Of a stretch of DNA of 64,000 bases, positions 1-64,000 are shown piece after piece. Numbering within the stretch: position 1 is the first letter of the stretch; every line of letters begins with the position of its first letter. The notes beneath the pieces are model-generated. The model ran no database searches, was not told where the DNA came from, and saw only the letters and a program-made list of their open reading frames with translations. The position numbers and the translations under genes are program-made. The stretch comes from Phoronis australis (Eukaryota; Animalia; Phoronida), in NCBI GenBank assembly GCA_002633005.1, contig NMRA01000394.1:124001-188000 (forward strand). The letters run 5' to 3'.

Positions 1-935
1 TTTTTGTCTATTTTCTAATGGTGCACCCAAAGGGTACTCATGCACGTGCAGGCCTGTACAAGATAGTCACTACTTACAGACCACGAATTATTGAGCCTCA
101 ACAATGTGCACAGACTAGGACAATTTGTGATTTGCACAACTGCAGGGTTTCGACAGTTTGTGCTGTTCCGACATATTAATGCCTAACAACGAGACATTCT
201 CCATCATGAGATTAAGAGGTCACGTTGCCCAAAGAACAACACAGCTACTCTCTCATGTTGCTGTCGAAACAAAGTACCCTGTGACAAAACAGCTAATTAT
301 TTAAAACGGCTTATTCTTACTAAAATGACCTGATTTTGGGCTTCAAAAGTGGAACCCCCTATAATAATATACATGTACGTGTGTGGCCAAAGAGCTCGGC
401 CTTTATGTTAGTATAGAAAGCCCAGTCAGAAGACTACCGAAGAGCGAGGCTTGCTGTATTAATACAGGCAGCCACGCGTTTAAGACTCCCGACATTAACT
501 AATATAGAATGATCCCGCAATCATACTCTGCATTTGTCTACTTTCGCTACGTTGAAGAGCTTCGGCCTTGCAGCATGACTGGAGCTACGAATTATGTACA
601 TAAACAAAAACTAATTTAAGTAAAAAGCTGTACAGACCCCCAGCAGTGATTTAAAGGCACTTACTGATTTGTGGCTAATGTCTGCTGGGAGACTATTCAA
701 CATGATAGAACACAATGTCATTTTCTTGGCTTTTGGCACACTGAGGTGTAGTCGGCACGTAAATTCATGACCAATGTCTTCGAAAACATAGAACACTTTT
801 CGCTACCACACGATTTGCAACAAACTTTATTAAAAACCATAAAAACAAGTTTGTGAATCATATAAACTTCAAGTATTTTATAATAACTAAAGGTTCGACG
901 CCTACAGTAGTTATTCACATTTTAAATGAACTTAC

Positions 936-3900
936 TCATTAAAAAGAGTGATGTCAGGTACCCACACCTTCTCGGGTGATATACTTAATGACGTAACTCC
1001 GTCAAACCGGGCAGGGTCCCAACGTAAGTATTCGTCCGTCCAATACTGAAACACTCAAATTTTGGTAATGGTCAAGTATCTTAAGCTAAAGTTTCAAGTG
1101 ACAAATCTCCATTTATCCTCATTTGGCACTATCACCCAACGACGGCCGTGTCCGCCTGTAGTTTCATCGTAGTGTCTCATATGTGATATAAAAATAATAT
1201 TCGCTGAAGTTGTTGAACAGCTGATATCGCCGACACGGATGTGGTATATCTAAACTCACGCAAAGCGTTACTGGCACATATCCAATCAGAAGAATTGGAA
1301 AAATATTTCCAAACATTTGAAGGTGAACGGTGGTTACAAATCATTACACTGTTTAGAATATGATCTAGTCGTAATTAATATTCTAAAACATATGAGATCA
1401 CACCAGGTTCAGTACGCGTTTTATTTATAACTTTGTTTAAAGACATTCTAGTCATTTAAGATGGCAAGGAACGCAAAAATCTAAATTGTATCATATAAAG
1501 CCGTGCTCTGCCACTGAAAGGGAGGGCAAACTGCTCGCCGGGTATTTTTATACGGTTTACTCTTAAAGATTTTGAATTTCTGTTGATGTCAAACCACTTT
1601 TCATTTAGTTTCAAATATCAAAAAACACCTGTCAGCTGCTGGTCACCTCGTCGATTTTTCTCCAATACGGCAAAGCACGCATCCTTATTTGTTATTGCAA
1701 GAAATAGACGTAGTACATTTCCCTTTTATGGTAAAAGTCGCATTTGATTTTTGGTGTAAACGAAACAACGGTGATTTCAGGCAGCAGCCATTAGTGTTTG
1801 CAACAATTGATGTAAGTTCTAACTGTTTAAAAATAATTACAGATAGCGTACACATGCAGTATTCAAAAATATTCCAAAATGTCCTTGGAAAATGTTTGCT
1901 GGCTAATTATTTGCGCGCATACGCGCATGTGTATTATTAGGGGCGGAGAACATGAAAACTGGGTTGGGATGAAATTGGTCATAATTTATTAGTAAGGTTT
2001 GTGTGTAAATACTGGTGAATCTAGCGTCTAAAAATTCCTGCAACATGCAAAGTAAACAACTCTCACGTTAGTATGAATAAGAGGTAGATTCACCACGATC
2101 TCTTTAGAGGGTACTTTATGAGTTCGCGTTCCAGGTCTATTTAAAATCCGAAAACTAATGTCATAGTTCAAATCTTCTTCGGTGCACTCACTTCTAAATT
2201 GATGTCAAGTCTACTGGCGATCCATTGGTTGGTATTTCGTAGAACATGATGGCTTGGTTGCTATGAGACCCACATCGGAACTTAACCTTGGCAATAATTA
2301 TTGTTAAGTGGCTAGAACCAAGTTTCACATTGGGACAAATCAAATGCAAATGGAACATTTTCTTCCGAAGAAAGCAATCACATATTCACGGAGACCTAAC
2401 TTTATAGTTTGAAACAAGATCAGGGTAGTGTTTAAGTTATCCTGTGTAAAGGTAACATGATTAAACAAAAACATAATTACGAGAACAGCAAAAACGAACT
2501 CTGAAATGTTAACTGAAGTGCCTACAGCTGTAGTATTGTTTGGCTTTCTGTAGATTTCCATAGTTTCTGTCATGGAGACCAGGAGCTCGTTCAAAGAAAC
2601 TGACTTAACTTCATTTTTGACATAAGATTTGCCTTAACTTCATAACTTTGAAACTTCCACATCCGTCGAGATAGTAAAAATTAAGACAAAACTTATATAG
2701 AAAACTTAAGTCAAACTTAAGATCTCTTTCTTGAAACGTTCTTGAAACAAATTTTATCTTTGAAAAACTTTTATCTTAAAATTTATTTATACTTAAGATT
2801 TGTCTTAGCTAAGCCAGTTTTGTTGGAGCCGGCCCCAGGCAAAAATGAAGATGAAGTGCCATTTTTTATTTGTATAGATAACGGTACCTTATTGTCCATT
2901 GAAGTGAATGGCACTTCCAACAAATAAATGTGCGTGGTGACCACGCAGTATTTACATGTATCGTATACCTACCAGCCTCATCCACACCATAGATTTTAAT
3001 ATTTGATTCTTCTCATCCTACAAAACCAAAACATTCGAACATAGTCATAATTGGTTTGCTCTATTTGCATTATAACAAACTAAAACCTATTGTTAAGGAG
3101 TCCAAACCAAGATTCATTACCTAATATGAATAACGCACTTTCGATTGAAGGACAGTCCGTCTGATAGGCAAGATGGTCTCAAACCCAAACAATGACGAGA
3201 ATTAGGGAAGGACGGGGACTGTGAAATTAGCGCCATTGTTTCACTTACATGTCATTGAAACGTGCAGTTAAAATTACCAATAGGGTGGTTTAGCATCGAC
3301 CTTGCAAACCGCATTTACGCTAGTGTCTGCTTTACATTGCTTTAAACAAGGAGCGTTTTACCCTTGTCAGCTTAACAGACTTCTAAAAAATGACGTTTCT
3401 GACTTTCAAATCTAGCACTGAATTAATCGATCGTTACAAAGTGGGTGGCTTAAGTTTCTATTACATTAAACCGATCTTAGCTGATTTAAGTATTGGTGGA
3501 GTATGGCTTAGGCTCACTAATAGGCGTGGAGGTAGGAAACACAGAATGTCGGCTTAAGGGTTGCCTCGTATGCTAACACAGTGGCGGATCTAGGATATCA
3601 CAAGGGGTTTGGGCCAACATTTTGTCTGTAAATATTTGCTCAAAGTACGATTGTAGATGCGCCTAACACCGAATGGGGGGAGGTCGGGAGGGGGGTTTCC
3701 CCCTGCCCAGGATTTTTGATTGTTTTTTCTTCTAAAAAACAAGCGTTTCCCTTGATTCCCGAAGTATTATCCAAGAAAAAAAGGCAAAAAACGAAGACGG
3801 TGTCAGCCAGGAAAAACTGCAGGTACCACAGAGTCGAACTCACTACCAAGCAGACATAGCGCGCGTACTTTACCACTCCACCACCACGATTTAACTCCTA

Positions 3901-6900
3901 ATTTGATACCAAGAGACCTACTTCTTTATGGTCCACAGCGTTCGTAACAAATTTGTTGTATTTAAAATTGTCTTCAAATGCCCAAAAGACCAAATCCGTT
4001 TTTTTGTGTTGACAAAGAGAGAATTGTGAGTTTCTGGGTGATTCACTAAGGCTTCGATTAAAATTCACATCTTACCAGCAGCTTCTTTTTTTTTCACCAT
4101 CACTCAGATTCCATTTTCTTTAAAAAATGAAGTAATTTTCTCCATTGCACAGTGGAGCAGACGACGGAAACGGAGTCGTAGTGCCCAGCGCCACTACCTG
4201 TCGCCTGAGATATCGCGGGAGAGCCCATACTTATCCGTAGTCCCGTTACGATTGCGCGTGTTCCCAATTTGACTCNTACTTTACCACTCCACCACCACGA
4301 TTTAACTCCTAATTTGATACCAAGAGACCTACTTCTTTATGGTCCACAGCGTTCGTAACAAATTTGTTGTATTTAAAATTGTCTTCAAATGCCCAAAAGA
4401 CCAAATCCATTTTTTTGTGTTGACAAAGAGAGAATTGTGCTGTTTTATTTGTTGTGGCAGCCCCCTAAATCCGCCTATGTAACAGTGGTAGTTGACATAT
4501 CCTCTCGATTTTTTCTCTGTTACACGTTTGATTGCGTTCCTTTAATGGACTCCCTGCCGTATTGCTTTGTCGGTAACAAGAAGGTTTTACCCTCATGTAT
4601 CCAAATTATTGGGAGCCACGTTCCCTGCCAGTCTTCCCCTTCATACGTATGCATACCTTTTTAATGAGGAAGGGTTGCCCCCGACTTCTTCTATGGGGAG
4701 AGGGATACTCAGTCCCGTTGTCCCAATACCCCTCGTTACGCCTATATGGGATTCCTAACGATCTGTTTGCAAATAGTAGGGTGGAATTAGTTAACGCAGA
4801 ATTCTCATGTTGCTCCGCAACGCGAATTACAACGCAGGAAAAGGTCCGTTCTTTCCTTCATCTCACATTACCTTCCTTTCAAAGTGTCGTTCGTCATTCG
4901 CATTTTCCGATATTTCCATCTCATTCGAAAGTCCATTCTTCCCATTTCTAGCCCGTCCTTCTTATAGCTGAAGTCCTTCCCAATATCAATTTGAACTTCA
5001 AATTTGAAGAAAAGGTATGCAAACGTACGGTAGTACTAACAATTTTTCGTGTTCTTGCATCATCATCATTTTTGGTCCTACTCGAATGACAAAACCTCAA
5101 AATGTATCGTGCTGAAGAGATTTTCGACCTGATGAATGCAGAAATAGTATTAGTTGACGACCCACGACTTCTGCAATTCATCTTTGCAAGACATGCTGGA
5201 GTTATGGGTGCAGTTATCCACTGACACCAAATAGATAGAAACAAAAAATGCAACAAGACGCGCAAGCCATTTAATAGATACCGAACTAGGAAGAAATCTT
5301 TTAGCGTTTCCGACTGTAACTTCTAAATAGACAACATTCATGAAAAGTATATTACTGTTTTTAATTATGTGAAGCTTTAGGGATCAGAAAGGAAATAGCA
5401 AGCTCATTTCCAATTCGGCGACTTTGTTAATATTTCATGATATTTTTGTCACGGTATGGCAATACCAATTGAAAAAGAGACCCATGTCCGAAAAATGAGT
5501 GTGATTTAGTATAACTTTAACTGACTTTTAGGGCCAAATTCCGACTCTATACTTATGAACTAGAAGAGCAATCGGGTTGAGTTTGCCTGGCAATGAATGA
5601 CTTACCATATCTATGATCTGGTGTATGGCCATACCCACTTCCACCGTTACAGGCTTTGAATAATTGACTACAGGTCTAACTTCTGGATCGTATGTTGCTG
5701 TTAAATTTCGAATCAAATTGTACTCCCCGCTCGAACAAAGGCTTACTGAAAATGGATTCATGTCAACATTATTATGAGTTTTAGTCAGTGCGGCACAGTT
5801 CACGTAGTATCAAAGGAAGTTTTCACTTGTTAAGAAGAATTGGGATCTTGATAAACCGATACGGCCACTGAATTATGACGCACATTTGGACCCTCATATA
5901 GCAATAGAAATGCAATAGCGTTGTCAAAAATCCACAGGTCTTGGATTTTTCCCCATTTAAGTAACCACCAAGTCATTTTGCACAGGAGGCTTTTGCAGAA
6001 AATACAGATCTGTATTAATCAGCGTACGCAGACAACGGTTGCACCCATTGGGTGCACCTGATGAGTAGCTAACGATTGCGATTCGCCAGGTTTATCGCCA
6101 GGTAATAACTTTCAAAGTCCTTAGTAATTTCCAGCGCTAGGTAAATATTATTGTCATTGTTTTCAAATTTTGAATTTCAATTTCTTGGACTGAGTCCAAA
6201 ATGTGACATCATATAAAACCATGCTCAATTGTTCAGATATAATGCTTTCTAGCGCTTCCTGTAGGTAGAACACAAAATTTAAAATACTAGGTTACGGTAG
6301 TCGTTTCTCACCCAACACATTGCGCTTTGAAGACAGCAAGAAAAACGCCACGGTATGTCTTATTGGCTAGAATGGTTTGAGGCTATTAATATGGTGGTTA
6401 TACATGTACGGTGTCAAAATTTCAGATAGAAACTGCAAATAATTGAAGTAAACTGTCTTCTATTTTTGTAGTTGAAATAATTTGTTCTTATTTTGTGACA
6501 ACCTACAGGGTATTTGACGTTTTGCAAACAATTATGGTGAATTTTAATGGAAACATCAATTTGTCGTTCTGCAATTTAAAAAGGATTTTCTAGTGTCCAC
6601 ACAATAATAAATTAAACCTTTTAACCATTCAAAGACATATGTTTATACGAGGGCATTATTTCTGCTGCCATTTTGATACAGAATGACAATACTTACTAAT
6701 GCAGTTTCTATTTCAAACCGATTTCTAATTGGTGCATAACATGATCTGAAATTGCGAATTGTGAGCGTGTTATCGTTGTCACGAAAATTTGCTTTCTGTT
6801 GTATACATGTAAGGTTAAATAGACCTGGAACGCGATCAGCATCTAATTTCTAATATTGAAAGTGCTTCCCTGCCACTGAAATTGAATTGAACCTGCTCAT

Positions 6901-8545
6901 CAAGTATTTTAAGGTTTTATTTCTGTTGAAAGCAATGCATTTTCTTTTGTTTCAAATTTAAAAAATAAAACGATCAGAACGTCTACTTAATTGGAATGGC
7001 AAGATAAAGATGTAGTACATTTCCCTTATATGGAAATGTGACCTTTGACATCAAGGGGCTTCAAGCAACTGACTGAGCGTATGCGAGCATTCATCATAAT
7101 TGGGAGGGAGATTAGAAACTACGTGGTAACCACATTTTTTTTCATTCACGCCTATTTCGAAAATCGTGAATGTTGTGATTTTTTCTGGAAATTAGCTCAC
7201 AAGGGAAATTGAATTACTCTGTATTAGACGTTGCGATATAGTGCTTTCGTCAGGAATTATTTAAAAGATATTTTGACAATCTTTCGCGTTCCATGCCTCT
7301 TTAAGATAATTTTTAGTAAAAAGTTTGTTTTTTCAACCTTTATCTACTGAAGAAATTACATATTCGTCGATTCCCAGCACTCTCCCACAAAAGCTTGAAT
7401 CTGCCAGACGAGAAAATTCCACTCTGCCCAGGAACGACGTTTCAAATTTTGGTAGGTCTTTGATTTGATTTGTTCGTGTTCTTTTTTTCTGTTTTTTTTT
7501 TTTTTTTTGCTTTTAAACTTGCCAAATCGACTCTCACAATTGCAAAAAACTCTGGGAAAAGCCAACCGAGCTCAGGGACCGACTCGTTGATCTTGCACTT
7601 TAACGTTTGTAGTATATTCATTTCGAATGGACCTTGTTTAGACTGGGTCGAAGGGGTTGTGGGGGGTCGAGGGGGTTTTAGAACAATCCCACTGTAACCC
7701 TTTCCTACATTCTTGATAAACAGTATCAAATTCATTCATTTGAGGCCCCACATGTACCTGCCTTTTCAGAATCTGTGTTTTCAAAGATTTGAATATTATG
7801 TAGCGATTTACAGAACTAAAAATGATTTGTAATTCTTAGGTTCAGAGCCAAGTAGACAACATAACATAACACGAAAATAAACTAGTTTTCAGTCATGTCA
7901 TTAAATTCTAAACTAAGGCAACACTACCTCGGATGAATGATGGTTGAACTTAAACGTAGTTTTGCAAATTCATCTGACCCAGCAATGAAATAGTCGCTTT
8001 GACTTATTAAACAAATTTGATGGCATTAAGTTAAGAATGTACATGTACGACGCTTAAGACGCAAGAGGGCACTTAGCAGCTTAACTGGTAATAATCTCAA
8101 AATACAACTGTTTATAACTAATGTTTTTCAGAAATCGTCAGAAAGCACTTACACGAATATAACTTTATGCATGCATGCTATCAAAATGAGTGCGTACAAA
8201 TACTTACAAAAAAGATATTCTACCATTACAAAATGCAAGGAGTGGAAAAAAGATGTTCAGAAGTGCATCTTAACATTTTTCTCAACCGTGATCATGTGGA
8301 TCAAAACGCAAATATAGTATCATTGTATCTCAGACTTCTGACAGTAAAGGTATACTAGAGCTACCTTTCAGAACAACTGGACGTCAAATAAAATCCATGC
8401 AGTGTTCTCTGTAAAAATCACAACAAACGGTAGTACAATGAAAAAAAACAAATGAAATGATACATACAGAATTCTGTTAGTGTATCCAAGATGACACATT
8501 ACCTGGTATAAAAGGTAAAATGACCAACAGAACTTGTGTCGTCAT
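936..8545 (-). CDS. Nicotinic acetylcholine receptor (Cys-loop) subunit gene A, first four coding exons; continues beyond the left edge of the window
   Basis: GT-AG exons 8503-8545 (MTTQVLLVILPFIP, signal peptide), 5606-5745 (VSLCSSGEYNLIRNLTATYDPEVRPVVNYSKPVTVEVGMAIHQIIDM), 2973-3017 (DEKNQILKSMVWMRL) and 936-1045 (YWTDEYLRWDPARFDGVTSLSISPEKVWVPDITLFN). Phases join in frame, and the 140/45/110-bp exon sizes are the classic nAChR pattern. Confidence 0.95.
1460..2140. mobile_element. Non-autonomous TIR element flanked by TTAA (Kolobok-like MITE)
   Basis: TTAA|gatggcaaggaacgcaaa ... ttcgcgttccaggtctat|TTAA. Internal blocks (tgccactgaaa; gtagtacatttccctt) are shared with 6819-7300. Confidence 0.65.
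2579..2839. mobile_element. Harbinger-like MITE; a related inverted copy lies at ~26412-26637
   Basis: Ends ccaggagctcgttcaaagaaactgacttaac / gctaagccagttttgttggagccggccccagg are imperfect inverted repeats. The interior is rich in cttaag. Confidence 0.5.
3579..4479. mobile_element. hAT-like MITE with 5-bp TSD, interrupted by the scaffold join at 4277
   Basis: taaca|cagtggcggatctagg ... cctaaatccgcctatg|taaca. Confidence 0.7.
3867..4439 (+). repeat. ~160-bp direct duplication across N4277 (3867-4028 vs 4278-4439)
   Basis: tactttaccactccacc...gagagaattgtg occurs twice, near-identical, with different downstream sequence. Confidence 0.9.
6819..7300. mobile_element. Kolobok-like MITE, same family as 1460-2140
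   Basis: TTAA|atagacctggaacgcga ... tcgcgttccatgcctct|TTAA: imperfect TIRs with a TTAA duplication. Confidence 0.75.
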
Positions 8546-10649
8546 GTCAGCTTCTCTTGTCCACCCTAGCTTTTTATTTCAAGTCTTGAACCTGGAAGAA
8601 ACAAGTCATTGTTTTCAGTAGTATTCAGTTCAATCGATTTCTAAAGTGAAACAACAAAAAGCAGCGATAGAGGCAAGAAGACTAAATTTACCAATTTAAA
8701 GATATTAATGTTTCGAACGTTAATTGGATTGGTTTGGATAGCATAGTTCATTTTCACGTTTGGGGAAAACCAACAAATCGAATTTGGTGGCAGTCGATTA
8801 TTGTTTAAAAGATATATTATCAATGTTTTGTAGTTAAGTTCATCATAAAGACGGACTCCAGGGAATCCACTAATTACTATGGTGAGCTGAAACAAAATCT
8901 TCAATCTTTAACGGATTGCTCCAAAACCAGTCGATTCCACGACCCCCATTACCCACAACCCGTTGGACCCACCACTTGGTGGCAACATGACCTGAAATAG
9001 AACGTGATCTGAAATAGCGAATTGTGAGCGTGCTACCGTTGTCACGGAAACAGTTTCACGAGTGGCTAACAATGTTCCTGTACATGTACTTAGGGGGAGA
9101 GTACGTTAACGTGAATGGACATAATTTCACATTTTTATCATTTGCTTTCTGTTGAATTCCCATTTACAACCATGTGACCTTTAGAGACTTTTTAGTTAAC
9201 AGTTTGTTTATTACTGCATTTACTGAAGAAATTACATATCCGTCGGTACCTCACCCTCACCCAAAAAGCTTGAACCTGCCATACACTGAAGAGCAGAGGA
9301 GACGATTACAGTTTGCCGGGAACGACATTTTTAATGTTGGTACATGTAGGTCTTTGATATGATTTGGTCGCGTTGTTTTTCTGTTTTTGGCTTTCAAACT
9401 TGCCGAATGGACTCCCTTAATTGCAAAAAAACAGGAAAAAGCGAGCCTAGCTCACGGCTCGACTCGTTTGTTTTGCAAGTCGCCGCCTCTATGTTCAGAT
9501 CGAGTCGAGCTTGTGTGGGGGTCGTGGTTCGAGGGCGTCGTGGGTCGAGGGCCGGTCGTTTGGTGTTGGGTTCGAGGGGGTCAATGCGGTTTTAGAACAC
9601 TCCAGGATTAACGGCCATGTACGCACAGGCAACGGTTGGAGACAACGTGTCCGTGTTTAAGAACCAATTTGATGCCCATTGATCAGTGTAGAAAAGTGTT
9701 TCTCAAAACTCGGACGAGTTATATCCGACCATTACCGTGAACACATCTACATGTATACAGTGTGTATATACTATTATGGGCCGAACTGGGTTCTTGTAGA
9801 GTTATCATTAATATCAACCCACGACCTCAGCGGCATGCTGTCGGCATTTTCCGATGGTAAGCCGCAGGACGAATATTCGCAAACTGGCATATTTTTGCTT
9901 TTTCAGTGTCCCAAATATAAGACCAGGAGTAGATTCGAAAAAGGCTTATAATGTTATTGATTGGCAAAAGCTATGAATCAGTTTATCCATGCAAAATAAC
10001 AGTTTTTACACCTCTCCCTAAGCATGGTGATCTCCGGTGATAAACGGACTCTGCAATTCCTAATTACTGTCAGCTCGAGATTGATCAAAATACTATATGA
10101 CATTATAAAAAAGGTTTGTGATAATCGAGACGTACCTGTCACGAAGCTAAGAGTATTTCAAATTATCGTCGTTTTTCAAGAGGGTTTTGCTCTTAAAATA
10201 CTAGTAAAAATTTTTCTCCGATGACAAGTAACTCGATTTCATATTGTTTGTTTAGCCAAAACAGTCATTGGATGTTTTAGCTTTGGCCAATTGGGACAGA
10301 GAATGCATTACTGAATATACGCATCCAGTGTTGCAATACGTTGGCGTTCTTCAATATCAATTAAGGTAGAATAAACAAGCTAATTCACAGGTGTTCTGCA
10401 TCCAAGTGCACGGGATAGTACTATTTTTTTCAACTTATAGTTTCGAATGAATATCGACCGTATTGTCAAAGGTTACTACAAAGCCTAGCCAAATTTGCAA
10501 TTTTGGAGCAGATTTAAAATGCCGATGATTTGAGTATCAATCTAGCCTGGCGCAAGTATTCATTATTTTAGTTAGCGCTCGATCCAAGTAAAAAATGAAA
10601 GTACTCGGAGGAGCGACACTTGGCGAAAATAACTGAAAAGACCTCAATG

Positions 10650-10716
10650 TAGACGATGGTGACGACGATGATGATGATGATGATGATGATGGTAGTGGGG
10701 ATGATGAACATGATGA
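10650..10716. repeat. (GAT/GAC)n microsatellite
   Basis: gacgacgatgatgatgatgatgatgatgat... Confidence 0.9.
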
Positions 10717-12030
10717 TAGGAATCATATGACGAACGAAGACGTCAAAAATTAGTAAGAAATAGGTTATAGTCTTGTTTAATAGCAGGTAAACAAACAAAA
10801 ATCCAAAAAAAATCTGTCAACAAAGCCGGGATCAGCGTTATCAAAACAATCTCGAATAATTCAAATAGTAGACGTCCTAGCAAAAAAATAGAAATACATT
10901 CTGAAAGCCCTATCAAAACTCTTTCAACCGAAGTAGTTTTGCATTTTTTAAATTGAAAGTCAAATATGTAAAAAACGGTAAGTCTGAGAAAAAATGTTAT
11001 GCGTCATCTGAAAGAATATACCTCAAGGAATCCACAAGAAAAAATGCACGTCGTTTATTCTTCCAGTTCAAAATGACACCGCAGAACAATTGAAAATGGG
11101 TGAAAAAGGGCCAGATGCGTCATGATGAAAGCAACTTCCGGATAAACAGAACTTCATAATAGCTAGTCACCGGAAACTTACACATAAAAAATTTCGAAAA
11201 AATTGGTCCTACAGTGCACCCTCTACAAGACAAAATGTTTTCGTTTCAAAATCGAGGTGCGCATGCGAAATTGCCAAAATCCACGCTACATGTACCTTAA
11301 ACCCGAAATATATGTAAATGATAACCAGCACATCTGTAGCATACATACAAAGATAGTTTTGATTTTCTGCAGTGTATGTCAAAGATTAGGGCCTCTATGA
11401 GCATTTGAATCTGAAATTGAACACAAGTTGGCCGCCACGTACGCCATCTTAGACCCGATCGTGACGAAAACCAATAGGCTTCAACCCCACCTCTTCTGGA
11501 ACTACAGGTGTTTAAATTTTGTGCAGATGGGACGGCTTTGTACGTCAACCATTGCGGCCTTTATAAGCATTTGAATCTGATTTCGAAAACAAAACGGCTG
11601 CCAGGTGCGTCATCTTGAATCCGGTCATGATATAAAAACGACAGAATTACAGCAGGTCCAGAACTAGAGGTTGTGGGGGAATTTCGTGAGAATCGGATAT
11701 CTTTTTGAAGAAATTGACATTTTGCATTTCTTTTGAAATTGAAATGCAAACATCTCGAAAAAATATTATGAGCATTAGTTGATGTCGAATGGCACATTTT
11801 GCACTCTACGCTTTACCGTGGATGTTGGCGATTGAACTAGGACAACCTGGAGGTATTTATGGTATTTATTGGTTTCGATGTCAACAAGTGTAACTAGCGA
11901 ACTTGTTGCTGTTACAGATATAATGTTTGAGTTAAATTACTCTCAAATTTGACATGCTTGGAGCTATTCCGGAAGTGCCCGGCAGGCGGCCATATTGGAT
12001 AGCAGTTGTATACATTTATCTTTATTTAGT

Positions 12031-12261
12031 GTACTGTTGAGGGCTGATTAAAGTTGCCTGTGGTCCAATTGACCCAAAACCACCCGACCGTCAGCTCGCG
12101 CAAGGTACTCGTTTGCAGACAATAGGGCGGTCCTGGATTACACAGAGACACTCGAATCTCTCCACAAGCATCTGTCACGCACATTTGGTGCCTCGTTTTT
12201 GTGGCACTGGAGTTTCACAGGTTATTTGTTGTTTTTCTTGGTTACATTAATCTGTTCGTCT
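12031..12261 (+). repeat. 231-bp direct duplication, copy 1 (truncated by N at 12262)
   Basis: gtactgttgagggctgattaaag...ttaatctgttcgtct matches 37866-38096, with no differences seen by eye. Confidence 0.95.
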
Positions 12262-13269
12262 NATCGTCAACATTGCAGTAAATTACAACCCTTGAATCGT
12301 TTTCTGTAAATTATATTCCATAGGCAATCTGGCCGGGAGCTAGTCGATCCGGTAGCGGTCCCTGATTTTGAGAACCAGTCTTTTCCACTCAATATTCAAT
12401 AACGGGCCGTTATTCACTGATTACCTGTTAGGGCAACTAGCAGTCTGTATTGACTCGAGTATTGTGTACACGTACAGGGCCCTCATTCATGGAATGGGAA
12501 AGGTGCCTGTGCCGGTAATATTTCAGGGTTAGGAAAATTCCACCTCCCAATCACAGGCGTCCTCAACTTCTGATCGTTCCCAATTACACTACTACAAGGT
12601 ATGACACTCCAGACTAGAAATTCCGCAGATGCTTCACTTCAGCCGTCCATAGCAAACACGAAACTAAATAATTTTCAAGAAATAGAAGTTCAGCAAACCA
12701 ATTCTATTTACAGTGTCCAGCTCATAAAACTGCTGAGTGTGCTAACCATTGAGCTATATGGGCAATTGCCCGGTAACGAGTAGCTAACAGAGGTTTATAT
12801 GATTCACCGGAAGCACATCTACAACATCTTTAATTCTTTCCATCTAGAACATATACTCCCATTATCAAATTTTTGTTGAGCAGTCCTTCGTTCAGTTTTC
12901 AAAACCGGAAACTGGTCATTTTTACGCAGCGCACGCCAGGCGATATTTTGTCACACCACCTGCCGTGCTCAGGTGTGGCTGTCTAAGAAACATACAAATT
13001 ACTCTGCTGGATAACACACATTCTTGGAGCTAACATGGCCAGATGCTACAGTATATCTCGTGGTCTACTATGCATCGTGTCACGTTCCTTAACCAACAAT
13101 TTGTCTCTTGTGCTTGAGTCACAAATGTGTCTTGTCACTTCTATGCTAGTTTGTGTCTCAGTCTTCATCACGTGTTGTGATGCTTTTTAGATATGTCATA
13201 TTGTCTTCCATTAAGTTACATTATTTTACTACTCTCTTGTCAATATTTATGAGTTGGAATATTTTGCAG

Positions 13270-16200
13270 CAATTCTTCACTCAAAGTGAAAGGGATCTTC
13301 TCATAGAGTCGTGGGAGGCAGGAATGAGGCGGGAGAATTCCCCTATGGTCGTTGATATGGCAGAACGTTTAGGTTGTGGTGCGAAGCGAATAAAGGTGAG
13401 ATTTAGTAAAACTACACCAGAGTTCAGATTATGTAGGCAAATGTGCTTGTGGTCCTTTCAGTATTAGAAAAATTGAAATGAAATGTTTGAGACATCACCA
13501 GATGAGGGTTGGAAGGTGTAGAGCGGGAAGAACTTCAGGAATTTGAGAGCCAATTAAGTAATTCACGTTACTGCTGTCACTTTGTTTAGTCAAATGGTAA
13601 TAGACCGTTTGCAAAACTGATTCACTGCTCCAATGCATACCTGCTACGATTTTTATGGTTTTTACGAGTTGCGTGTAACACAGTGTTACACTTTTGTCTC
13701 TGTTGTGTACATAATTTTGTCCACTTACCTCCAATTCTGATTGTTAATTACTTAATGTTTTGTTTTGCTAGAACTGGATCAGTAACTATCGGAAGCAGGT
13801 TGAGGGGAGGACATATAACAGAAAAAAGTCCCTATATGTTAAGGGCAAGAGCTCTTTTAATCAGTTTTGTGAAGAAAAAAGTGAGTATCCTCAGGTGGCA
13901 TTAGGTAACTACTTAGCTTTTTTCTGTATGCACATTTTCTTGCCTTGCTACAAAATGTCGATTTACTTAGAGTTTTGTCTGAATTCAATGAAAACTTCCT
14001 TTCTTGTGACTGAATTCACAGGCTTTGATGCTTACTCTTTTCAGAATGAGTTTCATAAATTTATTGTACAGTGTAGGTGCATTTCAATGTATTTGATTTG
14101 TAGGGTTGATAATGAGATTTTTTACACTTGGCTACCTTAATATAGATATGTGTGTAACTATGTATATGTATATGTATATATTGAATGTCATGTCTGTTAC
14201 CTTTTAAGTAACAAAATTTTTATTTTAACGAGGGTAGTATTGCGAAAAATCTGAAAATTCATTTTTTCTTCAAGCATGCTTTCTATGCATTAGGAACCTC
14301 TGTAGTAAATTACCTATGCGGTATATGTAATTGGTTCTGACCCAAAAGACTGCTGTGTAAACAAAAAATGACAGACATACAGAGAAGTTTGGCCAATAGT
14401 AAACCATGGCTATGCTGCCAATCTCACATTTTGTTAGAGATAGATATAGATCTCATGCTTATGAAAAGTTTTAAATACTATGTTCTAATAGCTTTCACAC
14501 AGTTTTATGAAGCTTGAAATACTCTAAGATTGCTCACTCCAATGTGGCTTTGTTCCTAGAGTCATCAACTGGAGTCGCAGATTTCAAAGCATGGGCCACT
14601 GAATGGAATGGGTTGAGTGCTTTTACCAAAAACCAATATAAGGAGAAGGCTCAGTCCAGTCAGCAGCTTCAGAACTCACCGAAAACCACAACGAAGCTGC
14701 TGACTATGCTGAAATCTGTGGTGAGTTTTATATCTGGACACTAAGGGTACAGTCAGTAGAGTAGGGACCTGTTGGCAAGATAGCTATTGTACATTTTTGC
14801 TTCTAAAATCACTACATAATGATTCCCTGTGTTCGTTCCATTTCGTATAGTCACTTCCTTAGTTTCATTTGTTCGTTCTCCAAATTCTTCTAATTTGAGC
14901 TGTTATACTGGAGCAGACATTTGCCATCAAGCCAGGTCCCGCAAATGAATATTGGGCACTTAAGAGCACAAAGTTAATCCATTCTCTGAGCAGATTGATT
15001 GTTAGAATTTTTGTGTGTTCTGGCACTTAGACCAGTTAAAAACCTCACGGCCGACTTACCATTGTTAAAAACATGGTCATTACTTCACCTTAGGGCGAAC
15101 AACATTTAGACGTAGGTTGCGCAACATAACAGGTAAGATGTACACTTAAGATAATGCAACTGTAGCTTCTGGCACATTTTGAGTAATTTCAGTACTACCC
15201 ATTGTTTAGCTCATGTTATTATGTTTAGGTGGAATCTCTCAAAACGGTTGGTGTGGTTTGTGGTGGCATTGTCTATGAAGTAGACAAGGAATTGCCAACA
15301 GTGTTTGGTGTTGAACCTGCGCTCTCCTTCTTCAATGAGCATCACATTTTAACAGGATTCTGTCGTCTGTTTGACCAAGGTAATGTGTTTGTTGTGTTTC
15401 TATGCCCTCTTATTTAACCATGTCATTTATTTCATGTACTTGTCAGTGCTTTGATTTTTGTTGTCTGTAGTTGATTTTTCTTTTCTCGAAATGCAACTGT
15501 TGAATGCTTCAGACATCCAGAAATCTGCAACCTTAATTATGCTATAGATAAACTAAGTTTGAAGTACTTTTCCTAGCAAATGCACCCCAGAAGTACTAAA
15601 ATTGTGTTGTAGTGTAATGCATCAACTGAAGAAAATGTTGAAAGTTGGTTTACTTAACTGCTTGCTTGAACTTGTTACATCAATATTTTTATTTCGCTGA
15701 CAGATAAGCCACGGATTGTTGAAGACAGGAGGGCTCAAGTTCAAAAAATCTTCAACGATGAGTTCTGTAGGTAGCTTAATATTTCTATTTTGCTTTGTTA
15801 TCTTAAGTGGTCTTATTTGTACTTCTAAATTAGAGACAAAATACCTTTTGAGATGGACTATAAAACCATTTTTAGTCCATTGCAATTATTATTCTTAGAA
15901 GAAGATTTTGCTACATTACAGAGAACAAATTGTTTTCAATGAATTGTTGCTGCATGAAATTAACTTTTATTTCCTGGTACGTGTTTCAGCAAGAGCTGTC
16001 GGAAAACGACAAAAAGTGCCCTACAAGCAGCTGGGGAAAACATTGGAGGTTTCACATAATTTGGGAGAGGGGATTATCTTTAAGAGGCCAGGTGCCTATG
16101 GCATAAAAACCCTGGAAAAAATTATCAATTTCCACAGAGATAGTGGCGTGGAACTGTGTGTGAAGAGGTGAGTATCTGATACGACACACAGTATTAAACA

Positions 16201-19200
16201 ATGCTACTACCACCGTCACGTGAGGTCATATTATGATAGCTGCAAGTAATCACGCAATACTTGCTCGAGTCAGTGTTCGGCTTTCATCATGGGTGCCGCA
16301 GCCAAAATACTACCTTAACTAATGCCTAACAATGGCACACCTTGCCAGCATACAATACTTTTAGTGAATCTGTCTACTTCTAAGACTGATGTAAATAGTT
16401 ATTTACAATAACGTAGTTCTGGAGTCTAAAAGTGATTACACCTACTACTTTTATTAAATTGTTTGCAATTATTTCGTCCTTTGTTAAATTAGCTATCTTA
16501 ATTGTAATATTTGCTGCACATCAGACTTATATGGGAACGTGTTTATTTCTGTTGGCAGTTTTTTTTATCTTACCTCTGATTCATTTTACTGCATGTATTT
16601 GGAATTTTTATGGCATTTGACAAATTAAGCTATGTAGCTAACAGACATCAGTGCAGTGAGTGGGTATTCTTTCCAGTTTGATTACAAGTTGTGTTATCAT
16701 AAGTGAGAACATTTTTAGGTTGGAGAGTGAGCGGAGCAGTGAAGTAGAACCTGTACAGAACCAGGAAGTGGGTATGTTACATTAATTTGGCCTTGACTTA
16801 GATGAGTCACTTACTACCATGATGTTCCATAGATAAGCCCATGCCACGAAACCCTTGTGGGCATTTATTTGGGAAAGTATGTCGAATAAATGTCCATGGG
16901 TGTTATCCCCTTAAAAGCCCACTTAGCATCAATTGTCAGTTCTGTGGAGAATTTATCATTTCTAAAAATGAACCATGCATGTTATTAATGGAATATTTAA
17001 AAACACAGTGTGAAGTGAAAAATATTGGGAAACCTCTTCAAATAATTCTAGACATTTGTGTAGCCAAAACTCTTCTTTTCCCAATAAGCATTTAGGCGTT
17101 TATTTGATGTTACTGAAATGCAGGCTCATGGGCTTATCTACTCAAAATCCAGGTATAATGTGCCAGTGAAAGTAGTTGTTGCAGTACATGCCTGCTTATA
17201 TAATTTTGGCAGAAAGAAAATACGCATATGCACTGTCCATTATCATGTTTAATACATTCAGGGAATGATTGCTGTTGAAACACTACGTTGCTCAAAGATG
17301 TGTTATAGAAATGCCAATATGGGCATTGCCACAAAAATCATCTTAAGAATTTTGGATTAAAACACTTCAAAAATGGGGTTGGTCAGCTATTACAACATTT
17401 GAAGACTCTATAGTACACACGTCGTAGAATCTTTTGGTGCATCATGTAAAATTGGCTAAATTTAAAGGTAAAAATGTTCCCAATTTTTTTAATATTGTTG
17501 TAGATTAAACTAAAAGAACGATTTTACTACCTATACTATATGCGATGAAATCTCTTTGGCAGATTGTGATATTCGCTCTTCAACTACTTTACAGTAACTG
17601 GGTACAGCCTGCTTTATGGTTTATCTGAGTTATGTCGTATGTTACCACTTCAGCTGTACTTTGTTAAACAAATTGTTTGAGGATTAGGCACTCAAGCAGT
17701 GTTCTTGATGACCGATTCTTGCTACCTGTTTGATTTTTCCTCTGATTTATTTAAATAGTACATGACACAATTGATATTTTTATTTTGAACAAAGAAATAT
17801 GTGTGTTTGCCATGATATGCACAGATTGTGAATAGTTAATTTGATAGACTGTATTATGATAATCACTATTAATTACGCCAATGTATTTGTTACTTTTATA
17901 TTTGTATATGGGCTGGAATAAATTGAGTAAATTATTTTTCTGAAAAAGTATGTGGAGCCTTTAGGTCAAATTTTGGAGTTAGCCTCAAGTCACTTTCATG
18001 AAATATGTGCTTGAACACATCCCTCACTACACAAGTTTACTGGCATCATGAGCTAATGTTAAGCACACTGAGATTATCTGGGGAAATTGATTACAAAGAT
18101 GACAATAGAACCCCATTCTATTCTATTTGTAGCTTTTTCTAACTACCAGCAGCCAATGTGTATGAGAAAATTTTCATTTTTCACAGTTCATTTCAGCATC
18201 TGCTAATACTAAATTGACTTGAACATTTACAGCAGAATTACTTCAAGGAGTGCAGAGAGGCGAAGCTCACTTGGAGGCCGTAAGCGAAGGTATTAAGCTG
18301 TAAACTTGTGTGTCTTGTAATTTGCCTTTTTAGATATTTCCGAAGTGCTTTTCAGTTTCATTTGGTTCAAAAAGTCAATTGTCATAACTCGAAAATTTCT
18401 GGGTATTGGTGAAATTCAAACGTAAGCAATCTCTTTTTGTTGCTGTGTGTATGCACAGCATCAGGTGTTGCAGTGGTTGTACTTATAGTTGTGGTTCTAT
18501 GTTAACACAGCAAATACAAGCACAAAAGACAGACTTGTATGCAATCTCATATGTGATGAGCATTACCATGATTAGTCTATTTTCTTATTTCATGTGGTGT
18601 AAATCAATAAAGTGCTCCTTTAAAGTTGTAACCATTTGTTCCTTGCTTTAAGACAGACATTGCATTTATCTTACAGGAAATGGTGCTACTAGTGATGTCA
18701 CATCTGCAGGTTTGCAGGAACTGCCAATGATCACTTCATCAAATTCTCTGAGTAGGTGCTATTCCTCAAATGAATAACTTCCTTAAGTTACATGAAATCA
18801 TGGTATTATAGTTAAAGTGGCTGTACGTCGTTAGTCGACGAATGTGTTAATGAAGCATGTTATCCCTGTTAAACTTTTCAAAATTACTGCCCGTCTAGGG
18901 ATAAGCACAAAAAAGTGAATTGGTTTGCTCAGTGATGATGTTCTATTGATATAATCATTAAACAATCTTTATACGTCACTATCAGATCAAGGTATACTGG
19001 GGCTTGGGGGAAGTCTGAATGGTTATTACTAAATCATTTGAAAATTTGCTGATCATTTTTACTTCAAAACTTTTTTGATTTTAACGGAAAGAAATATCTT
19101 CACCTTTTTTGAAAATTACTTGGTGTAATTTTTATTATGAATGGAAAGTATAATATCAGACTTAACTAAGACTTTGCACATCACATAAAATACTTTAGAA

Positions 19201-22200
19201 GAAAAATATAAAAAAGATTGGTTGTGTTTTTGATTTGCAAAAAATACCATGTCCTTTGTTCAGAGTTATTTGGGTATCAGGGCAGTTGTTTACGTGTGAG
19301 TGTTGCTGTTATAATGTGCCTTTGACTATATTTGTAGCAGAAGATGTTTTGGCGGAAGACGTTTTGGCGGAAGACGTTTTGGCGAAAGATGTTTTGGCAG
19401 AAGACACGGAGACAGTACGTGTAAAGACATCAGGTATATGATAAAGTTATTATGTAATCCCATATAGATGACATGACTCCCATTTGACTCTACCTTTGAC
19501 CTGGCGCAAGATGATTGCTGTCAGCGGTCAAAGTAGACAAAGAGGTGGAGTTGGCAAGTTGCTAATGACTTGAATTACCATTAGTACTTATATTTTCGAT
19601 GTTGCGATGATTGTAATTTCCCGAATGTCTATTGTGGAATCAACAAATTTTGTTCATGACTACCGTAGAAGTGGTAAACTGAGGAGCTGCACAGGACTTA
19701 GAATTCTCCTCTTTTTGGTTTCGATTTCCAGTTTACTCTTGTTTTGACTATTTTTATCAATCATTGTTTTTACTTTATTCATACTAAAACATTTGAGTCA
19801 AACTTTACAACTCAAAAAAAATTATTTCTGTCTCACAAGCCTTCTTTATTTGTGGAACAATACATCACCTGGAAAATTTGCCTCTTTTTGTCACTGGGCA
19901 TTCTAAGCCCTGGTCATAGCACTTTTTGAACTAAGCTAGACAGTCAAAATTCTAAAGTTAATTCACACTTGTTTCATGGGACCACATTTCATAGCTTTCC
20001 ATGGTTTTGGTCTCGAGGAATTACCATTCAGCAATTCAAGTAATGACACCATGGAGTCAATTTTCTTCTTCTGGACACATGCACCTGGTCATTTTTAGTG
20101 TAAACGTGACTACAGTCTGTCAAATATTTACTCATAAAGTATGTAACCAACATAATTAGCTACGTAACTGATATGTATGTCTAATGCCCTTTGCTGATTT
20201 ACTGCTTTGCAGCTCTGTAAAATTTGCTCATTTCCTTGATGGATAATTGGTTTACATAGAAGCATATGTTCACATTCATTTTAAACCGCTCAAATTAAAC
20301 GATTTCCTTGGACATAGAAAGTTTGTTAATGTTGAAATCCATGCTCAACAAGTTGGCTTGTCACAGCGAGTATGTTGTTACGCCTTCTGTTGTTTTGAGC
20401 AATATTTGTTGGTCCAGAAATTTCATTATTCAGTATTCAGTATTCAGGATTTTAGCAGCTTTAATAATGTTAGCCTTTTATTGTTGTTAGCACATTTTGT
20501 ATTGGATTCCTGTTTGTCGCAGATGAAATCTTCAAAATGATGGAAGCAGGTGATGTCCGCATGGTGGAAATGATTGATAATTCGGAGACCGTCAGTAAGT
20601 TGTGTGTTGTGTGCTCACCTTACCTTATAATCAACATTTTTCATTTTTACTTTATGGTCTGCAACAACGTTCCTTAGACCTGAACATTTTTCTAATACCT
20701 AAAGTATCCGTTTTCATATAGCAAACTTAAATTTCAATAACTTAACAACCTCATTGCAATCACCGTTTGTGTTGATGTATTGGTAACAAGATCGCTTATT
20801 ATTTCTTGTACTTTGTTACACCATAGATATTGTAATTCTGTTGGTTATCATTCCTTTTAAAATTTATTGTTATTACAATTGTTAATCTGCCTGCATATAA
20901 TGCTTTCTTTTTGCACACAGTAAATGTATAACTGGTGTAATTATTAAGGTGGAATGAACAGTAATAATCTCTCTTGGTCTACTATGTCATGAAGTTAAGT
21001 CTACAAGGTAGATGGACATAAATTAAAATGTACCTTCTTAGCAGAGGTGTTTTTTGTCATTTACAAGTGACTGGTATCTCATTGTATCATTCTATTTTGT
21101 GTCTGTGGTTTCATACTCCTTGGATGACCCTGACCTATTGAATAAACTTTCATACTCCTGCTCATTGCTCTCTAAATCCTGACTAAGACATTTGAAAAAC
21201 CAAACAGTGGTTGATGTGGTTTATTCTTTTACAGAAAACGTTCAAACAAGTCCTGAGTGTAATGCTTCTGGGGAACCTTCTGATAGTAAGTTTCAAATGG
21301 TTTGTTGTCATGATACTATGAAGAGCAGAGTTACCAATCAAACCTGAATACCTGGTAGTCTACCTATTTTCTTGGATTTGAGCTAAAAATTTTGGCTTCA
21401 AACTTTGAGAATGACTCAATGATTGGTACAAAAAGGTTTTTGCTCTAGACATTAAGCCAATAATGTAAACCACTCCACAATGAAGTAGCGGTTTTGACAG
21501 CAAAACTTGTGGATTGTGATAGGGTAATTACTGTTTTATTTAACATTGTGTTGGCAGACATGAGAGAGATACTGAATTCTTCAAAGTCAAAAATCCATCC
21601 ACTATGCTATCTCATTACATATGAACTGAATGTAATGAACGTAAGCCTATTTTAAGGGCACATAAGTAGTCTTAGAAAGTATAGTTTTTTGGTGTATTTT
21701 CATATCCTTTCAAACTTCAATGCATGTTTTGCACAATCCCTGTAGATTTAAGGTGCATGACTCAAGAAAACATTTCACCTATAATGCACTTCTTTATATT
21801 CTTAATGAAATTGTTTTAGTTGACCAACCATCTCAGGTCTCAGAATGGCTTGGCTTTTTGTCTGCTACATGAAAACTATCATTGAAACCAAATATCCTTG
21901 TTTTCTTATAGTGGAAGTCGTTGAGTCTGAGAGAGAGGTAATACCTGAAGGTAAGACACTGGTACTAAGTAAAATTACGGAAATTTATCTTTAATTGTTT
22001 TCCAGGTTATACGTTGAGGTCTGTAATTGAGAAAAGCCTTTAATGCACCCTTTATTTACAACATTCTCAAGTTGCAATGCGAAATAGTGAATCTAGGGTT
22101 AATTTGTGTTGGAGTTGCATAAGGTGATAGTTTACCAACCAACATGGCCACTAAGGACAGTGAAACTTTTGGAAATTGTGAATGTTTCGTAAATAATTGC

Positions 22201-23221
22201 AGGTGGTCTGATACACGTTGTACCAGACGTGTGCAGGCCTCGCATGTAGGCCCATTGCACTGATCACCTGGAAATATTTTTAAGCTTTATTAATGTATGG
22301 TTAAAACCGAGCTGAGGAGCTAAAAACCTGGCTCAAGGGTTTAGCAGTCTGACCTGGTGGGACTTGAACTCACTACCTCGAGTAAAGAAAGCGGGCACTT
22401 ATCAACCAGGCCACACTGTCTCCTCCGTAAGGCATTTGGTGAACTAAAGGCTTTAGGCAAAATTGTGATCTTGGTCATTTTATTGAACTGTTTGCCCTAC
22501 TGAATAAAACAGTTAAAACTTTGTAAAATTTGATAATTTGTAAGCCAAATATTTCTGAATCATGTCCTCGTATGCTTTTAAAACATCAGTGTAGCATGAA
22601 ACATTCTACAACTCTTTGGAAATCTTGAAATCAAGAAATATTTAAATCTCTTTATAGGAATTGCAAGATTTTTTAAAGAGGTTGGAAGAATTCCATGCAG
22701 CACTCTTAATCGAAAAATAATGTAAACTGGTATTGGAACATGTGAGAACAGAAATTTTATCCTTTTCATTCATATGAAACTGACCCCAAAAGTTCGCAAA
22801 TCAATATTTCCCTGTCAGTCTTTTGTTATTCGTAATCTAATTGTGAAATGTTTTATATCATCTAAAAATTCATTTATCCCTCTCTTGTATTTTTTCTGAT
22901 TTTGATTAACTGCAAATGTTTTTTATAAGACTCCGTTTGCCGTTGAATCTGAATACTGCTTTGGTCTGATAGTGTCAGTCATGTTGGCCACTTTTAGTGC
23001 ACATATTAACACTCTGGGTTGCTCTTGTTACGTAGTTGTGTAACTGAAATAGTCTTAATTTTACAGGCATGTATGTTGTAAAGGAAGTTGTCGATGTTGT
23101 AAAGGGAAAAGGAAGACGGAGGCAGTTTCGAGTTCTTTGGGAGGGTGGAGAGACATCTGTGGTGCCATACAGAAATATCGAGCATATTTTGAAGGACTAC
23201 TACCCGCATTGGTTAGCATAA
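13270..23221 (+). CDS. Multidomain chromatin protein: divergent homeodomain + HMG box + unknown domain + acidic linker + C-terminal chromodomain, 14 exons, ~460 aa; start codon uncertain (in-frame ATG at 13249)
   Basis: Exons 13270-13395, 13772-13880, 14560-14720, 15229-15379, 15704-15766, 15990-16167, 16719-16771, 18233-18289, 18677-18751, 19338-19433, 20523-20594, 21235-21285, 21912-21950, 23067-23221. All are GT-AG and in frame (1386 nt). FTQSERDLL..MAERLG..RIK|NWISNYRK is homeodomain-like; SSFNQFC..AWATEWNGLS..KNQYKEKA is HMG-like; YVVKEVVDVVKGKGRRRQFRVLWEGGETSVVPYRNI is chromo-like. The small linker exons are the least certain. Confidence 0.82.
22200..22418 (-). mobile_element. tRNA-derived SINE in an intron of the plus-strand gene
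   Basis: The minus strand reads gtgtggcctggttgataagtg...gagttcaagtccc (Pol III A and B boxes). No complete cloverleaf; 3' boundary approximate. Confidence 0.55.
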
Positions 23222-24863
23222 TGGCTATAAATGATGGACTTCCTTAACTGCTGAAGACTTCTTAGTTGATCCTGTTCTGAACCTTTTGTAGTTCGCGTTT
23301 TTGAAAGAACATTGTTCTCTTTCATGTCATTCAAAGAGAAAGTTATATCATACTTTGGCCGAAGTCGTACTTTTACTAATCACAAACTCATTTCTCCGAT
23401 TGCATAGAAGACTGCCTTTTCGTGTTATATTGCAAATTCACAAACATCTCAATTGTGCTAGCTTTGGAATGTGAGTTAATTCATGTCTGTGATTGGTTTC
23501 CATTATTGCACTCTAAATCGACCAGTTTTGCCTGAAGCCATTTGGTTTCCTGAAACTAATTGAGAGATTACAAGACACCACTTTGTAGTGTGTAATGATT
23601 TATCATCGAATCGGGGTTCAAGGATATGTCCCGATTAATTTTTTAGAGAGAAGAGAGTTGTGGTCTCTGTATTTGACACATCATACATTTCTGCTTGTCC
23701 AGGTGTGTGGTGGACTCCTGTCTGTTTTCAAACCAACTAAGTGAAATTACAGTATTATAGTAGATCTCATTATTGTTAGAGGCTTGCTGACAGTACTACA
23801 ATTTTTCTATTGGCTTGGTTAATGTTTGTCCTAGTGTCTTGATTAAAAAACTTCAGGTTTCATATCATTAAGTTGCATTGACTGTTAAGTAGTACAGGCA
23901 TGGTTCTTGAATATTGTTCATTTTAAACTTAATGATTATCTATCCAGAATTGTTTTGTAATAAAACTTGAGTATCCTATGAATTTTATTATTGTGCTGTA
24001 TCACCACTAAGACACACCAGAAGAATCAGGAAACTGTGCCATATAATTATGTGGAAGTGTCAGAAGTATTTTCTGAACCATAATAGAATATAGTACTTAG
24101 TTTTTTCTTATAGCATAGGCTCATGAGAGAGGATATCTTTGTTGGTGTGAGACCCCAAGACCAGACAGAAAAAAACTCCTGAATTCGGAGTACAAATTGC
24201 TGGCGCAAACGAAATGTTACTCATCCTCATCAAACGATTTGGAATGAAAATTGAAAGGAAAGCCACTGGCATTAAGTCTGTGGTGCACTTGGAGAAATTA
24301 TATGGGCGTTTTAGCCTAGTAACCCTCACTTTGTCCAATATGGGGCGTCAGTGATTAGCGCAAGACAGGAGATTGTAGGACTACGTTTTCCTACTGTGAC
24401 TGTTACAGGATCAGCTCTGGTCCCTGCACAAGGTTTTGTTTAATTTGTGACCTTACCCACGTAATAAAGCTGTCTCGAGGGATAATTGTCACCGACTCCG
24501 TTCAATGAAATCGGTCTTTGTGCCTCGGTCAATATCCTTTCATCAGTGCTCTCACCAAACTTGTGGGCAAGTGCTGGAATGCTAGTTGCTGTGCGTCAAG
24601 AAATTCTTGTCATGTCATGTGGTACAGAATTTAGTTCATGACGTAAAATAAAAAGTTTTCTATACTATGTTGAATTAAGGAAGGACGCTGTGAAGGACCT
24701 CGGGTCTGGCATCCCATAAATTATGGTACAAATTTAGTTCTAAACACAAGTAAGGATACACACTATGTATGGTGAACAAATACGTGAACGTATTGTTCTA
24801 GAAAAAGAACATTACTACTTTGACTACTTTTGATATGCATCGGAACGACTAGTGGGTCGTTAT

Positions 24864-24924
24864 CATGGGCGGCGCACCTGAGGAGGCTTTAGCCCCCCAC
24901 TTTTTCAGTGCTGCGCCGTCCATG
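24864..24924. mobile_element. 61-bp mini-MITE with 5-bp TSD
   Basis: gttat|catgggcggcgca ... tgcgccgtccatg|gttat. Confidence 0.75.
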
Positions 24925-27505
24925 GTTATTATTACTCCGAGGAAAACCGCCGCGCAATCCCGGGTGGTGGAAGGTATAATCCGTGTACGCTTTTTAAAAG
25001 CTTTGAAGAAAGCGCCCTGGAGAGTCTAAAGACAGCGAAAACCTATTACAAGTGGAAATGAAAAAAAAATGAAGTTACCTCACTGGATTTAAAGTTTCGG
25101 ACCTCGTGGCGGAGTATTTGTAACTGAGTAACGGACGACAAGAACAATTTAACGATGGGGTTTATTTGCTCAGTTTTAGGTATGCTGGAGTGAAATGGCG
25201 GAATCTGTCACTCATTGACATTTTTAACTTTTTAAATGCCTTTAAAAAGCCATATACAATTGAAATGCTCCTCGGAAATCATACCCAATGGGGAGGTTGA
25301 ACTCCTTATTGTCGAAATATACCCGAAGAGCGTTACGGCGAATAAGGTACCTTTCACAATTTTTTAACGTGGTATCGAAGTTTTTTCACGTGCTCCCCAG
25401 GTGTATAAGATATATGTTCAGTGAGCATTTTGCAGCCCCCAATGGCCTATCACCGATTGGACAGCATGTTCGTCTTCATTAATCAATACTAAAATTCCCA
25501 GTAAAACTGCGGCTGAGGGCTATCAAAAATAGTAAACCGCACCATTCCAAAGATAACGTGGGTTTCACAGGACCGAAATCAGTGACGCTTGGTTATTTGT
25601 AAACATGGGGCAGGGGTTCAAGATTGACGATGACTTTAGGATCGTACCCTTTATTTTTGAGAATCATTCTACCCGACTTGTTGGAGAGTGCGACGTTCAG
25701 TATTTATGCTTTACCGGCGGCACCGATAACATTTAACCGAGAATATCCTACGTTAAGAATGTACGCATAGTCAGCGGCTACATGTTGGGTTTACAGGTAA
25801 ATTCACACTGGCAAGGTGATCAATTGGGAAATTTTTACGTTTACAACGGAGTTGGATACAGAGTTTCCAGGATATTTAATCCCCTGCCATAGACGCACTG
25901 ATATCCAGTACGTCGGCTAATCACCACTGAACCACCCGTGACTGAACTCAATGTTTTAGGTACCGGGTACAGAGACACCGCCGAACTCCCGACCTCAGTG
26001 CACCCCAGTATACAGTGCTGCAGTGGGGCTAAGGCGCACGTCGGAGCAGCCGACAACGTTTTGGCATTTGAACGAAGCGCCTACGCACCAGTAATTACGT
26101 TCAGTGCTCAAGGTGATATGGTGGGCTTTGGGCACGTACCTCGAATTTTACCACTACAACACTGCCAGTATAAAATATTTATTACCCTCTCTTGCCCTAT
26201 AAAAAAGTTTCAAAGGATGTATAAATCCGCATGTTCACCTATCAGATAATAGGTTTCATTCCATTGTGTAGGGGGTATGTCCGTTATGAGTGGCAATATG
26301 CGGACTGCAAGTAAGCACCCGCATTCCTGAATCTTCACCTGACGTTTAGAATGTAGGCACCATAATTTCTAAGGCAATTCATCCGTTTTCATACATTTTC
26401 GGTGTTCCAAGAACTGTGGTCAGTTTTACGAAAACTGATTTAGAAAAGAAAAGTAAAATTTCAGTCAATTTTAGATACAAAGTAAATTTGGCTCAATAGA
26501 TATCTTAAGTTTGTCTTAAATGTCTTAATTCTGAAAGACTTCAGCATTTCGAACTTTCCAAGGTTTGGAAGTCGAAGCAAATCTTAAGACGTAGGGCAAA
26601 AATGAACTTGAGTGAGTTCTTTGCAATGGGCCCCAGGCTTGCGCTTATCTTGCCAAAACAGTTGGTGTATCATCGTCTTTTGTCACAGGTATTCAACAAT
26701 TATCAAGGCTGGGTGCTTAGGTATTGTATTAGTATTAGATTTCCGTAATCTACAACATGGATGAGTCAGCGCAGTTTGTCACTGGCCGGTACTGGAAGCT
26801 TTCCGTGCACTATTAAACTGAGAACTGGTTGCAGTTAACCACTTTATTACTCTTAATGGTGCATCCACAAGTCTACTAAAAAACCTTCAATGTAATATCT
26901 CTTCAATGCCCCAGTCAGTGCTGTGAAACCATAGGATGTGTTGAACTCGTGAGACACTTCCAGCAACTGTTAAATGTGCACGGTGTGTCTATATATCCAA
27001 CTTTCTATTGACTATACAGTGTACCTGCAACTGCTTAGTCAGTAAGTGCAATTCAACCATTCTGCAAACATTTTCTGGACTATAATTCTATATTAACAAC
27101 TAATATACCAGAAGGGTTCTCCAATATTCTATTGTAAATTAATTACATCATCTCTGGCCGGTCCTCCTTGGTCATGTAAATCAAGCATAATGTACTACAT
27201 AATCAACAAATAGAATTATTACTTTCACCATGACTACAGTTCACAGTTGATGCCAGACCTCCTGTAGGTAAAATGCCACTTCTCTTTACTGATGTGGGCA
27301 CAGGTAGCCTGCTGACCAGACTAAGAAATGTTTACAGATAAAAATACAGAAATAACACAAACATTGAAAGTGATTAGTATAAAACAAAACATCTTTGCTA
27401 TAAATAATTTGACATAAAAATACACATACTGCTCACTAACAGAATCTACAAGTATATGCACAAAATGCATAACAGAAAACCTTCATAACAGGTATTTTTG
27501 CTTAA

Positions 27506-27571
27506 AGGCGAATGCAACCTTTTTCATGTCATTTTATCTAAAAATGATATGAAAAAAGGTTGACTTTGCCT
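27506..27571. mobile_element. 66-bp fold-back mini element flanked by TTAA (Kolobok-like)
   Basis: TTAA|aggcgaatgcaacctttttcatgtcatttt..aaaatgatatgaaaaaaggttgactttgcct|TTAA forms a near-complete hairpin. Confidence 0.7.
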
Positions 27572-28279
27572 TTAAACTAAATGAGAATGCTATGTGAACA
27601 CCATCTATGCTACACAAAGTCCAGTTGAATCGATTGACAACTTTTACATGTGAAAAACAAAAATTCAGCAAATAGGTGACCTTTGCACTAATGAGGATTG
27701 TTGAGGAAAGTGGTTGGGCTTAGGTACTGGTGGATAAAGGTAGTGATGCTTCATAAACTTGTATGGTAGGGGGGTGGCTTGAGAAGTGAGTGAGGACAGA
27801 GCTGGCTAAAGGATTGTTAAGGGTTGGAACATGGATTATGTGAGAAAGGGGCGTCTCTTGAGAAATAGCTGAAATACCAAAGCCTGTGTCAACGAAAGTG
27901 AAAGTTGTAACATGCTGGTCCCCAGAGTTGGTTGACATTTTTTCATTGTTTTTTCATCTCATTACCACCACTGCAAAACACTTACTGGACACAGTTGAGT
28001 GATTTATGGCAGACCATACTTGACACAAAAATCGTTCTTAAAACACTTGGCAATTTTCAACATATTCAGTATTAACATTGTTGTGTTCCTAACTACTGAC
28101 CAAGCAAACAGAGATAAGGAATTAGTGTGCAAGTTCCGGTTTAAAACACATCCCACTTTCCTTGGGATCTCAACCACCAGATAACTTTGCATGGTGTACT
28201 TGATGGCACATCCGACCACTCCAAACTATACAGAATCAAATATTACACCCAGTCCTCTAATGCTAATGATGACTGATCA

Positions 28280-31200
28280 TTACTGTTCATCTTCACTTTC
28301 AATTTCACTGTCTGAGCTTGATGTTACGTCTTCATCACTGCCTTCTGTTAGTGATTGAATTGCATTGCGTTGCTCTCCATATACAAGTTGACATATTTGA
28401 GTTGGCATTTCACCGAGGTCCAGAACATACTGGTGGAACACAGACATCCTATCTAGGATTAATTCAATTTTCAAAGCAAAGTTTTGCCACAAGGCACAAC
28501 CAGTGGTGTCACCTTTGAACAAACAATCCACCCTATTAACAATAGCTTTGGTGTGTTCACCAATGTAGTGTTGCACAGTTGACCTCATCTCTTCCTTAAC
28601 GAGACTCATTTCCTCACGTGCTCTGCACATCATGTGAAATGCATCGAGTGCCTTCAGTTTCAACTCACGCGGAGCAATCTCAAAGTGTTGTTCATCATTT
28701 CCTTGACTTTCCCCAAGACATGACTTAATGTCAAGTGCATCTTGTAGAGTGATCTTGTGTTCACTTTCTACGTTGTTGTAGCGCCTAACCAGTCTGGAGA
28801 CATGGTTAGTGCATTTAGTAATTTGCTTGGCCAATCTGTTAGCAATTGCCTGGCCATCTGTAAATAACAAAATAAAATTGTAATTATTATAACAAGAACT
28901 CCTCCTGACGCACTGACATGCCCCAGAATATCACAAAATCAGGTGAAAACTACTAAATAACTTTTATGACAGACACATAACAATTGCAAATGCTGAAAAG
29001 TCACAATTCTGCAAACGAGAAAATCGGTATTTTCAACAAGTCAACACCAACAGTTCTTAAGGGCTGTAGACATCTTGGTTTTACCATGCAGACGTATTTG
29101 ATGCAATCAATGATATTTTACCATTGGCAAACTTTTGCTGAAAATAACTTCCTGACTGTAACATAAGAATGAATCATGAATTGCATTACCCACAACCACA
29201 TTCTAAAGTCGCATATTTTTATCTGTCCCGTAGGACTAATGATAGAAAAATGCGTCATTGACATTTTCCCAGAAAAAAATGGAATTCAGACTTGGCATTA
29301 CTGCATCTCCCAACTATTAATTTACAACTCACTCGAATAATTTCTTTTCAAATTGATGAGGTAGAGACGTTCACTGGACACTTTTCTGATCTCGTCAAGC
29401 ACCTGTTCCTTCGATCCATATTTCACTGAAAGATAATATGTATTGAAAATGATCAGCACAAACCAATGAGAGAAACACTGATGCAATCACTGTCTCGTTT
29501 TTGAAGTGATGATGAATGTAAGCACAGCAAATTCTCCAGACTATTAGTTTAGATAAGCAGTCAACCATGCCTGTTTCTTGACTGAAGCAATCACATGTAA
29601 TTCAAGAATGGAGAGTACATTCACACCAAAACAACAGGATCAAAAACACAACATGATGTTACCTTTTACCCAAATTATCAATCAATTTGCTTTCTGTAAC
29701 TTTTAATGATGCTTTTTCATGATTTGGTACATGTCCTCAAATAGGCACGTTCTTTATTTTGAGGCTTTACGATACTCAGATTTCACACTCCTGAGTTTGC
29801 CATGTTCTCATTTGAAAAACTTTACTATTGGCAGTTGTGGAAATCACCTGCCAATTACCACTAATTCCGTGAAACTACGGAGCAAACATTTAACATATCA
29901 AAGCCAATTATCTACTAACTGAATTCATCTGCTAACAGGAAATTTGTGCTACCTTGGGAACTTTGCTTCCGTGAGTATTCATCTCTCAAGTTTTCACTCC
30001 AAACTGTCAATACCTCTTCAGAAATTTGTCCTGGAATGAAGAAACAACATAACGTCATCTAGGGTCTGTTTGTTTGAAAATCCAAAGGAAGCAAGAGGTT
30101 GGAAAATATAATTCCAGAGTGTGCCACTCAACTTGCTGTCAAAGACATGCATCCTTGCCAATTTGAAAAGCTTTACAAGTCTGCATAAGCTTATACAAAA
30201 CCAGCTGTTCATAGCTGTATAATATATAACAACATTTAGTCACTTACCAGGTAGCATTTCACAAACGCTGCCCAATTCATTCTGGTAGTGATTAAAAGTT
30301 GCTTCAGCCTTCTCCATTTTGGTGGTCAGAGTTTTGGCTGAAATGAGAACAAAGAAATTTATGAACCATTCAGAAACAGTTTACACTGGTGTGTAAAGAT
30401 GCTGAATCAATTATTTTGCACACATCCAAACTTAAAAGCTTTAGTATACAGTAGTTCATTATCTGCTACATTAGCAAAAATTATCTATCCTGGCATGGAA
30501 GTCAAAGCCCCGATACCCCAATAACTGAGATCACTAAGAATGAGCATGCAAAATGCAGTGGCAGAGACATGTTTTTAGCTAAATACAAACTAATATGACT
30601 GCTTTCATACTTGTCATGAGTGTGAATGTATTTGTGTATGTATGTATGTATCTATCAATAATGCATCCCCACATTGCTTCAATAAGATCTTACCAAATCT
30701 AGACTTTAAGCGTTCTCCATAATGCAGAAGGGCATCTACAAGCAGATCTTGTCGGTGGCTTGCTGTCATTTCTTTCGTTATTCTAGAAAACCTCCGCAGG
30801 AAAGACCACAAGCGTTCTATAGCTTCACCATCTGTCAAGCCAAATGATTGTAGTTTCCTTGGATTATACAGGACCTATAGCATAAATGTTAAAAGTATGA
30901 TTTATCAAAATTGACAATGTTAGCATTTTGTTGATGCACATTTGAACCGGACAAAGCATGACCTTTAGGCTGGCAAGTCTCCCAGTCATAGCATAAATTA
31001 AGGCTACAATAACAGACTGAAGATGATCCGTTTTTGTTTTCAGTGAACTGACCATGTACAAAACACACTTCATACTTGACACGCTGCTTTGTGGCCATAT
31101 GCATGAAACACGGGAATTCCCAGGTCTATCTTTTCCAACAGTGAGCTGTTATTCTTCTTCTGCAAAGAAAAGAAAGGAATATTTACTTATCAAACCACTA

Positions 31201-34200
31201 ATTTGTTGAACAATCATGTTGATAAAAGTATTCCAATCACAACTTTTATTTTTAACTTTCCACTTGATATGTGTACCTCTGTCTCACATCAAAATGTCCA
31301 TTTGAAAATGTTGCAGGAGTGCGTAAGAAAATATTTGAGGTTATATCTTCACTTAATTGCAAACAAAAAACTGTTGTTGCCAACAGGTACACTTTGTTTA
31401 TGGCCAATCAGTCAATGAAATGAAATACAGTACTTAAGTTTTTCCGCACTTCGAAGTCCTATTGTTTGCCAATGCACAAATACTACAGAGCAAATACAAG
31501 CGCCAATAGTATCATTTTAAAGTTATGCACATTTAATTCATTGTTATGTCACAAAAATGTGAGTTCAAACATCTCAGAAAGCAAAATGAGATTCACGTAC
31601 AGGATACGAGACAAAATTCTCTCCTCTAGTCAACATTCAACTAAGTTCGGACGCAACCAAATATCATTTGCATGATAAAGCTACACAGAGCTGTGATAGA
31701 ATGTTACAACACTTTCACTTAAAAACAAACACAGCAAGTTTTCAAATGACGCCAGTGGAACATTTTGAGAAAGGGTTATAAAGAATAGTAATTTTAAAAC
31801 TGCTAACCAATGAAGGCTTCGAGAAATAAACATATCAAAATTTGTAACCATTGCCCAAAACATTTATTAGATAAAATACAAACCATTTAGAACATGCATG
31901 CTGCTCTCAAGCCACCATTTGAAAATTATTGTATTCGATCAATTTCATCACGTCTGCTTCATAAGAAAATACTATCCAGAAATTACAATTCCGCATTTGA
32001 CAGTAGGAGTTACAACACTTTTCTCAAATATAATTTGTTTTGTGTTGAACAAAATTTTGAGGGCTACACGCATTTTCAGCCAAAAATCCATAATTGCTAT
32101 ACCTTCAAATGTTTCTCCAACATGCATGCAATGTCATACAGAATATTGCACTTGGACTTGCGATCAGTAGTAATCTCTTCCAGTAGTTTAACAGCATATG
32201 CCAACCTAAAAACATTCGATAACATTGGAAGCTGGTCATTAACAAGATTGGACTTAGCCAAAAAGCATAGCCCAAAATCTTCCTTCAGCACACTAAATCA
32301 TACTTTGACAATCCTATAGGCGAACATTGAAAAATCTTGCAGGAATTAGAGTGAAATCTCTTGAGACTTTCCTAACCACCAAACAAGTGCCAAGGAGGAT
32401 GAAGGTGGTTCTGCACTGCTTGTTATAAACCATACTTTGAATTAGGAATTTCCTGGGAATTAAGATGGTGTATTTTGCCTGACACATGGGGAAAAAGTGT
32501 AAAAACAACCACCATGAAGACGCTTCTCATATACTGTTTATTTGAATTTTAGCTGTCTCATTCATAAACTCAGGTGTAGCACCACTAAGCATGATTACCT
32601 TTCACCATGCATCAGGCTTAGAAACTTCTGAGGAAATTCATGTCTGCAAACAGATCCAAAAATACCCTTTTCCGACAACTTTGCAGTTCTTCCCTTTGAC
32701 CTCAGCATATTTCCAGCTTTGAAGTCACTACAGTCCTGAAATTATTAAGTAGATATCAAACTGATCCATGATAGAACTCTCATAAAGCATTTGATCTTTG
32801 ACTACCTAATGAAAGTGAACTGTTTTCCTGATGTATGCATGGTGAACATGGGGCCAACTGAAGCATGAAGTGGTACAAAATATTGCAAAAAATGTTCCCC
32901 GCCCCAACCTTTAAAGTTACTGGTCCCTAAGTCAGGATAAATGATAGCTGGGTAATTTCCTGGTTACAATAATCGTCTCGTGTCTATTAAATCTTTATAG
33001 TGGGTATCCCTACCACTAAATACTTGTTGGGAAGCATTAGGTCCTTTGCTTTGTAAGTGCAGAATGTCAGCTTTGCCTCATTTTGTGATGTTTGAATACT
33101 ATTCAGAATTCAGTGGAAAACAAAGAAAATCTCTGCACATTATGAGTATTATTAGTTAAAAGTTAACTTGATAAGAAAGTAATGCCAATCTAAGAATTTT
33201 TCACCTGCTCAGCAAGAACATTGTCGCCACTGTACTGGTCCACATACTCATTCACCTCGCCTTGATTGATGAAGAATCTAGATCCGTGTTTTGGTGATAA
33301 ATTGCTGACACCAGCGGAGACTTTACGCACAAGTCCAAAATTTGCATCAATTGAAAACATTGCTTTAAACTCTTCATTCTGAAACATGGAAATTATAATA
33401 TGGACAGAAGTTGTGTGTTGAGAATTCATCCAACATGTGTGGAACCATGTGAACACAGCCATGTACTGCAAATTTTGGCGTGAAATATGTTCTCCCATGC
33501 TTTATTTTGAATATATTCACATCTTTTCAGTTTAATGAGACTGTTACTCAGATGGGGACTCAATAAGCCACAGCCTCAGCTGTCACAAATCTTACCTTTG
33601 GGCAAACAGGACAAACTGTACCATCATCGAGATGAACGCCATCATTTTGAGGGTATCTCAAATTGTACGAGAAAAAGCGGTACTCCTCAAAGGTTTCTCT
33701 AGAGAGAGACTTGCCTATATCATTAACCTGGAACAATATGCAAAACAAAGTTGATGCAAAAGCTAAAATCCACATCTCAAGTTCCAAAACTGGAAAATAT
33801 TGTTTTTATAACAAACAGAACAATCAGTGACAGAAAAATGATATGGTAATGTACTCAATACTTTATAAAAATGGCTAACTTTGAAACACAGTATCTCAAA
33901 AATGACAGATGAAATTCACTGTATGCTTTCCAAAACACTATTTGGAATAATCAAAATGTTTCACTTTTATGAGAAGCAATAAAAAATTAGGACTTTTAAC
34001 ACACGGTCATTTGACCCACCTATCGACCGATTGGTATCAAGTCTAAACTTGTGGGGCGAAAGGGGTTTACAAGGGAAAACCTTGTCACTGGAATCTGAGA
34101 AGTCATTTAGTTTGTTCATTTCATCCATGGCTGCTTTAAAATGAAGACAATCTTGACCCTTTTAATATTTAAACTATTTCCAAAGTAATAAATAACATGT

Positions 34201-36534
34201 ATTCTTAATTTGTATGAAGCTCAACTAATAATACACACTTTATTACCTAGTTTAATGCTTATAGTTATTTATCAACCAGCTTGATATATCATTCTTCACT
34301 AAGAAAATGGGAAAAAAATCTGACTTTTAGACTGCCTACCAATTTCAATGGCAGATCAGACTGTGCTCCTAAGATATTCAACACGGCTGCAAATCCAGAC
34401 ACAGAGATCTGACATTCCATCATAAGCACCCGCAGCATCTCCATACACTGAAGCGTGAATGCAACCTGAGGAGATTTTGGAGACGCTGGCCACAAACCAT
34501 ATCGTACAAAAGTAGCCACGGCTTCTTCACAGTCACAAAGAGGGATTTGCCTGGAGTGGTGTCGACCTAAAACATTATCAAAGCAGCAATGATCACTTCA
34601 GCAATAGGTGAACACGATATGGTAATAGTCTGATACAGGGATCAGCATAACTGGCATCAAACAGGTTCTCATGATACACGAAAGAAGAAATCATGTTACC
34701 AAGCTTTTGTATGTATCAGTCCTTCACTAGCAAAGGCCTTAGTTCTGAATTGATTAAGGGCTGCCATTGTGTACAGAACCGAGGTGGATATATTAAGCCG
34801 GACACCTTCCAAAAGATATTTAAAAGGCTGTACATGGAAAACTTTGGGGTAGACATTAGGTCATTACCAGGTGGATTTATTAACACCATACAATTCAATG
34901 TACCAAGAATTGTTAAAATGTAATACTTGTCTTTTAAAAACTACTCTTACCACTAATGTCTATGATGGTGACATAAGTGAATCTGATAGTCGTACACTGA
35001 TGACTTTCAGGAAACTTGTCCAAGGTGCCACCACCCAACTCAGCATAAGAAGAATGCTGAAACAAGAATTATTATACAAAAGTCCACTTGAGTTAAACAG
35101 TTCTTCATTTGGTGAGAAGTAATTCGGCTATGTTAACAGTCGTAGCAGGTTTTCAAGGTGGACATCAGAAAATTCAGGCTTTTTTAATTGCAATCTGTAA
35201 ATCATCAGTTCTTGTACAAGGCTGCCAACCCATTAAGCACACTAAAACTGTAACATATAGTATGTTAAAAATCCATAATTTGCAAGTGAAAATCGGTGAG
35301 TAGTGATTTCTAGGAAATAAATATGTGGATTACGGAAAACTATGCAACATTTGGCAGCTCTAATTTTAACAAAATGCACAGTGACAGAGATGACTTCACT
35401 GAATGGTTTCCTATGACGTGTGTAATTGTTCAAATTAGGTTACTGATAATTTAACAAATTTGTTCAACAAACACTAACTTACTACTTAAGGTCACGGATC
35501 ACAAATATAATAAAACTCACAAGCCTGCCACAGATTTCGCCCCCCATATAAAAAACACTATCAATTAACTGTTGAACATCACTAGAAACCCCACAATGGA
35601 GATATATTTTGTTATTCGCGGGACTATGATACTCAAAACTAGAAATTTTATTGTGTTTAAAGCAGTTTCTACTTTTCACTGATTGAAATTTTTATACATG
35701 TGTACATACACACTTGGGCACACATATGTATACGTTACCTGCGACACCCAGCGTAAAGGTGCATGGAGGACCTGATATTCATGAACTTCGTCGCTACATT
35801 TCAAACAAAAGTAAGATGTGTAGGAGCAATCTTTACACCATATGATATCAGTAACCTCCTTCTTGCACTTTATGCAGGTAGATGACAACGGTACATTTGT
35901 AACCTTTGTGTACATATTGCACATTATGTTTCTGACATCTGACCATGCTTGCTGTAGCCTAGTACATGATTGTTGGTATGATGTTGTCATCAAGTTTTCT
36001 GTAAGAAGGATGATTGTAAATTTCATAGAGCAGCACATGCCCTGTAAGAACAAAAGAAAAGTAAAATAAAATCAAAGTTTGTTTGACAACAGTTTTTCTA
36101 TCAATATGAAACATAGTTGCCATCATCTGATGACCTCAAAGCAGGACAGTGTGCTGAGAATTTTTTATTTTTCAACAAACCTCTCACAATCGTAAATTAT
36201 AACACAGGACACAGCTCAAACTAAATAAAGATAGACCCTGTAACAGTGAAACTGCCCAGCTCAAACTAAGTCGCTTGGCAAGCATGAAAAAATATATTGG
36301 TATCATTTTCCAAGTGCATTGTGGCACTCATGATGTTTCCTGCTTACCATTGGTAAGTAATGTGGTGGATGAGACTGTCTCTACACCAACCATTGGGGGA
36401 TGTGATTCCTCCACGGGACCTCGACTTCTGGTTTTGGCAGGAGTAGGAGAAATTCTCAGGGTGACTTTTCGCATCTTTCCATTACTCTGAGGTCTGCGCA
36501 CTTTAAAACAAGGTTTTTTCCTTTTTCTTAACAT
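28280..36534 (-). CDS. KDZ (Kyakuja-Dileera-Zisupton) superfamily transposase with N-terminal Cys/His cluster and CxC1-like domain, 14 exons, ~809 aa
   Basis: Exons 36348-36534, 35739-35998, 34951-35056, 34340-34566, 33596-33727, 33205-33378, 32599-32735, 32103-32205, 31076-31159, 30694-30874, 30248-30337, 29953-30030, 29333-29425, 28280-28857. All are GT-AG and phase-compatible, totalling 2430 nt. Motifs: CIKC..CKDC..CLKC..H..LH; CDC..GLWPASPKSPQVAF; CPVCPK; SIDANF (D1); GSVCRH..HGER; YDIAC (D2); PVFHAYGH..CQ; GLTDGEAIERLWS (E). Confidence 0.93.
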
Positions 36535-37865
36535 CTTACATAGATTCTGAAAAATAATTCCACAGAGTAAGCACACACCAGGCCATAAAGATTAATTTAA
36601 ACATCTCTCAAACATAATTCATTGTTTCAATGATCGAGACTACACCATTCTTTAGACACTTTTGTTCTTTCCAAAATATACACCATTGTCCTCAGCATGA
36701 AAGGGACACAACCATGCCTTAATTGTCCAGGAGCCGCATAGGGGTGACTTAATTGGTACTTCAAAGGATCTTTAGTCTGAAACAACAAAAGGGAATTCTT
36801 TTTTCTGATGTACTCTAAAAGCGCCTGCAACTCATAGCAGTGGGCATTCTCTTAAATTGCTAGCATCAGTCGAGTAGACTGAAAAACACCCACTATTCAG
36901 TGAAAAAATGGTCCTGCAATAAAAATCACAAACAAGAGAATTCAATGTTTATTGAAATTTTCAAGCCAAGTATTTGTTAAAGACATGGACGAACCTCTCA
37001 AGGTGTCCCTCTACGAAAGAAAGATATCGAATGCAATGTCTATTTGCTGAAATGCTTCCATGAATGCGGCATATGTCAGAATGTGATGTGCAGTACCATT
37101 TGGCAAAAAGAGAAAGGTGCTTCATGGTACCCTTATTAGTTTTTCTCATTTTCTAACAGTCAGAGTTAAAGAGAGCAAGAGAAATAATGTATAAGGTGGA
37201 TACAAAAAGTAGACAGTTACCACCTTCTGAACTCAGGGCCAGCACAATAAGCTCTAGTACAGCTTTGCGCAGAAGCGGGTAAAAAAACTGACCAGAAAAA
37301 ATATGACACCAAATTAGCGTCATCAAATAATTTTTCACTTATTTGAGTAAATAAAATTATTTCCTGGTTTTGGAAAAATTGGTGTTCTACCATTATTCTG
37401 CTGTTAAAGTTGTGGAGGGATTTTCTGTGTCGGCTTTTGGCGCCATGAAATATTGTGTTACCTATTGGCCAGTTTCTTTTGCGGCGATTCTTCAATCAAC
37501 TGTTTTTCTTTCATGAGGTTATGTACACGTCACCACAAACTGGTTTCACACCATTTTAAGTTTTTAGAATTTTGATACCAGCAAACCCAATTCCAGAAGA
37601 AATTTAGCTGCTGCCAAGCTATCATTATCTCCCAAGAGATGTTGCAAATAATTAGGAAATGGCACGTGTGCATGTCACGAGGGTATTGCTTTCAAAATGA
37701 GGACATAACTTTTNAGTCACGACTGTCGAACGTCGGTCACCGTTTGGCTATAAGGCTCTAACGGTTAAGCACATGCTACAAATTTATAAAATTCGCAGGC
37801 TGAAAGCCGTAACGGCAACCTTTTCCGTTACGGCTTAGACCTTGTTACGGAGTATGGATCGGGTG

Positions 37866-38096
37866 GTACTGTTGAGGGCTGATTAAAGTTGCCTGTGGTC
37901 CAATTGACCCAAAACCACCCGACCGTCAGCTCGCGCAAGGTACTCGTTTGCAGACAATAGGGCGGTCCTGGATTACACAGAGACACTCGAATCTCTCCAC
38001 AAGCATCTGTCACGCACATTTGGTGCCTCGTTTTTGTGGCACTGGAGTTTCACAGGTTATTTGTTGTTTTTCTTGGTTACATTAATCTGTTCGTCT
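37866..38096 (+). repeat. 231-bp direct duplication, copy 2
   Basis: Same sequence as 12031-12261. The upstream neighbours differ (tttagt vs cgggtg). Confidence 0.95.
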
Positions 38097-40880
38097 TCCA
38101 GTGGTAACGACATATTACTGCTTTTTTGTGGACTGCAACTCCGACTTGAAAAAAATTCGATAAACTGTACAAATACCCGAGGATGCGTGATCTGAAATTC
38201 TTCCCCTTCACGTCACTAATGAGAGACATAAAAATGTGCATGATTTCCAAAATGAGGTCAAGGGCTTTCTTCAAGGGAGAGTTCTATCGCCGTGTAATCC
38301 GTGGACGGCACTCCATTGCGGTCATCTATTTGCCAGAAAACCTTGTGGGTTACAACTTACAGACAACCGCACACAGAAAAGGAAACTTGAAAACTTTTCC
38401 AACTTTAACACATTAACTGATAAGTAGCTTAGTTGGATAAACTGTGAATTGAGATTTAAAATCTCTAGTTTGGGGACAAAGAAAAATTATTTTTTTTTGC
38501 TTGGTGTCCAATCTTCTCCCAAATTTTTGAAATTTACAATATTGGTACACAAAGGCAGCAGTCGGTGCCAACCTGAAAGCGATAAGGACTGTCTGTTCTT
38601 ATGAACTTCAAACGTATTTTCAGACTCTTTTCTCAAAAGGTGCACAATGTTTGGAATTTGGGAAATATAAAAAGCTTTAAAGATTATGGTTTAAAATGCA
38701 CCTGAATACGCCTGATGAATTGACGCCTGGCGATCATTTCAGTGTTGGCTTTCATAATAAAAGAAAAACTACACCTTGTTATGTTTCACATTTTGGTAAC
38801 ACTCTTGGTTTTTTAGAATCGACTAGTGATTTTATACCCGCGAGGTATGCAAAATGATATTTACTTCTGAATGGAATTATTTATCTTTTGCTTCCAGTGT
38901 AATCATGCAGCATCAAGAACTGCTGAATAGCTTGTTAATGCTAATCGGTTGAAAAACAGGAGAGTAGTGATTAGTGACAGCATTATAACAAGAACCAAGA
39001 CCGAAATAATTGAATGAAAACACATTCCACACATGCGCAGCGCAACCTCAACAGTGTAATATCAAAGTTGACACTCCAGGAGTAGAGTTCTATTGATAAA
39101 ATGGAACATGAGGGACGGAGAAAGAAGAGCAAAAGAATTAGCAGGTAACGTCAGTGTGCATATAATGGTGACATTTTCTAGTATAGAATCAAGTCAGTTA
39201 GAATGTAAATTCGTTTTCTCTCTAGTTTTATTGTCAGAATAGTTGCAGTTGTGATTCATGTGAAGAAAATATTTGCTGAGAAGAAAAGGATAATCATATC
39301 CTTTTCAAAACGGATGATTGAGAAAGTTTCCATAAACGGAGAATTGGTGGAGAGGAAATAGTTATTATACTCTTCGTACCAGGAAACATTTCGCTGCGTT
39401 GTTTCTCTTTTGCTTACAAAGGGACAATTTTCTTGCATGTCAAACATTAGTAAAAAGGAGACTTCTCCACTTCTAGGAAGTTGATGCCACGAGTGCCTGA
39501 CCATGAGAAAGCACTTCTCACGTCTCGGGACGTTAAATACAACGCTTCTGAATTCTATTATACAGTTCCAGATTTTATCTTTATTTAGCTTCTGGTACAC
39601 AAATTTGCCATATTTGGAGACAGTTACGAAACGTCTGCATCATCCCCAAAGTAGTGGTTACACGGAGCTTCATCTGCACGAGTTCATTGCAACCTTGAAA
39701 TTGAAAACTGGCGAAAAAAGTAATAAATTCTACTAACGAGTATTATGACACAAGGGGAATACAAGCAGAAGAGTGCGGCCTGAAAATCAGCATGAGTGGG
39801 CTGACGGAGTATGCATCTTCCGCCTACAACAACTCAGAGATCGATTTTTATTTTTTCCGAAAATGCATTCAGTCGCAGTAGAATGTCAGGACTTTCCAAG
39901 TCTATCACGGTCCCGCGTGATCCTAAACGCGCTTTGGAGTCTATACTTCATGTTCAAACCTGAATCAAAGAAAAATCCGTCTCATATCTTCTAGGTTACA
40001 AGAGCGACTGGCCAATTTGACATTAATAAGCATTGAACAGGAATTTCTAACCCGAAGTATTTCAACGTTTGCCGACAAAAGATGTCGCTTGCAGAAGCAA
40101 ACTGATAACTGCGGCTGATTTGTAGTTAAATTGAATAAAGTGTCTATTTTATACTTTTTTGTTTAATTTCTTAGTACTCGGTTTCGTTCATTTTATTTGA
40201 GGGGGAACTATCGTCCTGAGAATCACGCTACTGCCTAAACGAAAATAAAATAAACATTGTATATTTGAGTGTACCCTAAGTTAGATTTAATAAGCACATT
40301 TTAGCATTTAGCTACAAGCAATTTCAATGGCACAATAAAGTACACTTCAATGATGTATTAATCCCGGCGTGCTTTCCGTCAAAAATTGATTTAGACGACT
40401 TTCGGTTATGAAATTAAGGTATTGTATTCCTTACTTATCTAAGAATTGATCTCTTGGCATGATCATCAAGTGTCAGCTTACGCCGTGACACATGTAAATA
40501 TATGCCGCTGCAACATACATGTTTATCTATGGAGACATTTCAAACGCTGTCACGTACATTTGGTGATAAGAAGAGTTTAATTGATGCGTAAGATTTCCTG
40601 AAAACAGCTTAGACAATATATGCAGTGCGTTTACGTTACCTTTGCATACCATGTAAAGAGACCGAAATGTTGCCGTATTCAAACTTGGTATTGAACTTCG
40701 TTTACGAGCCTTTAAAAGCGAAGGTGACCAAAGATAATGCCTTTTTGGTTACAGTGCAATGTTTTGATAAGCCCAAATTAATTTCCACTGAAGTGAGTCA
40801 AACCCCCGTGATCTATCGTACATGCGTCAATCTGGAACTGACGACCGTGGTCCAAATCGTTCCCAGTCAGACACATGCAC

Positions 40881-41531
40881 TGATACGCCGTAAAATGTAA
40901 CAATTTCGTAAAATGTAACTCCTCTTACATTGTTTCATTTTACGTTGCTAAGCATGTTTTTATAGTCCGAAAGGCCGACAGTCTGCTTTTGGACTATTGC
41001 CCTTTAAACTATAGATCAACTCCTGTTCAGGTTTGAGCAAAATGATCGTGTCCTTTCAGACCACAAAATATTTTCTATTTCCCCAGCTAGGCATTCCTTT
41101 TTTACGTAGACACGTCACAGTTTGACCTGTTGTTACCAGGTTCCACATCATATGGACAATGTACGGTGTGCATTTTTGACTATACCATCAAACTACTCAT
41201 GTTAAAAAAACATGTAAAGCACATAGGGACACATCTATAAGTTCGACCTGGCACATTTGTAAGAATTTCATTCAGACAATCAGAGAAAGAAGGCATTAAG
41301 TATGTGAACGGTTTTCCTCCGTGTGACAAATATCATGCAAACTCATGAAATATGACGTTGCTTTCGAAATGTTACATTTCTCGCATGTGGATTCGACGTA
41401 AATTGTAACAATTACAAAAATGTTACAACTTGTTACATTTTAGGAGAGTCCTAGCAACGTAAAATGTAACAGTGACGTAAAATGCAACAGTTATTACATT
41501 TTACGAAATTGTTGCATTTCACGGCGTATCA
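40881..41531. mobile_element. MITE with TG...CA ends, ~40-bp TIRs, subterminal cgtaaaatgtaac repeats and a 6-bp TSD
   Basis: atgcac|tgatacgccgtaaaatgtaacaatttcgtaaaatgtaa ... ttacattttacgaaattgttgcatttcacggcgtatca|atgcac. Confidence 0.85.
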
Positions 41532-42039
41532 ATGCACTTAATACATCGTTTGACATCGGGTGCGTCAATGTGTACATTATTTTTAACATATTTATGTATT
41601 ACCAATGTTTGTCTTTCTCTGAGTCTTATTCATTGTGTCGTGAAGTAGTCTTGTTCCGGGATGCGAGTGTCGTGAGCTCTCAAAGCGTATAATGAGTTCC
41701 GTTTCACCGATTCCCGGTTGTTGATCGGATCTGGAGTTGGCTTGTTCTTGTGAAGAATGTGGAGTTTCCTGTTCACGCCACAGCTGTTGTGGTGAAAAAA
41801 CTATCGTGTGTGCAACAAACTTATCTGATCTTATCTTCGGATTATGAAAGGGGCGTATACACCGGGAACATAAAGGGACCCGAGAGTCGTGTTCGAAAAA
41901 AGCTGCCATACAGTCATTATTTCCCATTTATGTTTCGATAGCAACTGCCTGTGGTGCTCGTTTGAAATTGAGTCAATGTAATGACTTGAGGCTGCAAACT
42001 TGACGTCACTGGTGCGTGTGAATTTACACACCAAGGTCC

Positions 42040-43749
42040 AATAGACCCTATTCACGCCGACAGGAGGCGCATTCCAAAACGAGGCTCGCTGCGATAGCTC
42101 TGTTAGCTTATCGGCATAGTTCTGTGTTTCAGACCTTATTGTTCCGCGAACGGCTAAAAAAAATACGGACACGCAACTGTCTGCTTCACAATCTCTAAAG
42201 ACGTTCAGATTCGGAAGCGTTGGGTCGTTGCCGCGACGAAGCAAAATAAGTCCGTGTAAAATTTATAAATGTTTTCGAAAAGTTTGATCATATTTTGTCG
42301 CATGTCGCCAGTTGTTAAGCATCATAGTAACGACCGGAGAATGGGCCACCCAGGCTGTGTTTTCATGACTACAGATTTAGGGGGGGGGGGGCATGGCCCC
42401 CCTAAAATTGTATGAGATCCCATTTTTGAGTTCGGGTGCGAATTGCTGACTAGCACACGTGCGCAATGGGGGGTGAATAAACAACGCATAGGCGCTGAAT
42501 GAACCCCGTTTACCGTTTTTTTTTTTAGTCAACAGGTCCGCAAACCCAAGAATTCAAGACCCCTGAATCCCCAGAGTTTAGGCTGGGCGCGCGCATCTGC
42601 CGAAATGCTGCTTATTCCTGTGCCCTGCCCCCCCTAATTAAAAAACGTGGATCCGCCCCTGCTACGGCCGGTTGAAACATTATAATTTTTCTTTCCAAAA
42701 AGGACAGGGCCCTCAATCCCTCAAATTTGGTGCCCAATATCGGCCCTATTCCCCTCTCAAACATATTGAAATATCACGCGAAATTCAACCCACGAGGCAC
42801 AAAAATTTCCCTAGTGAAAAATCTCTCTTGAGTTCAAATCACCTGTAACCACACACTGTGAGGTGACAATTTTTAAGAGCACAAAAGGCTACTTTAAACT
42901 GAGGCAGAGCCTATGAGAGCTTGCAACAGGGCGGGGGTGTTATTGAGGTAGATTGTTCCCGCCCTCACTCGGCGAAACAATCGCCTCTCAGTAGGCACTG
43001 GCACCGTTCCCCTCGGATGAAAGAGGCTCCTGCAGAAACATGGGTGTTTTAATTTTAAAATTCAACTTGTTCCAGATTGATATTTGAAATCTAACACATG
43101 AAATAGACGTAAGAATTATTACAACCAAGAAAGCATTGATGGTCAAATAATTTTTATTTTCAATTACGAGCCTGGTTTTTTTATTTCAATAAAAATATAT
43201 TTAATAAAATTATTCTTTCAGACCAATGACAAATCAACTGTTAGTCCCAGTGAGTGCATAGGATCAGGCTATGCTTGATGTTAATATTCTTGATCAACAA
43301 ATTAAACCAGATGTGACTAATTGCACATGACAGACACCACAGTCGAATATGTCTTCAACTCGTCAACAATACGAGCAGATGGCCTGGTCCGCGTAGAAAG
43401 TATTTTGATCAACAATTTACAAGAAAAAACGTAACCCTGCATTCAGTATAATACTTAATCCGTAACACTACGATCGCCGCAATTTGGACATATTTACTTT
43501 TCATGTTTCGAACCTAGTTTTCCGAAAAAATTAAGCCCTTTCGTCAGACAACTCTTTGGCGCCTTAACTTGTTCTCTAATGTAATTTTCTACGTCTCTGT
43601 GGTTAATTGTCGACACATCATTAAAATTTAATATCCAGGTTGGACTCGAAAGACCGGCTATTTAACTCACGCAATGTCTGCTTTCGCTTTGTTTTATCGC
43701 AGTGAGCCTCGCTTTGGATCTTAATGGCCGCCGCTTGAATAGGGTCTAT
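42040..43749. mobile_element. Non-autonomous TIR element containing a nested G/C-run hAT-like MITE (~42365-42661)
   Basis: atagaccctattca ... tgaatagggtctat inverted ends. The right part (~43390-43750) recurs at ~54272-54572. Confidence 0.65.
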
Positions 43750-46003
43750 ACTGTTAAGAAACACAGCTGCAGCATGTACGAAATTCACTTTTTGGGTTGT
43801 AGAATTCACCTATTGCGTGTGTGAAATTAGATACAAGATCAAACTGAAAGGTGACGGTCAAAAATAAATAGCGCGCTGGCAGCTAATGCATGCAAGTGCG
43901 TCATCCGAAAGTTGACATTGCATGTTCATACTCACGATACATTTTTCATTGTATGCATTTCGTTGATTCGGTTAGATAATGCTTTTAGATTCTAGCTGCT
44001 GATAAGGTCCTTATAGAGGCGTCGTCTGTGTAAAAAGAAGGGCTCCGAGATGAAGTTTACCTTATGAGAAATAAGTGGAGACCGCTGCTATCTACATGTA
44101 ATTTAAGAAGTTGTGAAGCAAAAATGTAGCTCAAAACACCTTGACTCTCCTTAGCAACAATTTCCATTCGAATGTCAAAGCCGACTGTGCTAAGCCATCA
44201 CCCTGCGGGAACCTAGGATACTGACAAATATAACTTCACAAAAGAAAGGCTTGTTTAGTTACATTGGTGCTAAACATTTATAGTGCAAAGAAGCGAAATT
44301 ATCAAAAGACTGCGCAGTGGGATTTTAAGTACACTCTTTTAGTTTCGTTTTTGTTAAAAATTTCATGAAACGGGTCTTTTTGCAAACCATTTTAATCGAA
44401 ATTTAAGCCCAAACATTTTCCTTTGAACATGTCATCGGTTTTTTTTCAAAATAAACTAAATTTTATAGAGATTATATTAGAGTTTAAGCAGAATTTTAAG
44501 TTTACACACAGTGACACCAAGGAGGTTCAAAATGGAGGGTGAACGCCAGAAGTTCATTTTGTCTCCCGTTGAAAAATTCTGTGGGGCTGAGCGATCGTGA
44601 GATGGCAATTACGACCGTAACGTTCTAATTTAAGTTCAGTTCGAGCTCTAGAATTATCTGCAATCCCAGAAAGCAGTTACACATCGTAAGTAAGTGAAGT
44701 CTTTACTTTATAGCCTAGGTCGCAAACCCCGATCTTATGTTGATTTTCTTGGGTGTTCGAACGCAGATCAGGGACACAACCCGTTGTAAAAGTAACTGTT
44801 GTCCCCCTGGAGAAATTATCTGGCTGGCATGAAGCTTCTGGTTTATGCACTGAATAACGTGCCCCTACGCTGACTTTCAATACAGGCCCGTATGCAGCGT
44901 TGCACAGGGGGTGGTTCGAATTTCTTGAACGGTGGACCATTGATATTATGCAAAAAGTTCCTCAGTTGACGCAGCTTAATACAGAGGAAGGAAAGTTGTA
45001 TACACAACGATGACTCCCAGCTCTATGTTTTTGAGATGAGACGGAATTAGTAATACCAGAGATGAGGATGCCGTGACATTTGCTCGCAACGAGAGGGACT
45101 GAATTCGGATGTAATATGGTCCAAAACGTTCTTGCGTTACTTTCTGCCAAATTTTCAAATCAGACATGCTTAAATGAGTGATTACACCTACTCGGACAGA
45201 AATATTTAGTCGGAGAATAACTTGACGATTTTTTTTTATCTAGATATATTTTTGCGTGTTACATGTACTTAAGTTGCATACGTTCTTGGAAATGGGAACA
45301 CCCCACTACTCACCATTCGGTTCGCCATTACAAAGGTTCACTGCTGCGAAAAGATCAAACGTTTTCAACTGATGTGTAATTTTCACACTTTTTCATGTAA
45401 AAATGAATGATACATACACTTAACGGTGTATTTATACCGAAAACAGCGCCCATGTACCAAAATGTTTTGTTTGGATTTCATGCACCTGCGAAATTGCCCG
45501 CATGCCTTACAAACGTGAAAAATGAGAACGTTATTGCATTATAAAAATATGGAGTGGGAATATTGATGAATTATCAACCACGATACATTCATCAAATCTA
45601 CATGTATATTGAGGCCGCATCATTTCACAGCGCGACTGAAAAGTTTAGGGCCGCTGCGCCTGAACCTCACCCACCGCTGGAGACACGCACACAGCGGATG
45701 TAGTTAGCAGGCTACACTGTCCCTGTCAGTCTTCCCTAAGTCAGTGATACCCATTCAGTGTTCTTAAATTTAAAACCGTTTGTCGCCGTAGCCCTGACCC
45801 GTTCCCTAGGTGTTGTCCATCCTTGAGTATGACTCGTTTATAGATTCAAGTAACATGATTGTGATAAGAACCCAGCTCATTTGTAAATAACAAAACGACT
45901 GTATTAACAATTAGTCAACTTTTGCACACCTTTTAAATGGTTACTAGATGGATACAAATACAATAATTTATCCATGTTTGTTACAACAATCAGAGTAATG
46001 AAC

Positions 46004-46215
46004 TGTGTAGCTCAGTGGTTTGAGGTCAGTGCTCCTGTTTGGGAGACTTGGGTTCGAATCCTGGCTTCATTGGCTGCCAATCGAGCATTGCACAAAAGTG
46101 TCTCCTACTTATCTGAGCCCGGTTTTACTAGTGAATATGTGCAAGGGTGTGAATTAGAACTTGGATATAATGCTAAGCGAGTCCTGGGGCTGTGCTTATA
46201 TTTAAGAAAATATAA
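46004..46215 (+). mobile_element. tRNA-derived SINE
   Basis: A box tagctcagtgg and B box ggttcgaatcc, followed by an unrelated body and an AT-rich tail. Confidence 0.7.
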
Positions 46216-46334
46216 CTGTCAAAGTTCTGGTTTTGGAATTGTGGACATTCAAAGTTGTGAACTTTCGAAGGTGGCGAATCTTCGGAGTAATGGACCTTCA
46301 GAGTAGCAAACCTCCGGAATTGTGGCATCTAACC
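46216..46334. repeat. Degenerate ~15-bp tandem repeat (ttcggaattgtggac-like), probably a MITE subterminal array
   Basis: ttggaattgtggaca / ttcaaagttgtgaac / ttcgaaggtggcgaa / ttcggagtaatggac / ttcagagtagcaaac / tccggaattgtggca. Confidence 0.6.
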
Positions 46335-47789
46335 TTGGAAATCTTTCCCATCAAGTTAGTTGCTCGTATAAAGTCTGCGAGACTGTCAACCATTGCCACT
46401 ATTTCCAAGAGAAGTTGATCAAAGTTTTAATTGGATCTAGACCTACTTTTCCCCAAAATGTGAACGTGCTCGTCGGTGTTTTTTCAGAGCAAACAAACAC
46501 GGTTGTAGTTTAATTCTGGTTTTTGAGCACCGACAGAGGGCTGCCTATAGTTTACTTACCGTCGGCTTCTAATGAATTTAAAAATACGGAAACGCACACA
46601 CGTGTACAGGCACGCAAGTCAATCCACCAATCCATAATTGAATTGGACACTGGATGAAAAAGATACCTGTATTTGAGGAACACTTTCAATTCCAAATTTG
46701 AAAACGCCTGCCCTTTGCCGTACTATGCTAGCAAGCAATATCAGACAATAAACCTATTTTCTGATGATTTGTTTCCTGGTCAATTTTAAGGCATTCACAC
46801 CGCACTGCGACTTTTTTGGAGCTCTCTCGCATCTATATAGCTTATTTCTAGACTCCCCTGTGTCCCTACGGTGCAACCACCACGTGTGTTCAATGCCAAT
46901 GAGTAAAATAAAGCCTCCTCTTAGAAATCGTCTGCACAATCCTGTCATCTACGAAAATACCACTCGGGCGATGTTGGCCGGGTACGGCCCCATGATCACG
47001 TGAAGCGTTTTGAATAAGAAGGCAAATTCCAAATTACTAATTTAGTTATCACTGAAGTACCAGTAGCTGCAACAATTTTGCTGTTGTCCATCTGTATCCT
47101 ACCTTTAAGGGATAGACTGGGACTGGATCTTTCCCGCAGAACGGGGGAGGGTCGTTCGAACCCCTCGACCCCCCCTTGGCTAGGGGTCTGCAATACATGC
47201 AGCTAGGACATTCTCTCCAGGGGGACAATCACTGAACCACGACACCGGGACACAGAGAACATGAGTCACATAGAACCTCGTCGGACGCACAGAATCCTGG
47301 ACACAGATATACAAAGCCAGCCCCGATATGCATAAAACGGGACACATAAAACGCCAGTTCATATAGAGCAAGATGATTAAGTGCAAGTTGGACTACCCTG
47401 AAACAGGTGACAGAAGTTGTCACCATGGTGTCAATTTGCTCTCGTGTTAGTCCTATTAACATAATACTTTCGCTTGATCATCTCGTAAAAGTCATGCCTC
47501 AGGCAAACGACACATATTACAATCGCCCTAATTATCACTGATCACTGCTCGCAGGGTTGCCATTGCTCAAGATTGCGAATTAATGAAGTTATTAACATTT
47601 TCATTTGGAATTATTATTTTATTTTTAAGTTTGCCTCACGACAATGAAGTAGTTATATTAGGTCGTTAAATATAAGCACTATTATTGCTTGGTGAAATCT
47701 GGGAGTAATTAGTCCTAGGTGAAATGAAATTTCTCCAACTCTGTTGCTTTGTCATCAAGTGACGACGACTTTGAGACGGATCGGACTAC

Positions 47790-48870
47790 GAGGAGGGGGG
47801 TCTCCTAGTGGCAATTAATTTTTTTTTACCTGTACCTCTGTATCTTTAAAGGTCGTCAACGGATTTTTGTGAATCTTGGCACTTTAGCATATGTTCAAGT
47901 TAGTGGGATGACGCTATCCTCTTGTTTTCGGAAGAATTCGAGGTATTCTGTGCCACCTAATAATCAGTCTCGCTATTTTCGAATCTGTTTATTGGCGTTC
48001 GCTCCTCTATCAACCAAACCGCTCTTAAAGATGAAGGTGAAAATTGGCATGTATGTTCTCACTATGAAAAGAAAGCCTGACGACAAGTTTCTGATTACTC
48101 CGGTTATTTTGGCGCCTCCTAGTGGCAGCCATAGCTGTATCTCGTAAACAATCTGCAGGAACTCCATTCAACTTAGCAAGTGTATTTATATTAAGTTGTA
48201 AACGCAGGTTGACGACTTTCAGGTAGATGTGTATACTGGTCTGCCCCTTCGTGACAATTTTTGTTTTTTTGTGTTTACCTCTGTATCTTAAAAGGTCCTC
48301 GACTGATTTTGCATAAAATTTGCAATATAGGCATCTATTGGTGACATGACGCTATGTTCATAATTTCGCAAGTATTTGAGGCATTTTGCACCACATAGTG
48401 GTCATTTATGATTTTTGGAATCGTTTTTTGGCATCCTTTCCTCTATTAACCAAACCATTCTATGAATGATTGTGAAACTTGGTGTATCTCTTCTTGGGTA
48501 TGAAGACAACGGTTGACAATGACGACTTTGACTACTGTGGCGTCTCCTAGTAGTATTTTTTGCGCCTGTAGCTTTATGTCCTCAAACCAGTGCAGGATCT
48601 TTATTAAATTTAGCAAGTGTATTCATATCAAGATGAGAACAGACGTTGACAACTTTCAGTGGCAATTTCATTTTTTCGGTCTTCCTTTGTTTATCTGAAG
48701 TTTCTTGGCAGACTTTTATGAAAATTGGTAAATACTTTCTATTAAAGAAACGATGGTATGTGTCCGTTTTCGGATGGCTTTGACGTATTTTGCGCCACCT
48801 GGTGGCCATTTTTATGATACGAATAGACATCGCGAGAAGCACGACGTTTGCGGTGCACAACTGCTTCGAA
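47790..48870. repeat. Diverged tandem repeat (~400-440 bp period) carrying CTCF-like motifs; related inverted copy at ~62900-63900
   Basis: tacctctgtatct(t)taaaggtc at 47833 and 48277, with a weaker third unit at ~48681. Recurrent motif gcgccacctggtggcc and variants. Confidence 0.7.
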
Positions 48871-51800
48871 AGTTTTCATGTGATATTTTTGTAGAACGCT
48901 AATATCGAGTGCTGCTTAAGCGGAAGTTGTTTTTAAAAATGCGGCTCTTACGCATTTCCATCATTTCTCAATTGTGCTGGAGTGCCATAACGGGAACAGG
49001 AAATGACATGAATTTTTGCATGTGGATTCTCGCTCGTCAGTCACCTTCCGGTGGGGCTTACTATATTAATATAGTGTGCTATATTAATATAGTGTCTGGC
49101 CGCCATTCGGCGAGGCACCTATATTAATATAGCTCCGCTTTTTAGGCCACAAATTCAATTTTTGCCTATGTCACTTTAATAAGTTCCAGTCATTTTAAAT
49201 AATAAGCTGTTTAACATTAATTCGACATGCATACTCTGGTCCTAATTAACTTTGCAAGCAAACATTCCGGGACTGACCTAGTTAGTACATGTCACTTTCT
49301 TTCAGCTTGTTTCTGCATTGCTTCCAATGAGAAAATGATTTGACATGTTTGAAGATCTCTGCCTGAACTACATGTGAACAAAGGTTTTGGAAAGTGACAT
49401 ATTTCAATGACGTCACTCTAGATATATTGCCTGTACATAACGATATTTAACCATAAGGTCTCCTAAACATGCCTCCTAAATTTTACTGTCAAAATGCATG
49501 GTGGGTCAGTGTTTTCCGAAGTAAAAAGGGACTAGATGCACTGGATCAGAAATACGACGGACAATAACGGTGGACGCAAATATAGACATCGCGAAAGGTT
49601 TGATGAAACTGAGAGAAATTGCTAATGGATGACGAGAACATAAAAGTCTTGATCAAGGATGCTGAGTTGATGGAAAAGACTAATAAAAGTCTTGACCAAG
49701 GATGCTTGTTCTTTTTTCACTAAATTTTACTTGGCATGACTCTTTATTCTTGATGAATTGAATTAATGGCGAACTTGTCTCCAGAATGTGAGAAACACCT
49801 TTATCTGCAGGAGCAGCAATATTAAACATAGTAGAGTGTCAACACACAAACAACCTACATGTAGAAGGAGGTATTGCAAGATTGAAGATTGATCTCATTG
49901 ATCACAATGCCAGGATTATTTATTCTTTTACAGTACATTGAATAATAAAAACCAAAAAGTATTATGAAGGCTGATAAACAGAAATAAACAAGAACAGCTC
50001 CGAAATACACATGGCAATCACAAGCACCCTTGTAATCGGCTGGCACCTGTCCAATGCTGTTCCGGTACTATTTATGTATTCAAACGTACCGGTATTTCAC
50101 CACCGATCATCATGTAAGTATATGCCCAGCACTGACCCGGTGCCAGCAAAGTATTGACTGTGTATCATTGTAATTTGTGTCCGTATTGTGGTAGCCGTGT
50201 ACCGGTGTGGTGCCAGCCCAGCACCGGACCGTTACTGGTTCGCAGTACTGCTCCGGTAGCATTTCACATGTACCGGCCTGGTGCTCCAGCACCAGATAGG
50301 TGGGAATAATGTGTGCAAACGGTGCTGAAAACTGTACCGTTTTGCTACCCTGTTACGGTACCGAGCTGGTGATGTTCTGTTTGCCATAATGGTAATTGGG
50401 GTACTTTCAGAAGGTGACACCATGTGCTAGTCTAACACTCAACACATACTGCCACCCGGGGGGCCAGTAGGATGAATGTGGTGGGTACATACATGCATAT
50501 TACCACATCTGCAAATGTTGTTGCCGAACAACAGTGTGAGTGTCGAGCGCGTCAATACATGTACATGTGAATGGATGAGCAACATATTACATAGGTAACT
50601 AAAAAAATGGGTAACCGAGACAATGTAGAATGAAAATCCTACTTGAGACAACGTAACCCCCCATCCCGCTCCGTCATCGAATCTTCTGATAACTAAAGCG
50701 AGATGTTATACCACATATATATTATCACCAGGTATGGTACCTCTGAGGTATGGCCCACGAGATGACACCATAAGGGGAAAATGCCTCATCTGGGAAATTT
50801 TCAGGATGAGTACAAATAGCAGCTGATTACTGGGACTGGCTACTCTTATCGCCACCTGGCTATACTAGGAGGTACTTATTCGTGGTATAGCGGAGCACGT
50901 TTGATTTCGGCCCTTTTAGTCTGCATGTAACGAGAGCTGATGTGTTATTTGATGGCCGGTATGGTCGAAATTCATCACGACCTACCTTAACTCTAGCACT
51001 CTCCTCATGAAACCTCTCTTTGAAGACGGCTCTACAACTATTAGCACTAGAACTGGTTACTAAAATTAGTGCTACTTTTATTACTGTCATTATTGTTACC
51101 AGTATAAATACTGTTACAACCGATATCCTTTTTGTCATAATTAATATTTTTCCAATCATTGTTCGCATAATTAGGATTCAATGAATCTTGAAATCATTGA
51201 GAATGAGATTTGCTGCATAATTAATAGCACGGTTCAATATAGTTACTGAATTATTAACATCGTCATCCATATAGTATTTTTGACATTTTCCTTAATTAAT
51301 GTATTCTTGAAAGTGTATAATCTGCGTTGAATTATTTCCTATGGAAATGACATTTATCCCACATGCGTGGAATCAGTCGAGTGCAATACGGCCATGTAAC
51401 AATGCTTCCGTATTCACCTCCCGCACTACTTCAACAGTGACCTCTGACATGCAAGGTTCACAAGGTAAGTCAATGTCGACTCGACGTCGTTAGCCGGTTC
51501 GATCATCAAACTTTCCGAAAATAGTTCAAAGTAATACAATTGCAGCAATGTAAATAACACTCAACATGCAATCAGGTTCCAATGGTAACGTCTGGAACAG
51601 GACTGTTACTTTCATGACAGTTCTGTCTCAGTTTTGAATTACCTGCTAAGTATTACATCGTCTGCAACTCAGGCGCAGATTTCTCAATAACTACAATATG
51701 AAATGTTGTTACTTAATTATTTTCAGGATAAGTAACAAGTTCAATGCACTGTTACCGTTGCTTTCATCTTTGTTATCTCTTTTCAAGTAAAAAATCGTTA

Positions 51801-53530
51801 CACCTGAAAGTGTTTCGTTTCCTAGAAAAAAAATGTAACCTAACGCACAAGTACATACATAAAGAATGTGATCAGCCACATGAACAGTTTGATTGAAGTA
51901 TTTGAAAAATCTGACGGTCTTCGGTATCGGTCGATACGCGGAATAATGTTTTGTGGGTTATTACTTCATCTACATGTACGCCACTCCCGGTACGTTTTGT
52001 GTATATATTCGATGACGTGTTAAATTTAGTTTAAAACTAAAGCGAGGCTTAATGGAATTGGATATGCTTGGCGGAAAGCATGACAAGTAGTCTCAGTGTC
52101 GTAGGAGCAACATGTAATTTTAATGAATCTCGATAATTTTACAAACTCACGCACTTTGTGCCATTTCTCGTCCAATTGAGGTTGAGCAACTAAGATATCA
52201 ACGTATTATCAATGACGAAAACAAACCTAGAAACAGGAGCAAGTTCCCATAAATCAGTTCACTGCAAGTTCATGGCTACGGAGTAAGGCTTCAGGAAAGT
52301 CAAAAACACATTATTAGTTGGACATCCAACATGCAAACTCAAACGACTGGATTTTCCAAATCTAGCTACATACAAGTACAAAACAGCAAGAACGGATCAG
52401 AAATTGAACACCATGTATACAAAATAAGACGAGCACAAACCCAACAAATATTCCATTTTCAAAATGCTTTGGTCAATTAGAGATAGTTTGTTTACTCTAT
52501 GCTCTTCAAACCAGAACTTTGATACCGTCCCACATAGCACACATTTTGTGCCGGACTGGTTGAACCACAGTTGCATAAGTTTTTATTGCGTGTAACTGGT
52601 TCCATTGCTGAAGCCAAAGGCAAACTATTGATATAAACCGGATGGTACTGAAAATTTAGAGTCGTCTCTGCTATTGAGCGGAACTGAAATGCAGTAACAC
52701 ACAGATTCGGAACTGGCTCCTTAACCTTACTCTTAAACATTAATTAAATTTGCAGTGTGCGTCATTAATTTGGGTTTGAGGTACTGATGAATTGCATATA
52801 TATTAAAATTGCCTGAAAGGGTTCAAAATGTCTTTTATACATTCAGTTAATGAAATTTGAAAACTTTATCAAAGGCTCCAATTTTTCTCTTAGAAGAATT
52901 GATCACCAAGTTTGTGCATTGAAAGAAAACAACTACATACATATAACTTTTAACCAAGTCAAATATATAGTTTCTTACAGACGACAGCGTATTCATTTTA
53001 CTAAATCAGGAGCGTAGCGCGGGTGTAGGGCAATCATTATCAAGTTTTCGGTTGTGGAAGTACATGTAGATCAATTGAAATCGGTCAAGAAAAAGCATGC
53101 TCACAAGACATGCATCATCATGATAACACTGGGCCGAAACAACAAAAAAGTGAGACAGTGATAAAAAACAAGGACGGTTATATTAGTCAAGGACGGAAAT
53201 GTTGGGAATTACATGAAATATTACTCTCGATGGTTTTATAAAAAGATTAAAGAGGGGACATGGCTGTAACTGTAGCCGGGATGAGGTTGTACATTAAACT
53301 GGTGTTGATCGGGGATGCAGGAAGAGGTAATCAACTGGAGTTTGATGAGAGAATAACATGTATTGACCTTGTGGAGAAGCTGGTTTGAAGCGGAGTTGAA
53401 AGTAGAGTCGACAGTTGAAAGATTGTCCTTAGATCGTATTTTTCGCTATTTTCCTACTACCACACGTGTTAAAGATATAATAATCAAGTGCACTCACTGA
53501 ACTTTGTTCAAGTTTCGCATAAATGGTTGA

Positions 53531-54572
53531 ATACACCTTTTCACTAAACGCCAACTTCACCCTGTTGTAATAAGCGAATAAGAAATCCAAGTTCATGTTC
53601 CATTTTTCAATGGATCCACACTGAATACAATACCTGATATATACAATAGAAGAGCGAAAACAGCACAGGTCTTCCTGTCAGCTTGTCTCGTCCAACGCAA
53701 CATCTGAAAGCGGAGTGCCGTCGACGGACTCATCAGTAAATTATATTTGCTTTGCCACGCCTTGCAACAGGCTCGTGTTGCACGTAAAACAGACGCGTCG
53801 ATTTTTACTGATTTATTGCAATTCCCTGCAACGTGATACAACGCACTTGATGCAATGCACACTTTGGCAATTGCTGTTTTGATAACAAGAGGCAAATCTA
53901 CACAACAGCAGAACCGCAAAAATTGTGTTGGTGTCTTAAACGACGTGGCACGAATGAATTTCGAAATCTGCATCAAACTCAAACCAATGAGAAGTCAGCC
54001 AGCAAAAATTGAAGAATCGTCTCAATAATACTTTGGTGTTAAATTCATGTTATAAGCAAACAACACATATCACAACCGCCCAAAAGTACAACTAATCACT
54101 GTTGTCAAACTCAAAATTGCAAAGTTATTAACGATTTAAAATGGGGTTGTAATCTAAAAGCTTGCCTTGTGGTAATGTGGTAACTAAGCAGGACATTTCA
54201 GGTCGTTAAGTAAGAACGCTCTCAATATGCCTGTCGTATTTTCTATACACTTGCAGATGAAAAGCACGGTCTCGTAGAAAGCATTTTTATCAACAATTTA
54301 TAAGAAACGTAACCCTGCATTCAGCGTAATACCTAATCCGTAACACTACGATCGCCGCAGTTTGGTCATATTTACTTTTCATGTTTCGAACCTAGTTTTC
54401 CGAAAAAACTACCTTTTCGTCAGACAATTCTTTGGTGCACTGACTTGTTATTTAATATCTATGTTGGACTCGAAAGACCGGCTATTTAACACACGCAATG
54501 TCAACTTCCGCTTTGTTTATCGCAGTGAGCCTCGCTTGGGATTTTATTGTCCGCCGCGTGAATTAGGTCTAT
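53531..54572. mobile_element. Second member of the 42040-43749 family (left boundary tentative)
   Basis: Shared block cgtaaccctgcattcag...cgatcgccgca...tttcgaacctagttttccgaaaaa and end ccgccgcgtgaattaggtctat. Confidence 0.6.
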
Positions 54573-55510
54573 AACACGGTATATAGATGCGACTACAGCA
54601 GGAAGTCGTTCCTGTCTTTTACTCTGGCTCAGTTGAATAGTCTGCCCCGTCTGGTGTCACGTCAAGTCCATTTATTGATAGATCTAGGGCAGAAAATTGT
54701 GCTTCTTCAGAAGTCTCTGTAGATCTTCTATTCTACGGGTGTCCTTATTATTGTTTATGCAGCATGGACATGACGTCACTGAGTCCTTTGTTTATTTTGG
54801 TAACCCGGTAAATGTTGTGCAAATGGCATATTCAAAATATGTCTTTTAGCTCTACATGTATATGTTCAAAACTCGCACACTAGATCAAGTTGGTGGACGG
54901 TTCGTAGGCACGCTGTTATGGCAAAACTGTGATTTTTGTAAGAACATACAATGTAATATTACACAAAACGTAATCTCTGCTGTAGTATAATATATACACG
55001 CAAACAAGCACACTCATATAACACAATAATCAACATTACAAGGTACGAATAAGCAAATTACATTCGAGAAAACAGGTCCCTGATCTAGATAGAAATGCAA
55101 ATGTAACTAATTCCTTTAAGAATTTTAAATTGTTAGGCATTTAAGTTTATTTCATTCCTCTTAGATATATAACCCAGTCATCTAAAGGTGACCTGCAAGA
55201 ATTGCAGGTTGAACTGCAAAATAAGTCTTCGGTGCAAATGTATGTACATTCAAATAATTTAGTAAACGTGACATGGGAAACTTCAATGAAATATAAACTA
55301 CTTTACTCAGATCTAATTCATATACTGCTTTGTTATTTCGCAAAAACAGCACAATGCAGATGTTAATGGGGCTTTACGTGGATTTTACTTCACATAAAAC
55401 CCTGAATACAGCAGTATAGCTTGTAACGCTAGTCAGGCACACCAATATTTTCATTCAGCAACACCTAAGCATTAGGCTGTTGCAAAATTTCGGTAATTTG
55501 TTATCCGCTT

Positions 55511-55927
55511 TCATTGCTCATAGGTTGGAGAATATGTAAATATATAAACGGCCATAACTGCAGTTATGAATAAAAATACATAAAAAAACAACTGGTCCAG
55601 TATAATACCAAACAGCTGCCATTCCTCAGAGATAATGGCATCAGCTTCTTTCTTGTAAGCCAGTTCTTGCAGTTCATGAACCGAGTGCATTATTCGCTTC
55701 AGATAAAGTTCGGTCTTTGAAGACTTGCGAACGACGTCTTTATTTTCCATGTCGTTTTGGTCAAAGTTGAGAATTTGAATTTCCTCTTTTATGCGTGTTT
55801 CCTCGCTAAGTGTTTTCAAAGGATGTACCTGAAAAAAATAATGGTTAAGTCATTTCAAGCAGAACTGAAATATATTCTCTGAGTAAATGCTTAACGTGCT
55901 CATACGTTGGACTCGGAGAAAATGTAA

Positions 55928-55959
<32 letters not shown>

Positions 55960-56200
55960 NGCATTATTCGCTTCAGATAAAGTTCGGTCTTTGAAGACTT
56001 GCGAACGACGTCTTTATTTTCCATGTCGTTTTGGTCAAAGTTGAGAATTTGAATTTCCTCTTTTATGCGTGTTTCCTCGCTAAGTGTTTTCAAAGGATGT
56101 ACCTGAAAAAATAATGGTTAAGTCATTTCAAGCAGAACTGAAATATATTCTCTGAGTAAATGCTTAACGTGCTCATACGTTGGACTCGGAGAAAATGTAA

Positions 56201-56241
<41 letters not shown>

Positions 56242-59200
56242 TGTGTGTTTGTGTGTGTGTTGAGCAATTTATTTGTAATCGTCCTAACAACACCGTGTTT
56301 TTCGCAGTATGCTTTCCTCCATAAACCCCAAATTTGCGAACATTAGCATGATCGGATCTAAAATATATTTAACACGCCAATGCAAAGCTACTTCTAGAAA
56401 TGTGTGTAACTGCACACATTGTTGCATTTTCGATTGTTTAATCAAATGGAGCTCATGCTCAATGTAAGCGTATTTTTCTATCTAACCTATAAATAAATAC
56501 GTCCACCTTCATCTCAGATATGGGCAAAATGATGAGAGAAACTATTACTGTACGTGTAGTTTATAATGACCCTTGAAGTGCTTAAAACCTTACATCGAAA
56601 ACACGAAAACAATATTACCCCCAGTCACCAGCGGTCAAATTAGAACACACACAAACACTGTCGGCGATATAATAAAATAAGGAATAGCGAGTTACGAGAA
56701 TTTATTGGTGGTGACATACTACGTACATGTAAACAGGACAACTAACCACAGACATTCTCCATTGTGTAAAGTTTGAAACGTTGTCAGATATTGCTGCTCA
56801 TTTTCCCGTGACTTAAGGTGCAACGAAAAATGGCGAGACATTGCATTCGTGGTGGTTGTGACAACTAGGTTATTTGAGCTCGGTGCTGCTCGTTTCACTT
56901 TCCTGTGGGACATTAGAGGAGCGCAGGTACGACATTGGTTTGTAAATAAAAGTCGCGGAATGGTAAACATGGCACACTGGCGCTTGGTACGTTCATACGT
57001 CGCTTATATCCGTGGGGCTAAGAAACTTTAAATTCAAGTCGCGTTTCTTCTATTTTCTAGGTTTTTGTATATTGAATTCACGGTTGTGATATGCAGTGCT
57101 ATAAAAGAAGGTTTGATGATATTAACCATTTAGTCACTTTTCAAAACACGGCAAATTGAGGATTGAAGTACTTTAACCCGATTTATAGGAGCCCATTTCA
57201 CCCGCTGTTGGTTTCCTTAATTCGTGTCATGACATGCTACTCCTGGGTTGTCAATCACTGTTCCTATGACTGCCCACTTCAGTAGTTCCAAAAAAGCTCC
57301 TTGGGTGCAATTTGGAGTTACTGTCCTTAAATTTCCATGCCACTAAGAAGCATGGAAATGCTTTAGGAGCGGTGTCACGGTCACCTGACGCCACCTATTG
57401 ATCAGGCCCAACATCACATCAGGTAACACCTGATGCGCGCCCAACATAGCTGATTGTTAAATAACAGTTCCAGTATTCGTTTGCGATATTTCCTCTTTTT
57501 CCATAAAACTGCACAGGGTGTAATTAATTAAGGGAATTCTGGACAAAACTCACATGTACAGTCGAATCCCATGACATTCCCGTGCCCGTTTTGAACATGA
57601 ACAGCGATACAAAGAGCAGAATTCCCGATTTCATCTTATGCATGCAAGTCTATCATCGTTAGTTCAAGCTTTCGTTATAAAGTGCATATTTCGAAAGTCC
57701 TTGTTGGACGTTGTAACGAAGTTCATTGCAGTTGTAAGATGAATTGCACGAAAAGTAATTATTATAATACAGTAGTCTACAATTCTGACTTCGATACTAG
57801 AATTTGTGTTGTCAGTTTATATTATCCAAAAAGAATACGACGCTGTTATCTTTGATATTGGACGAGTGAGAAAGAATGAGATGACTTGGCATGACAGGAT
57901 TTTCGTCCATTGAAATGTAACAGCAGGCACGAATCCAGAAGTGGTCTTAGGGAGACCGGATTGCCTGCTTTAGTCAGGCACGTCTGAATTGGGTTACCTA
58001 AATCATTAATCCAAGGCGTCGTTCCTGAAAAACCAGTTTTAGTGCTCTAAAATAGACAAGATTTTCCGAACAAAATTCCGACGCACGGTGATCTGGTGGC
58101 TATTCAGTCTGGGTCATCACAAACAGGCCAAGCCAAGTAGCGTTCCCCACCAACAAAATCAGTCAAAAACTCAAATTCAAATCAAACGAAAACGTTTCAT
58201 TATGGATGCATACAGTATATGAAAACTGAGAACTAAGGTCTTTACAGGAAACTGCGACCAAATATAGAGTACAGCCGTATGTAGATGTATGGTCTCGTTG
58301 GAACATTCCCAGATAAAATGAATTCTCAATAGGATATGACAATAGTATTCCTAGTACATGTATGTATGTGGGATTACCTGTATATATCTGAAGTCGCCGT
58401 ACCGCGTTTCAGCTAATCAGAGGACGGAAGTATAAGCGGTCGTGTCGAGCAGAAATTGTCCCCTACACATGTCTGTTGCAGCACATACTTTTCAAACCAC
58501 AATTTTTGATCCACGTTGGGATCGCATATTGTTTTAATCTACTTAAAGGAGAATGCCACCCAATTTAATTAGTCTTTTTTGCCGTCTTAATCGGTCCATA
58601 TCCACATCGCCTCGCATACGGTCGACCTTACCTTGCCAAGAGGTGTCGAAGGTGAGAAACGACGCTAGCGACGTCAGTGGTTCATATGCAGAGTGAATGC
58701 CGCTGTGTTGCTGTGCATCGTTCCCGCTTGTCCGAACTTTGCAGCTGTGAGGAAAGCGAGTATATCGTTTTTTTTTTTCGACTTCCTCGAGATTCCGAAA
58801 TGCTAAGGAAGTGGCTCATGGTAGTGAAGAATGAAATGTACGCTGTAAATAGCAAGTATGAGGCCGTGAAACATCTCGTGTCAGTGGCCTGCAGACGTCG
58901 ACATTGCCTGACGAATGCCGTCTTACCAAATAACTCCATACGCTTCGTTGTCTGAACTTGTTCACGGCGCCTCTCTAGTATTTCTTCATCATTGTATTCC
59001 TGTTCGAATTGATAGCCTGTAAAACTTAACGGATCCACCTGCAAAGTCGGGACTGACGAGCTCTAGCTCGTCCTAAGTCGGGATTGCGAGTTGCCATGTT
59101 GGTGTTTATTACTGAGCGTTCTGTTTCAAAATGAACTATTCTCACCCTAACCAATACTTATATAAAACTGAAACAAATTCTGTCTCATTAGATGCAATTT

Positions 59201-60490
59201 GTAATGCCTTTGGAGTGTACGTGAGTGCAAATGATTTGAGAAGCCAGCAATGAATAAATCACTGCGTTTACCGTGACCCGGGCTTTAGGTCGGCACTAAA
59301 AACTAATTGACGGGACACCTAGGCCGTGTGAGCTCATGCTAATTTAGTGTTTGCTGGCAGAAACTGTTGTGAAACAACTCGATTTCCATCCCACGACCAG
59401 GTGTTAGGGGAATCTTTATTTACATTTACATTACTCAAATGATTGTCAATGTACAACTTCTGCCCTGACGGTGCTGTGGCCAAAGCGAAACCTGAATTCG
59501 CGGCCCCCGACGACTAAGTAGATTTGCAATTTCGTGGCTAATTCACCTACATAATCAGGTGCACATTACTTTGGCTCACTAGTATAGTATTTTTTTGACT
59601 GGAAGTTTAGTTACCACTGAACTTTGGCTGGTTTATGTTCGTAATGTCTGATCAGTCGAGCCACTGGCGGGGATAACGAGTCAATCCGCGACCACGGGAC
59701 TGATCGGGCTCCGAGCCACTGGCCAGGCTTACAAGCATTTTGTGTTTAGAACTCAAAAAATCACAAGTCTAAACAACACAGATCTAGGGTCTCCTGTCTG
59801 TATCTCACGGAAAATACTTCGAAATTATCTCCGAACAGACTACAAACTCCTGCTACGGACCTCATTGGCCTGTCGAACTTTGTAGGCTACGGTGTGTCCA
59901 AATACCAATAACTCCGTAAGAGCGAAATAAAACAACACGTTTTTATAAGAACTCGGTGTATTTTTAAGGGTTTTACATCGAAGTTTGATGATTTATTGGT
60001 GTTAAACGATGACTTCAAGCGATAAGCTGACACCAGTAACCCGTGTTGTGAACTGCTGAACAGACTGCGTATGAAACCGGTGACGTCATTGGATAATTTC
60101 AATACCTCCGGCTGCCGTCAGGTTTCAGGTAACGCAACCGTACGTGTCGTTATGGAGTAGAACTACTGGATCTAAATTGATACAAATTAGGTTGTTTTTT
60201 TGGGTGGCATGCTCCTTTCAAACCAAAAACAATAAGGCTTACCGCATTTGGCGCAAGGTTATCATATTACACACAACTTACTTTTGAGATTTTGCTGCCA
60301 TTATGATGCAGCAGAGTTTGTATAACCAAATGTCTCTTGCAGATAACTCTAGCCACCCAATCGAATGCTAGCTTCTTTAGGAAAGGAGGTATTTTTCGAC
60401 CGTGAGATCCACCATGGTGAGTTGCCAAAATGAGTACAGAAATGACAGTAGACAATGCCACGAGGATGATAGAAGCTGCGAAGAATTTTC
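55511..60490 (-). CDS. Nicotinic acetylcholine receptor subunit gene B, 3' exons (M3, cytoplasmic loop, M4); 5' part beyond the right edge of the window
   Basis: Exon 60282-60490 (GKFFAASIILVALSTVISVLILATHHGG...IPPFLKKLAFDWVARVIC, M3 plus MX helix) and last exon 55511-55828 (VHPLKTL...EEWQLFGIILDQLFFYVFLFITAVMAVYIF, M4, stop). They are compatible in phase 0; an intervening loop exon cannot be excluded. Confidence 0.92.
55688..56260. repeat. Assembly overlap duplication around N55960 ending in (GT)n microsatellites
   Basis: 55688-55935 is repeated at 55961-56210, and both copies run into (GT)n. Confidence 0.9.
58547..60216. mobile_element. Deleted Kolobok DNA transposon in an intron of nAChR gene B, with THAP and KolX-like coding remnants
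   Basis: TTAA|aggagaatgccaccc ... gggtggcatgctcct|TTCA. Plus-strand 58677-58955 reads CRCVAV...FFRLPRDSEMLRKW (THAP-like); the minus strand reads GYQFEQEYNDEE (resembles the KolX/P2X7-like N-terminus). Confidence 0.75.
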
Positions 60491-61933
60491 CTAAAATGAA
60501 AAAGCCATCCACCATATCTGTAATGCATGTGCATATGAATTGAACATTCATTGAAAGTACATGTACTTGTCATATCATTAGTTATCAACGTTAGAACTTG
60601 AATATAAATTATATCAAGGCGACTAAGGAACACCAAAATTAATTATCAATATTTTAAAACTACCATCTCATTGCCAATATTATTCTGAAATGAGACAGTT
60701 ATACCACGTGCACGATCTACTAAGTAAAATGTGATGCAACTGCCATAAAATAATCCACTTAACAATGAATCAGTTTGTTAATAATGCTAATGGGTTTTAT
60801 GACCTCGTGATTTAACGAGGCAATAAGACCGTCCCTTCCTTCAAAAATACCGTTTTATTTAGGTCACGCAGCAAACTACTGAGACGACTGGATGTCCTTT
60901 GGAGCACGTTTCAATTCCGGCTACATGTCGACTAAATCCCGACAGATGTTGTATAACATTCTTTTTCCAAATATTGATAAAAGAGTAGCAATCGCAACCG
61001 ACGAGCGTGCAGCGAGACTGAGTACACCGTGCCACATTTGCTTTCGGATATTTACCAGTGAAGTGAATGAAAGTCCAGTTCTTGTACTGAATGCATGTTC
61101 CGACAAAGGAGGACACAAGCTCCCACTGCAAGGCGTAACTAAACCCATTCTAAGCTTCCGCTTAAAAAGGTCGTGTTGATGTGCATCTTTTTTCATTGAC
61201 AAAGTTAAATGGTACTACCTGCCTTTAGCAAACAAATTGTGGCAAGCTACAACAGGTATGTATTGAAACACGTCATAATTCTACCAGTGATGTGGGTTGC
61301 TTAAAACTGGTAGACCATGCCAATGTTTTTTTTTTACCACGGAACTGCAATTATGTATAAAATGACAATTACAATATGAGAGAAATGTAGTGTAGTAAAA
61401 CGTTGGCGTGAGTCGTGCAACAAATAGAGACCTCAATAATTTAGGGATATTATCGGTTCATCAATAATAACGACAATTTTAATAAGATCTGTGGAAGCCG
61501 GGGAACGCTCTGCCGATGACTCGAATCGTACGTATGTGTGGAGTACTTTAATCATATCCATAATGGGAAAAACACCTGCCTTGAGTACAGCGAGAACCGG
61601 AGATATAGGAGCAACGCGGGTCTTTGAGATACAGTCAATGTTTGCATCTCATACAGAGCATGTGCAAGAGATGAATGTTATTTTTAATATTCTCACTCAA
61701 CGGAGCAATGCCAATAAACTCAATACAAACGCCGGGAGGCCGGGTTGCAAAGCCAGTCAGAAATGATATCCCCAGTGGGAACAAACCAACCGCCTTTCAT
61801 CAAGATTTTTCACGACGGTTGGAGGATAGGCAGGCAGAAGACAAATGGTACAAAACAAAAAAAAAACGCCACTAGCGTGCGCAACATTTGTCAATTCTAT
61901 TCGAGACAGGCCACGTGCTGGTATGTACGATAT

Positions 61934-62110
61934 ATATAGATTATTGCATGGCGAAGTCGTTATCCCCCGTATTCGAGCCCGAGTGGATTTTGGAGAATTA
62001 TCGCCCGAGGGGTGTTAGACCCGAGGGTGATAATTCTCCAAAATACAAGAGGGCTCTTGATAAGGTGATAAGGAGGATAACGACTGAGAACACGTAATAA
62101 TCTATTTATA
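61934..62110. mobile_element. Palindromic non-autonomous element, Crypton-like
   Basis: attttggagaattatcgcccgaggg..cccgagggtgataattctccaaaat central hairpin; outer arms tagattatt..agtcgttatcc / ggataacgact..aataatcta. Confidence 0.55.
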
Positions 62111-64000
62111 CCACATACTGAACGAGAAACATTGCACTGAATCGATCTACTTTTCTCGACTCGCCTCGGCTTTGTTACCACTTTCTATGTCAGAGGCCCG
62201 GGGTGGGAGGTCGTGACCTATTAAGAAGAGCCGAGCTATTTTTGTCAAATAATGCTTTTACTCAAAACCAATTGAAAACTTAAACAAAACAGAAATAAAG
62301 TGAATCTATAAATTAAGGTTTAGCAAATATTATAGCTTACTAAACAGTTTATCACGCTAATCTTCGACCATGAAAATATTATATGCTAAAGTAGGTTACC
62401 ACTGGCAACTGAGTATAATGCTCAAGTCCAAGGATCCCGACGACACGAAATGGAGATCAATGATTTACAGGTCAAGTGATAGAACATAAGAGGAAATTTT
62501 TACTGAATTAAAATATCGTTTTAATGGAAATTATGCGTCTTGTTTTCCATAGCGTATAAATATCGGTACAATACCCTTTGTTGAACATGCAATCGTTGCA
62601 CGTGCTCATTTAGGTATTCTATTTTCACGCTCGATGACGTCAGCCGCTGAGAGGTGCAGTGGTAAAGCCTACGACCCGAAACTCTTCCGGCCAGCGCTCG
62701 AAACCGGCCTCGGTTCCCGCAAAAATGTTATCTCACTCGTGAGATAACCAAATGGGTTAATATACGGTTGTACTGGCCATTTGATGCTAATAATGTGGTA
62801 TAAAGTAACTTATTTACTAAGTTTATGATTAGCCATCAAGGTACAGTAGATATCAATCGCTAAAAAATTGCCCCTCAGTAGTCAGGTTTGTCCCCAAATC
62901 CACGTCGATTGCATTCTCCTCAATATGAAACACAAGCTAGCTTTCATGAAGATACGCCAAATAATTTGTACTTAGCAACATTGGAAAAATGTAAAGCATA
63001 CAACATTGCCACCAGGAGGCACTTTGGAGCAGGAACCGTCCGATAGCCTGCACTATTTCTTGTCAAAAATAGACTTGCCAAATTCTACAAATGTCCTACA
63101 CAAGAGTTCATAAGATGCAGTTGCAGGCGCAAAGACGAAACGAAAATGCCACTCCTAGAAGCAGGATTCGGAAACGTAAGAAACTCATGGACAGTCGTCA
63201 TCTTCCCACAAGGAACACATTTACAAGCTTTCATCGTCGTCTTTAGCACGGTTTGGGCTATTGAGAGATGGACAGTAAAAGCGGCTACTAGGATTCATTG
63301 AATACTTCGAATCTATCTGAAAAGGAAAAGGTGGTGTCTTTTCCTTAACAGACATCCATTTCCAAATTTCATAAAATCCGTCCAACTCCGACGACACAAA
63401 AGAAAATGTTAAAAATGCACAAAAATTAACTAGGGAGCTCAGCGATAGTCGGATTTGTTCGAAAGTCGTCGCCATCTGTTGCCAATTTCATAGAAACCCA
63501 AAAAATTGCCACCAGAAGGAGTCACGGTAGTCGCAATTGTCCAAAATCATCACCAGCCCTCCTCTTCCCATTAGGAATTCTGTACAAATTTACATAACCG
63601 TCCTCAGTGTAATTTGACGGACTCGAAAACAGTAACATGTTGAATCCACCAGATAACAAGAAAGCAGTTTCGTCTCAATAGATACCTGCTAAATTTCACG
63701 AATGTCCGTCAAGGAAATACAAATATACAGGAGAAAACATGAAAAAAATAAAATTGGGGATACTCCAGTATTCAGGTGCGTTTGAAAATTGCTCACGCCG
63801 TCCTAGATATGACAGAGACACACATCTGTAAATTCTCACGAAGCTTCATCCAGGTTCTTTTGAGAAATACTGCTGCGGACGCCGGACAGACGGAAGGGTA
63901 CATAAAATCATAAAAACTTTATGACATTTGATTTAGTTGTTCTCTTAAGTTCAAATTAATAACTAAAAGTAGTTTGTCACTGAATAATAATGCTACAATA

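Follow-up and report, generated by a model that had tools for sequence, protein, structure and literature searches.

Two convergent genes of Phoronis australis, a CxC-KDZ transposase (gene B) and a multi-domain partner (gene A), on balance probably form one cut-and-paste KDZ DNA transposon in which the second gene is likely the element's own DNA-binding helper. They occupy part of a 64,000-nucleotide stretch of contig NMRA01000394.1, referred to here as the window. A shared KDZ element with a DNA-binding partner of mobile character is supported by three junctions, by selection on a second copy of gene A and by 12 octocoral loci. The original prediction of one KDZ element with a DNA- and chromatin-binding helper is thus partly supported; its chromatin targeting is weak. 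The features are collected in Table 1.

Table 1. Features of the proposed element and its surroundings (window coordinates).
Feature	Position	Strand	Basis or remark
Proposed whole element	12552..37865	.	Junctions; ~25.3 kb plus sequence missing at N 37714
Host sequence to the right of the insertion site, present twice in the assembly	12031..12261	+	Probably the empty allele; a contig ends at N 12262
Same 231 bp, right flank of proposed filled allele	37866..38096	+	100% identical to 12031-12261
289 bp before left end	12263..12551	.	Includes part of a high-copy repeat
Left end	12552..12800	+	Position 12552 preceded by four different flanks; DNA run X2 shows it to be multi-copy
Right end	37737..37865	+	Hairpin with 12-bp arms at 37804-37836
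Assembly gap (second N of the block)	37714..37714	.	Sequence missing
Gene A, partner, ~468 aa from Met at 13249	13249..23221	+	Further in-frame Met at 13180
Gene A exons 1-7	13249-13395, 13772-13880, 14560-14720, 15229-15379, 15704-15766, 15990-16167, 16719-16771	+	
Gene A exons 8-14	18233-18289, 18677-18751, 19338-19433, 20523-20594, 21235-21285, 21912-21950, 23067-23221	+	
Putative HDX-like homeodomain, helix 3 interrupted by intron 1	13270..13800	+	Similarity to relatives
HMG-box-like segment, exons 2-3	13830..14660	+	HMG_box_2 17.0 bits (below cut-off of 22.4), E 0.0096; z 5.1 to P0074
Middle domain, TFII-I/GTF2IRD1 N-terminus-like	14680..15379	+	HHalign 77%, E 2e-5 (hand-cut regions)
One GTF2I (I-) repeat, exons 5-6	15730..16167	+	PF02946 33.9 bits (cut-off 27)
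Acidic linker, 148 aa, 24% D/E, seven small exons	16719..21950	+	
Degenerate chromodomain-like tail	23067..23221	+	Chromo 13.3 bits (below cut-off of 25.1), E 0.081; aligned to P0010 chromodomain
Gene B, CxC-KDZ transposase, 809 aa, 14 coding exons	28280..36534	-	
Gene B exons 1-7	36534-36348, 35998-35739, 35056-34951, 34566-34340, 33727-33596, 33378-33205, 32735-32599	-	
Gene B exons 8-14	32205-32103, 31159-31076, 30874-30694, 30337-30248, 30030-29953, 29425-29333, 28857-28280	-	
CxC cysteine cluster	34340..34566	-	CxC1 36.6, CxC2 36.2 bits, above cut-offs
KDZ catalytic domain, five exons	30694..33378	-	PF18758

Both genes are intact, spliced and expressed. As originally predicted, they are two convergent 14-exon genes lying tail to tail, with open frames (471 codons without a stop in gene A, from 13240/13249 to 23221, and 809 in gene B) and exclusively GT-AG introns (13 of 13 in each). 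The predicted junctions were recovered in RNA for at least 8 of the 13 gene A introns among the 15 joints listed, seven of these eight in raw RNA reads of X5 on the sense strand and one only in X1 contigs. For gene B, two of 13 introns pass the threshold (6 and 3 reads, sense), and nine further RNA reads join 36546 to an upstream exon absent from the window.

The assignment of gene B to the KDZ transposases is confirmed by a CxC cluster and a KDZ domain that both score above Pfam cut-offs. The cluster precedes the catalytic domain, the exons of which match profile positions 1-48, 53-97, 102-132, 144-164 and 167-212 in order, the strongest reaching 40.2 bits for a cut-off of 26.6. Acidic residues, possibly the catalytic triad, occur in the conserved motifs that span residues 313-317, 431-435 and 485-494. 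Word-based protein searches with single exons returned 440 and 9 candidates, none of them scored, and no full-length KDZ relatives. Diverged transposase fragments are also found in the DNA run X2.

Exons of neurotransmitter-gated channels flank the block on both sides, on the - strand; the neighbours first read as tandem nAChR genes are thus channel-family genes, but Pfam specifies the family and not the nicotinic subtype. The duplicated flank previously regarded as the block boundary is differently explained. Indeed, near-perfect duplications adjoin three of the four single Ns within the window, so the 231-bp repeat, whose first copy ends at N 12262, is an assembly overlap; its reading as a target site duplication (TSD) or long terminal repeat is ruled out. 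This overlap probably records the empty allele of the insertion site. The left end, originally set at 12263, lies more likely at 12552 because four different sequences abut this position (in the assembly and three X2 contigs), one being the host flank ending at 12031. The 289 bp in between are probably flanking DNA of a different site, belonging either to this copy or to another. On the right, two X1 contigs stop at 37865 and the terminal segment is present in about three copies by X2 depth (157 vs ~50). Both genes lie inside one gap-free contig (12263-37713). Beyond 37713 on one side and ahead of 37737 on the other, contigs of X1 and X2 depart from the window sequence. The gap at 37714, across which the two sides would have to join, counts against one element.

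Three junctions fit an insertion polymorphism: the empty site of the assembly, a host-to-12552 junction in an X2 contig (depth 49) and the 37865-to-host junction of the assembly. From them we infer an element spanning 12552 to 37865, with one allele filled and another empty. Most of it is at about single-copy depth in X2 (39-61 vs 40-46 in the flank). Its ends, as deduced from read and contig junctions, would be 5'-CAC..GTG-3'. They carry no terminal inverted repeats (TIRs), with end-to-end matches of 3/3, 5/10 and 10/30 bases, and no motif common to both was found. No TSD of 7-8 bp was found either, at most 1 bp being duplicated on the available junctions, which stem from different data sets. 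The missing TSD and common motif count against one element, together with the low copy number and the CpG-poor gene bodies (0.42 and 0.39 vs 0.92-0.94 in the flanks), as expected of long-resident host genes. Helitron ends are of the TC..CTRR type; since the ends here are not, the idea that the right-end hairpin marks a Helitron was rejected. Rfam gave no match within 11000-39000.

By domain and fold matches, the modules of the partner are all of DNA-binding, DNA-bending or dimerising types, and none is catalytic. Its original description as a homeodomain-HMG-chromodomain protein holds in part, as the HMG and chromodomain matches stay below Pfam cut-offs, the homeodomain is a candidate recognised only through relatives, and the GTF2I repeat, the only Pfam domain above threshold, had been missed. 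Pfam has no homeodomain match on either gene A exon, and a PDB search with exon 1 gave chance matches only. The homeodomain region aligns with the relatives P0074 and P0013 (z 5.5 and 5.3, 0/300 shuffles each); P0074 matches PDB entry 2da4 (E 0.0046), and the model of another relative, P0076, matches homeodomains at Z 5.4 with low confidence (mean pLDDT 36). In an I-repeat search of the protein library, 13 of 14 matches were I-repeat proteins or listed with them. P0014 was discarded as a relative, being a chance match.

The resemblance of the middle domain to the N-terminal domain of TFII-I/GTF2IRD1 is moderate: pairwise z values reach 6.4 and 4.2 for two vertebrate TFII-I-family N-termini but 0.7 for a third, and gene A was not scored above shuffles by a vertebrate HMM. 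The domain is predicted to be helix-hairpin-helix and is possibly MADS-like. With the low-confidence P0076 model, the best 22 Foldseek matches listed are all MEF2, SRF or MCM1 (E 0.04-0.36), and MADS-type matches show Z 4.3-4.4 and rmsd 2.4-2.8 over ~60 residues. Single-sequence modelling reached low confidence only, with mean pLDDT values of 38.9 and 36.1; exon-fragment alignments to whole relatives were poor and were not used in folding. Compared with P0010, the tail keeps the first two and has lost the third of the positions that we take to be the three-residue aromatic cage of a methyl-lysine-reading chromodomain. Judged by its sequence, the tail of this copy is probably no methyl-lysine reader, and chromatin targeting is weak because part of the cage is missing.

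A single-copy partner had been named as a point against the original prediction; instead, a second gene A copy occurs in the same species and a relative is repeated in an octocoral. The second copy is ~93% identical and differs mainly in introns. Among the 40 of 359 rows listed, the two copies differ at 2 of 179 exon positions, both changes being silent, and at 38 of 538 intron positions (p 0.001 by Fisher test; 0.03 without contig ends), a sequence pattern that supports purifying selection on this copy. The relative P0074 from the octocoral Dendronephthya gigantea is collinear with gene A over residues 13-305 (22%, pairwise E 2e-12), and its cluster comprises 12 loci, 99-100% identical (11 named LOC ids and one 'highly divergent homeobox-like'), one sequence occurring on three contigs. 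Loci of this cluster include LOC114523901, LOC114519868, LOC114536432 and LOC114539692. The octocoral loci may belong to a different type of element, which counts against the single-element reading. Relatives of the partner also occur in sea urchins (Lytechinus LOC135156166) and molluscs. The tails of relatives differ by species, with a chromodomain in P0010, another domain in P0074 and zinc fingers in P0013. Metagenome and viral contigs contain little animal DNA, so that blanks there are uninformative: the 26-mer of the left end was not matched exactly by any metagenome contig, a search of both collections with the partner alignment yielded no relatives, and no viral contig matched a KDZ exon. 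Atlas matches of 0.85 and 0.78, below 0.9, are leads only.

KDZ elements with additional genes have been described from fungi (PMC12730594) and algae (PMC12477816). Kyakuja elements (Kojima 2025, PMC12730594) have a CxC and KDZ transposase, a second gene within the element and 5'-CA..TG-3' ends without TIRs, as in the element proposed here; Kyakuja, however, has a fungal host, a 7-bp TSD (at most 1 bp here) and a TET/JBP second gene, in contrast with the predicted non-catalytic multi-domain DNA-binding protein of this animal element. The element is not filed as Kyakuja because it lacks a 7-bp TSD. Zisupton of fish and nematodes (PMC9297572, PMC12062965) likewise consists of large multi-exon KDZ DNA transposons in animals, but with TIRs, 8-bp TSDs and one long gene, whereas here the ends lack TIRs, the transposase is 809 aa long and a second gene lies convergent to it. 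The Zisupton/Dileera hallmarks of TIRs and an 8-bp TSD were not found at this element. RAG-like transposons (PMC7204232) also pair two convergent genes, one of them catalytic, in a large animal DNA transposon, but belong to another transposase superfamily, carry TIRs and TSDs and have an unrelated partner. With the TFII-I family (GTF2I, GTF2IRD1), gene A shares a similar N-terminal domain followed by an I-repeat (PMC8155576; PF02946), and alternative gene models suggest that an intron interrupts the repeat at the same position in both; unlike that family, which has 5-6 repeats (PMC8155576), gene A adds homeodomain, HMG and chromo-like modules and adjoins a transposase. Gene A is therefore a relative and not a member of the TFII-I family, since it has one I-repeat instead of five or six in tandem.

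TnpA of CACTA elements, a helper at transposon ends, provides a functional model for gene A. Like the Harbinger Myb/SANT partner and VANC of VANDAL elements, TnpA is encoded by a second, non-catalytic DNA-binding gene, a character predicted here; none of the three has a sequence or domain relationship to gene A. In the proposed mechanism, cleavage by the transposase would take place at the CAC..GTG ends, and a TnpA-like role is predicted for the partner because these ends lack inverted repeats. Acting as a dimer, the partner would contact subterminal DNA with its middle domain, homeodomain and I-repeat and bend it with its HMG box. It would thereby keep the element promoters active, via its acidic linker, and help to bring the ends to the transposase.

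Gene A could alternatively be a passenger of a mobile element, i.e., a captured host transcription-factor gene without a role in transposition. In Ectocarpus, giant KDZ elements contain further transcribed genes with no known function (PMC12477816), the tails of the relatives vary between species, and the helper role is itself a prediction. This explanation is nonetheless unlikely, as exons are more conserved than introns between the two gene A copies in the rows listed, a relative has multiplied to near-identical copies at scattered loci of another species, and shallow searches found no single-copy invertebrate orthologue among 14 and 21 matches. The two genes might also be separate units, gene A belonging to the host or to another element, the KDZ element ending between the genes, and the outer 'ends' being a small repeat that misled the scaffolder. 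The Ns bounding the contig on both sides, the segments 12263-12551 and 37715-37736 that do not fit the filled allele, the missing TSD and the high-copy repeats either side of gene B (~27500-28100 and 37336-37560) point that way. However, these two repeats are not similar in sequence, the first of them being a self-contained 86-bp hairpin; X2 depth stays uniform over the two genes and the stretch between them; the contig, even if misplaced, starts with a multi-flank terminus 700 bp before gene A; and each gene has a second copy of similar divergence. Separate units are accordingly judged quite improbable.

RAG1-RAG2 and HDP1-HDP2 are domesticated gene pairs, and an immobile pair with a host function would account for the intact, spliced frames, the low copy number and the CpG-poor bodies; RAG-like pairs without TIRs occur in protostomes (PMC7204232). 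Such domestication is very unlikely here, since the assembly contains an empty allele, unexpected for a fixed locus, and several flanks abut the ends. One KDZ element with its own helper thus remains the preferred reading. No description of this partner was found in the literature searched, which did not include Iyer et al. 2009 and 2014.

The helper ties a transposon to the I-repeat, a module so far known almost only from studies of vertebrate TFII-I. If both genes move together, the ancestor of TFII-I may have been a helper gene of a transposon. The TFII-I family (GTF2I, GTF2IRD1, GTF2IRD2) is central to Williams-Beuren syndrome. We tentatively suggest, at somewhat less than even chances, that this family is a tamed KDZ accessory gene: an ancient homeodomain-HMG-MADS-like-I-repeat-(chromo) helper would be mobile in cnidarians, echinoderms and molluscs, and vertebrates would have retained the last two of these modules and expanded the number of repeats. 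A phylogeny of 35 I-repeats gave no direction and neither supported nor rejected a single vertebrate clade (p-AU 0.465). If the suggestion is true, the 'leucine zipper' of TFII-I would be a MADS-like fold. The helper reading also implies that some invertebrate 'highly divergent homeobox-like' and HMG genes are transposon parts. The helper offers the TFII-I family a concrete, checkable origin and suggests a fold for its N-terminal domain.

Gene A (the partner) and gene B (the transposase gene, convergent with it) were assembled manually from splice-site candidates and verified by translation; they are listed with the other features in the table. Gene B encodes a KDZ transposase, and its reading frame is intact. 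Five of its exons match PF18758 in profile order in a Pfam search, and the exon preceding them carries CxC1 and CxC2 matches, both above cut-off. A word-based protein search with single exons retrieved no full-length relatives.

Features of the window and their positions
Feature	Position	Strand	Remarks
Proposed element	12552-37865		ends CAC..GTG
Gene A, partner	13240/13249 to 23221	+	14 coding exons; 471 stop-free codons; 13/13 introns GT-AG
Gene B, transposase	36534 to 28280	-	14 exons; 809 codons; 13/13 introns GT-AG
Unspliced X1 contigs	23065-37587		last exon of gene A, spacer and entire transposase gene; depth 23-50
231-bp repeat	12031-12261, 37866-38096		two copies, 100% identical
Other N joins with duplicated flanks	4276, 55960		55960 duplicates part of the channel-gene last exon
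Small high-copy repeats in introns and spacer	~19845-19889, 22191-22425, 24890-24930, 26095-26135, 27496-27581, 37336-37560		27496-27581 is an 86-bp hairpin
Weak THAP-domain match	58656-59062	+	18.1 bits, under cut-off; inside the right-hand channel gene; an open frame of the - strand overlaps it; perhaps the remnant of a P- or Harbinger-type element
MITE-like inverted repeat pair	40876-41536		56 bp, with 549 bp between
Dispersed repeat	43392-43750, 54273-54573		two copies, 82-94% alike

The sequencing run X1, labelled 'DNA?', is treated as RNA because it contains spliced gene A contigs and has zero depth over the host flank 38886-39200, and X2 is treated as DNA since no spliced joints were seen in it. 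At least eight gene A introns are confirmed in RNA among 15 joints listed of 78, seven of the eight being present in the sense strand of X5 raw reads, and RNA joints fix the gene A acceptor 18233 and donor 18751. For gene B, two introns lie above the read threshold (6 and 3 reads, sense), the transposase reads of X5 and X7 are sense only, and nine RNA reads join at 36546 an extra exon whose sequence is absent from the window. No spliced transposase joint was seen in X1, and its unspliced contigs, which are strandless, may stem from long read-through of gene A that, in some tissues, crosses the transposase gene in antisense. The CpG observed/expected ratio is 0.42 (13400-23300) and 0.39 (28280-36600) in the gene bodies versus 0.92-0.94 in the flanks, resembling the outcome of long-term methylation.

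The original prediction took the block to be bounded by a duplicated flank. This 231-bp repeat is instead an assembly overlap, because it terminates at an N and such adjacent duplications occur at three of the four Ns in the window. Its left copy is immediately preceded by host sequence, and the right one by 151 other bases. In an X2 contig (depth 49), the same host sequence is joined to 12552. These three junctions (empty site, host-12552 and right flank) match those expected for insertion on one allele. Other flanks precede 12552 in two further X2 contigs and in the assembly, and two X1 contigs end at 37865. The N at 37714 is the weak spot: contigs on both sides of it continue unlike the window, so that we infer the join across it, and a different copy may have been placed here as the long contig. 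No inverted repeat was found at the ends 12552/37865, and at most one target base is duplicated at the junctions. According to Kojima 2025 (PMC12730594), Kyakuja elements likewise have CA..TG ends without TIRs, but 7-bp TSDs, whereas Zisupton and Dileera have 8-bp TSDs; the element thus resembles Kyakuja in its ends but none of the three in its TSD.

The interval 14663-16039 has a second, unspliced copy in X1 and X2, ~93% identical to it; since X5 and X6 reads run along this copy in the opposite sense, it occupies another locus. Among 40 listed of its 359 differences, exons hold two, both silent, over 179 bases, and introns hold 38 over 538 bases (p 0.001; 0.03 with contig ends excluded). X2 also contains transposase fragments that have diverged, exon 9 carrying four missense changes. 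In the octocoral Dendronephthya gigantea, the cluster of P0074, a relative of gene A, has 16 members (15 listed) at 12 loci, 99-100% identical, one sequence occurring on three contigs. Haplotigs would account for two copies, not twelve.

A GTF2I repeat (33.9 bits) is the sole Pfam domain of gene A to exceed its cut-off, and it was overlooked when the partner was described as a homeodomain-HMG-chromodomain protein. The homeodomain (HDX-like) and HMG box of that description are likely but not firm, being suggested through relatives: P0074 matches PDB 2da4 (E 0.0046), and the HMG box reaches 17-18 bits, under the Pfam cut-off. The chromodomain of that description is a chromodomain-like tail that scores 13.3 bits and has lost, relative to sea-urchin P0010, the third of the positions that we take to form the aromatic cage. 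A protein search with the GTF2I-repeat exon matched 14 proteins, namely vertebrate GTF2I and GTF2IRD1, P0010, crinoid P0013 and one chance match; 10 of the 14 were identified by name. P0010 has two I-repeats and a canonical chromodomain, and a search based on it additionally retrieved P0074, which aligns collinearly with gene A from residue 13 to 305 at 22% identity (pairwise E 2e-12). P0013 combines an HDX-like homeodomain, four I-repeats and C2H2 zinc fingers; octocoral P0083 is a 108-aa fragment of the partner family annotated 'highly divergent homeobox-like'.

Direct observation covers the junctions and the intact, expressed state of both genes; gene B would move the element by cut-and-paste transposition. 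TnpA is the functional model for gene A, every module of which appears to be of a DNA-binding, bending or dimerising type. The protein would bind inside the element ends, keep the element active and aid synapsis, a role favoured by these modules, an acidic linker (24% D/E) and ends sharing only three matching bases; the model falls short in that no motif common to both ends was found. Target choice via histone marks by the tail is less likely, because its aromatic cage is broken.

Giant KDZ elements with accessory genes (PMC12477816) and fungal ones with extra genes, one without TIRs (PMC11343200), have been described. In full-text literature covering few subscription journals, no paper was found that deals with KDZ elements having a GTF2I-repeat or homeodomain partner, or that derives the I-repeat from a transposon; the literature covered includes PMC9297572, PMC12062965, PMC5751038, PMC8155576, PMC11203038 and PMC7204232.

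Between the HMG box and the repeat, a ~65-residue domain resembles the TFII-I/GTF2IRD1 N-terminus (HHalign 77%; two vertebrate proteins give pairwise z 6.4 and 4.2, but a third gives 0.7), and a vertebrate-only HMM of the N-terminal domain gave no signal on gene A. As modelled with low confidence in octocoral isoform P0076, this domain would form a helix-hairpin-helix, its top fold matches being MADS boxes, none significant. In gene A as in TFII-I, the N-domain precedes the I-repeat, and alternative models of the octocoral gene and of vertebrate GTF2IRD1 indirectly point to a break of the I-repeat at the position of gene A intron 5. A tree of 35 I-repeats does not give the direction of descent; a transposon origin of TFII-I is plausible, and it is also possible that the element captured an old host gene. 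Two atlas clusters (scores under 0.9), GTF2I + homeodomain (166 members, mainly Cnidaria) and chromo + GTF2I + homeodomain (58, mainly Mollusca), are leads hinting that the partner layout is widespread.
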